Origin: Lingula anatina
Lineage: Eukaryota > Animalia > Brachiopoda
DNA: 64,000 nucleotides
Direction of reading: 5' to 3'
Assembly (NCBI GenBank): GCA_051362555.1
Contig: CM120646.1
Span: 9,424,001-9,488,000, forward strand
Shown here piece by piece: positions 1-64,000 of the stretch (positions are counted from its first letter, which is position 1; the number at the start of each line of letters is the position of its first letter). The notes below the pieces were generated by a model, which saw nothing but the letters and a program-made list of their open reading frames with translations, had not been told where the DNA came from and ran no database searches. The translations under genes were made by a program, and so were the position numbers.

Positions 1-2302
1 ATAACCAATAAATGTTACAATTTTTTTGGTTGAACTTTGCTTGGTTTGGTGCATGCAAGCTCGTTCTGTCACATGTATAATGTTACCGATACGGACTGTC
101 ACCAGCACCTATTACTGGCGACGGATGTTTCTTCTGTGTTTTTTTTTCGAATTTATATCAGAATATTTTATTTATCGCAATAAAGGAAATGTCTGGCATA
201 TATTTATATAGCAAATACTCTTATATGACATTATCCATACAACTTATTCGATCCAGACTTAGTTCACGTGTATCTTGATGGAATGATTTAAGCAAGCAGT
301 TTTTTAAGAACTTTATTTTAAATTGCAATTTTCAAAGAACTTTATTTTAAATTAATAGTTTTATATTCCCGTTCTTCTGCTGAAACGAGCAGATTTCTTA
401 TTGTTTCATGAATAAAATAATAAATAAAAATCCCTTCTTCATGCAATGTTCTTCGTTTGATAATTATCCTTGTTGAACAGTGAACGAAAATAAAGGCAGT
501 CTCAAGAAATATGTTGATGGAGAGATAGGAAGATGGCGATCTTATCGGAGCTCTCAATTTACCTGTACGTTGCAGTAATTAAACTGTTAGCTTACGTGGC
601 AGCTCTGATTCAAAGTGTCACCTGAAAATCTTTTGTCCGACTTAAACTTTCAAGATGTGCCAAGTTTGATTTCAATCACGATCCCTGCGGCAACTGCCGA
701 TACGAAACCAGTACCTGACAACAGTGAAATTATCATCCCAAGAGGAAATCTAAAGCACGGAGCTGTCTGCAAGCCAGCTGTCCAAAGTTGGTAAGTTAAT
801 AGTGCAGTTTCAAAATATACGAAACCCTACACCCTGGAATTGATCACAGCATTAAGGAATGTGCTTTTGTGCGACTACATGTAGCCCTATTTCTACAATT
901 ATTATAATCATTGAATAATAAGACATTTCCCACCATCAATTAACTCAAACATTACAGAAAGAGATTCCGTTAAGATGTATGTTGTTGTTGTGATCTGTAA
1001 GTTTGATGTTCATTACATAGGATTGGACGTTGCTTTTACAGGTAAAAAAAAAAACCCACAATACTCTTAAAATTAGACTGCGCTAAATAGGGTATCGACT
1101 AGTTAGCAAACTAAAATCAAGGATGGAGGGATGTGCTACAGAAACGGCATAATTACGGATTACTATTAGCACCTCTTTACTATCTAGAATTGTTCACCAT
1201 ACTGACTCTTGTCAAAGCCGTCACAGGCTCTAAATATTGTAATACAATAGATGTAGCGTTTAACTCCCCCCTCACCCCCACCGATAATGACTGGCCTGTA
1301 ATTGTGCGCTTAACAAAGGTAGTGTTACAGTGATATTCACACCTTAAGCCTCTGGCGATAGTCAAGCAAGCAGAACAAGATATAAAACCTCCTTCACTAT
1401 AAACTGAGCCACACAACATTGGTCAAATTCCTGCTTAAATCAAGACGGCTATTCCAGCCCACTTTCCCGCCATTTTGCATTAATTTGACACATGTAGTCG
1501 TACGTGTAGCGTAAAATGTCAACGAAGTACTGATTGGCTTAAAAACCGGAAGCTAGAGGAAATGAACCAAGCGTTTACCTTGGCACAAATGGCCTTCGTT
1601 AAATTTGTACGCAGTTGTGTGACGTGAAAGTGCCGTGAAACTTATTACGAGTTTTCGCATTTATGTTACTCCAATTGAACAGTATGATTAGTCGGACGTC
1701 GGTGAAAAAAAGGGAAATTATTTTGGGTTTAAATGTTATTTATTATTTATTTATTTATTTTTTTTTTTTTTGGACATTTTAAAGTCGGCTCACTGACTCA
1801 CTTAGTCAAAGTTATGCCTGGGTTGCATCACAGTTAGCGGGAAACTGGACCTGCAGTATTATAGACCACAACAGTGACGTATCATCAACTCGTTGACAAA
1901 GGTATCATTTACAAGAAATCAGTAAATCAATGTGAATAACTCTTAAACATCCCATTCTAACCAGAGCAAAGGGTCGCGTCGCAGCGTAACACAGGACGAT
2001 TTAATAACCCACAATTAAGCGAGATCATATATCACGCCTGTTTTCACACATGATTGTGTGTTGCCGAAAGGCGAGAAACACCCCGCCGTCACCCTATTTG
2101 CGTAAGCCCACCCCTTCTTACTCATCGCTGCATGTGTGTAAGATGTACGTAAGATGTGAGTAAGATATACGTAAGTCGGCATTGTCCTTTAGCCTACGGA
2201 TTTTCACACAATTCTTTTGTCCTCTTAAGGGGCGTACGTAAGACAAGTTAATCGTTTTTGAAGTAAGCATATCCGTAATGGCATCTTCTCTGCACAAAAC
2301 TG

Positions 2303-2569
2303 TATAAAGCCACAACCTGAATATGGGGGACGTACATGAAAGGAAAACCGCCTAATCTTTTAATAGTCTCTCCGCCTCTCACACGCCTCCCTATGCGTTG
2401 TCCCTGCAGGGTACAGTCATGAAATCTCTGCTCCATTGGGACGACTAATGGGGAAGTGTGTGAGAGGCGGAGACAATTAAAAGATTAGGCGGTTTTCCTT
2501 TCATGTACGTCCTCCATATTTAGGTTGTGGCTTTGTAGAGCCATGGCTCAACTCGTTGTGAATGCAGCC
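2303..2569. mobile_element. Left-truncated palindromic MITE (PIF/Harbinger-like), same family and same satellite site as 27655-27953
   Basis: Internal inverted arms GTACATGAAAGGAAAACCGCCTAATCTTTTAAT / ATTAAAAGATTAGGCGGTTTTCCTTTCATGTAC; right end TGTGAATGCAGCC followed by TTA; right flank matches the flank at 27954. Confidence 0.8.
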
Positions 2570-4847
2570 TTAGTGGTTGAAGTGGGAAGGGGCTGAGAAA
2601 TAAATCTCTATATAGAAAATATTTCATGCGTACGTTCTGATGCCTGTGCGCTGCCTGTTGTGACGCTTAAATTTATGTGTCTCTATGTATTCTGATCACT
2701 ATGCATGTTTGTTTTGTCACTGTATGTGTTTATATATATTTTGATCACTGTGATGCATCTATGTTGTAACTGCTGTATATGTCTGCATATATTCTTTATT
2801 GATGATGTATTTTCTGATTTCTGCAGAGATGAAGGTGTGTCTCTGATTATCATCATTCTGAGGACAGCTAAACTCGTCATCACATCAAGATGTACAATGC
2901 CACAGCTTCAGCACAGGTCAGTACAACAATGATATTGCTAAACTTTGTTCTTCTCTTTATCCTTTTTGACCCTGACCAGTTTTTATAGTTTCTTGAAAAT
3001 TTTCATTTTGTAATAAGGTCACTGATGGACCATTCCAACAGATATTGGGATCGATCTATCTCCCTAGGGAGTCTGACTAAATTGCTATCAACTTAACTGG
3101 CTTAAATGTCTGTCACACATGGTAAAGCTGTTAGGTGGTAATTATCTTTACCCCCTAGCTAGTTTCCTAGGGAGTTAGACCAATCCAGATGGATCGATCT
3201 AGGCTTGGAAACCCAGTCTTAGATCTCACTCAGTTTTACATGTCTTCAAATTCACAAGGGTTGATATGAACTTTTAGGGTTTAGGGTAGGGTTGTGATGA
3301 GAAAATTATGTATATAGATGAAATATCCTGCATACATTCTGATGCCTATGTGCTTCCTGTTGTGATACTTTGTATCTGTATATATTCTGATCACTATCTA
3401 TGTTTGTTTTGTAACTTTATGTGTATATATTTTTTTCATCATTGTGTTATATCTGTGCTGTAACTACTGTATGTGTCTGCATATATTCTTTACTGACCAT
3501 GGGTTCTCTGATTTCAGGGGAGATGAAGGTATGTCTCCTGGATTATCATCACACTGAGGACAGGTAATTTCTCATCATCACTAGCAAGATCTACAACATC
3601 GCAACCTTAGCACAGGTCAGTGCAACGATAACATTGCTATACTGGTGTTTTCATCAATCTGTTTTTGACCATTACCTCTATATTTAGTAGCTGTGACACA
3701 GCTGTAATTATCATTTTGTAAAAGAGCCACTTAGAGCTCAATAATTTTTATATATGTTCAAATCGGTATATTCTGATGCATGTGCACTGCTTGTTGTGAC
3801 ACTGTTGGTGTCTGTGCATATTCTGATTGCTATCTTTGTTTGTTTTGTTGCTTTATGTTTTTTTTCATTTTAATTGCCGCAATATGTTTTTGTTGTAACT
3901 AATGAATGTCTGCATATATTCTTTATTGATGATTTGTTCTCTGATTTCAGCAGAGATGAAGGTGTATCTCTGATTATCATCATACTGAGGACAGCTAATT
4001 TATGAACTCATCATTGCCAGCAAGATCTACAACGTCGCAGCCTCAGCACAGGTTAGTGCAACAATAATATTGCTATACTTTGTTGTTTTCTTTAATCCCC
4101 TTTTAACCCTCACCACTGTATTTAGTAGCTGTGTAATTATGATTTTGTAAAAGGGCCACTTAGATCGCACAGAGTTTTATATATGTTCTAATTGACAAGG
4201 GTTGATGTGAACTTGTAGTTGTTGAGGTGGGATGGGGCTGAGAAAAAAGTCTCTGTATGTCTCTATATATTCTGATCAGTATACATGTTTGTTTTGTCGC
4301 TGTATGTGTTCATATATATTTTGATCACTGTGGTGCATCTATGTTGTAACTGCTGTATATGTCTGCATATATTCTTTATTGATGATGTGTTCTCTGATTT
4401 CAACAGAGATGAAGGTGTATCTCTGATTATCATCATACTGAAGACAGCTAAACTCGTCATCACATCAAGATGTACAATCTTGCAGTCTCAGCAGAGGTCA
4501 GTGCAACAATGATATTGCTATACTTTTTATAGTTCCTTTAAAATTTGTAGAAAGGTCACTTCGGGACCATTCCAACTGATATTTGGATCAATCTATCTCC
4601 CTGGGGAGTCTGACTAAATTGCTATCAACTTAACCAGCTTAAATGTCTGTCACACCTAGTAAAGCTGTTAGGTGGTAATTATCTTTAACCCCCTAGCTTA
4701 TTTGATAGACGTGACTATCAATCTAGCCGCTTAAGTTGATTGCAATTTAATGATACTCCCTAGGGAGTTAGACTGATCCAGATGGATCGATCTAGGCATG
4801 GGAACCCAGTCTTAGGTCACATTCAGTTTTATATATCTTCAAATTAA
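2570..4847. repeat. Satellite/tandem repeat, ~430-450 bp monomer (~700 bp when carrying an old MITE)
   Basis: Marker GAGATGAAGGT...GATTATCATCA.ACTGAGGACAG recurs near 2826, 3520, 3953 and 4407. Confidence 0.85.
4563..4811. mobile_element. Old ~250 bp palindromic MITE fixed in some satellite monomers (also ~3026-3218, 7401-7648, 26241-26486, 38449-38696)
   Basis: GGGACCATTCC...GATCGATCTA...GGGAACCCAGTC+TTA; monomers lacking it read CACTTAGATCGCAC (~4158, ~27595), implying a TTA/TWA target duplication. Confidence 0.7.
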
Positions 4848-5392
4848 CCTTTTTCATCTTTTCCGGAAATGAAAAATACATTGTGGGAAAGTGAGTCCTT
4901 GCTATATCGAAACACTTACAGCGCTGCTAAAAACCATGGCTGGGTTTACGTGCTTTTTTTCCTGCTGCTACAGTAATAGTAAGCGAGATGGACACATGAG
5001 GTTTAATAAGTTCTGAACAAACCCGTTAAAATGAAAAATATGGTAGAAAGAAATGAAAATATAGCAGGTTTGGATCAAAAGCAGGGCACCTCGTTTCGAA
5101 GCAGGAAGAAAAACTATAATTCATGTGTATTAGGTGATCATAGGTGCTTTAATAAAAAACAGAAATGCTTGGTTAATCAACAGATATAAAGAACTATCGA
5201 AAATAGAACTTGGGGGTAAACAATGCGAGAAAAAAACATAAGGATCTGAAGAAAAAATTGAAGAATAGGGGCCTAAAAAGAAAGAAAAGACTTAAAGCAT
5301 GAGATTATGGAAAAAGAAACTAAAAGCTGTTTTAGTCTCTCATAACCCTTAGTAGGGTGGGTTCTATTTTTTTAATGTGAGACGTTAATAAA

Positions 5393-5436
<44 letters not shown>

Positions 5437-6855
5437 GTATCCAGTCCCGTATTACTGATTTGTACAAATGGGGCTCATATTATCAAGATCAACAGAGACA
5501 AAGAAGAAAGTACATCGGCCTTTGTTGAACATGTTCCCGGCAAAATAAAAAGTTATTTATTTTTTAACTCAATGACAAGAGAATTGGAAAATTCAATGGA
5601 CATATATTGTTAATTACCAAAAATGCAGAAAAGCCTTTCTGTAAGCTACACATGCATAATACATGTATGGTAAAGACAAAATGGATACGTAATAAAAATA
5701 ATCTTACAACGTATTTGTAAAGTAATACAAATATGCTTAGTACTTAGGCCTACGTATTTTTAACTGTCTTAGATACGTTGTAAAGTATGAAATGTGTGGA
5801 AAACACTTTATTTGAATGATTTTATTGTCTATGATTAAAAACGATGAAAATATGCATGAAAACATTTAAAAATCAAATAATTTGGCCTCTTGCTATAATT
5901 TTGTTTTGGTCTGACGGTTTTGTTTCAGTTTGACAAAATTTTCATACTTGTCAAACCAAAAGGCTGACATTTTTACCTGTCGTAAATTTTGTATATATGC
6001 TAGTGTAAGACACGGTAAACTGTAATTATTGTCTGGAAAGGAGTTGAGAATTCCTGTCTCACCTATTTAACACTTAAAATTAGAAAGTTTTAATTACAGA
6101 GGAAAGGTCGTAGTTTTGGCCGCCCCCCCTTACCGAACAATTAAACAAGTAACACCTGATGCCTTATCAGGTACCAAATGATTTAATCAGTTCACCGACA
6201 AACAATCTGTGTGTCAGTTTTACCAGTATACACAGTTGGTACAAGTCAAGCAATGCAGGGAATCTTTTCATTTTATTATTTCAAAAATCTCTTAAGACAT
6301 CCGTCAAACAAGACAAAAATCTTAATGAATTGATACTGCCGGTAAATGAGGTGATATCGCCACAGCTTGCATATATACATGTACTATTGTGAAGATGTAG
6401 GCCTACGCACCTGTCCACACTCTAGAAAGCTGTGTACCAGTCTACTGGCTATTTTTATGTTATAAAAAAATAACGTCTTTTTCGCACATCTTTATTATCG
6501 GAAGCATTAAAAAGAACTCTGAAGCTTTATAGTTCGTCATCACTATTGGCTAGGACGCTTAGGTAAGGTCTAGTTGTACAGCGCATTGTATTTAAACTGA
6601 AAAATAAAACATTTAATTGCTTGATTCTCCAACCAAATAGCTGTTTTGCCTACAGTTGACGCATTTCTGTGCTTCAGCCACCTTTTTAGTTTGACACAAA
6701 GCAGTGCACGCTTCAAACGGCCTTTTTATATGTGCACCTTGTACATCATCTACACCTAGCATTGTCATGCTAGAAACAGCAGAGGACTACAGTGACCTCT
6801 GTGGCGGGCAGTTCCTGTCAAGCGCACTTCTTATTTCCGCAAAAGATGAAAAGGG
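4848..6855. mobile_element. Non-autonomous piggyBac-like DNA transposon
   Basis: TTAA|CCTTTTTCATCTTTTCCGGAAAT ... ATTTCCGCAAAAGATGAAAAGGG|TTAA: ~23 bp TIRs, TTAA both sides, satellite resumes after it; no transposase ORF. Confidence 0.8.
5393..5435. repeat. (ATT)n microsatellite
   Basis: Perfect ATT run. Confidence 0.95.
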
Positions 6856-6859
6856 TTAA

Positions 6860-8449
6860 TTGACAAGGGTTTATATGAACTTGTAGCGTTTGGGGGAGGG
6901 ATGGCACTGAGAAATAATCTGTATATAGATGGAATTTTCTGCATACATTCTGATGCCTGTGCACTGCCTGTTGTGACACTGTTTGTGTCTGTATATATTC
7001 TGATCACTATCTATGTTTGTTTTGTAGCTTTGTGTTGATATTTGTTTTGATCACTGTAATGTCTGTGTTGTAATTAAAGAATATCTGCATATATTCTTTA
7101 TTGATAATATGTTCTCTTATTTTAGCAGAGATGAAGGTATGTCTCCTGGATTATCATTACACTGAGGACAGCTAATTTTGTAAACTCATCATCACCAGCA
7201 AGAAGGTTTTTCTCCTTGAATATCATCATACTGAGAACAGTTAAATTTATCATCACATCAAGATCTACAACTTTGCAGCCCCACCACAGGTCAGTGCAAC
7301 AATGATATTGCAATACTTTGTTGTTCTCTTCAATCCACTTTTGACCCTCACCACTTTATATAGTTCCTGGGGAATTGTCATTTTGTAAAATGATCACACA
7401 GGGACCATTCCAACAGATATTTGGATCGATCTATCTCCCTGGGATGTCTGACAAATTTGCTATCAACTGGACCGGCTTAAATGTCTGTCGCGCTTATTAA
7501 AGCTGTATGTGGGCAATTGTCTTTACCCCCTAGCTGATTCGATAGGCGTGACAGACAATTAAGCCAATTAAGATGATAGCAATCTAGTAAGACTCCCTGG
7601 GGATTTAGACCAATCCAGATGGATTGATCAAGGCTTGAGAAACCAGTCTTAGATCCCACTCAGTTTTATATATGTTCAAATTGATAAGGGTTGATATGAA
7701 CTTGTAGGGGTTGGGGTGGGAAGGAACTGAGAAAAAATCTCCTGAAAATCATAATAGGGTCCCTTAGATCCCACTGAGTGAAAAGAGTCAATGTGAACTC
7801 TTGGGGGAGAGCAGATATTTATGATAGTCATTCTAATCCTTATTTAAACATCAAGTTGTATGTTTATATTCTGATGCCTCATGATGCATTGTCTTTTGTG
7901 ATGCTGTATGTGTCTGTATATATTCTGATCATGTTTGTTTTGTCACTGTATGTTTTTATATTTATATTGATTGCTGTGATATGTGTGTTGTAACTACTTT
8001 ATGTGTCTGCCTATATTCTTTATTGATGTTTTCCATACAAATGTGCTTACTCCAGCTAGTGGTATAATATCCAGAGGTGGTATCGCCTCTCTGATCCTCT
8101 AGTTTTCTGTACCTCCTAGGTAATTTGATAGGCATGACTATCAGTTTAGCCGGATAAGTTGATAGCAATCTAATGAGACTCCCTTTGGAGTTAGACTGAT
8201 CCAGATGGATCGATCTAGGCATGGGAACCCAGTCTTGGATCCCACGGTAGAACTCAATCAGTTTTATATATGTTTAAATTGACAAGGGTTGATATGAATT
8301 CGTAGGGGTTGGGGTGGGATGATGCTGAGAAAAAATCGGTATATTCTGATGCGTGTGCACTGCTTGTTGTGACACTGTTGGTGTCTGTATATATTCTGAT
8401 TGCTATCTTTGTTTTGTCGCTTTATGTTTATATTTATTTTGATCACCAT
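6860..8449. repeat. Satellite block (same family as 2570-4847); resumes at 10207-10250
   Basis: Same monomer motifs (GACAAGGGTTGATATGAACT, GAGATGAAGGT near 7128). Confidence 0.8.
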
Positions 8450-10206
8450 CACTAGTGGGCCTGATTTGATCTTAAAGTGCAATTTCAGTCCAACACTAGA
8501 CTGAACCGGTCTTAAAAATTAAGGAGGGACTCTTAATTTAGTCTTAAGACTAAAAACAAACTTAAACTGCAGTGAGTAAGACTATAATTGGTCTAAATTC
8601 AACTGAAGTGGCAAAGCAATTATCTCCCCACACACATTCAGATCAAACTTGGACTTACTCTCCAGCCAGACAGGTGAAGGTAGCAATCAAGTAGAGGGCC
8701 ATTGTGTGAGTAGCAAAGGGTGGTCTCTTGGCAAGTAAGTGCTAATTGCCTAATTGATAAGGGTGATTCAGATACTGTCTCAGATAATTTCTAAAGCAAG
8801 GAAAGACTTGGTTGTGGAAGTACTAGTGCAGCATACTTTTAAAATTGTTTTGAAGGAAGTCTTCCTTTCTTTGTTTTCTCTTTCTTTGATTTTGATTTAT
8901 ATCTAAAGGGTGAATCAGATACTATCTCAGATAATTTCTAAAGCAGGGAAAATGTAGCATACATTTAACAATTTTTCTTTATTAAAAGGTTTTGACATTA
9001 AGTATTTGTTATTGTCCCAAGAAATGTGAATGCAAAGCAGTGAAAAACAAGGTACAGTTATTTTAATTGTAAAGCAAGTTTCCTTTTATTTGTACCAAAT
9101 AATCATATACAATTCACAAAAAAAAAATTGAAAATACAAAATTACTTTTTTACTTTTAAAACATGGTAACACTTTAATTACAGGCACATCAGTTTTCACA
9201 ATTATAAATTAAATCGTATCAATTTCACATTTATCTTGATCCTTAAATTCTTATGATATGGCAAGTTCCCTGCTGTATAATTTCCTTGATGCGTCTGTCC
9301 TAAAAAATCTCTTTTAAAATGTCCAAAGTTCTGTCCATCTCTTCCTTGGAAATGTAATTTTTGTTACGAAAACATGATACTACTGAGTTGATGTGGCACT
9401 TGCCCAAATAGTCCATTCCTTCGATTAACCACTCAGTGAGGACTTGCCCTCTTTTCTTCAGATATTTCACACTCACTTGATCATTGTCCACCCTTATGAC
9501 TTCTGCGGCATCAAATGACTTGGGTCCAAGACCAATCGCAACTACATCACCAAGGGCAAAGAGAGAAAGAAAAAAGAAAGACTTCCTTCAAAGGCAAAAA
9601 TCAAGAAATACATGTATATTGTTTTGAATATGAAATTCTAACATTAAATTCCTGCGGTATATTGTGATTTTAAATAAAATTAAAACTGTACATTTTTATG
9701 TTAGATTGAAGTGAATTTTCAATTGTTTGTGACAAATAAAAGGCCATGTCTAATTTAAAAATAAATGTACCTTGTTTGTTAATGCTATATTCCTAAGCTC
9801 TCCTGTCAAAACATTAAAAGTATGCTGCACTAGTACTTCCACAACCAAGTCTTTCCTTGCTTTAGAAATTATCTGAGACAGTATCTGAATCACCCTTATC
9901 AATTAGGCAATTAGCACTTACTTGCCAAGAGACCACCCTTTGCTACTCACACAATGGCCCTCTACTTGACTGCTACCTTCACCTGTCTGGCTGGAGAGTA
10001 AGTCTAAGTTTGATCTGAATGTGTGTGGGGAGATAATTGCTTTGCCACTTCAGTTGAATTTAGACCAATTATAGTCTTACTCACTGCAATTTAAGTTTGT
10101 TTTTAGTCTTAAGACTAAATTAAGAGTCCCTCCTTAATTTTTAAGACCGGTTCAGTCTAGTGTTGGACTGAAATTGCACTTTAAGATCAAATCAGGCCCA
10201 CTAGTG
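8450..10206. mobile_element. CACTA(EnSpm)-like foldback element with ~390 bp near-perfect TIRs
   Basis: Ends CACTAGTGGGCCTGATTTGATC / GATCAAATCAGGCCCACTAGTG; 8450-~8842 is the reverse complement of ~9814-10206; 3 bp TSD CAT. Confidence 0.88.
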
Positions 10207-11282
10207 CATGATATGTCTGTGTTGTAACTAATGAATGTCTGCATATATTTGTACCACCAGCATAGGCGGTGGCAGTACACATGGTTTTAGTCCCGTTCCG
10301 CCGGCCCCACCACCATGTTACCATTACTTCTTCTCCTCCTAGACTACAAGGACCTGCATACCCATCTCTTGGATTTAGGTCACTTATAATCTCAACTCCA
10401 TCCACATAAAAATTGGGCATAGTCGATGATGGGGTCTAGGTGTGGCGCTCATCGCAATGAACCCTTGTCCAAAATTGGCAAAATTAAATGCTAATTATCT
10501 ACAATACAGAAGGAATTATTGGAAAAAATTCTATAGATGGCTGACCTAAAATCATATGGGGAGATTTCAAATATGCCCTTGGATTTGACCTTTGAGGTGA
10601 AATGGGCCAAAATTAAAAAAAGGGAATTTTTCATGAAAAAATATTATTGGCAGGTATGTGTTACCTTCGCCCTGTGATATAAATGAACAAATGTCACAGA
10701 CCATAACAAAATAAACTCTATTATAGTGTTTTTATGACATATGATTCACACATATTTAGTAATGAAACAGTAATGAATTTTATGGAGAGCATATAATGCT
10801 TCCAGCGCCTTGCCTCCATTTCTTTCTTTTGAATAAACGCTGTTAAAAAAAAAAAAATGAAACACTACAGTTTTGTCCACTGCAGTTTCAACAGATCACC
10901 TGCTACAACCCAGCAGATGTGTTATACGCTGATGTTTACTTTAATTTAGAAATGAATTGTTTTTAAGACAAAGAAGTTCATTAACCATTTTACAACTCAG
11001 TCTTTGTAACAGTTTGTTGTAATAGATATTAAAGCAAGTTAATTTTTGTACTCCGCTTTTCAGTGTTTGTCGTGGTGGTTTTATCAGTGATATCTCAGGT
11101 TGAGGTTCTAATCACGTCGCTAGCCTAATTCCATACATTACAGGATATATTTAAATATAAGCATACAGGCCCATAGCCATCAGTTTCAGAGGGGGGGTTT
11201 GTTTTCTGAAAAAGCGGACCTTTTACCATAAAATCCCCAAGTACATAGATCGAATTTTACCCAGAGTGAACCTTTTCCCAGC

Positions 11283-13294
11283 AAATTAAATAAGTTTCTT
11301 CAATATCATCATTTCAAGATGGAAAATTTTGAAAATGCACTGCATATTGTTTTACAAAATATGTATTTTTGCTCTGTAAATATACGTATGGCATATTATT
11401 CAATACCTCTGGCAGTGGAACAACACATATATTTTTGTTTTAAATGGAAAGGACAAATATATCAGTACAGGGAGATGCCAAATGGGGTTGGCCCAGGTCA
11501 GCGCCTTTTTACCAAGTTAATGAAACCTGTGTATGCTAGGTTACGTAATGAAGGTTACATTAGCACCTCATACATTGATGATACTCTGTTAGGTGCTGAG
11601 ACTAGTGAACTTTGTATGAGAAATGCACATGCCACTATCAGTCTGCTATCCAGGCTAGGATTTATGATAAATTTTGAAAAAAGTATGCTCTTGCCATCGA
11701 GGAAGATTACTTACTTGGGGAATATAATTGACTCTGAAAAGATGTTGGTATATTTACCCAAAGAAAGAAAAAATAAAATACAGGATGCATGTGTAAAATT
11801 GCATTTTTGTCAATTTGAAACAATCAGATAAGTGGCTAAAGTTATTGGACTTTTAGTTGACTTTTTTTCAGCAGTTAAGTTAGGAAAACTTCATTACAGA
11901 GTACTGGAAAAGGCAAAAATAAATGCATTGAAACTAAATAAATGCAATTTTGATGCTAAGATGCATATTACAATTTATATGAAGTTGGAACTTCAGTGGT
12001 GGATAGAAAATATTGAAACACGGATATGAGTTATTCATAAAGAAAATCCCAAGCTTATTATACAGACTGACAGCAGTAAGCTTGGCTGGGGTGCAGTCAT
12101 GAATGACATTAAAATAGGTGGCAGATGGACTAAAACTGAGTCAAAAAGCCACATAAATGCCCTAGAATTACGTGCTGTTTTGTTTGCTCTGAAGTCCTTT
12201 TTGTCACAGATAGAGGGAAAATATATAAAGGTATTAACTGATTCCTCTACTGTAGTTGCATACATAAATAATTTTAGGGGGATTAAATCTCCAAGTTCTG
12301 ATGAACTCCACAAACAAATTTGGAATTGATGTATAGAACTATCTTGGTGAATATAACATTTTGTACTTCCCACTCAATGTTATCCTTAAATCTCTGTGAA
12401 CGCTTATCTGCTTCATTCTGGATACCTGGTATATGTGAACATTACGGTCAGCCTACAGTTGACTTATTTGCAACAAGAATAAACAAGAAAGTAGAAAGTT
12501 GCTCTTGGATACCAGATCCTGATGTCACATTTATTGATGCATTCAGTTTAAATTGGAAAAAATTTTGAACTTTGTTATGTTTTTTCTCCTTTCAGCCTTA
12601 TAACAAGGTGTCTGCAGAAAATAAAAACAGACAAAGCAAGACCTGTTATGGTGGTACCACTGTGGACAACATAAATATGGTGGCTAATGTTGATGCAAAT
12701 GCCAGTGAAAGCTCCTTTGATTTTACCACTGGTGGAAGAAACTCTGATGCTGCAGTTTTCAGAAAAAGTTCATCCTCTATCCAATCAAATGACTTTAATT
12801 GCATGCAAGTTGTCAGGAAGTCCTTTAGAGACGGTGGTTTTTCAGAAAAGTCAATCAACATTTTTATGGCATCATGGAGAGCTAAACTAAATGCCAGTAC
12901 AAGATACATTTATCAAAATGGTTTCAGTTCTGTTGCAAACGGAGTATTAATTCATTTTATGTTTCTGTGAATGATGTTATTGAGTTTTTTGACTGATCTG
13001 TAGAACAATGGCTTAGGATATAGTTCCTTGAATACAGCCAGGAGTGCCCTGTCATCACTTGGGGATTTATTGAAACAGAATACAGTAGGATCTCAATCAC
13101 AAGTTGTCCTTTATATGAAAGGTGTATTTAATCTACCCCCACCTTCAAGTGGATATATGTATGTTTGGGATTTTGATCAAGTTTTATGGTACTTTCACAA
13201 ATTGTCACCTGTACGTAATATTAGTCTGAAAGACTTGACTTTGAAACTTACAATGCTTATTGCATTAGTAAATGCTGCCAGGATTCAGACTTGA
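11283..13294 (+). pseudogene. DIRS-type retroelement relic: RT, RNase H, adenine methyltransferase-like domain, start of tyrosine recombinase; many stops and frameshifts
   Basis: KLNKFLQYHHFKME, MPNG..PG.RLFTKLMKP, YIDD (RT); TDSS..GWG, HINALELRAV, DSSTVVAYIN (RNase H); VDLFATRIN, DAFSLNW (MTase); NTARSALS, LTLKLTML (YR). Confidence 0.9.
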
Positions 13295-13471
13295 AACAGT
13301 ACTGAAAGCTGTACTTAATTTGGATAAGCAAAGTTCTTAAGTCAGTTCATTTATAAACCACATGTGTTTGATAACCATTATAGTTTTCTTGTTGAATTCA
13401 TGTTTTATTTTTGCATGATTTGTGATTTGAAGTCTCATTTCATGACGAACCAATATAATTGTTTGATATAG

Positions 13472-13768
13472 AATTAAAAAATTAAACGAAACTTACCTGT
13501 AAGTTGATGTTTGATTGTAATTCTATGAGACAATTATAGGTGAGGAGATGAAATGCCTACCTAATAACATAATTTATGATAATCATGATGCAGATTATTA
13601 TAGGAAAATGAAGTTTGATAATAAACTTCTGAAGAAATCATGCAAAAATGCTTCAAAACCTGAAGCGCATGTGCACCATGCATTCTCATTTCATCTCCTC
13701 ACCTATAATTGTCTCAAAGAATTACAATCAAACATCAACTTACGGGTAAGTTGGTTTAATTTTTGAAT
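13472..13768. repeat. DIRS 3' terminal structure (internal complementary region plus right ITR and extension)
   Basis: 13472-13555 is the near-perfect reverse complement of 13687-13768 and lies just downstream of the DIRS coding relic. Confidence 0.75.
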
Positions 13769-13769
13769 T

Positions 13770-14490
13770 ATAAGCTTCAGTTGTGCAAATTTCAGAAAGT
13801 TATTAACATTTAACTATTTTTATATAGGACATGCCAGTTTTTTAATTTCATTTGCACTTTTCTCAAATATATATAGTTTTTTAAAAAAAATAGATTCATT
13901 ACACACAGTCAACAGATAAGCTTGTTACAGATTTTTATTGTTGCTAAGCATCATTTGTAGAAATTTCACAAACATTGGACTAGATTTGCTGATATTACAT
14001 GTATAAATTTTTAAATGATTTAAGCCATGGAATTTTGCTTCTTTTCAATGTTATTTTCAATTTTCTCAAATATATTTTCTGAAAAATATTTTTAATGTAA
14101 CACAGTTAACAAATAAGCTTATGTCAGATTATTACAGTTATTAAGTTTTATTTGTAAAAATTAATGATTATATTTTTATTTTTGGAATTTGCTAGTGTTT
14201 TCAGTGTAATTTACAGTTTTCTCAAATATATTGTCCAAAATATTATTATATTACACCTGATAAGCTTTTCTCAGACTAGTTTAGTTGTTAAGCTTTATTT
14301 GTACTAGTTTACAGACTAAATTTGTCAAAGTTATTAACATTTAACTTTTTTATCCATTGAATTTGCTATTCTTTTCAGTGTAATTTTTATTTTTCTCAAA
14401 TATAATGGTAAATCTTTTTCATTAGGCATAGTCAACTGATAAGCTTATTTCAGATTATTTCATTTGTTAAGCTTCAGTTGCACAAGTCGA
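13770..14490. repeat. Second, degenerate AT-rich tandem repeat (~160-200 bp units); reappears at ~22380-22640 and ~23040-23315
   Basis: CACAGTCAAC(A/T)GATAAGCTT-like motif near 13904, 14101, 14255, 14428, 22382, 22552, 23046 and 23271. Confidence 0.7.
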
Positions 14491-16931
14491 ATATTTCAGA
14501 GTTGTTGCATTCAGAGGAGGCTTTTCATATTAGGTTTTTTTTTTTTTTTTTTTTTCTAAATCTGCGTAGATATGCCACATGAGTAGATTTTTACGAAGTG
14601 GCTAATTACAAAAGTAAAACGTAATAAAATGTGTAATTTATCCTTTTATGAAATCTTTGTTGCTATTTTTGGCTGACGCACTATGAGTATGTCAACAATG
14701 AGTTGCATATCAAAGAACACCAAGTCTTTAATGACGTAAAGTACACACGTGACTTTATTTACAAATGCTGCAACGGGAGAATTTTCACAGAGAGGGATGG
14801 AAAAGAGCGTTATAGTAAGGCTTCTATAGCCGTGACAAGAAATTGGCCCATGGGAAATATTCACAAGCTCTTGCATTTTGACCACAAAGTGCCTTGTGGT
14901 GATTTGTCATATTGTTTTAATGTGTGCAGCAAGACATTGTCTTCTTCCGCATTGATATCCGATCATTTAAGATTTTGCTACAGTGCTATGTATGCTGAAA
15001 ACGATTCTTTTTTTTTCACATAAGTTAAGATTATTAGACTCATCGCATTTTGATTTAAGTACATTATTGAACAATATGACTGGTAAACAGCAATTTTCAA
15101 ATCTCCTACAAAGATGCAATAGGTGTGCTCCTTTCTGGTGTGATCTGGTTGTAATGGCTTTGTAAAAGTACAAATGTACAAAACCCACAAAACACAACAG
15201 AGAACCAAGGAGTTTTGATGAAAATATAAATAATACTTTTTTGATGTTTGGAAATAAACAGCACATTTTATTCCATGTGACGACTTTATCCAAATTTACC
15301 CAATCATTAACAAGAGACTATAGTTTGTAAATTATTTAACAGAAATTATTCAGCTTGTAATGCATTAGAAGATTATCTTGAGTTACAAAATTTAGTGAAT
15401 AAAATAAATTTCATCCCAGCCAAATGACTAAATCCTGTGTTCAACTTTTAGCAAATTCTTTAGAATACCTCATTTATAAAAGAAAATTCTCCATGTGTAC
15501 GCAAAAAGAAATCAAGTTGTCGGGGTTAACATATCAGCATGTGTATATCATTTCAAAGAGAAGGTATAGATGGTCTTTATTTTCTTCTTGGTGAAAATAA
15601 TCTAAACACAAATAAACCACTACGAGTAACAATATGTATGGCTATCTTTAATGCCAAATCTTTTTAAAAATGTACATTTATTATTTTATGTTGTAAATGT
15701 AATATGAAATCGAAATAAACTGATAACCAAAAGACGTATGCCTACTTCGATGAACGAATATTCTAAATTATTTCTCACCTGGGCCAACCGGTCGTAAGCT
15801 AAGATCTAATATCCGTTTATTAGATCTTAGTCGTAAGTTAGGCGTAGCAGTTGCGCCCGCCTAAATCCAGCTACACCTGAGAAAAGCCGAGAAGTCAGGG
15901 GGCCCTCGCATCCGCGGTGGACCCCCCCCCCCCCCCCCCCCTTCAGATAATCCTGGATCCGCCCCTGATTCTATATCGGGCAATGGACATGAAACAATAT
16001 AGGGAGGGCCTACCGGTAGGCCTACCGTCCGCGAAAATTGAAATAAAAAGGGAGTGTAAAAATAACTTTTCCTTTTAAATAATAAAAAACGCTCATAAAA
16101 CCAAATCCTTTTCAACCAAAATATTATCAATTCATATTCTAAAATTCAAAAGATCTAGGCCGAAATAGCTTGAACGAAGCGTTGTACTGAGATGCGTTTG
16201 ATGTGCCCCGATTCTCCTCCGATGTGGTGTGTTAGTTGTGACAGATATGTTGATTGCGTTTTTACTGCGGGGGGTCTTTTTTTTTTTGCACCGAGGGACT
16301 TGTTCGTTTGGATCGGAATACTATTTTCAAGCATTTCGCACGTTATGGAATATATCTAGGGATATTAACGACGTAAGAAAATCTTATCTTCTCCCATTCA
16401 ATCACCACTGGCACCTCGCCTTATATATTCAATGATTCAGAGGAGATTCTTTGGGATGGGAAAGAGCGGAATACATACAGTTTTGCAAGTTAAACAATCG
16501 AAGAGGAGTGCATTTTAGTTTATTGGGTAAGTATAAAGACTATTTGCTTCCCTTCTGATAAGTGCTCTAAGACTTTGGGGTTGTGATAAAAAGCAAATCT
16601 TATCTACATTCGTGTCTTCGTTTCATTCTGTTTCTATAAAATCATAGATCTCATCAACACAAAACGGTGTTCAGTCATCCAAGTTTTTCCGAAATCAAAC
16701 TTGGTCGTCGGGTAGTTATTCACATGGGCTTGTTGTATACATGTCGACTCTCCCGGATAATCTGGGAGTCTCCCGGATACAGAACGAATCTCCCCCGTAC
16801 AGGAAACCTCTCCTGGATAAAAACTTCTGACAGCTAACGCCCTGTCGATTTATCTTTGAACAGAATATAATAGTTGGGTGATCTTTTGAGAATTTCATAA
16901 TTCTCTTCTGATTGTTTGAGAGAGTGGTGAG

Positions 16932-16974
<43 letters not shown>

Positions 16975-19112
16975 ATCCTTCTCTCTTTTTAAGAGTCACA
17001 TTATTTAAAAAATGTCCATGGTACAGCCTGGGATCCACCGGCTCATATGACGGTTATTTTAGAAAATATTAGATTTGGCCTCGTTTTCAAAACGTGGAGC
17101 GGTAGCTTTAAGAAAATTTGGCGGGAGACGAAGGCATAGAGACAGGTAAGTTGTACATATGTTTGTGCAATGACCAGTTGATTTTAAATACTAATAGATT
17201 TGACAGGACAATGCAGTATATGCTAAAGTTACATTTTATACACCGAAGGAGTGTTTGTGTATTGATTTCACTGAGTATTCTCTGAAGTTACTAGCAAATA
17301 GCAAAATGGCCGCACACAAAACGTCATTGTAGACATTGTCTTTTGAACTGTGCCAAATGTAGCTTAAGGGTTTTTTTCATAGTTTGGCATTTGTTTTTGA
17401 ACATATAAAAATTTTAAGATGTGCGATGGCCTGTAATTTGTAGAATTTCAACATTTCAACAAGCTGTATATTCACCGTACTGGGTACCTATCATTTAGTT
17501 GATCGAGTGATGGCAGTGGCGTTCTGGTCTCATGTATGGAATGAATGTCACCGTTTAAGTGAAATATTTGAATCTTGGCTTCTCGTGTAATTTCTTCGTG
17601 TTTTAGTGAGAAAAAAATGAAGTGGTTTGCAAAATGACATTGTCATCCGACCTGCAAACACGTATACGTATGTGCATATGGTGGTGTACCGGTACTTAAT
17701 TGTTTGCAAAGCAGTGGGGAGGGGGGGTGCATTGGTGCCAGTAGTTGTGGAAGATACAGAATTGTAAACTTACTATAGGCATGTTTTAAAAGATATGAAT
17801 TTTAAATTATGGCTTTAAACATGTTTACTTTTTTGCTGGGGGGGGGGGGGGGTCCAAATGACATGTATTGTGTTAATTTTTTAGGAAAAAAACATGTAAA
17901 CCCAAAATAAGATTTATTGCATTGGTTGGGGGTTTTGAGGAGAAGAATGTCATAAAAATGCCAGTTTGACAAAGATGAATAATATATGTATGTGTGTATG
18001 TACATTAAATGAAACAGGATCTTCAATGACAGGGCATATGATAGTGGGAAACACCACAATATACAGTATATGTGGTGCTCTGACTTGCATGTTTTTTCTA
18101 ATACTTTCAGGCCTTGATTCAAATTGGTTTTTTAATTGATGATGGGTGTGCAACTTTGCCCAAAGTTCAGTTTCAGATTTTTTGTTTATAATTACTGTTA
18201 TGAATTAAGTATAAATAGTGCAGTTTAATGTAAAGATTGATTATAAATATAGTGCTGTTTAAGATAAAGATTGATTGTTACAGTTTACCTATTACAAAGA
18301 TTGCAATTAATTATTATTAATTTCAGTGTGTATATGTGTGAGCACGTGATAAATGTACTTAGGATTTTTTAAAATGATATTCTATTGAAAACTCTATTAT
18401 TTTTTCTAGGCTTGAATAGCATGAATGGGACCAGGATTATTCCTTTTGCCGTGCCTTGACCTGCAATTATCATAACAAAAGCACCCATCATTTCCAAATG
18501 CTGTGTGGCAATGAACACCACAACCTCAGCGATACTTCTAAGGGATGAAAAAATATATTTTTGAGCTGTGCTGTTGCTTATATTAATAGTTATTGGTTAT
18601 CAGTATATAGAAATGCACATTGTGAAATCATTTTAGGTTTTAACCACATGAAGTTAGTTCTACCATCAGCTGACTCCCATTCCGAGATTACATGAGATGC
18701 GCACGCATATCTACCCAGAATGCAATTAGTGCTGATGCAAAATCGCGTTTTTTCCTATTAATTTCCTATTATATGGTGCTTTTCTGCAGCGAAGGACATT
18801 GCTTTACTGATCCGGTTAGCATTTGCAATTTATGCCCAAACTGTGGCTCTTAATTTTGAGGCTCTCGTGCGCGGGAAGTTAACCTCGTTCTTCGACTCCA
18901 ATTTCTGGCTGAGTCACATGGAATTAGTTTTTTCTTTGTCATCGATAAAATGAGCAACAAGCAATATAATTTAGCGGAGACTGTGTCTCAGCCCGATGCC
19001 GAAAAAGCTAAAGCTAAAGCCAAAAAAGCCTCAGCCGCTTAAGATGGGAAAAGTGCAGTAGCACATGACGCTTTGAATTGATAGCACCACTGCAATAGTC
19101 TATATTAACAAT

Positions 19113-20573
19113 ATGGGAGGCAAGAAAGATCACTGTAATGAGGTAGCTAGAGAATTGTGGCTATGGTGCATTAACAGGTCTCTTTTTGTTACAGCAGCTT
19201 ACCTGCCAGGCGCTCAAAACATCGAGGCAGATGCAGAGAGCAGAACATACCATGACAATGGTGAGTGGGGGCTGGATATAAATATTTTTCTAACAATCTG
19301 CAGACTTTGGGGCAAGCCTGAGATTGATTTGTTTGCATCTAGAATAAACAATAAAGTGAGAGTTTACTACTCATGGAAACCAGATCCAGATTGTATGGAG
19401 GTGGATCCATTTACAGTTTCTTGGGCCCATAAATTTGTCTATGCCTTCCCACCTTTTTGCATGATAGGCAAAGTTTTACAAAAAATGAAAGTGGAAGGTG
19501 TGACAGATATCATTATTTTTCCCTTATGGCCTACTCAGCACTGGTATTCCTTGCTTGGTTCAATGCTTATTGATTTTCCTGTTTCTCTCTTTCACAGGGA
19601 CAGGTCAGTATCGGTCATTCATCACCCTCTCTTGAATGCCCAAGATCAGGCTTGCAGCAGCACTTGTTTCTGGCAGACGCCAGGCACAGCAGAACTTTCA
19701 GAGACAGCTCAGCGGATTATCGAGGCCTCATGGCGTGATGGCACCAAAAAACAGCATAACTGTTACTTCAAACAGTGGTTTTCCTTTTGTAGCCGGAGGG
19801 ATTGGAATCCCTTTCATGCCTCTGTAAAATCTGCTGCAGAATTTCTCACTGAGCTGTCAGAGAGGGGTTTGCGGTATTCTGCACTTAACACTGCCAGAAG
19901 CACCTTATCAGCTTTTCTTACCATCGGGGAACACCCGCTGATTTGCAGATTCATGAAAGGTATTTTCAATCTTAAACCACCTATTCCAAAAACTAAGGTT
20001 ATTTGGGATGCCACTGTTGTTTTGAATTTTTTGAGAGCATGGTCACCAGTAAAGAATTTGTCTCTAAAACAGTTGACACTGAAAGTGGTTATGTTATTTG
20101 GACTTTTGGCAAGTCAGAGGGGGCAGTCCCTTCATCTTATGGATACAAGGAACATTGATCTAAATAAGCATCGGGTGAAAGTTTCTTTTGGCGATCTTTT
20201 GAAAACCTCTTGCCCAGGGTATCATCAAACACAAATCACAGTGCCAGCATATGCTCCAGATCGCAGATTGAGTATACGTGTAGCATTGACGGAGTACTTA
20301 AAGCGTACATGTCCACTCAGAGACAAGTACACTGCACTATTCATCAGCTACATGAAACCACACAAACCAATCTCAAGGGATACCTTGTTGAGGTGGCTGA
20401 AGTGTGTCCTAAAAATGGCTGGTATTGATACTTTTGTATTTACACCACACAGTGTGCGAGCTGCAGCTACTTCGGCTGCAAAAGCAGCAAATGTACCTTT
20501 GCAGACAATCTTAGATAAGGCAGGTTGGAGCAAAAAGGATATGTTTGGATACTATTTGGTTCAAAAATTTTGA
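19113..20573 (+). CDS. DIRS ORF: RNase H C-terminus + adenine methyltransferase-like domain + tyrosine recombinase in one frame (486 aa)
   Basis: YLPGAQNIEADAESR; IDLFASRIN, YAFPPF, PLWPTQHWY; YR motifs SQRGQ, LLKT, HSVR, AGW, terminal Y. Confidence 0.85.
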   Translation: MGGKKDHCNEVARELWLWCINRSLFVTAAYLPGAQNIEADAESRTYHDNGEWGLDINIFLTICRLWGKPEIDLFASRINNKVRVYYSWKPDPDCMEVDPFTVSWAHKFVYAFPPFCMIGKVLQKMKVEGVTDIIIFPLWPTQHWYSLLGSMLIDFPVSLFHRDRSVSVIHHPLLNAQDQACSSTCFWQTPGTAELSETAQRIIEASWRDGTKKQHNCYFKQWFSFCSRRDWNPFHASVKSAAEFLTELSERGLRYSALNTARSTLSAFLTIGEHPLICRFMKGIFNLKPPIPKTKVIWDATVVLNFLRAWSPVKNLSLKQLTLKVVMLFGLLASQRGQSLHLMDTRNIDLNKHRVKVSFGDLLKTSCPGYHQTQITVPAYAPDRRLSIRVALTEYLKRTCPLRDKYTALFISYMKPHKPISRDTLLRWLKCVLKMAGIDTFVFTPHSVRAAATSAAKAANVPLQTILDKAGWSKKDMFGYYLVQKF

Positions 20574-20665
20574 ATAAAACAAAGTAATGGTTTCAGGGCA
20601 GAGAAATAATGACATGGCAAATGTGTAATTGTTGCCTAGACTTTGTTAAGGCAAGGACTTTCTTA

Positions 20666-21211
20666 GAGCGCATTCTCAACGAATTAAGCCAGGCTTTACA
20701 AAGCCGGTGACCTAAAAATGGCGGACGTACATGAAAGAAAAACCGCCTAATCTTTTAATAGTCTCTCCGCCTCCCCACACGTCGTCCCTGCGGGGTACAG
20801 TAATTAAATCTCGGCTCCGTTCGCCATGCGGAAGCTACCTGAGAAATATTAAGTGCGCATGCTCATCAGTTAAACTCGTGGTGAAGAAGGCATGGCGGCT
20901 GAAGGCGATCGAAGGAAAAAAGCTCTTCTTTTCTATTATCTTTGAAAACAGAGACGAAAAAGGAATAATTTGGCCCGTAGAGCAGCAATGAATCGACTAT
21001 CTAAGGAGATAATATCACCAGAGATATTCACGGAAATATTAATGTTCGGAGCCGAGATTTAATTACTGTACCCCGCAGGGACGACGTGTGGGGAGGCGTG
21101 TGAGAGGCGGAGAGACTATTAAAAGATTAGGCGGTTTTTCTTTCATGTACGTCCGCCATTTTTAGGTCACCGGCTTTGTAAAGCCTGGCTTAATTCGTTG
21201 AGAATGCGCTC
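20666..21211. mobile_element. PIF/Harbinger-like MITE with long, nearly perfect TIRs, inserted in the DIRS 3' region
   Basis: TTA|GAGCGCATTCTCAACG ... CGTTGAGAATGCGCTC|TTA; arms ~150 bp; related to 27655-27953. Confidence 0.88.
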
Positions 21212-22669
21212 TTAGTACTGTATAAATGTTTGGTACATACACTTTCAGATTAGGTTTAACGTGTTCATATTTAAGTTGGCTCCCTCAGTTAAGGAGCAAG
21301 TTTATTATGTAGTTAAACAGTTCATGTTGTTAAAAAGGTTCATTTGTTAAAAGTTATTATTAAAGTTAATATACTAAATTTATAAGTTATCAGCTTATTG
21401 ATTTTTTCCAATTCATTTCAAGCAGGGTACTACTGTTGTACTACTCCTCAATTGTGGAATTGGTGTTTATTGGTACAACTTTAAACCCTCGTGTATTGTA
21501 ATCTGGGAATGGGAGTCAGCTGATGGTAGAATTCAAAAATTAAACGAAACTTACCTGTAAGTTGAAGTTTGATGAGAATTCTACTTATCAGCTGATGAAA
21601 TGGAGAGATTACATGAGATGCGCACCCATATCTACCCAGAATGCAAAATTTAAAGCTTGTTTATTGGTACAAGGGAAAAAGAAATGGAGAGATTTGGGAG
21701 GGCTAGAGGTGGGCATGTATATATATGCACAGTTTTAATAACTTATGGGTGTAACAATCTGGTGATACCATGTTTCAGACTAGTTGAAATGTTTCAGAGT
21801 AGTTGAAATGTAAAAATGAAAATATAACAATGTGATTAAATGTAAATTGTCTTTCATTTGTTAGAAAGGAATACCCTCATCAGTTGGCCTCATGTAATAA
21901 AAAGGTTTATTTACATTTGAATTAGCACCGTGGTAATTCAGTGCCAAAAAAAATTATTTTCATTGTCCCCAATACTCATTTGCTCTATATAAGTAATACT
22001 GTGTGAAGGAAAAACTAGTTGTGCGGAGGCCTCTATAGATACTAAGATCAGAGTTAAAGATGAACTTCCGTTATAGCTTTCGTAAATTTTCGATTTCAAA
22101 CTATTTTTTTAACACTAAATTGGTTCTAGATCAACGCGTGGTGCATCTCACATTATTCGAAATTTATTTCTCAGTATGTCAATGTACATAATGTGACCCT
22201 GAGTACGTTCATAGCCGAGATAATGCATTGTTTTTGACACCCTATAAATCTCCAAAATTTTAGCTGGTTCAAAAATGTAAGACTTCCGGTTTGTTTAAAA
22301 GCCACCTAGCGGCAGACCAGTAGCTCCCGGGCTGGTATTTGTTCAAATTATTGCATGTAGTTAAAGAATCTTTTTCTTTGGACGCAGTCGACTGAAGAGC
22401 TTATCACATATTTTTATGGTTGTTAAACATCATCTGTACAAATTTTATAATTATTGGATCAGATTTGTCAAAATTATTAGCATTTAACTATTTTAAGCTG
22501 TAATTTTCAGTTTTCTCAGATATATTTTCCTACAAAAATTATTTTCATGGGACACAGTCAACTGTTAAGCTTAACTATATCATTACTGTTTAAATACTTT
22601 AGTCTGGGAGATTTGTCACTTTTCAAAATTTAATTTTTATGGTTTTCATATATACTGTTCTTTTTCCAG

Positions 22670-22810
22670 GTGACCTTTTCCATACAGTGTGGTGGCTTCT
22701 TGGTGAACCAACACTTCCTGTCTGGTCCTGGCTAGTTCCTAAAGAAAAAGCAGGCAGTGAAACACAGCAGCAAGACCAATGCTATGTCTCATCCATGTGT
22801 ACAAGAGCTG
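22670..22810 (+). other. Candidate isolated 141 bp exon
   Basis: Polypyrimidine tract+CAG acceptor, G|GTATGT donor, open phase-1/1 frame DLFHTVWWLLGEPTLPVWSWLVPKEK...; no recognisable homology. Confidence 0.25.
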
Positions 22811-23315
22811 GTATGTGATAAGATTTAGGACATTGTCATCTGGTATTGGTAGTTAGGAGAAGTCTTGAATGGATATTGTTTTCCAGATGACAATTATGGG
22901 TAATTTGCCACTTCTCACATAAACAATCTTATATCGAAACATTTGATGTTTCATGTGAGACTGAATTATTTTGAAAAATTGAAAAACTTTTTTTCGGTAA
23001 TTCTCACTTTTCTCATACAAATTGCCAATAACCAACACTTTTATTACACAGTCAATCGGTAAGCATATGACAGATTTTGATTGTTGTTTTAAAAGCATCA
23101 TTTGTACAAATTGCACAAATATTGGACTAAGTTTACCAAAATTAATAACATTTAACTATTTTATGCCTTGAATTTGAATATAAATTTCCCATGAATATGA
23201 ATTTCCCAGTCTTTTCAATGTAAGTTTCAGCTTTCTCAATTACATTGTCTGAAAAAATATTTTTCATTGGATGCAGTCCACTGAAGAGCTTATCACATAT
23301 TTTTATTGTTGTTAA

Positions 23316-25737
23316 GGCCACACTTTTTTTATTTATGGATGACATCCTCTGGGTACCCCAAAATTGGTGCGAGAGGGCGAAAAAAAAAAAAAAAAAAAAG
23401 TCCAAAAAAAAAATACGGTAATTCTCCAATCTATACGAACGCCGCAAATATTACGAACGAAACGTTTTTTCTCTGAATCTGAATATTTTGTCTCCGTTCT
23501 GTACGAACGATCACTAAACTCACCTTGGGCACAATTTAAATTTTCCGAACGCAAGAAAGTGTGCCCAATTGAAACTCGACCCATGATTCGTCAAAGCCAG
23601 TTTTCAGACCACCGTTCCAAAAAACAGGAACTGCCACTTGACAGGAGAGATTGTTATCATGTATTTGTGCTGTTTTTGAATGAGACGATAGAAGGACTCA
23701 ACCTGCCCGCCGGCAGCTGCAGGCCAGTTTTTAAACCCTATTGTTATTTAGAAATTATTGAAAGCATCAGTACACATAAATTACTTACTGTTTATTATCA
23801 TTTCTTAACTTCTACCGGCCGACTGGATCATCAACATCCACCATCGGTGTTTCACCGATAACTGGCTTCCAGTAAAATCTATTAACGTGAAACCCACGCA
23901 CAACAGAAGAGTATGAGAAATCCATAGTCAATGGTCGAGTTTTTCACTTGTTTTTGGTAGTCATTAGGAAATTAAATTTTTAAGAGGAGTTCTGTCTTGT
24001 ATTCTATTTATTTTTCTAATTTGAGTTGTGATAAAGTTCATGCTTTTTGTTTGTTTTTCCTGTTAAAGACCTTGTCTCATGAACAACTATTAAGTAAACC
24101 TTACTGATATTGGTGATTGTGAAAAGTAAAGGTGCTGTATGACTTTATACAAATTTGCCTGCAGTTTTCTGTATTTTTTCTAATTAAGTTTACTTGATTG
24201 CGTGCAAATTAATATGCTACAAAAGACTTTCATAAATAGACGTGAATTGAGCTTATGTTATTTTTTATATCAAGTAAAATCTCTATTTACGTCAGTGATA
24301 TATACTGTGAGGAGTTTCAAGTATTTTGTTTTGGCGGAAGATATTTATGTAGGCCTAATGGGGCGGGGGTGACATTATTAATATTGCAAATTTTCTATAT
24401 GTGAAATCATATTAAAAGTAAACATGCAATAAATAAAATATGCAACTCGATACGCAAATATTCTTGTCTGTTTTTGATAGAAGTTGGGAAAAACGATGTT
24501 GTCCTGTCTAGGTAAAACATAACAGGGAAAAACGATGTTGTCTTGTCTTGGGAGAAATGTACCTCTTTAGTATGAAGAAATTGTTTCTTAACTTGAATTC
24601 CCGACTTTTGTTTAGTTTGTTTTAATTAATTCCAATATCATAAGAATAATTGTTTGTGCTAAAAGCTGATCACAGTGAATTAATCTGAAAGTAATGCTTA
24701 CACTTAGCAATGTAGGTAAGTGGAGATAACTTCCGGTACAGCCGTATTCCATTCGTATTTCAATGGATACGAACGCGTGGCAATTTTTAGCAGACTGAAT
24801 TTCAAGCCTTACGAACAAAATGATTTTCTTCCAAAAATAATTAATTTAAATCATTCGTATAGATTGGAGAATTACCGTACTGCTTAAGTAAAGGAATGCT
24901 GTCAGTACACAGCTGGAAACACAAATTTTACCACAGAAACACGTATCAAACTAACAATATGTCTTTATCCATGCTCTCAAAATATTAAAGCATTGTGAAT
25001 ACTTTGTAGAAATGTAAAAAAAAAGTCATGAATAGATATACTTCTTATTACAAAATCTATTAAGGTTATTCCATGCATTTTGTTGGTATAGCAATCAATA
25101 AAACAAATATCAAAAAAACAGTGTGTCTTTATTTGTATTCTCAGAATATTAAAGCATTTTGAACACTTCACAGAAATGTTTAAAAAATGATGCAAAGATA
25201 TGCTTAATACTACCAAATCTGTTAAAGGTAATTTCGGACGATGCCATTTTGTCTACTTTGACTCACACGGCCAAACTGTCAGGTGGCCTGTCTGACCTTC
25301 AGCCCACCAAATACCTCGATGCCCTTGTCAACCCTTTTTTTGCTACAGAAAACCTGGTAGCCTATGTGCTGCTTTGTACAGAATGTCACTGAAATTTTGC
25401 GGGCGATAATCGCTGGCAGCCGCCAAAAAGGTGATATCTCCATGCCCAATATCAATGGCATACCAATCCAAAACGATGGCACCCGTTCTCTTTATGACTT
25501 TAATTGTCGTGTAATTTGAAAGTAATCCTAGAGATGAATTTGACGGCAAAGCGGCCTTATTTCCACGTGGCGATAATACACATGCGCAGAAAGCTCATTT
25601 CCTGGCAAATTCAATAACAACGCTTGCAACAACCGACTTCTTTGGGGGCTGGGGGGGATTTTTTTTTTTTTTTTCGGAGAACGGGCGAAATCGGTGCGCA
25701 CGCAGGATGTCATCCATAAAAATAAAAAAGTTTGGCC
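23316..25737. mobile_element. Non-autonomous TIR element with GG termini and TAA TSD (Zator- or Harbinger-like)
   Basis: TAA|GGCCACACTTTTTTTATTTATGGATGACATCCT ... AGGATGTCATCCATAAAAATAAAAAAGTTTGGCC|TAA. Confidence 0.75.
23416..24877. mobile_element. Tc1/mariner(pogo)-like non-autonomous element nested in 23316-25737
   Basis: TA|CGGTAATTCTCCAATCTATACGAA ... TTCGTATAGATTGGAGAATTACCG|TA; perfect 24 bp TIR, TA TSD. Confidence 0.88.
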
Positions 25738-26019
25738 TAAGATAATAATAAGATAAGAGTTTATTTAGCCAGTTTTTTTAAAAAATCGGAAATCATTTAC
25801 CTTTTGGAGCAGGTTTGATAATATACAGAGTAAAATGATACAATAAATAAATTAAGAATTTAGTTTTGAGATCAAATTAAAATGCGTCACTGCACTTGGA
25901 TAAAAGCTGTTTATAAAGCGTTTACAGCCTTTATAAGTTAAAAGTCTACTGTTGCTTGGTAAAAACATAAAAAGTGATGATGCAGGAGTCTTCCATGGTG
26001 TTAACAATTCTTTTTTTTT

Positions 26020-28048
26020 ATGTTCTCTGTTTTCAGCTGAGATGAAAGTGTCTTTTCTGGATTATCATCACACTGAGGACAGCAAAACTCATCATCATAT
26101 CAAGATCTACAACATTGCAGCCTCACCACTGGTTATTGCAACAGTGATACTGCTATATTTTGTTGTTCTCTTCTATCCCCTTTTGATCCTCACCATTTTA
26201 TATAGTTCCTGGGAAATTATCATTTTTCAAGGGTCACTTAGGGACTATCCCACAGATATTTGGATCGATCTATCTCCCTGGGAGTCAGACTTAATTGCTA
26301 TCAACTTAACTGGCTTAAATGTCTGTCAAGCTTAGTAAAGCCGTAAGGGGGTAATTATCTTAACCCCCTAGCTGATTCAATACTCCTTGCAGACAATTAA
26401 GCCGCTTAAGATGATAGCAATCTAGTGAGACTCCGTGGGGAGTTAGACCAATCCAGATGGATTGATCAAGGCTTGGGAACCCAGTCTAAAATCCCACTCA
26501 GTTTTATATGTGTTCAAATTGACAGTGGTTTATGTGAACTCGCAGGGGTTGGGGTGAGAAAAATATGTATATAAACAAAATTTACTGCAAATTATCATTT
26601 GTTTAAAGCCTCACTTAAATCTCACAGAGTCTTATGTATGTTCAAAGTCAAAAGGGTTAATATGAACTCGGGAGTGTGAACTAGAATTTCTAACAGACAT
26701 TCCAAACCCTATATATGAACATTAAGTTTAATATTTATATTCTCATGCCTTGCAGTGCATTGTGTGCAGTGTAACTTTATATATTCTGCTTATATGTATG
26801 TTTAAATATAATCTGATCTCTGTATTATATCTGTGTTGTATCTACTGTATGAGTCTGCATATGTTGTTTATTGATGATTTGTTTTCTGATTTCAGCAGAG
26901 ATGAAGGTATGTCTCCTGGAGTATCATCCAACTGAGTACAGTTAATTTATAAACTCATCATCAACAGCAAGATCTACAACCTTGCAGCCTCAGCACAGGT
27001 CAGTGCAACAATAATATTGCTATACTGGTGTTCTGGTCAATCCCTTTCTGACCATCATCACTATATATAGTACCCGGGAAATTATCATTTAGTAAAAGGG
27101 TCACTTAGAGTTTTATATGTTCTGAGTTAAAAGGGTTGATGTGAACTTCTTGGACGTGAGCAAAAATTTCTGACAGACATTCCAATTCCCATGTTTAACA
27201 TTAAATTTTACGTTTATATTCTGATGTCATTTGTGTACTGTATGTGTCTGTATATATTCTGATCACTATCTTTGTTTTGTTGCTGTATGTGTTTATACAT
27301 ATTTTGATCACTTTGATGTGTCTATTTTGTAACTGCTGTATTAGTCTGCATATATTCTTTATTGATGATATGTTCTCTGATTTCAGCAGATGGAAGGTAT
27401 GTCTCCCAGAATATCATCATACTGAGGGCAGCTAATTTATGAACGCATCATCGCCAGCAAGCTCTACAACCTTGCAGCCTCAGCACAGGTCAGTGCAACA
27501 ATGATATTGCTATACTTTGTTGTTTTCTTTAATCCCCTTTTAATCCTCACCACTATATTTAGTAGCTATGTAAATATCATTTTGTAAAAGGGCCACTTAG
27601 ATCGCACAGAGTTTTATATATGTTCTAATTGACAAGGGTTGATGTGAACTCATAGGCCGTATTCACATTGAGTTGAGCCATGGCTCTACAAAGCCACGAC
27701 CTGAATATGGCTGACATACATGAAAGGAAAACCGCCTAATCTTTTAATAGTCTCTCTGCTTCTCACACGCCTCCCCATGCGTTGTCCCTGCGGGGTACAG
27801 TCATGAAATCTCTGCTCCATTGGGACGACTAATGGGGAGGCGTGTGAGAGGCAGAGACAATTAAAAGATTAGGCAGTTTTCCTTTCATGTACGTCCTCCA
27901 TATTTAGGTCGTGGCTTTGTAGAGCCATGGCTCAACACGTTGTGAATGCGGCCATAGTGGTTGAGGTGGAAAGGGGCTGAGAAATAAATCTCTATATAGA
28001 AAATATTTCATGCTTACATTCTGATGCCTGTGCGCTGCCTGTTGTGAC
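26020..28048. repeat. Satellite block (same family as 2570-4847)
   Basis: Monomer marker near 26039, 26898 and 27387. Confidence 0.8.
27655..27953. mobile_element. Palindromic PIF/Harbinger-like MITE
   Basis: ATA|GGCCGTATTCACA ... TGTGAATGCGGCC|ATA; empty site GAACTTGTAGTGGTTGAGG near 37901. Confidence 0.85.
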
Positions 28049-28256
28049 TGTTATGGTTCTTAACACTATCGGTCAAGCTTATAGTAACCCCAACCCTCTG
28101 TCATCAATTATCCATTAAATAGCACTCTCACTAGTGTAGTATAAACAAGCTTAACATCAGTGATCCCTCTGATACACAGACACACATTGTATATATTTCA
28201 GCACACTTAGAAATAAAGTTAGTTGTAGTAGTCAAGTTCTTCTTGGAGTTGTTTCA
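28049..28256 (+). repeat. 5' LTR
   Basis: TGTTATGG...GTTTCA, appears identical to 32626-32833; contains TATAAA and AATAAA. Confidence 0.95.
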
Positions 28257-28269
28257 TGGTGTCAGAAGT
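28257..28269 (+). promoter_or_regulatory. Primer-binding site complementary to the 3' end of tRNA-Leu
   Basis: TGGTGTCAGAAGT directly after the LTR. Confidence 0.85.
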
Positions 28270-28340
28270 ACGTGACTGTGTTTTATAACAATACAGTGAG
28301 CCAACGCTGATAACCAGTTGATAAAAAAAAAGTCTTTCCA

Positions 28341-31300
28341 CATGGAGCTGGGAGCTTTACCAGTACCTGCCATGAACTGGCATGCTACCGATGCAGTTCA
28401 GGAGTACAAGAAGTTCAAACAGATGTGCGAGTTATACTTTGATGGTCCACTAAGTAACAAATCTAAGACTGAAAAGATTGCGTACCTCCAGATATGGGCT
28501 GGAGAGACTGGACGAGACCTAGTAAGCACATGGAACTTGACTGGGGATGAATCTAAGGAATTAAAAACCTACTTTGACAAATTTGAAGAATTTGTTAAGC
28601 CTAAAAGCAATTTTAGACTAGCCAGATTTAAGCTGAGGACCCTTACGCAAGGTAACGGGGAAACTGTAGATCAATTCTTGAAGAGAATTCGTTCTCTGGT
28701 CAGCGAGTGCAAGTATACCCAACCAGATGAACAAATACTTGACACGCTCATTTTTGGATGCAAATCAGCCCGCACGCAGTCCAAATTACTGGAATTGGGT
28801 GAAACTCTGTCATTGGACAAGGCGATCGACATTGCAAGAACTCAGGAAGCAACCTCGCAGCAACTCACAGACATCAGTCGAGACGCCCAGGTCCATGCAG
28901 TCAAGCACAACAAACCGTTTCGCCCTAAACCTACATTTAAAGGGACACATAAGAAGAGAGAAACTTCTACCATGGCCTCAAAGTGCCACCCCACAATGGA
29001 AAATCAGTGCAATAACTGTGGATCAAAACATGATCATAGTAAAAGAGAGCTGTGCCCAGCATACGGGTCCACATGCTTTGGCTGTGGGAAACTTAACCAC
29101 TGGAGTTGTTTCATGGTGTCAGAAGTGGAGAAAGTGCTGCCGCTCCGTGCACAAGCAGTCCACAATTCATCGTGGAAACAGGCCACACAGACACGCCGGC
29201 ACTCCCAAGCAGCAAATGCATAGAGTGCATGCCTGCAGCGAAGACGACTGTGAGCCACAAGAGAGCAACGAGCTATATTTTAGCCCAATATACGTGGGCA
29301 GCATTGAAAGCAAGCATGCTTTCATTAACCTGAAAATCAGCTCTGAGCAAAAAAGTATCACTTTTCCGTGCAAAGTTGATACTGGTGCCGATGGAAACCT
29401 AATCACGAAGAAAGACTATGCCAAATTATGCCCTAATAATACCAATTTGAAACCATCTGGCGTCAAAATTGTAGCCTTTGGTGGTCAACGCATACCTCAT
29501 TATGGATCATGCACCTTGACACTGACGTATGGAGGTTCAAATACTGAGCATGAATTTCACGTTGTCGAAACCAATGGGCCGACTATCCTAGGCATAGACA
29601 CCTGCCAGAAACTAGGCTTAGTTACACTTAACTATGCTGTTGATCTGGAGGACATACAGCACTCCAATGCTAACAATGCACTTCTGGAACAGTACCCCGA
29701 CTGTTTCCAAGGCATTGGCTGTTTTAAAGGGGAATACCACATTACCCTTGATCCCTCGGTGCCACCAGTGGTGCATCCACCACGCCGCGTACCAGAAGCG
29801 TTACGTGAGCCTCTCAAAACGGAGCTCGAGTCTCTTGAAAAGAAAGGCATCATCGCTAAAGTAGAGGAGCCAACAGACTGGGTCAACTCGTTAGTCTGTG
29901 TCACAAAGGCTGATGGCAGCATACGCCTGTGCCTAGACCCAAAAGATCTAAATGCAGCAATAAAAAGGCCACATCATCGAATCCCAAGCTTTGACGAAAT
30001 TTTACCAAGGCTTAGCGGAGCCCGCTATTTCTCAATTCTGGATGCTCGTAGTGGTTACTGGAACATTAAACTTGACCATGAGAGTTCACTGTACACCACT
30101 TTCAATTCACCTCACGGTCGATACCGTTTCCTACGACTTCCATTTGGCCTTGTATGCGCCCAAGATGTTTTCCAGAAAAAGGTGGATGAAGCCTTCGGAG
30201 ACCTAGACGGAATTACAGGAATCATTGACGACATCGTTGTCCATGGGAAAACCAAAGAGGAGCACGACAGAAATTTGCATCTCCTCATGGATCGTGCCAG
30301 AAAAATAGGCATCCGTTTCAATCCAGATAAAATGCGCATCAGATGCAGCGAAATTCCATTCTTTGGAAACATACTCAGTTCGGAGGGTCTACAACCTGAC
30401 CCGAAGAAAGTGGAATCCATCCACAGCATGGATCTGTCCAGCAACCTCGCCGATCTTCAAACGTTTCTTGGCCTCACCCAGTACCTCAGCAGGTTCATAC
30501 CCAACCTGGCTTCCATTTCAGCAGTACTGTGGGGCTTAACTAAGAGCAAGAATGAGTTCGTTTGGAGCCCAGAGCATCAGGCTGCAGTAGAGAAAATCAA
30601 ATCTGTCATCACCTCACCAGAAACATTGCAATATTTTGACAGTAGCAAACCTGTAACGATTCAGGTTGACGCGTCGCAGCGCGGCCTCGGCGCCACTTTG
30701 ATGCAGAACAATCGCCCTGTCGAATACAGGAGCAAATTACTAACAGAAACCGAGACGCGGTATTCAAACATAGAGCGTGAAATGCTTGCAGTTGTACATG
30801 GATTAGAGAAGTTCCATTACTACGCTTATGGCCGTAAAGTCACTGTTGAAAGTGATCATAAGCCTCTCCAATCCATATTCCAGAAACGTGAACAATGCAC
30901 CTCCCAGAATCGCAAGGATGATGTTGCGCATTCAGAAATATGATGTAACAATCAAATATGTGCCTGGAAAGAACATTCCAATCGCTGATGCTCTTTCCAG
31001 ATTGTCAAAATGCGAAGGTGACACCATTCAAGGTGTAGATGTCACAGTGCATGAGATCGACATGCAGCTGAATGCAAGCCCCACCAGACTAAAGCAGATC
31101 CGAGAAGAAACGTCCAAGGACGAGACGCTTCACTCTCTTCGAAACTTCATCACAAACGGATGGCCAAACACTAGGTCAGAGTGTCCATCGCACCTCCACG
31201 ACTATTGGAATTACCGTGATGAATTGTCAGTATTTGATGGCCTTATTCTAAAAGGAACAAGAATCCTGATCCCAACAACGCTTCAAGCAGCAGTGTTAGA

Positions 31301-32408
31301 ACAGTTACACTATGCTCATCAAGGAGCTGAAAAGTGCAAACTCCGTGCCAAAGGATCTGTATTCTGGGTCAACATTAATCGAGACATCGAAAACATGGTT
31401 AAAGCATGTGCACCATGCCAACACAACCAGAAGGCAAACGTCAAACAATCGCTAATGCCACACGACGTACCACAAAAACCATGGCACACACTGGGAGCAG
31501 ACTTATTTTTCATTGACAATGGCAGTTACTTGCTCATATCTGACTATAACAGCAAATTTCCAGTAGTCAGAAAGCTGAACAATTTGCAGTCCAACACTAC
31601 CATTGCTCACATGAAATCAATCTTTGAAGAATTCGGAATCCCGAGAAAGCTTATCACTGGAAATGACACTCAGTTTACTTCGGCTGAATTCCAGAAATTT
31701 AGCCACGATTATGGCTTCGAGCACGTCCAAACAAGCCCCCACTATTCACAGGCCAATGGATTTATTGAACGAGCTGTTCAAACTGTTAAAAATCTGCTGA
31801 TTAAATGCAAGGAAGCTAAAACCGATCCTCATATGGCCATGTTGTGCCTTAGATGCACACCATTAGATCACAACATACCATCACCAGCAGAACTCTTAAA
31901 TTCTCGTGCTTATGATACCAATCTTCCTGCCATCCAACCCCACCTGTCACATGCCTCTTACGACGGTGAAATAAATGCATACATGCAAAGAAAAAAGGAT
32001 AAAGAAAAGAGCAGATATGATCAGTCAGCCAGAAATCTATCTGACCTACTTCCTGGTCAGCATGTGAGAGTACGACATCCCCAGAGTCACAAATGGGAAC
32101 CAGCAATTGTAGATTCTACGAGACCAAACAGGAGCTATGTTGTAAAAACTAACAATGGTGGTCAGTATGTACGCAATCGTATACACATACGTCCAACAGG
32201 AGAGAAATTCAATCAATCTGACTTTGAAAACACCCATTTGCAAAATCATTCACCAAGCAATGATCAGGAGTCCCGCTTTGAGAATTCAGAAGCAGCTCAG
32301 AACAAACAAGTGCCAAACACTGTGGATAACACTGTACCCCAATCACCAGTGCCATCTCCACGACGATCTACTAGAATAACAAAAGCACCTGATAGACTGA
32401 ACTTGTAA
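28341..32408 (+). pseudogene. gag-pol polyprotein broken by two frameshifts (~29106-29130 and ~30885)
   Basis: Tandem zinc knuckles CNNCGSKH..C / CFGCGKLNHW; protease VDTGA; RT LDARSGYW, RLPFGL, IIDD; RNase H DAS..GLG, EREMLA, DHKPL; integrase H.AH.G..C..C, GADLF, SQANGFIERAV. Confidence 0.93.
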
Positions 32409-32610
32409 CTTGTACATATGCATGAACAATGTCATATAGCTCTACTAGCTAGGATTTTATTTATCACTGTATTTACTTTATTTTACTCACTTAAACTACA
32501 TGCTTCACATGTGAGACTTCTCTTGCACAAGGTATTACTCAAGAAATCAAAAAGACATTTATTCAGTGTTGCCACTATCAACCCTTGATTTAGCACCGAT
32601 TATCTTTTCT

Positions 32611-32625
32611 AAAGGAAGAAGGGGA
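32611..32625 (+). promoter_or_regulatory. Polypurine tract
   Basis: AAAGGAAGAAGGGGA directly before the 3' LTR. Confidence 0.9.
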
Positions 32626-32833
32626 TGTTATGGTTCTTAACACTATCGGTCAAGCTTATAGTAACCCCAACCCTCTGTCATCAATTATCCATTAAATAGC
32701 ACTCTCACTAGTGTAGTATAAACAAGCTTAACATCAGTGATCCCTCTGATACACAGACACACATTGTATATATTTCAGCACACTTAGAAATAAAGTTAGT
32801 TGTAGTAGTCAAGTTCTTCTTGGAGTTGTTTCA
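32626..32833 (+). repeat. 3' LTR
   Basis: Direct repeat of 28049-28256. Confidence 0.95.
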
Positions 32834-33354
32834 GTGACACTTAAATTTATGTGTCTCTATGTATTCTGATCACTATGCATGTTTGTTTTGTCACTGTATG
32901 TGTTTATACATATTTTGATCACTGTGATGCATCTATGTTGTAACTGCTGTATATTTCTGCATATATTCTTCATTGATGATGTATTCTCTGATTTCAGCAG
33001 AGATGAAGGTGAGTCTCTGATTATCATCATTCTGAGGACAGCTAAACGCGTCATCACATCAAGATGTACAATGCTGCAGCCTCAGCACAGGTCAGTACAA
33101 CAATGATATTGCTAAACTTTGTTCTTCTCTTTATCCTTTTTGACCCTCACCAGTTTTTATAGTTTCTTGAAAATTTTCATTTTGTAATAAGGTCACTGAG
33201 GGAGTCTGACTAAATTGCTTTCAACTTAACTGGCTTAAATGTCTGTCACACCTGGTAAAGCTGTTAGGTGGTAATTATCTTTACCCCCTAGCTAGTTTCC
33301 TAGGGAGTTAGACCGATGCAGATGGATCGATCTAGGCTTGGAAACCCAGTCTTA

Positions 33355-33569
33355 GGCTCTGTTCTCACAACTTTTAGATCGATCTATCACCGCGGGGAGT
33401 CTCACTAGATTACTGTCAGATAATCCGCCTTAAGTGTCCGTCCCCGCCTACTACAAGCTTTAAGGGGTAATTAACTTTCGTGTCCGCCCGGCTGACAGCT
33501 ATTTAGCGTGAACCCCCAGGGAGTTAGGTCGATCTAAAGTAGGTCGATCTAATCTATGGAAATGGGGTG
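33355..33569. mobile_element. ~215 bp Harbinger-like MITE (TTA TSD), related to 47061-47286 with the core inverted
   Basis: TTA|GGCTCTG...ATGGGGTG|TTA; empty site CCCAGTCTTAGATCTCAC at ~3212-3229. Confidence 0.82.
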
Positions 33570-33779
33570 TTAGATCTCACTCAGTTTTACATATCTTCAA
33601 ATTCACAAGGGTTGATATGAACTTTTAGGGTTTGGGGTGGGGTTGTGATGAGAAAAATCTGTATATAGATGAAATATCCTGCATACATTCTGATGCCTAT
33701 GTGCTTCTTGTTGTGACACTTTGTATCTGTATATATTCTGATCACTATCTATGTTTGTTTTGTAACTTTACATGTATAT

Positions 33780-35913
33780 TAGTCATTCTTTGCTAGTGGT
33801 GCACTGCAAGGGGGCCATAACAAGAATGTTATTTAAATTTAGATAGCCAACCAAATTCTCATGACATCGTTGTGTATGTTTCAATAACAAATCAAAGAAG
33901 CTGCATGAGCAAGGAGGATGTTGTTATAAAAGCAAAAAAATAGAAAAAGCAGAAAATATATCGAAATAACCCTCAAAATGGCGTCCTTTTTTGTGGAATT
34001 TTGACCCTACCTCTATTTAAGAACAGTTTGTTTAGGCTTTGAATGGATTATTGAAGCAGGAAATACATCTACTGCAAGAAGATATAATAAACAGAATGTG
34101 CAAATTGTTATTTAAATAAAAATTTATTTGAAGTCACTGAAAAATGATCACAAAATTAGCTTAACTTACGATACATGCGGTGTCCCACCCCGATGAAAAT
34201 TTCATCTAATCCTATCTTTCCGTATTAAAACTGTTCAATCGTCCAAAGTAGTATGTCGGTTAGTTTGTGTCACGAAGTCCATGATAATATCAGTTTTCTT
34301 AAGAATTTCACATTTATTGCTCAGCAAGGTCGATTTTTCTTCACCGCGTCCCAATATAACGTTCGCAACGCTGAAACTTCAGAGATCGATTTTTATCAGA
34401 CGACTTTAAAATGCCGCGTGAAAATTATACATCGATAGCGATCTTCTTCCATACTCACTAACTGATGACGTCTTACACACGAATGGCTTCTTTTGCACAC
34501 TAAAAAAACCAGCTCAAACTGGCGGGTGGCCCATTCTGATAACATGTCACGCAATGACGCTGTCGAGATAGGATGCAGGGCACAGGTGTAATTCCCTCGA
34601 TTTAACCGTCACAGGATTGTTTATTGGGATCTTCTTTGTATGAAGGTGAGAAATAATGAGTTTCGTTTAATTTTTCTTCAATTGTTTCAACATATTTGTG
34701 TACTGATTGATTTTTACCATTCTATAAGTAGGGTGACTTCGTCTGAACTTTCGTTTTGCGTCTGTTTCACATGGGGGACTAAAGGTCATATTGAACATGG
34801 TGACGCGGTGATACCGTATTCATGTTCTCTTGTTCTCGAAAACTCAATCATCGAAATTGAATTACTTTTTTTTAGTTTTGTCTTAAATTAAGCTGCTACA
34901 CTGTATTCCGTGCGTTTAAAATTTAACCGTCTGTAAAAACAGCAATAATGGATTACTAGCAACACTTACGTTACGGCGCAATGAAGCACCGAAAATGGGT
35001 GAAGAAAATGTGTCTCAGTAATGCGTGTTTGCCACTCATAATGCACTGTACTTTGTTTGAATAAGCAATAAACTATTTGTGATCTTAGGTTATCCATTGT
35101 TCGTTATCAGAGTTAACAGATTCTTTGTGTGATTTATTTTCAGAATCCCAAGAGTGGATGCCTTAGTGAGCACAGAACAGATATCACCATTGGTCTACAT
35201 ATGTCAGGAAGAATGTTATAATTATGAACTTTGTGTTACACTGAACTTCATTTTGTTAAATTTTGTATTTAACTGAACTTTATTGTGTTAAAATAATAAT
35301 AAAAAAATAATAGTTCTGATAAAAAACTACAATCTGGAACATTCTTTAGATCAACTTTGTTCAGTGTGTGTCCCATATGACAGAGTTACAGTAAATAAAA
35401 TATGTGCATTATTCCTCTGTATTTGTCAATTCCATTTTAAAAGCATGTGAAAGTGGTGTGCCCCTCATGAATGAAGTGTGTATGGATAATAGCAAAAATA
35501 TTGTTATTATTTACATGATTATAAAAAGTTTTTGTACCCGCGTCAATAACGTTACCGTGACCCACATATTCACCATTTTTATTAATTATGAAATGTGGAT
35601 TAAATTCTTCAAAACCTGTTTTGAAGCATTGAGACAACACCCCCTTATGATTTAAACTAAAACTGAAAACATTCCATTAGACTTTCATTAGTTTGTGCAA
35701 AATATATTACCCAGGGTAACGCGTCTTGGATTTGGTGGGTATAGCTGTTCAACTCTCCTGTGTGCCCTAAAAAGGGCAGCTGCTGTTTCCCTTTTTATGA
35801 AATGATAAACTGTGATGGTGTAGCTATCACATCGCAAAATTACAGCTTCCCAGAGAAAGTTTGAAATTTTCGGTCAAATTCAACATTTTGTAACCACTAG
35901 CAAAGAATGACAG
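33780..35913. mobile_element. Non-autonomous TIR DNA transposon, superfamily uncertain (Academ- or Sola-like)
   Basis: GTCATTCTTTGCTAGTGGT / ACCACTAGCAAAGAATGAC 19 bp TIR core; ATAT on both sides; absent at the paralogous site near 3425. Confidence 0.78.
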
Positions 35914-36395
35914 ATATATATTTTTTTATCATTGTGTTATATCTGTGCTGTAACTACTGTATGTGTCTGCATATATTCTTTACTGACCATGGGTTCTCTG
36001 ATTTCAGGGGAGATGAAGGTATGTCTCCTGGATTATCATCAGGTAATTTCTCATCATCACTAGCAAGATCTACAACATCGCAACCTTAGCACAGGTCAAT
36101 GCAACGATAACATTGCTATATACTGGTGTTTTCATCAATCTGTTTTTGACCATTACCTCTATATTTAGTAGCTGTGACACAGCTGTAATTATCATTTTGT
36201 AAAAGAGCCACTTAGAGCTCAACAATTTTTATATATGTTCAAATCGGTATATTCTAATGCATGTGCACTGCTTGTTGTGACACTGTTGGTGTCTGTGCAT
36301 ATTCTGATTGCTATTTTGTTTGTTTTGTTGCTTTATGTTTATATATTTTGCTTGCCGCAATATGTTTGTGTTGTAACTATTGAATGTCTGCATAT

Positions 36396-37605
36396 GAAAA
36401 CTTTAGTGCCAAATAGCTTTGATACACTCCAATTTGCCTACCGCAGTAACAGAAGTGTAGACGATGCTCTTTCTATGTGTTTACACAAAGTTCTCGAACA
36501 TCTCGATTGTAAAAATGCCTATGTTAGAATTTTATTTGTTGACTATAGCTCAGCATTTAATACCAGCATTTTGTACCAAGCAAATTGTATTTTAAACTTT
36601 TGGATGATCTTAATTTTCCACCAGCACTCTGCGATTGGATTTTAGATTTTCTTTTAAACAGAAAACAGTCAGTAAAAGTCGGTTTTAACTTCTCGGACAC
36701 TATAAGTTTTAAACACTGGCACACCCCCAGGGCTGTGTCTTAGCACCTTGTTTATATACGTTATTCACCCACGACTGTGTGGCGAGGGAGGAAAATACAT
36801 TTTTAATGAAGTTTGCCGATGACACAACTTTAGTCGGCTTGATACACCATAATGATGAGATGTCATACAGGCAGTCGGTTACAAGTTTAGTAAATTGGTG
36901 CACAGACAATGACTTGATATTAAATGTGAGCAAAACCAAAGAAATGATCATAGACTTCAGAAGAAATCAGATAAGTAAAAATCCCTTGGAAGTTAACGGT
37001 AAAGCGGTCGAACAGGTTTCTAATTATAAATTACTAGGGGTTCAGCTGAATAATAGGTTAACCTAGGGCGATAACATCATGAAGCTATTGAAAAAGGCAT
37101 GTCAACGAATGTATTTCTTAAGGAAATTGAAAGCTTTTACCAGTAATGTGTTTATTTTAACGAACTTTTACAGGTGTGTTTTAGAGAGTATTTTAACTTA
37201 TTCAGTAACTGTTTGGTATGGACGTGCAACTGTGGAGGAGAGGAACAAGTTGGAAAAGATCGTCGAAACTGCAGGGATTGTAATTGGAACAGATCTAACT
37301 CCCATCCATACTATTTATCTAGACAGGACTAAAAAGAAAACATTATCAATAATGACAGACAGTTCCCATCCAGCCCATACCCTTTTTAAATTTTTACCTA
37401 GCAATTCGAGACTCTTAGCTTTTAAGGGCAGTAAGCGATTTTTAAATAGCTTTTATCCTTCGGCAGTAACTATTTTTAACTCTAACATGTAATTTTAATT
37501 TTCATTCTTTATATTTCAATGGCGCTACTACAGGGCAAAAGATTCCCGATTTTATATATTTGTATTTTATTGGCTTAATAAATTATTATTATTATTATTA
37601 TTATT
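36396..37605 (+). mobile_element. 5'-truncated Rex1/Babar-like LINE (RT pseudogene) with (ATT)n tail
   Basis: [64 protein letters not shown]; AATAAA then ATT repeats; absent near 3915. Confidence 0.9.
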
Positions 37606-39131
37606 ATATATTCTTTATTGATGATTTGTTCTTTGATTTCAGGAGAGATGAAGGTGTATCTCTGATTATCATCATACTGAGGGCAACTAATTTATGAACT
37701 CATCATCGCCAGCAAGATCTATAACCTCGCAGCCTCAGCGCATGTCAGTGAAACGATAATATTGCTATACTTTGTTGTTTTCTTTAATCCCCTTTTAACC
37801 CTCACCACTATATTTAGTAGCTGTGTAATTATGATTTTGTAAAAGGGCCACTTAGATCGCATGGATTTTTATATATGTTCTAATTGACAAGGGTTGATGT
37901 GAACTTGTAGTGGTTGAGGTGGGATGGGGCTGAGAAAAAGTCTCTATACAGAAAATATTTCATGCATACATTCTGATGCCTGTGCACTGCCTGTTGTGAT
38001 GCTTTATGTGTCTCTATATATTCTGATCACTATGCATGTTTGTTTTGTCGCTGTATGTGTTTATATATAATTTGATATGTACTCTTTATGTAGCATGTCC
38101 TTGTTCCAAAAGATGTAGCATGTCCTTCTAGCTTCTCACAATAGGTTTTGGAGGCTGGTCAGACTTCTGTCTTGCATGGGATAGCATGTGTCCCTTTACA
38201 AATACACTTTTTCTTCGTTTTTTCCAGCTGCCTTTACCGTACAGCAGAGATGAAGGTGTATCTCTGATTATCATCATACTGAAGACAGCTAAACTGGTCA
38301 TCACATCAAGATCTACAACATTGCAGCCTCAGCACAGGTCAATGCAACAATGATATTGATGTACTTTGTTGTTCTCTTCAATCCCCTTTTGACCCTCACC
38401 ACTTTTTATAGTTCCTGGAAAATTATCAATTTGTAAAAAGGTCACTTTGGGGCCATTCCAACAGATATTTTGAGTGCTCTCTCTCCCTGGGAAGTCTGAC
38501 TAAATTGCTATCAACTTAACCAGCTTCTATGTCTGTCACACCTAGTAAAGCTGTTAGGTGGTAATTATCTTTACCCCCTAGCTAATTTGATAGGCGTGAC
38601 TATCAATCTAGCCAGTTAAGTTGATAGCAATCTAATGAGACTCCCTAGGGAGTTGGACTGATCCAGATGGATCGATCTAAGCATGGGAACCCAGTCTTAG
38701 ATCCCACTCAGTTTTATATAGCTTCAAATTGACAAGGGTTAATATGGGTTGGGGTGGGATGACACTGAGAAAAAATTTGTACATAGATTAAATTTCCTGC
38801 ATACATTCTGATGCCTGTGCACTGCCTGTTGTGACACTGTTTGTGTCTGTATATATTCTGATCACTATCTATGTTTGTTTTGTAGCTTAATGTTGATGTT
38901 TGTTTTGATCACTCACACTGTGTAATAATTGTGTTGTAACTACTGTAGGGCAGAAACCACTAAATCAACCAATCACTGACTGTCATAGACAAATGTAGTT
39001 CAGTGAGAAAAAATTAGTGCTTTTTTTCATTATATTTTTAAGTTTTAAGACTAGAAGAAAGACCAACAAACTTTTTTATATTTCACAACCAATTTATTAC
39101 AGAGTAGTATCTTGAAATCATACATTTTCTT

Positions 39132-41050
39132 TTAATTACATGCTCTCTTTGAATAGCTGTGATCAGGAAGTAGAAGTTTTGGCATAGATATGCATCTTCT
39201 GTAGTCATTACTTTTCAATGCTTTAGATCTGTCATATCTTCTGTAACGGCTAAGGATTCTCCTTCTAGCTCTTAACTTAAATGCAACTGTCTTTTTGTGA
39301 TTTACTCTCATTTTCATCTGTTTTTCATCTTTCTCCAGATATTTAAGGACTGAAGAAGTTGGCACAATACCAACAGAGGCCATCTTACTCGAAGTGGATT
39401 GCTTAAGTCCATTATTCCGTAAGTGAACTCCACTGTGAATCCTGCCTGTGAAGTTCCAGAAAAAGCTGACAACTTAATCATTAGTTTTCTGAAATGTTCG
39501 GTTTAAAGACTCCACTTTTGTGTGTTGGTATTTAGTTTTGTTGATTCAGTTGCCCTTGGGCCCAGTCTGTAACTTAGGCACTGTCTTTGGATGTCCATAT
39601 TTTCAGAGTTGCTAAAGTCTATTTTGCCTTTCTGAGGGAAAATAGTTTCTGAGCCACCTTTACATACATAAGAGTTCTTTAAACAATTTTGACAATCAGC
39701 ACTGTAGCAACTAATTGTAGAGTCAGTGACATAACTCAGTGCTCTTTTAATCAATTCTATGTCCCCTTTATTTGTTTTAAAGCAAGCATCAGTTCAGAAT
39801 AGCAGCCCATTGCTATGCACTGAGCAAAGCGTTTTTGCATTTTGTCTCTTGTGTATTTTGTTTCTCCTGGAAACACTTGACAGGTAAATGGTGCTTTTTC
39901 TATTTGTTTTTTCAGAGCTTTGGTGAAGTGGCATGTGTCTCGAAGACTTTCAACACTGTCACATGCAGAGTGGGCTCGGCTATCACCCTCAGTGGCTAAG
40001 GCACCAACTGTGACTGCTCTCCAGAAATTTCCTCAAGGATCTGCTGCATGGCACGTTTCTGCTCTCCAATGCTGTCGTCTTCTGGTGGATTGGCCATGCA
40101 GACTCCACTGTTCTCTGGACAGGAGACATCTTCCCCTCTACTTCTGAGCAGGTGAGCTGTGAGGCATAACTTGTTATCAGTGTAAACACCAATAATGTCT
40201 TTCTGGCTGGTCACATTTTCTGCTACAGTGTACTGAGTGGCTGGCTGGTATGGTGTTTTGTTCCCTCCACTGAACAGACTATTATTATATCTCCCATCTC
40301 CTTTCACTGCTATGGGCTGTCCTCCATACCTTCTCAGATCTTGAATGCGACGTAGATTTTCACGGCGCTGTTGCATGTCAGCTTTGTTTAGCTCCATTGT
40401 AGCTGCACTGACTTTGTTAGCTTGCTTTTGCATGGATGATGGGCTGGTCGGGGTCACATTGCTTGCCATTAGAATCTGTCTCATTGCTGTGTTAGAGATC
40501 ATATTTTGAGACAGGCCTAATTGCAAGCATGCGTTCACCATTGCTGCTCTCAGGCCACGCTGCTTGCTTTGGACTTCATTGTACAGTTTCTGCTTCCTTC
40601 CCTGTCCTGTACTGACATGTGTCACATTTTAGTCCCATTGACCAAGCCACTCCCCACTTGCTCTCTGCCTCTCTGTCCCAAACCATTGAGCCAGTGCACT
40701 CGGCTGTACGCTCTGACAAGACTTTGTTGACCAGATTGACAATTTTTTCTGCTGAAACCAACTTGTATTCATCATCTGGGGGTTGGTGCTGGCTGCTGGA
40801 CAAACTCTCTGACTTGACCCTCCTATGTCCACGTATGTTGGGTGCATCAGGGTTGCTGCTGAGGGTTGTTGGTGGCCCGACAGTGGGTGGAGAGGAGGCT
40901 GCCTGGTACAACTCTTGGCTGAGTCTCATGTATCTTCTCACAATAGGCTCTGGAGGCTGGTCAGACTTCTATCTTGCATTGGATAGCATGTGTCCCTTCA
41001 CAAATACACTTTTTCTTTGTTTTTTTCCAGCTGCCTTTACGGTACGACAT
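39132..41050 (-). pseudogene. Kolobok/Mutator-like DDE transposase, copy 1 (frameshifts, stops)
   Basis: Across frames: WGVAWSMGLKCDTC, VKGDGRYNN, PYQPATQ, ATEGDSRAH..RDTCH, CYSADCQNC..SYVC, NTQK/ESLNR. Confidence 0.8.
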
Positions 41051-42400
41051 GGTGGTAAGAGAGTGACTACTGAGACATGAGTCGGGGACAGGGCATTTAA
41101 TAAGCATCAGCTGCCCATTGTCTCTCCCAGGTGTGCAGGAAAGCAGGGTACATGACAACAAAAGGTGTGAACAGTCCCTGTAAACAGTGGAAGTCCCTGT
41201 AAACAGCAAACTGCACGGCCCCAGTGCAGGGGGGGGGGTACCCAGCCTAGCAGTGAGTATTGTTATGCAGGGAAGGACAGGAAGCCTGATTTCCTGTATC
41301 CTCACGACACACACAAACAAACATAAACAACAGTTGTGACAATTAACCTTGCACTTGACTTTAAGTAATTTTTAAATATTTTAAAATCTTTTTATTAGTA
41401 ATTTTCCACTTCTCACATTTTATTTCTCAGCAAAGTGCACTTAAACTGGTCACAACCAGTTAAGATGCGTATCTCAGATTTTCACACATGTCCATCATCC
41501 GGTGTCCAAATTTGAAAACAATTGAAACAAATTCAGGCACAGAAATTTGCATTTAACTTTTTATCACTCATGAAATTGTGCTTTCTCACCAGGTGCAATG
41601 TTGGCTAAAGTGGCCCATACAGCAACCACATTTTCAACTTGACAGGGCTCAGTCACCAAGAGACCATTCTCAGTCATATTGGGTCGGAGCAGTTGGCAGT
41701 GTATTAAGGTTTTAATTTTTGGTGTCAGAAGGTAAGAACAGCGGGTGGTGGTTTCTGTGAAGGGCAGAAACCACTAAATCAACCAATCACCAACTGTTAT
41801 AGACACATGTAGTTCAGTGGGAGAAAATTAGTGCTTTTTTTTCTTTTTTCCTGACATTTCTTGTGTGTTGCTAGGGTTAATTTTGGTATCAACTAGCAGG
41901 CTAGGGATTAAATTACTGCCAGTTTTTTTTTTTTTTTTCAGGACCAGGCACAGGTACGGTGCAGTGCAGTTGTGAGACCTCTGGCGGAGGGGTTACTGAC
42001 TGTGAGTGGTGCAGTGGTTTGTGTACAAACAGAGGGGTGCACATGTTCAAGTGATGCCGGTAAGAAAGTTGAGTTGATGACAGTTTATTTTTTTGCCATT
42101 GGGAGTTATGTCAGTGTGTCTGCTGGGGATGGGAAATGTTTCACCCAGTGATTTTGTTCATGCAGTTTAGCAGGCATTTCTTAGTATGGTCGTCAATAGG
42201 AAATTATTTGGTGGTTTCTGGGAAAATGACAACTGTTCACTTTTGGCTTAGGGTGCTTTCCCAGAGATTAAGATCTGTCTAAAGATTAAAATTTAGATCG
42301 ACCTAACTCCCTGGGAGTTCACGCTAAATTGCAGTCAGCCAAACGGGCACCATAGTTAATTACCCAATTACAGCTTTTAGTAGGCGGAGCAGACACTTAA

Positions 42401-43340
42401 CTCATTGTCCCCTACTGCCGTCATTTGCCGACAATGTTTTCTTATTTCTATCCCGAGCGTCGTCATTTGACGTCGTAATATTAATAGTACCCATTCCCGA
42501 CTGCCGTCATATGACGGCATCCAATATGGCGGGCCCCTTGCCTAGCGACTTCATATGACGGCATGAGAAAGAAACTTTGATAGGTGAGTTTTAAATAGCT
42601 CGTTTTCTGATTGGTTGTTGCTTTTCTTTTGGCCAATAAAAAGGAGAGTACTATAGAACAAAATGTAAACATTTTAAGGGATGCGGGAAATCTACATATG
42701 GAGGAAATCCGGAGTATTTTTGATGAGAGCTCTGGGTCTGAATTTTCGGGATTTGTTAGTGACAGTGAGTCTGACAGCAATAATTTGAGCTATATTTCTT
42801 TTGAATAACACTTTACAGACATAGTCTGAAAGTGAATTAGGCAGCATTAGTGAAGATTTTAGAAGAAGTCGGTGAAAAAACGATCTGTGGGAGGTGGACA
42901 AGGAGCTTTTCCGTGGTGAACTGCCTGGATTCACACATGAACTGACGGGTCTCAAAGACGAACTAGACTTTTAAAACTGTTCTTTACTGATGAAATACTG
43001 AACAATTTGTCGGAAAATATAAATGCATATGCAACATACAATGACTCTAAGTGGAAAGAAGAACTAAAAGCATGGCTCGGTGTCAGGGTGCATGCAGTAT
43101 TTTTAAGTTGATGCTTATCTTATCACAACTGCATAATATAGATAATAAATGTCATACTTTTTTGTAATCTGATGCTCATCTTTTAATTTTATTTTGTAGA
43201 ATTTTGTCTTTTTTTTTGTACCTGTTGATATAATCTAAACAAGTATTATTATGTATATTTTATATATTTATAAACAGTTGTTGAACTTACATTCATTGTT
43301 CAATTTTTATAGACCAAGTAATTCGGACTTGATCTTCCCT
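42401..43340 (+). mobile_element. Right-truncated copy of the piggyBac derivative at 51057-52240
   Basis: TTAA|CTCATTGTCCCCT left end; joins the nuclease 3' remnant near 43341. Confidence 0.85.
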
Positions 43341-43587
43341 TCAACAATAACAGATTACATTGTCATAATGTGGGCAGGTGCCTCGGACACAGACAGAGGT
43401 CAAATTGTGTACATGATAATTGTTATTATTATTGCTGTTATTATTATTATTAATTTTACATTTACTTAATTTATAGATTTCTCAATTATATTTCTAAGTT
43501 TTAAGACTAGAAGAAAGACCAACAAACTTTTTTATATTTCACAACCAGTTTATTACAGAGTAGTATCTTGAAATCATACATTTTCTT

Positions 43588-45506
43588 TTAATTACATGCT
43601 CTCTTTGAATAGCTGTGATCAGGAAGTAGAAGTTTTGGCATAGATATGCATCTTCTGTAGTCATTACTTTTCAATGCTTTAGATCTGTCATATCTTCTGT
43701 AACGGCTAAGGATTCTCCTTCTAGCTCTTAACTTAAATGCAACTGTCTTTTTGTGATTTACTCTCATTTTCATCTGTTTTTCATCTTTCTCCAGATATTT
43801 AAGGACTGAAGAAGTTGGCACAATACCAACAGAGGCCATCTTACTCGAAGTGGATTGCTTAAGTCCATTATTCCGTAAGTGAACTCCACTGTGAATCCTG
43901 CCTGTGAAGTTCCAGAAAAAGCTGACAACTTAATCATTAGTTTTCTGAAATGTTCGGTTTAAAGACTCCACTTTTGTGTGTTGGTATTTAGTTTTGTTGA
44001 TTCAGTTGCCCTTGGGCCCAGTCTGTAACTTAGGCACTGTCTTTGGATGTCCATATTTTCAGAGTTGCTAAAGTCTATTTTGCCTTTCTGAGGGAAAATA
44101 GTTTCTGAGCCACCTTTACATACATAAGGGTTCTTTAAACAATTTTGACAATCAGCACTGTAGCAACTAATTATAGAGTCAGTGACATAACTCAGTGCTC
44201 TTTTAATCAATTCTATGTCCCCTTTATTTGTTTTAAAGCAAGCATCAGTTCAGAATAGCAGCCCATTGCTATGCACTGAGCAAAGCGTTTTTGCATTTTG
44301 TCTCTTGTGTATTTTGTTTCTCCTGGAAACACTTGACAGGTAAATGGTGCTTTTTCTATTTGTTTTTTCAGAGCTTTGGTGAAGTGGCATGTGTCTCGAA
44401 GACTTTCAACACTGTCACATGCAGAGTGGGCTCGGCTATCACCCTCAGTGGCTAAGGCACCAACTGTGACTGCTCTCCAGAAATTTCCTCAAGGATCTGC
44501 TGCATGGCACGTTTCTGCTCTCCAATGCTGTCGTCTTCTGGTGGATTGGCCATGCAGACTCCACTGTTCTCTGGACAGGAGACATCTTCCCCTCTACTTC
44601 TGAGCAGGTGAGCTGTGAGGCATAACTTGTTATCAGTGTAAACACCAATAATGTCTTTCTGGCTGGTCACATTTTCTGCTACAGTGTACTGAGTGGCTGG
44701 CTGGTATGGTGTTTTGTTCCCTCCACTGAACAGACTATTATTATATCTCCCATCTCCTTTCACTGCTATGGGCTGTCCTCCATACCTTCTCAGATCTTGA
44801 ATGCGACGTAGATTTTCACGGCGCTGTTGCATGTCAGCTTTGTTTAGCTCCATTGTAGCTGCACTGACTTTGTTAGCTTGCTTTTGCATGGATGATGGGC
44901 TGGTCGGGGTCACATTGCTTGCCATTAGAATCTGTCTCATTGCTGTGTTAGAGATCATATTTTGAGACAGGCCTAATTGCAAGCATGCGTTCACCGTTGC
45001 TGCTCTCAGGCCACGCTGCTTGCTTTGGACTTCATTGTACAGTTTCTGCTTCCTTCCCTGTCCTGTACTGACATGTGTCACATTTTAGTCCCATTGACCA
45101 AGCCACTCCCCACTTGCTCTCTGCCTCTCTGTCCCAAACCATTGAGCCAGTGCACTCGGCTGTACGCTCTGACAAGACTTTGTTGACCAGATTGACAATT
45201 TTTTCTGCTGAAACCAACTTGTATTCATCATCTGGGGGTTGGTGCTGGCTGCTGGACAAACTCTCTGACTTGACCCTCCTATGTCCACGTATGTTGGGTG
45301 CATCAGGGTTGCTGCTGAGGGTTGTTGGTGGCCCGACAGTGGGTGGAGAGGAGGCTGCCTGGTACAACTCTTGGCTGAGTCTCATGTATCTTCTCACAAT
45401 AGGCTCTGGAGGCTGGTCAGACTTCTATCTTGCATTGGATAGCATGTGTCCCTTCACAAATACACTTTTTCTTTGTTTTTTTCCAGCTGCCTTTACGGTA
45501 CGACAT
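43588..45506 (-). pseudogene. DDE transposase, copy 2
   Basis: Near-identical to copy 1, offset 4456. Confidence 0.8.
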
Positions 45507-46431
45507 GGTGGTAAGAGAGTGACTACTGAGACATGAGTCGGGGACAGGGCATTTAATAAGCATCAGCTGCCCATTGTCTCTCCCAGGTGTGCAGGAAAGC
45601 AGGGTACATGACAACAAAAGGTGTGAACAGTCCCTGTAAACAGTGGAAGTCCCTGTAAACAGCAAACTGCACGGCCCCAGTGCAGGGGGGGGGGGGGGGT
45701 ACCCAGCCTAGCAGTGAGTATTGTTATGCAGGGAAGGACAGGAAGCCTGATTTCCTGTATCCTCACGACACACACAAATAAACATAAACAACAGTTGTGA
45801 CAATTAACCTTGCACTTGACTTTAAGTAATTTTTAAATATTTTAAAATCTTTTTATTAGTAATTTTCCACTTCTCACATTTTATTTCTCAGCAAAGTGCA
45901 CTTAAACTAGTCACAACCAGTTAAGATGCGTATCTCAGATTTTCACACATGTCCATCATCCGGTGTCCAAATTTGAAAACAATTGAAACAAATTCAGGCA
46001 CAGAAATTTGCATTTAACTTTTTATCACTCATGAAATTGTGCTTTCTCACCAGGTGCAATGTTGGCTAAAGTGGCCCATACAGCAACCACATTTTCAACT
46101 TGACAGGGCTCAGTCACCAAGAGACCGTTCTCAGTCATATTGGGCGGAGCAGTTGGCAGTGTATTAAGGTTTTAATTTTTGGTGTCAGAAGGTAAGAACA
46201 GCGGGTGGTGGTTTCTGTGAAGGGCAGAAACCACTAAATCAACCATCACCAACTGTTATAGACGCGTGTAGTTCAGTGGGAGAAAATTAGTGCTTTTTTT
46301 TCTTTTTTTTTCTGACATTTCTTGTGTGTTCCTAGGGTTAATTTTGGTATCAACTAGCAGACTAGGGAGTAAATTACTGCCAGTTTTTTTTTTTTTTTTT
46401 TTTTTTTTTCAGGACCAGGCACAGGTGCGGT

Positions 46432-46762
46432 CACTAGTGGGCTAGATTTGGTCTTAAAGTGCAATTTAAGTTCACAAGTGATCTTACACGATCTTAATCA
46501 TTACAGCAGTAGTCTTAAAATGGACTGAATCTGCTTTTAAGATCAAAAATGATCTAACATCTACTTAAGTGGTCAAGCAGTTTCCTCCCCTCACAATGGG
46601 GGACACCTCCCCTCACAATAGAGGACACCTCTGCTCACAATAGGAGAATGTGTAAGGGAAGACAGCTGTCAGACTAGAAATGGTCTTACTCAAGTTTTAA
46701 GATCATGTAAGACTATTTGTGTTCTTAAATTGCATTTTAAGACCATATCAAGCCCACTAGTG
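46432..46762. mobile_element. CACTA-like MITE related to 8450-10206
   Basis: GGT|CACTAGTGGGCT...AGCCCACTAGTG|GGT; empty site CAGGTGCGGTGCAG at 50601; three internal ~21 bp CCTC..CTCACAAT repeats. Confidence 0.88.
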
Positions 46763-47060
46763 GGTGCAGTGCAGTCGTGAGACCTCTGGCGGAGGGGTTA
46801 CTGACTGTGAGTGATGCAGTGGTTTGTTTACAAACAGAGGGGTGCACATGTTCAAGTGATGCCGGTAAGAAAGTTCAGTTGATGACAGTATATTTTTTTG
46901 CCATTGGGAGTTATGTCAGTGTGTCTGCTGTCCATGGGGATGGGAAATGTTTCACCCAGTGATTTTGTTCATGCAGTTTAGCAGGCATTTCTTAGTGTGG
47001 TCGTCAATGGGAAATTATTTGGTGGTTTCTGGAAAAAGACAACTGTTCACTTTTGGCTTA

Positions 47061-47286
47061 GGGTGCTTTCCCAGAGATTTAGATCGATCTAAATATTAAA
47101 ATTTAGATCGACCTAACTCCCTGGGGGTTCACGCTAAATTGCAGTCAGCCAAACGGGCACCATAGTTAATTACCCAATTACAGCTTTTAGTAGGCGGAAC
47201 AGATGCTTAAGCCGGCCAAGCTGACAGTAATCTAGTGAGACTCCCCACAGGGATAGATCGATCTAAAAATCTATGGAAATGGGGTG
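47061..47286. mobile_element. Harbinger-like MITE just upstream of the nuclease (also 42251-42400 partial, 50907-52320 split by piggyBac, 56408-56633)
   Basis: TTA TSD; empty site GGCTTAGTTTCT near 60254. Confidence 0.85.
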
Positions 47287-47352
47287 TTAGTTTCTATATT
47301 TAGAGCAGCACAGGCTATAAAAGGGTGGTCTTGCATTATTTCAAACACAGAA

Positions 47353-47700
47353 ATGGCTAATCAGCAATTTCTTGTAGAATTGAGTGATAAATTACATGCA
47401 AGATTGCATAACACACAGGAGAGATACTGTTGGCTGTGGACTGGGGGCACCACTTGTTCCAGTGGGGTTCGTTATGGGATGATGAGGGTTATATTTCCTG
47501 GGGCCAGACACTCCGTTACTGTTGGAGTGCACAGGGTGGCATTTATGCTGAAGGAGAGGATTTTAAACATACCGAGAGGGATAGAAGTATCTCAACTGTG
47601 TGGAGTCAATCTGTGCTATAACCCCAATCATCTCACAGCAGAGCCTCACGGAATCAACAATAACAGATTACATTGTCGTTATGTGGGCAGGTGCCTCTGA
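47353..47700 (+). CDS. His-Me finger (His-Cys box, I-PpoI-like) endonuclease, prematurely stopped
   Basis: CWLWTG..YG..VHRVAF..EVSQLC...LCYNPNHL..EP..IN..R..C; TATAAAAG at 47316. Confidence 0.8.
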   Translation: MANQQFLVELSDKLHARLHNTQERYCWLWTGGTTCSSGVRYGMMRVIFPGARHSVTVGVHRVAFMLKERILNIPRGIEVSQLCGVNLCYNPNHLTAEPHGINNNRLHCRYVGRCL

Positions 47701-47897
47701 CACAGACAGAGGTCAAATTGTGTACATGATAATTGTTATTATTATTGCTGTTATAATTATTATTAATTTTACATTTACTTAATTTATAGATTTCTCAATT
47801 ATATTTCTAAGTTTTAAGACTAGAAGGAAGACCAACAAACTTTTTTATATTCCACAACCAGTTTATTACAGAGTAGTATCTTGAAATACATTTTCTT

Positions 47898-49710
47898 TTA
47901 ATTACATGCTCTCTTTGAATAGCTGTGATCTTCTGTGGTCATTACTTTTCAATGCTTTAGATATGTCATATCTTTTGTAACGGCTAAAGATTCTCCTTCT
48001 AGCTCTTAACTTAAATGCAACTGTCTTTTTGTGATTTACTCTCATTTTCATCTGTTTTTCATCTTTCTCCATTATTCCGTAAGTGAACTGCACTGTGAAT
48101 CCTGCCTGTGAAGTTCCAGAAAAAGCTGACAACTTAATCATTAGTTTTCTGAAATGTTTGGTTTAAAGACTCCACTTTTGTGTGTTGGTATTTAGTTTTG
48201 TTGATTCAGTTGCCCTTGGGCCCAGTCTATAACTTAGGCACTGTCTTTGGATGTGCATATCTTCAGAGTTGCTAAGGTCTAGTTTGCCTTTCTGAGGGAA
48301 AATAGTTTCTGAGCCACCTTTACATACATAAGAGTTCTTTAAACAATTTTGACAATCAGCACTGTAGCAACTAATTATAGAGTCAGTGACATAACTCAGT
48401 GCTCTTTTAATCAATTCTATGTCCCCTTTATTTGTTTTAAAGCAAGCATCAATTCAAAATAGCAGCCCATTGCTATGCACTGAGCAAAGCGTTTTTGCAT
48501 TTTGTCTCTTGTGTATTTTGTTTCTCCTGGAAACACTTGACAGGTAAATGGTGCTTTTTCTATTTGTTTTTTCAGAGCTTTGGTGAAGTGGCATGTGTCT
48601 CGAAGACTTTCAACACTGTCACATGCAGAGTGGGCTTGGCTATCACCCTCAGTGGCTAAGGCACCAACTGTGACTGCTCTCCAGAAATTTCCTCAAGGAT
48701 CTGCTGCATGGCACGTTTCTGCTCTCCAATGCTGTCGTCTTCTGGTGGATTGGCCATGCAGACTCCACTGTTCTCTGGACAGGAGACATCTTCCCCTCTA
48801 CTTCTGAGCAGGTGAGCTGTGTGGCATAACTTGTTACCAGTGTAAACACCAATAATGTCTTTCTGGCTGGTCACATTTTCTGCTACAGTGTACTGAGTGG
48901 CTGGCTGGTATGGTGTTTTGTTCCCTCCACTGAACAGACTATTATTATATCTCCCATCTCCTTTCACTGCTATGGGCTGTCCTCCATACCTTCTCAGATC
49001 TTGAATGCGACGTAGATTTTCACGGCGCTGTTGCATGTCAGCTTTGTTTAGCTCCATTATAGCTGCACTGACTTTGTTAGCTTGCTTTTGCATGGATGAT
49101 GGGCTGGTCGGGGTCACATTGCTTGCCATTAGAATCTGTCTCATTGCTGTGTTAGAGATCATATTTTGAGACAGGCCTAATTGCAAGCCTGCGTTCACCG
49201 TTGCTGCTCTCCGGCCACGCTGCTTGCTTTGGACTTCATTGTACAGTTTCTGCTTCCTTCCCTGTCCTGTACTGACATGTGTCACATTTTAGTCCCATTG
49301 ACCAAGCCACTCCCCACTTGCTCTCTGCCTCTCTGTCCCAAACCATTGAGCCAGTGCACTCAGCTGTACGCTCTGACAAGACTTTGTTGACCAGATTGAC
49401 AATTTTTTCTGCTGAAACCAACTTGTATTCATCATCTGGGGGTTGGTGCTGGCTGCTGGACAAACTCTCTGACTTGACCCTCCTATGTCCACGTATGTTG
49501 GGTGCATCAGGGTTGCTGCTGAGGGTTGTTGGTGGCCCGACAGTGGGTGGAGAGGAGGCTGCCTGGTACAACTCTTGGCTGAGTCTCATGTATCTTCTCA
49601 CAATAGGCTCTGGAGGCTGGTCAGACTTCTATCTTGCATTGGATAGCATGTGTCCCTTCACAAATACACTTTCTCTTTGTTTTTTTCCAGCTGCCTTTAC
49701 GGTACGACAT
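47898..49710 (-). pseudogene. DDE transposase, copy 3 (extra 3' deletions)
   Basis: Same motifs; deletions near 47930 and 48070 shared with copy 5. Confidence 0.8.
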
Positions 49711-51056
49711 GGCGGTAAGAGAGTGACTACTGAGACATGAGTCAGGGACAGGGCATTTAATAGCATCAGCTGCCCATTGTCTCTCCCACGTGTGCAAAAA
49801 AGCAGGGTACATGACAACAAAAGGTGTGAACAGTGATCGGAATTAGAAGTCCCTGTAAACAGCAAACTGCATGGCCCCAGTGCAGGGGGGGGGGGGGTAC
49901 CCAGCCTATCAGTGAGTATTGGTATGCAGGGAAGGACAGGAAGCCTGATATCCTGTATCCTCACAACACACACAAACAAATATAAACAACAGTTGTGACA
50001 ATTAACCTTGCACTTGACTTTAAGTAATTTTTAAATATTTTAAAATCTTTTTATTAGTAATTTTCCACTTCTCACATTTTATTTCTCAGCAAAGTGCACT
50101 TAAACTGGTCACAACCAGTTAAGATGCGTATCTCAGATTTTCACACATGTCCATCATCCGGTGTCCAAATTTGAAAACAATTGAAACAAATTCAGGCACA
50201 GAAATTTGCATTTAACTTTTTATCACTCATGAAATTGTGCTTTCTCACCAGGTGCAATGTTGGCTAAAGTGGCCACATTTTCAACTTGACAGCTAGGGCT
50301 CAGTCACCAAGAAACCGTTCTCAGTCATATTTGGCGGAGCAGTTGGCAGTGTATTAAGGTTTTAATTTTTGGTGTCAGAAGGTAAGAACAGCAGGTGGTG
50401 GTTTCTGTGAAGGGCAGAAACCACTAAATCAACCAATCACCAACTGTTATAGACGCGTGTAGTTCAGTGGGAGAAAATTAGTGCTTTTTTTTTTCTTTTT
50501 TTTCCTGACATTTCTTGTGTGTTGCTAGGGTTAATTTTGGTATCAACTAGCAGGCTAGGGAGTAAATTACTGCCATTTTTTTTTTTTTCAGGACCAGGCA
50601 CAGGTGCGGTGCAGTGCAGTCGTGAGACCTTTGGCGGAGGGGTTACTGACTGTGAGTGGTGCAGTGGTTTGTTTACAAACAGAGGGGTGCACATGTTCAA
50701 GAGATGCCGGTAAGAAAATTCAGTTGATGACAGTTTATTTTTTTGCCATTGGGAGTTATGTCAGTGTGTCTGCTGTTCTTGGGGATGGGAAATGTTTCAC
50801 CCAGTGATTTTGTTCATGCAGTTTAGCAGGCATTTCTTAGTGTTGTCGTCAATGGGAAATTATTTGGTGGTTTCTGGGAAAATGACAACTGTTCACTTTT
50901 GGCTTAGGGTGCTTTCCCAGAGATTAAGATCTATCTAAAGATTAAAATTTAGATCGACCTAACTCCCTGGGAGTTCACGCTAAATTGCAGTCAGCCAAAC
51001 GGGCACCATAGTTAATTACCCAATTACAGCTTTTAGTAGGCGGAGCAGACGCTTAA

Positions 51057-52240
51057 CTCATTGTCCCCTACTGCCGTCATTTGCCGACAATGTTTTCTTA
51101 TTTCTATCCCGAGCGTCGTCATTTGACGTCGTAATATTAATAGTACCCATTCCCAACTGCCGTCATATGACGGCATCCAATATGGCGGGCCCCTTGCCTA
51201 GCGACTTCATATGACGGCATGAGAAAGAAACTTTGATAGGTGAGTTTTAAATAGCTCGTTTTCTGATTGGTTGTTGCTTTTCTTTTGGCCAATAAAAAGG
51301 AGAGTACTATAGAACAAAATGTAAACATTTTAAGGGATGCGGGAAATCTACATATGGAGGAAATCCGGAGTATTTTTGATGAGAGCTCTGGGTCTGAATT
51401 TTCGGGATTTGTTAGTGACAGTGAGTCTGACAGCAATAATTTGAGCTATATTTCTTTTGAATAACACTTTACAGACATAGTCTGAAAGTGAATTAGGCAG
51501 CATTAGTGAAGATTTTAGAAGAAGTCGGTGAAAAAACGATCTGTGGGAGGTGGACAAGGAGCTTTTCCGTGGTGAACTGCCTGGATTCACACATGAACTG
51601 ACGGGTCTCAAAGACGAACTAGACTTTTAAAACTGTTCTTTACTGATGAAATACTGAACAATTTGTCGGAAAATATAAATGCATATGCAACATACAATGA
51701 CTCTAAGTGGAAAGAAGAACTAAAAGCATGGCTCGGTGTCAGGGTGCATGCAGTATTTTTAAGTTGATGCTTATCTTATCACAACTGCATAATATAGATA
51801 ATAAATGTCATACTTTTTTGTAATCTGATGCTCATCTTTTAATTTTATTTTGTAGAATTTTGTCTTTTCTTTTTGTACCTGTTGATATAATCTAAACAAG
51901 TATTATTATGTATATTTTATATATTTATAAACAGTTGTTGAACTTACATTCATTGTTCAATTTTTATAGACCAAGTAATTCGGACTTAATCTTCCCCATT
52001 CAATAAATAACAATATTTTGAATATGGCCAGTTATAAAGAATTTCATATTATACCAATTTCATGCCTTAAGAACCCTGAAAATTTGGAACAAACAAAACA
52101 ACAGACCTAGAAAAAGGCCACAATGAATTTCCTCAGGGATATGGGAGAGTGCTGACAGTGGCGCCACCATATGGTGGTGGCCAGATTTGGTATTAATGGC
52201 TGTAGGGGATCGTGCAGCAGTCACTGCAGGGGACAATGAG
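51057..52240 (+). mobile_element. Internally deleted piggyBac element
   Basis: TTAA|CTCATTGTCCCCT...AGGGGACAATGAG|TTAA; acidic N-terminus ESSGSEFSGF and LFFTDEILNNL..NAYA..EELKAWLG transposase remnant; empty site GCTTAAGCC near 47205. Confidence 0.92.
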
Positions 52241-52386
52241 TTAAGCCGGCCAAGCTGACAGTAATCTAGTGAGACTCCCCACAGGGATAGATCGATCTAA
52301 AAATCTATGGAAACGGGGTGTTAGTTTCTATATTTAGAGCAGCACAGGCTATAAAAGGGTGGTCTTGCATTATTTCAAACACAGAA

Positions 52387-52800
52387 ATGGCTAATCAGCA
52401 ATTTCTTGTAGAATTGAGTGATAAATTACATGCAAGATTGCATAACACACAGGAGAGATACTGTTGGCTGTGGACTGGGGGCACCAGTTGTTCCAGTGGG
52501 GTTCGTTATGGGATGATGAGGGTTACATTTCCTAGGGCCAGACACTCCGTTACTGTTGGAGTGCACAGGGTGGCATTTATGCTGAAGGAGAGGATTTTAA
52601 ACATACCGAGAGGGATAGAAGTATCTCAACTGTGTGGAGTCACTCTGTGCTGTAACCTCGATCATCTCACAGCAGAACCTCACGGAATCAACAATAACAG
52701 ATTACATTGTCATAATGTGGGCAGGTGCCTCGGACACAGACAGAGGTCAAATTGTGTACATGATAATTGTTATTATTATTGCTGTTATTATTATTATTAA
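52387..52800 (+). CDS. His-Me finger endonuclease, longest copy (retains C-terminal CLGH...C)
   Basis: Same motifs, reading through CHNVGRCLGHRQRSNC. Confidence 0.8.
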   Translation: MANQQFLVELSDKLHARLHNTQERYCWLWTGGTSCSSGVRYGMMRVTFPRARHSVTVGVHRVAFMLKERILNIPRGIEVSQLCGVTLCCNLDHLTAEPHGINNNRLHCHNVGRCLGHRQRSNCVHDNCYYYCCYYYY

Positions 52801-52934
52801 TTTTACATTTACTTAATTTATAGATTTCTCAATTATATTTCTAAGTTTTAAGACTAGAAGAAAGACCAACAAACTTTTTTATATTTCACAACCAGTTTAT
52901 TACAGAGTAGTATCTTGAAATCATACATTTTCTT

Positions 52935-54845
52935 TTAATTACATGCTCTCTTTGAATAGCTGTGATCAGGAAGTAGAAGTTTTGGCATAGATATGCATCT
53001 TCTGTAGTCATTACTTTTCAATGCTTTAGATCTGTCATATCTTCTGTAACGGCTAAGGATTCTCCTTCTAGCTCTTAACTTAAATGCAACTGTCTTTTTG
53101 TGATTTACTCTCATTTTCATCTGTTTTTCATCTTTCTCCAGATATTTAAGGACTGAAGAAGTTGGCACAATACCAACAGAGGCCATCTTACTCAAAGTGG
53201 ATTGCTTAAGTCCATTATTCCGTAAGTGAACTGCACTGTGAATCCTGCCTGTGAAGTTCCAGAAAAAGCTGACAACTTAATCATTAGTTTTCTGAAATGT
53301 TCGGTTTAAAGACTCCACTTTTGTGTGTTGGTATTTAGTTTTGTTGATTCAGTTGCCCTTGGGCCCAGTCTATAACTTAGGCACTGTCTTTGGATGTGCA
53401 TATCTTCAGAGTTGCTAAGGTCTAGTTTGCCTTTCTGAGGGAAAATAGTTTCTGAGCCACCTTTACATACATAAGAGTTCTTTAAACAATTTTGACAATC
53501 AGCACTGTAGCAACTAATTATAGAGTCAGTGACATAACTCAGTGCTCTTTTAATCAATTCTATGTCCCCTTTATTTGTTTTAAAGCAAGCATCAATTCAA
53601 AATAGCAGCCCATTGCTATGCACTGAGCAAAGCGTTTTTGCATTTTGTCTCTTGTGTATTTTGTTTCTCCTGGAAACACTTGACAGGTAAATGGTGCTTT
53701 TTCTATTTGTTTTTTCAGAGCTTTGGTGAAGTGGCATGTGTCTCGAAGACTTTCAACACTGTCACATGCAGAGTGGGCTCGGCTATCACCCTCAGTGGCT
53801 AAGGCACCAACTGTGACTGCTCTCCAGAAATTTCCTCAAGGATCTGCTGCATGGCACGTTTCTGCTCTCCAATGCTGTCGTCTTCTGGTGGATTGGCCAT
53901 GCAGACTCCACTGTTCTCTGGACAGGAGACATCTTCCCCTCTACTTCTGAGCAGGTGAGCTGTGTGGCATAACTTGTTACCAGTGTAAACACCAATAATG
54001 TCTTTCTGGCTGGTCACATTTTCTGCTACAGTGTACTGAGTGGCTGGCTGGTATGGTGTTTTGTTCCCTCCACTGAACAGACTATTATTATATCTCCCAT
54101 CTCCTTTCACTGCTATGGGCTGTCCTCCATACCTTCTCAGATCTTGAATGCGACGTAGATTTTCATCGGATGTCAGCTTTGTTTAGCTCCATTATAGCTG
54201 CACTGACTTTGTTAGCTTGCTTTTGCATGGATGATGGGCTGGTCAGGGTCACATTGCTTGCCATTAGAATCTGTCTCATTGCTGTGTTAGAGATCATATT
54301 TTGAGACAGGCCTAATTGCAAGCCTGCGTTCACCGTTGCTGCTCTCAGGCCACGCTGCTTGCTTTGGACTTCATTGTACAGTTTCTGCTTCCTTCCCTGT
54401 CCTGTACTGACATGTGTCACATTTTAGTCCCATTGACCAAGCCACTCCCCACTTGCTCTCTGCCTCTCTGTCCCAAACCATTGAGCCAGTGCACTCGGCT
54501 GTACGCTCTGACAAGACTTTGTTGACCAGATTGACAATTTTTTCTGCTGAAACCAACTTGTATTCATCATCTGGGGGTTGGTGCTGGCTGCTGGACAAAC
54601 TCTCTGACTTGACCCTCCTATGTCCATGTATGTTGGGTGCATCAGGGTTGCTGCTGAGGGTTGTTGGTGGCCCGACAGTGGGTGGAGAGGAGGCTGCCTG
54701 GTACAACTCTTGGCTGAGTCTCATGTATCTTCTCACAATAGGCTCTGGAGGCTGGTCAGACTTCTATCTTGCATTGGATAGCATGTGTCCCTTCACAAAT
54801 ACACTTTCTCTTTGTTTTTTTCCAGCTGCCTTTACGGTACGACAT
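52935..54845 (-). pseudogene. DDE transposase, copy 4
   Basis: Same motifs; private lesion near 54165. Confidence 0.8.
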
Positions 54846-55715
54846 GGCGGTAAGAGAGTGACTACTGAGACATGAGTCGGGGACAGGGCATTTAATAAGC
54901 ATCAGCTGCCCATTGTCTCTCCCAGGTGTGCAGGAAAGCAGGGTACATGACAACAAAAGGTGTGAACAGTGATCGGAGGGGAAGTCCCTGTAAACAGCAA
55001 ACTGCACGGCCCCAGTGCAGGGGGGGGGGGGTACCCAGCCTAGCAGTGAGTATTGTTATGCAGGGAAGGACAGGAAGCCTGATTTCCTGTATCCTCACGA
55101 CACACACAAATAAACATAAACAACAGTTGTGACAATTAACCTTGCACTTGACTTTAAGTAATTTTTAAATATTTTAAAATCTTTTTATTAGTAATTTTCC
55201 ACTTCTCACATTTTATTTCTCAGCAAAGTGCACTTAAACTAGTCACAACCAGTTAAGATGCGTATCTCAGATTTTCACACATGTCCATCATCCGGTGTCC
55301 AAATTTGAAAACAATTGAAACAAATTCAGGCACAGAAATTTGCATTTAACTTTTTATCACTCATGAAATTGTGCTTTCTCACCAGGTGCAATGTTGGCTA
55401 AAGTGGCCCATACAGCAACCACATTTTCAACTTGACAGGGCTCAGTCACCAAGAGACCGTTCTCAGTCATATTGGGCGGAGCAGTTGGCAGTGTATTAAG
55501 GTTTTAATTTTTGGTGTCAGAAGGTAAGAACAGCGGGTGGTGGTTTCTGTGAAGGGCAGAAACCACTAAATCAACCATCACCAACTGTTATAGACGCGTG
55601 TAGTTCAGTGGGAGAAAATTAGTGCTTTTTTTTTCTTTTTTTTTTCTGACATTTCTTGTGTGTTCCTAGGGTTAATTTTGGTATCAACTAGCAGACTAGG
55701 GAGTAAATTACTGCC

Positions 55716-55747
<32 letters not shown>

Positions 55748-55769
55748 CAGAACCAGGCACAGGTGCGGT

Positions 55770-56109
55770 CACTAGTGGGCTAGATTTGGTCTTAAAGTGC
55801 AATTTAAGTTCACAAGTGATCTTACACGATCTTAATCATTACAGCAGTAGTCTTAAAATGGACTGAATCTGCTTTTAAGATCAAAAATGATCTAACATCT
55901 ACTTAAGTGGTCAAGCAGTTTCCTCCCCTCACAATGGGGGACACCTCCCCTCACAATAGAGGACACCTCTGCTCACAATAGGAGAATGTGTAAGGGAAGA
56001 CAGCTTAATTGGCTGTCAGACTAGAAATGGTCTTACTCAAGTTTTAAGATCATGTAAGACTATTTGTGTTCTTAAATTGCATTTTAAGACCATATCAAGC
56101 CCACTAGTG
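55770..56109. mobile_element. CACTA-like MITE, duplicate of 46432-46762 at the same unit position
   Basis: Same termini and GGT TSD. Confidence 0.88.
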
Positions 56110-56699
56110 GGTGCAGTGCAGTCGTGAGACCTCTGGCGGAGGGGTTACTGACTGTGAGTGGTGCAGTGGTTTGTTTACAAACAGAGGGGTGCACATGTTC
56201 AAGTGATGCCGGTAAGAAAGTTCAGTTGATGACAGTATATTTTTTTGCCATTGGGAGTTATGTCAGTGTGTCTGCTGTCCATGGGGATGGGAAATGTTTC
56301 ACCCAGTGATTTTGTTCATGCAGTTTAGCAGGCATTTCTTAGTGTGGTCGTCAATGGGAAATTATTTGGTGGTTTCTGGAAAAAGACAACTGTTCACTTT
56401 TGGCTTAGGGTGCTTTCCCAGAGATTTAGATCGATCTAAATATTAAAATTTAGATCGACCTAACTCCCTGGGGGTTCACGCTAAATTGCAGTCAGCCAAA
56501 CGGGCACCATAGTTAATTACCCAATTACAGCTTTTAGTAGGCGGAACAGATGCTTAAGCCGGCCAAGCTGACAGTAATCTAGTGAATCTCCCCACAGGGA
56601 TAGATCGATCTAAAAATCTATGGAAATGGGGTGTTAGTTTCTATATTTAGAGCAGCACAGGCTATAAAAGGGTGGTCTTGCATTATTTCAAACACAGAA

Positions 56700-57047
56700 A
56701 TGGCTAATCAGCAATTTCTTGTAGAATTGAGTGATAAATTACATGCAAGATTGCATAACACACAGGAGAGATACTGTTGGCTGTGGACTGGGGGCACCAC
56801 TTGTTCCAGTGGGGTTCGTTATGGGATGATGAGGGTTATATTTCCTGGGGCCAGACACTCCGTTACTGTTGGAGTGCACAGGGTGGCATTTATGCTGAAG
56901 GAGAGGATTTTAAACATACCGAGAGGGATAGAAGTATCTCAACTGTGTGGAGTCAATCTGTGCTATAACCCCAATCATCTCACAGCAGAGCCTCACGGAA
57001 TCAACAATAACAGATTACATTGTCGTTATGTGGGCAGGTGCCTCTGA
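56700..57047 (+). CDS. His-Me finger endonuclease, same protein sequence as 47353-47700
   Basis: Identical ORF translation, offset 9347. Confidence 0.8.
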   Translation: MANQQFLVELSDKLHARLHNTQERYCWLWTGGTTCSSGVRYGMMRVIFPGARHSVTVGVHRVAFMLKERILNIPRGIEVSQLCGVNLCYNPNHLTAEPHGINNNRLHCRYVGRCL

Positions 57048-57244
57048 CACAGACAGAGGTCAAATTGTGTACATGATAATTGTTATTATTATTGCTGTTA
57101 TAATTATTATTAATTTTACATTTACTTAATTTATAGATTTCTCAATTATATTTCTAAGTTTTAAGACTAGAAGGAAGACCAACAAACTTTTTTATATTTC
57201 ACAACCAGTTTATTACAGAGTAGTATCTTGAAATACATTTTCTT

Positions 57245-59056
57245 TTAATTACATGCTCTCTTTGAATAGCTGTGATCTTCTGTGGTCATTACTTTTCAAT
57301 GCTTTAGATATGTCATATCTTTTGTAACGGCTAAAGATTCTCCTTCTAGCTCTTAACTTAAATGCAACTGTCTTTTTGTGATTTACTCTCATTTTCATCT
57401 GTTTTTCATCTTTCTCCATTATTCCGTAAGTGAACTGCACTGTGAATCCTGCCTGTGAAGTTCCAGAAAAAGCTGACAACTTAATCATTAGTTTTCTGAA
57501 ATGTTCGGTTTAAAGACTCCACTTTTGTCTGTTGGTATTTAGTTTTGTTGATTCAGTTGCCCTTGGGCCCAGTCTATAACTTAGGCACTGTCTTTGGATG
57601 TGCATATCTTCAGAGTTGCTAAGGTCTAGTTTGCCTTTCTGAGGGAAAATAGTTTCTGAGCCACCTTTACATACATAAGAGTTCTTTAAACAATTTTGAC
57701 AATCAGCACTGTAGCAACTAATTATAGAGTCAGTGACATAACTCAGTGCTCTTTTAATCAATTCTATGTCCCCTTTATTTGTTTTAAAGCAAGCATCAAT
57801 TCAGAATAGCAACCCATTGCTATGCACTGAGCAAAGCGTTTTTGCATTTTGTCTCTTGTGTATTTTGTTTCTCCTGGAAACACTTGACAGGTAAATGGTT
57901 CTTTTTCTATTTGTTTTTTCAGAGCTTTGGTGAAGTGGCATGTGTCTCGAAGACTTTCAACACTGTCACATGCAGAGTGGGCTCGGCTATCACCCTCAGT
58001 GGCTAAGGCACCAACTGTGACTGCTCTCCAGAAATTTCCTCAAGGATCTGCTGCATGGCACGTTTCTGCTCTCCAATGCTGTCGTCTTCTGGTGGATTGG
58101 CCATGCAGACTCCACTGTTCTCTGGACAGGAGACATCTTCCCCTCTACTTCTGAGCAGGTGAGCTGTGTGGCATAACTTGTTACCAGTGTAAACACCAAT
58201 AATGTCTTTCTGGCTGGTCACATTTTCTGCTACAGTGTACTGAGTGGCTGGCTGGTATGGTGTTTTGTTCCCTCCACTGAACAGACTATTATTATATCTC
58301 CCATCTCCTTTCACTGCTATGGGCTGTCCTCCATACCTTCTCAGATCTTGAATGCGACGTAGATTTTCACGGCGCTGTTGCATGTCAGCTTTGTTTAGCT
58401 CCATTATAGCTGCACTGACTTTGTTAGCTTGCTTTTGCATGGATGATGGGCTGGTCGGGGTCACATTGCTTGCCATTAGAATCTGTCTCATTGCTGTGTT
58501 AGAGATCATATTTTGAGACAGGCCTAATTGCAAGCCTGCGTTCACCGTTGCTGCTCTCAGGCCACGCTGCTTGCTTTGGACTTCATTGTACAGTTTCTGC
58601 TTCCTTCCCTGTCCTGTACTGACATGTGTCACATTTTAGTCCCATTGACCAAGCCACTCCCCACTTGCTCTCTGCCTCTCTGTCCCAAACCATTGAGCCA
58701 GTGCACTCGGCTGTACGCTCTGACAAGACTTTGTTGACCAGATTGACAATTTTTTCTGCTGAAACCAACTTGTATTCATCATCTGGGGGTTGGTGCTGGA
58801 TGCTGGACAAACTCTCTGACTTGACCCTCCTATGTCCACGTATGTTGGGTGCATCAGGGTTGCTGCTGAGGGTTGTTGGTGGCCCGACAGTGGGTGGAGA
58901 GGAGGCTGCCTGGTACAACTCTTGGCTGAGTCTCATGTATCTTCTCACAATAGGCTCTGGAGGCTGGTCAGACTTCTATCTTGCATTGGATAGCATGTGT
59001 CCCTTCACAAATACACTTTTTCTTTGTTTTTTTCCAGCTGCCTTTACGGTACAAAT
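57245..59056 (-). pseudogene. DDE transposase, copy 5
   Basis: Same motifs; putative start ATG lost. Confidence 0.8.
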
Positions 59057-60312
59057 GGTGGTAAGAGAGTGACTACTGAGACATGAGCCAGGGATAGGGC
59101 ATTTAATAGCATCAGCTGCCCATTGTCTCTCCCAGGTGTGCAGGAAAGCAGGGTACATGACAACAAAAGGTGTGAACAGTGATCGGAAGTGGAAGTCCCT
59201 GTTAACAGCAAACTGCATGGCCCCAGTGCAGGGGGGGGGGGGGTACCCAGCCTAGCAGTGAGTATTATGCAGGGAAGGACAGGAAGCCTGATATCCTGTA
59301 TCCTCACAACACACACAAACAAACATAAACAACAGTTGTGACAATTAACCTTGCACTTGACTTTAAGTAATTTTTAAATATTTTAAAATCTTTTTATTAG
59401 TAATTTTCCACTTCTCACATTTTATTTCTCAGCAAAGTGCACTTAAACTGGTCACAACCAGTTAAGATGCGTATCTCAGATTTTCACACATGTCCATCAT
59501 CCGGTGTCCAAATTTGAAAACAATTGAAACAAATTTTAGGCACAGAAATTTGCATTTAACTTTTTATCACTCATGAAATTGTGCTTTCTCACCAGGTGCA
59601 ATGTTGGCTAAAGTGGCCCATACAGCAACCACATTTTCAACTTGACAGGGCTCAGTCACCAAGAGACCATTCTCAGTCATATTGGGTCGGAGCAGTTGGC
59701 AGTGTATTAAGGTTTTAATTTTTGGTGTCAGAAGGTAAGAACAGTGGGTGGTGGTTTCTGTGAAGGGCAGAAACCACTAAATCAACCAATCACCAACTGT
59801 TATAGACACATGTAGTTCAGTGGGAGAAAATTAGTGCTTTTTTTTCTTTTTTCCTGACATTTCTTGTGTGTTGCTAGGGTTAATTTTGGTATCAACTAGC
59901 AGGCTAGGGATTAAATTACTGCCAGTTTTTTTTTTTTTTTTCAGGACCAGGCACAGGTACGGTGCAGTGCAGTTGTGAGACCTCTGGCGGAGGGGTTACT
60001 GACTGTGAGTGGTGCAGTGGTTTGTGTACAAACAGAGGGGTGCACATGTTCAAGTGATGCCGGTAAGAAAGTTGAGTTGATGACAGTTTATTTTTTTGCC
60101 ATTGGGAGTTATGTCAGTGTGTCTGCTGTCCATGGGGATGGGAAATGTTTCACCCAGTGATTTTGTTCATGCAGTTTAGCAGGCATTTCTTAGTATGGTC
60201 GTCAATAGGAAATTATTTGGTGGTTTCTGGGAAAATGACAACTGTTCACTTTTGGCTTAGTTTCTATATTTAGAGTAGCACAGGCTGGTCTTGCATCATT
60301 TCAAACACAGAA

Positions 60313-60658
60313 ATGGCTAATCAGCAATTTCTTGAAGAATTGAGTCATAAATTGCATGCAAGATTGCATAACACCAGGAGAGATACTGTTGGCTGTGGAC
60401 GGGGGCACCAGTTGTTCCAGTGGGGTCAGTTATGGGATGATGAGGGTTACATTTCCTGGGGCCGGACACTCCGTTACTGTTGGAGTGCACAGGGTGGTAT
60501 TTATGCTGAAGGAGAGGATTTTGAGCATACCGAGAGGGATAGAAGTATCTCAACTGTGTGGAGTCAATCTGTGCTGTAACCCCTATCATCTCACAGCAGA
60601 GCCTCACGGAATCAACAATAACAGATTACATTGTCGTAATGTGGGCAGGTGCCTCTGA
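60313..60658 (+). pseudogene. His-Me finger endonuclease, frameshifted
   Basis: MANQQFL start in one frame, VHRV..SQLC..CCNPYHL in another; TATA-containing segment deleted. Confidence 0.78.
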
Positions 60659-63619
60659 CACAGACAGAGGTCAAATTGTGTACATGATAATTGTTATTAT
60701 TATTATTGCTGTTATTACAGGTAACGGATTATGTCAGAGGACAACGCACCACTAACGCGTTGGGTGATTGAAAAATTCGTCTAATACCTAACTACGCCCC
60801 CTTTTTATGAATGGTTGCCGTGGAAAGAAGACAATGAGACCATAAGTAATTAACGCATCGACACTAAGGTTTAACAATGATGTTTTTCTCAAGCCAGCAC
60901 GTAGCGCGAGCCTTGTCAAAATAAGCTGTTGAAGCCGCAGCGGGACGCCAACACCACTTTATCTTTGCTTGTAATGTAATCCGGTAAACGACGTGTGGCT
61001 CGTTGAATCAGCTATTAAGATCGCTTCAGTTAATTATAACCTTGTGGAACGTGCTTGCATCATATATCTCGCTAGACAACTTTATTGACTTATTTCACTA
61101 TGGATTTGCCGAGCATTACTTAAATTTTACCTGAACAATTTACCGGGCGATCTCGACATTGTGACCCTCACATTGCAGGGCATGACTCGCGTATATGCAC
61201 AGAGTCTGCTTGATATGAATATACTAATGCTGCCGTGGTTTAATATGTTCTTTAAAACTTCATATTACACTGTAAACATCCTTTCAGGCCACCATTCACA
61301 GAAACTTTATTTTCAAAACAATAACTACATTCCGCGTCGAGTCGACTTTGAGCACGCGGCTGATATTTCATTGGCGCCATTTTTTACATGTGCAAGCAAC
61401 AATGTATCGAACGCGCTAACTACATTGCGACAAAGTCGTTATAGCTTTTAGATAGAACTGTTAAAAGTGCTTATGCACCTCAGTAACCTTTTTGTTTACT
61501 TTACACTTTTATATCCAATTGAATTCCAGGTTACAAGTACGGTTACAAAGGTAATTCAGACGATGTAGGCACATGTACATGCCTTATCCGACCACAGTGT
61601 TAATTTATTGGTTTGTTTGCGGTCATTTTTATGTTGCCATGTTGCTCACTATTTTTGTTTTAATGTTTCATCTAAAAGTCAACTTAAATTTTATAACTAT
61701 TAATTGCATGGAATCAACATTTGTTCGGTTAGACTATTAAACTAAATTAGACTTTTAAGTAACAAGTTAAAACTTTAAAACAGTTAAACTTTTAAATTGT
61801 GGAAAAAAGATCAAACTAACATTCGAACTAACATATTCACTGCATGCAACGTTCAGTATTATTTTGTTATCAACATTTGCTTGATGGTAAAAGTTGTTGT
61901 TTTAAATAGGTCCATTTTTCATATAAAGTAATAAAAGGGCCCTTAAATAGCCTAATTTTCATAAGAATTTTCAGTGTTTAAATTGTTTGTTTTTATTTGC
62001 TTCATTTTACAGATTATTGCTTGCTGAAAATTGGATAAAATGTAGGACGTGTTAAGGACAATTAACTTTCTGTAAAAATTATCCAGGTTTGTATTAATGT
62101 AAACAAAACTGAATTAAACCTTCTTTAAAATAATGCAATTGTTCTTCATGTACGCATACACATTGTATATTGAATATGTAGACCCCCCTCCCAAGTAAAA
62201 CGCTTCTAATATATACCCTGTATCCTTTTTTCTCTTCAGACAGACACAATAGAGAATGTGGTCAAACCAAAAATGCTTTTTGGCAAACAGATAACAGATT
62301 CATCAGTATAAATAAAAGGAAACACTTCAGCAATTTTTTCTTCTGTTTTTTTTTTCCTGTCTCAGTGAAAACTTAAATACCCCTAGGATGCTACGTGGGC
62401 CAAGCGTTCCAAAGTAACACGTACCAGTATCAGCATTCTTCAACAAAAAAAGTTAGAAACATTGGTATCTGCAGTGCAGTAAAATTTGAAAGAAAGACAG
62501 AAGACAAAGGCCACTCTCACATCAGGTTTTCTCCCTGTCATTATTTTATATAAGGAGTCTGCTAGTCCTCTGGTTTTCCCTTCTACTTTTTTTTCATCAC
62601 TACATTCTTGTTTCACCTACAGATGTTATTATAATATATCTTAAATAATAATAAAGCAAAAATGAATATTGCATAGTTTTGGATCACTATAACATATTTT
62701 TTCTTATGACGGGGCTGAACCCGATCTCAATCAACAGCCTACAAAGCACATACCAACATCTCAACATTCCGTTTGAGAACGTTCATTTCGAAAAAAGTAT
62801 TTGTACAAATTTCGAGTGTTGGTAGTGAGTGCTTTCAATCTTTAAGTTGATCTTTGAAATAAAATTACATAAACTGTGATAATTTTGAGCCTTCCAGCAG
62901 TATTGTTATATGCGTGCTGATGTCTCTGTCCTTATCGGTATTCATCGGACATACCTCAACAGACAATGGAAGAGGAAGTGACAAAAGAGTAGGAAACTAT
63001 CAATGCTATCATGAGCCAGCACTAATGTCCCTGAAATAAAGACAGGCGATGGTTATCTGTAACTACCTCTGGTTGAAGAGAATGAGGTGAGAAATCGACC
63101 ACTAATTACTGTGGCCATAAACTTCGTTATTAACCTAATTTGCCTTCTCCACCTAGATCTCGAAGCCCAGTCTATCACGATGCAAATATTTACGTCTGTG
63201 ACCACATTCTGTACACCGCAACGTATACCAAATAATATACGTACATTGCGAACAAAATTAAAACAAATATATATAAAAAGCAACTGTCACACGCATGAGA
63301 TGGACAGTGAATCGTTCAGCTATTCGGGGGATAAAACCATCTGACTCAACACACTTCATGACAAAGAACGTTCACACAAAAGAAAATGATAAGATAATAA
63401 AAACAATTACGGAACGCCACCCTACAATACATATCAACCCACTTTTTTAATTATTTACCAGGGGTGAAGGATGCGAACATTATTTGTATCTATATTTATA
63501 ACAAATGTTTCACTGCCACCCCTTTACCCAGTACACACGACAGCTACCGCTCATATTTGTGTAGTGAAGATGGATGAGATAGCATATATGAACTGATACA
63601 GAGTTTTTTTTTCTGTTTT

Positions 63620-63874
63620 AGGAAAGTGATCTTCGTTTTGTACTGCATTTTGTACTGTTTACTAAACTAGTAATTAACCAGCGAGGGGTAGGTTAAGAGT
63701 GCAATTAGCTCGTTACTAACAAAGAACTGCAACTCTTGTTAACGCGTAAGGGCAGCTAAGACTTCTATCAACTTGTGTCGCTAAAAATAATCATAGTGCG
63801 GTTTCAGGAAAGTGATCTACTGCGTTTTGTGATGTTAAGTAAACTAGTAATTAACCAGCGAGGGGTAGGTTAAG
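63620..63874. repeat. Two imperfect ~70 bp direct repeats
   Basis: AGGAAAGTGATCT...TAAACTAGTAATTAACCAGCGAGGGGTAGGTTAAG near 63620 and 63807. Confidence 0.7.
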
Positions 63875-64000
63875 GATCAGGGGCGTAACCTGACCTTTTA
63901 GAATTCTAAGCACAGATTTTCAAAATTCCCAGGTATGGTTAAATGTAAATTTAAAATAAATTTAATTCGCCAAATATCATAGCTAAGTTTTCACCAGTAA

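What the first reader, a model, noticed from the sequence alone, without database searches (positions are those of the whole stretch)
38947..60716. 22 kb tandem array of a transposase + homing-endonuclease-like element (KolobokP-like)
Seen: five repeats (2814, 4460, 4190, 5142, 4211 bp) plus a partial sixth. Each complete unit has a plus-strand His-Cys-box nuclease gene converging on a minus-strand DDE transposase (GDGRY / TEGDS / DxxH / ESLNR). Established: a DDE transposase paired with an I-PpoI-like His-Me finger nuclease and long direct repeats characterises KolobokP. Inference: this is a multimerised KolobokP-like family, possibly uncatalogued, that has become a macrosatellite next to a satellite block. 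The system class is probably known; the long array is the unusual part.
Basis: partly seen in the sequence, partly recalled or inferred. Interest (0 to 1): 0.8.

Follow-up and report, generated by a model that had tools for sequence, protein, structure and literature searches.

The report
Dead KolobokP transposon tandem array
This is a 22-kb head-to-tail chain of five broken copies of a known kind of animal DNA transposon (KolobokP) that likely kept multiplying by unequal recombination after its transposase and nuclease had been crippled; such chains are already described, so it is mostly ordinary.

Summary
The array is real and matches KolobokP. The five spacings quoted are exactly the distances between starts of a 462-468-bp long terminal direct repeat (LTDR) with its own inverted repeats. 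Each internal region carries a DDE transposase and, where not deleted, a convergent I-PpoI-like nuclease. The array is not the unusual part: the KolobokP paper already reports (LTDR-INT)n multimers, including four-unit ones. New here: all 5 transposases share four frameshifts, two stops and a catalytic D-to-E change; all 4 nucleases carry Gln for the catalytic His (His in 145 of 150 relatives); all 5 internal LTDRs lack their last three bases. The units are recombination mosaics. So the array likely grew by unequal exchange after its founder was crippled. Copies lacking these lesions exist elsewhere in the species and are transcribed, so help in trans is not excluded. One related subfamily is about 10-100 times deeper in two runs of one study, unexplained. 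Copy number, target-site duplication, tree placement and host taxon remain untested. New family member, known kind; low interest.

The parts
38948..39028 (-). Remnant (81 bp) of the outermost LTDR, terminus intact; joined by a deletion to the region between nuclease and transposase
   Evidence: 71-74 of 80-81 bases identical to the five internal LTDRs; interrupts a ~430-bp repeat monomer
39132..41050 (-). Transposase pseudogene A
   Evidence: tblastn with P0001 in five pieces, shared frameshifts and stops
41762..42220 (-). LTDR 1 (462 bp with the three lost terminal bases)
   Evidence: 15-bp inverted repeat core, 1 mismatch
42252..43340 (.). Left part of fold-back MITE (42252-42400) with truncated piggyBac-like insertion (42401-43340); a deletion removes the rest and the nuclease 5' part
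   Evidence: 99.3% to 51056-52012 over 957 bp; TTAA site
43341..43450 (+). 3' remnant of nuclease gene B
   Evidence: translation
43588..45506 (-). Transposase pseudogene B
46222..47031 (-). LTDR 2 carrying a CACTA-like MITE (46432-46762, 3-bp target duplication)
47062..47286 (.). 225-bp fold-back MITE between two TTAG
   Evidence: empty TTAG site at 60257-60260; fold z -3.7; relatives in the ~430-bp repeat
47353..47700 (+). His-Cys box nuclease gene C: catalytic His replaced by Gln, stop before the last two zinc ligands
47898..49710 (-). Transposase pseudogene C with extra 3-, 32- and 74-bp deletions
50412..50876 (-). LTDR 3 (468 bp with the lost bases)
50908..52320 (.). Fold-back MITE holding a whole 1184-bp piggyBac-like element (51057-52240, TTAA on both sides, 13-bp inverted repeats)
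   Evidence: DDE_Tnp_1_7 only E 0.0086, below cut-off
52387..52800 (+). Nuclease gene D: open frame with both zinc sites, catalytic His replaced by Gln
52935..54845 (-). Transposase pseudogene D (extra 8-bp deletion)
55554..56378 (-). LTDR 4 with CACTA-like MITE (55770-56109)
   Evidence: other genomic copies run on here with CCC and then unrelated flanks
56409..56633 (.). Fold-back MITE
   Evidence: 99.1% to 47059-47290
56700..57047 (+). Nuclease gene E, identical to C over 360 of 360 bases
57245..59057 (-). Transposase pseudogene E (same deletions as C; start codon lost)
59765..60229 (-). LTDR 5, followed by the MITE-free TTAG site
60313..60720 (+). Nuclease gene F, frameshifted, about 4% diverged; array cut off here without a closing LTDR
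   Evidence: 342-344 of 358 identical to C, D, E; flank

Best explanation
The block is a KolobokP multimer of the form (LTDR-INT)n whose five transposases, four nucleases and five internal LTDRs all carry the same inactivating changes, and which likely grew and is still reshuffled by host unequal crossover and gene conversion rather than by its own enzymes. Shown: architecture, shared lesions, mosaic units, lesion-free relatives elsewhere that are transcribed. Inferred order: (1) an element of about 4.2 kb inserted into a degenerate ~430-bp repeat; (2) it decayed and lost three bases of one LTDR end, which would block excision by a transposase acting in trans; (3) misaligned LTDRs or whole units recombined, adding units; (4) MITEs and deletions arose in single units and were copied on, giving a two-unit higher-order repeat of about 9.35 kb; (5) both outer ends were later cut by deletions.
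For: LTDR 462-468 bp with inverted repeats; array starts exactly at an LTDR terminus; about 20 contigs in each of runs X1 and X2 leave the stretch at the other terminus with CCC and unrelated flanks. Four frameshifts, stops at residues 27 and 521 and D348E in 5 of 5 transposases; D in 15 of 15 homologues. Gln in 4 of 4 nucleases, His in 145 of 150 homologues, Gln in none of the four commonest letters listed; the position is I-PpoI H98, whose H98Q mutant keeps only residual activity (PMC11325842 passages). Differences between units: 1 synonymous, 15 non-synonymous codons in the two frames examined. 44 informative sites fall into five different splits in blocks; 393 of 946 site pairs are incompatible with one tree; neighbouring sites share a split 29 times against 9.5 expected, 0 of 20000 permutations as high. 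Unit-specific marks differ between samples: the 32-bp deletion is seen in X1 and X2, not listed in X6. RNA reads over the transposase lack the lesions (22 of 24, 19 of 19, 37 of 49 reads at three frameshifts; 114 of 114 at the first stop). Precedent for arrays with damaged termini: Bari1, hobo (PMC5932611 sections 18, 19).
Against: Shared lesions could have been spread by later homogenisation, so death before growth is inferred, not dated. His-bearing nuclease copies exist in X6, X8, X10 and in 2 RNA reads, so cleavage in trans is possible. H98Q is not fully dead in I-PpoI. No closing LTDR, so no target-site duplication proves a single insertion. The inverted repeat alone is only moderately rare (16 of 500 shuffles). 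B-D (0.94%) and C-E (1.47%) divergences are in the range of allelic difference, so part of the array could be two haplotypes written in a row. No long reads and no whole genome were available.
Confidence: 0.7

Rival explanations
1. Same element, but growth was driven in trans: an intact nuclease from related copies cuts the LTDRs of this dead array and induces unequal repair, as Kojima and Bao proposed.
For: His-bearing copies in X6 (407 of 777 depth, 5 contigs), X8 (332 of 332, 3 contigs), X10 (318 of 367, 2 contigs) and low-level nuclease RNA; model in PMC9587614; one change of split lies near the LTDR.
Against: Changes of split also lie inside the transposase, far from LTDRs; no cut site is known; the model awaits experimental confirmation (PMC13565253 passage); ordinary unequal exchange suffices for other transposon arrays.
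Confidence: 0.17
2. The element is real but the array is partly an assembly artefact: two haplotypes of a three-unit array joined in tandem (B-C and D-E are alleles).
For: 43341-50907 matches 52688-60260 at 98.2%; B/D share the CACTA insertion, C/E share deletions and an identical nuclease.
Against: A-B (0.72%) are closer than B-D (0.94%) or C-E (1.47%); the middle of D sides with C and E, not B. In X2 the D-only deletion has depth about 27, the C/E deletion 48 and array-type contigs 96-111, against low-copy contigs at 10-28: rough, and the tool warns that depth is no copy number.
Confidence: 0.1
3. The array was made in one step by rolling-circle copying or repeated integration of an LTDR-INT circle of a dead, non-autonomous copy.
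For: All internal junctions share the same damaged LTDR end; circles are proposed for KolobokP and rolling-circle replication for Bari1.
Against: Terminal pieces are 4% and 9-11% diverged from the inner units, and insertions are shared by subsets of units, which points to stepwise growth.
Confidence: 0.03

Closest known systems
KolobokP (Kojima and Bao 2022, PMC9587614)
   Same: LTDR-INT-LTDR plan; LTDR in the 450-480-bp class with short inverted repeats, GG..CC ends; transposase with a convergent His-Cys box nuclease; monomer about 4.2 kb; multimers sharing LTDRs.
   Different: Every unit here is crippled in both genes and in one LTDR end; nested MITEs; two-unit higher-order repeat; no LTDR-less INT-INT junction among 5 junctions; outer ends truncated.
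I-PpoI His-Cys box homing endonuclease (PDB 1a73; 2o6m carries Gln at the catalytic His)
   Same: Profile of the nuclease family hits I-PpoI at E 1e-7 to 5e-6 over the active-site motif.
   Different: Encoded by a DNA transposon, not a group I intron; the array's copies carry the same His-to-Gln change as the engineered variant.
Bari1 and hobo tandem arrays of Drosophila (PMC5932611)
   Same: DNA-transposon units in tandem with identical damaged termini, expanded by unequal exchange.
   Different: Those start from double insertions of simple elements; here the long direct repeats themselves supply the first substrate.

Membership tests
KolobokP | DDD/E transposase with C/DxxH signature | tested here: met
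   First D, DxxH and E present in 5 of 5 copies; second D changed to E in 5 of 5 (D in 15 of 15 homologues); PF20700 E 2.6e-23
KolobokP | CCHC finger after the first D and a second finger between DxxH and E | tested here: met
   Cysteines present in the array frames; the His of CCHC (11 of 15 homologues) reads Asn in the array
KolobokP | [quoted passage not shown] | tested here: met
   PF05551 above cut-off; profile hits only I-PpoI in the PDB; S, H110, E114, N119 equivalents kept, H98 equivalent is Gln
KolobokP | LTDR of about 450-480 or 660 bp with its own short inverted repeats and RR..YY ends | tested here: met
   462-468 bp, 15-bp core with 1 mismatch; 18 bp and GG..CC when the terminus seen in other copies is used; the array's own LTDRs lack the last three bases
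KolobokP | Monomer of about 4-5.5 kb | tested here: met
   about 4195 bp without nested insertions; Table S1
KolobokP | Multimers sharing LTDRs; dispersed LTDR ends | tested here: met
   Five shared LTDRs in the window; about 20 contigs with unrelated flanks per run in X1 and X2. Solo LTDRs were not shown one by one
KolobokP | 3-5-bp target-site duplication around the whole multimer | tested here: inconclusive
   Left terminus intact, right end truncated at about 60720
KolobokP | Transposase groups inside the KolobokP clade | not tested
   Named reference proteins were seen only as gapped text in the supplement; the 15 homologues found carry no family names
MuDR/Mutator (name of the Pfam model) | One element bounded by terminal inverted repeats, without long direct repeats or a His-Cys box nuclease (recalled) | tested here: not met
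   Units are bounded by shared direct repeats and carry the nuclease

The most novel reading that the evidence does not exclude
The species hosts a live KolobokP family caught in the act: a MITE-free subfamily without the array's frameshifts is amplified to roughly 60-100 near-identical copies (giant multimer or LTDR-INT circles) in the samples of one study, while this nuclease-dead array serves as a built-in control or trans target, making the untested 'nuclease-induced multimerisation' model directly testable.
Probability: 0.15. Interest if true: 0.55.

Novelty: new member of a known kind. Interest (0 to 1): 0.25.

Why it matters
The role proposed for the KolobokP nuclease, to force unequal crossover and so multiply the element, has no experimental support. 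An array of at least six internal regions in which every nuclease lacks its catalytic histidine suggests that multimers can grow without a working nuclease in cis, and a species with transcribed relatives and strong sample-to-sample differences offers material to test the model. Otherwise it is one more example of a transposon turning into a macrosatellite.

Tried and rejected
Whole-genome search for monomers: no genome held. I first took the 225-bp fold-back element for an unusually short LTDR; rejected when the 462-468-bp repeat with better inverted repeats and the dispersed ends were found. I considered the ~430-bp repeat as a non-autonomous KolobokP array with excised LTDRs; not supported, as it shares no sequence with the LTDR and the fold-back element behaves as an insertion at TTAG. 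Word-index search with the nuclease: 0 of 1 candidate scored; single-sequence PDB search: 0 hits; both were overcome. Protein atlas: no answer, so no taxa of homologues. Earlier findings: nothing in 3 look-ups. No RNA holder listed in the run index. Motif search in the paper's supplements: no match to this family, weak because of line breaks and gaps. Literature: 'KolobokP' in 2 papers; array searches gave no report on dead KolobokP arrays among the listings seen; subscription papers and Repbase are not covered. No structure or complex prediction was run: profile matches were clear. Columns with gaps, or within 3 of a gap, were dropped before the mosaic count. Lay tables show only the best-supported rows (40 of 927; 40 of 48).
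Full report
Observation. Self-comparison of the window gives a block of long direct repeats from 39029 to 60717 at 96.8-98.8% identity, with a 7.6-kb match between 43341-50907 and 52688-60260. Pfam finds a Mutator-like transposase on the minus strand and a His-Me finger zinc-binding loop on the plus strand. The window is animal-like: no host gene was recognised among frames of 80-90 codons or more, only a Gypsy element, two DIRS-like remnants, a LINE fragment and MITEs. No genome is held; ten public DNA runs that hold part of the stretch all carry one coded species label.

Anatomy. In the spacer between the two gene starts the best inverted repeat is a 15-bp pair with 1 mismatch, 462-468 bp apart. 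Alone it is only moderately rare (16 of 500 shuffles), but the array begins exactly at one arm (38948), and in runs X1 and X2 about 20 contigs each leave the stretch at the other arm with CCC followed by unrelated flanks. This is the LTDR, with GG..CC ends like the published ones and in the published 450-480-bp class (Table S1). Without nested insertions a monomer measures about 4195 bp. The array reads: LTDR remnant, INT A (nuclease deleted), LTDR, INT B (nuclease mostly deleted), LTDR, INT C, LTDR, INT D, LTDR, INT E, LTDR, nuclease F, truncation. Length differences come from a 225-bp fold-back MITE at a TTAG site (present before B, C, D, E, absent before F), a 1184-bp TTAA-flanked piggyBac-like element inside that MITE before B and D, a CACTA-like MITE with a 3-bp duplication in LTDRs 2 and 4, and 3-, 32- and 74-bp deletions in C and E. 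The superfamily labels piggyBac-like and CACTA-like rest on termini and duplications as recalled; the Pfam support for the first is below cut-off.

All copies are crippled in the same way. Fifteen full-length homologues of 592-736 residues were found. Against the closest (66% over the query), all 5 transposases break at the same four places, have stops at residues 27 and 521, and have Glu for the second catalytic Asp, which is invariant in 15 of 15 homologues; a fifth shared frameshift just after the start codon is likely. The nuclease family (best 150 of 2358 hits) has His at the position where 4 of 4 array copies have Gln (145 of 150 His). A profile of 34 sequences hits only I-PpoI in the PDB and aligns this position with H98; one entry, 2o6m, carries the same Gln. 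H98A and H98Q I-PpoI keep only residual activity (PMC11325842, passages). Copies C, E and F also stop before the last two zinc ligands. All 5 internal LTDRs lack the terminal CCC. Among units, 15 of 16 variable codons in the two frames examined change the residue, as expected without selection.

The units recombine. Pairwise divergence is 0.72-2.03%. The 44 informative sites support five different splits (AB 15, AE 10, CE 9, BD 7, CD 3), arranged in blocks; 393 of 946 pairs are incompatible; neighbouring sites agree 29 times against 9.5 by chance (0 of 20000 permutations). The outer pieces are more diverged: nuclease F about 4%, the first LTDR remnant 9-11%, the pattern expected when exchange homogenises the middle of an array (established knowledge). 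Marks differ between samples: the 32-bp deletion is in X1 and X2 and not listed for X6; the Gln allele has depth 370 in X6 and about 48 in X10. Contig depth is no copy number and contigs show presence, not absence, so this is only suggestive.

Relatives elsewhere in the species. Contigs of X1, X2 and X6 show copies without three of the shared frameshifts and without the first stop; the fourth frameshift is not among the rows shown. In RNA run X12 (about 6 in 100 of the run read), reads over the transposase lie almost all in one direction, which in most stranded libraries is the sense strand, and lack the lesions in 22 of 24, 19 of 19, 37 of 49 and 114 of 114 reads; only 67 of 1347 laid reads are 99% or more alike to unit D. 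So the RNA comes mainly from other copies. The His codon is present in contigs of X6, X8 and X10 and in 2 reads of X15. One MITE-free subfamily has contig depth 4400-7300 in X6 and X8 (both study P3), against at most about 330 for such contigs in X1 and X2 and about 56-160 in X10, while array-type contigs in X6 and X8 stand at 370-700. Its contigs do not cover the His codon in the lay, so its nuclease status is unknown, and the library type is not on record. This is unexplained.

Comparison with what is known. I read parts 1-4 of 6 of the main text of PMC9587614, all of Table S1, part 1 of 7 of supplement 2 and search passages of supplements 3 and 4. It describes the same plan, solo LTDRs and (LTDR-INT)n-LTDR multimers; Figure S2 shows a four-unit insertion and the text an LTDR-(INT)4-LTDR. 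Longer arrays may be listed in the parts of supplement 2 not read. A 2026 review says the nuclease model awaits confirmation (PMC13565253, one passage). Arrays of DNA transposons with damaged termini that expand by unequal exchange are known in Drosophila (PMC5932611, abstract and sections 18-19). All testable defining features of KolobokP are met; target-site duplication is inconclusive and tree placement was not tested.

Verdict. A new family member in a known multimeric form. The most likely mechanism is passive growth of a dead, excision-resistant unit by unequal crossover and conversion (0.7); trans-acting nuclease (0.17) and partial haplotype duplication in the assembly (0.1) remain open. 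The useful points are the nuclease-dead founder and the hyper-deep related subfamily in two samples. Interest 0.25.

Noticed in passing
runs X6 and X8 laid on window 52325-56400 and 52330-52760: A MITE-free related subfamily without the array's frameshifts has contig depth 4400-7300, far above the same type in X1, X2, X10: hyper-amplification, circles or library enrichment.
   Followed up: partly
window 2635-38948: Degenerate ~430-bp repeat, 24 hits in five clusters, split by Gypsy, LINE, CACTA-like and MITE insertions; looks like an old tandem array riddled with elements.
   Followed up: partly
window 2827, 3521, 3954, 4407, 7129, 26899, 33001, 36011, 37646 and others: Each monomer of that repeat holds a pyrimidine tract, AG, 8-11 bases and then GT(A/G): a possible repeated micro-exon of a host gene; may be common descent only.
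   Followed up: no
window 3025, 4560, 7400, 26238, 33200, 33355-33572, 38447: Relatives of the fold-back MITE sit at one TTAG site of the ~430-bp monomer; a second one is inserted directly behind another at 33355.
   Followed up: partly
window 28049-32834: Gypsy-type LTR retrotransposon with two ~206-bp LTRs, a 5-bp duplication and long gag, RT-RNase H and integrase frames; looks young.
   Followed up: partly
window 11232-13294 and 19077-20573: Two DIRS-like remnants (RT, RNase H, tyrosine recombinase).
   Followed up: no
window 8450-10206: 1757-bp CACTA-like element with ~408-bp inverted repeats and a 3-bp duplication, ends related to the MITE in LTDRs 2 and 4.
   Followed up: partly
window 38129-38242: 115-bp piece of the transposase 5' end (92% identical) inside a repeat monomer, 700 bp left of the array.
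   Followed up: no
window 36400-37610: 5'-truncated LINE with RT fragment and ATT tail.
   Followed up: no
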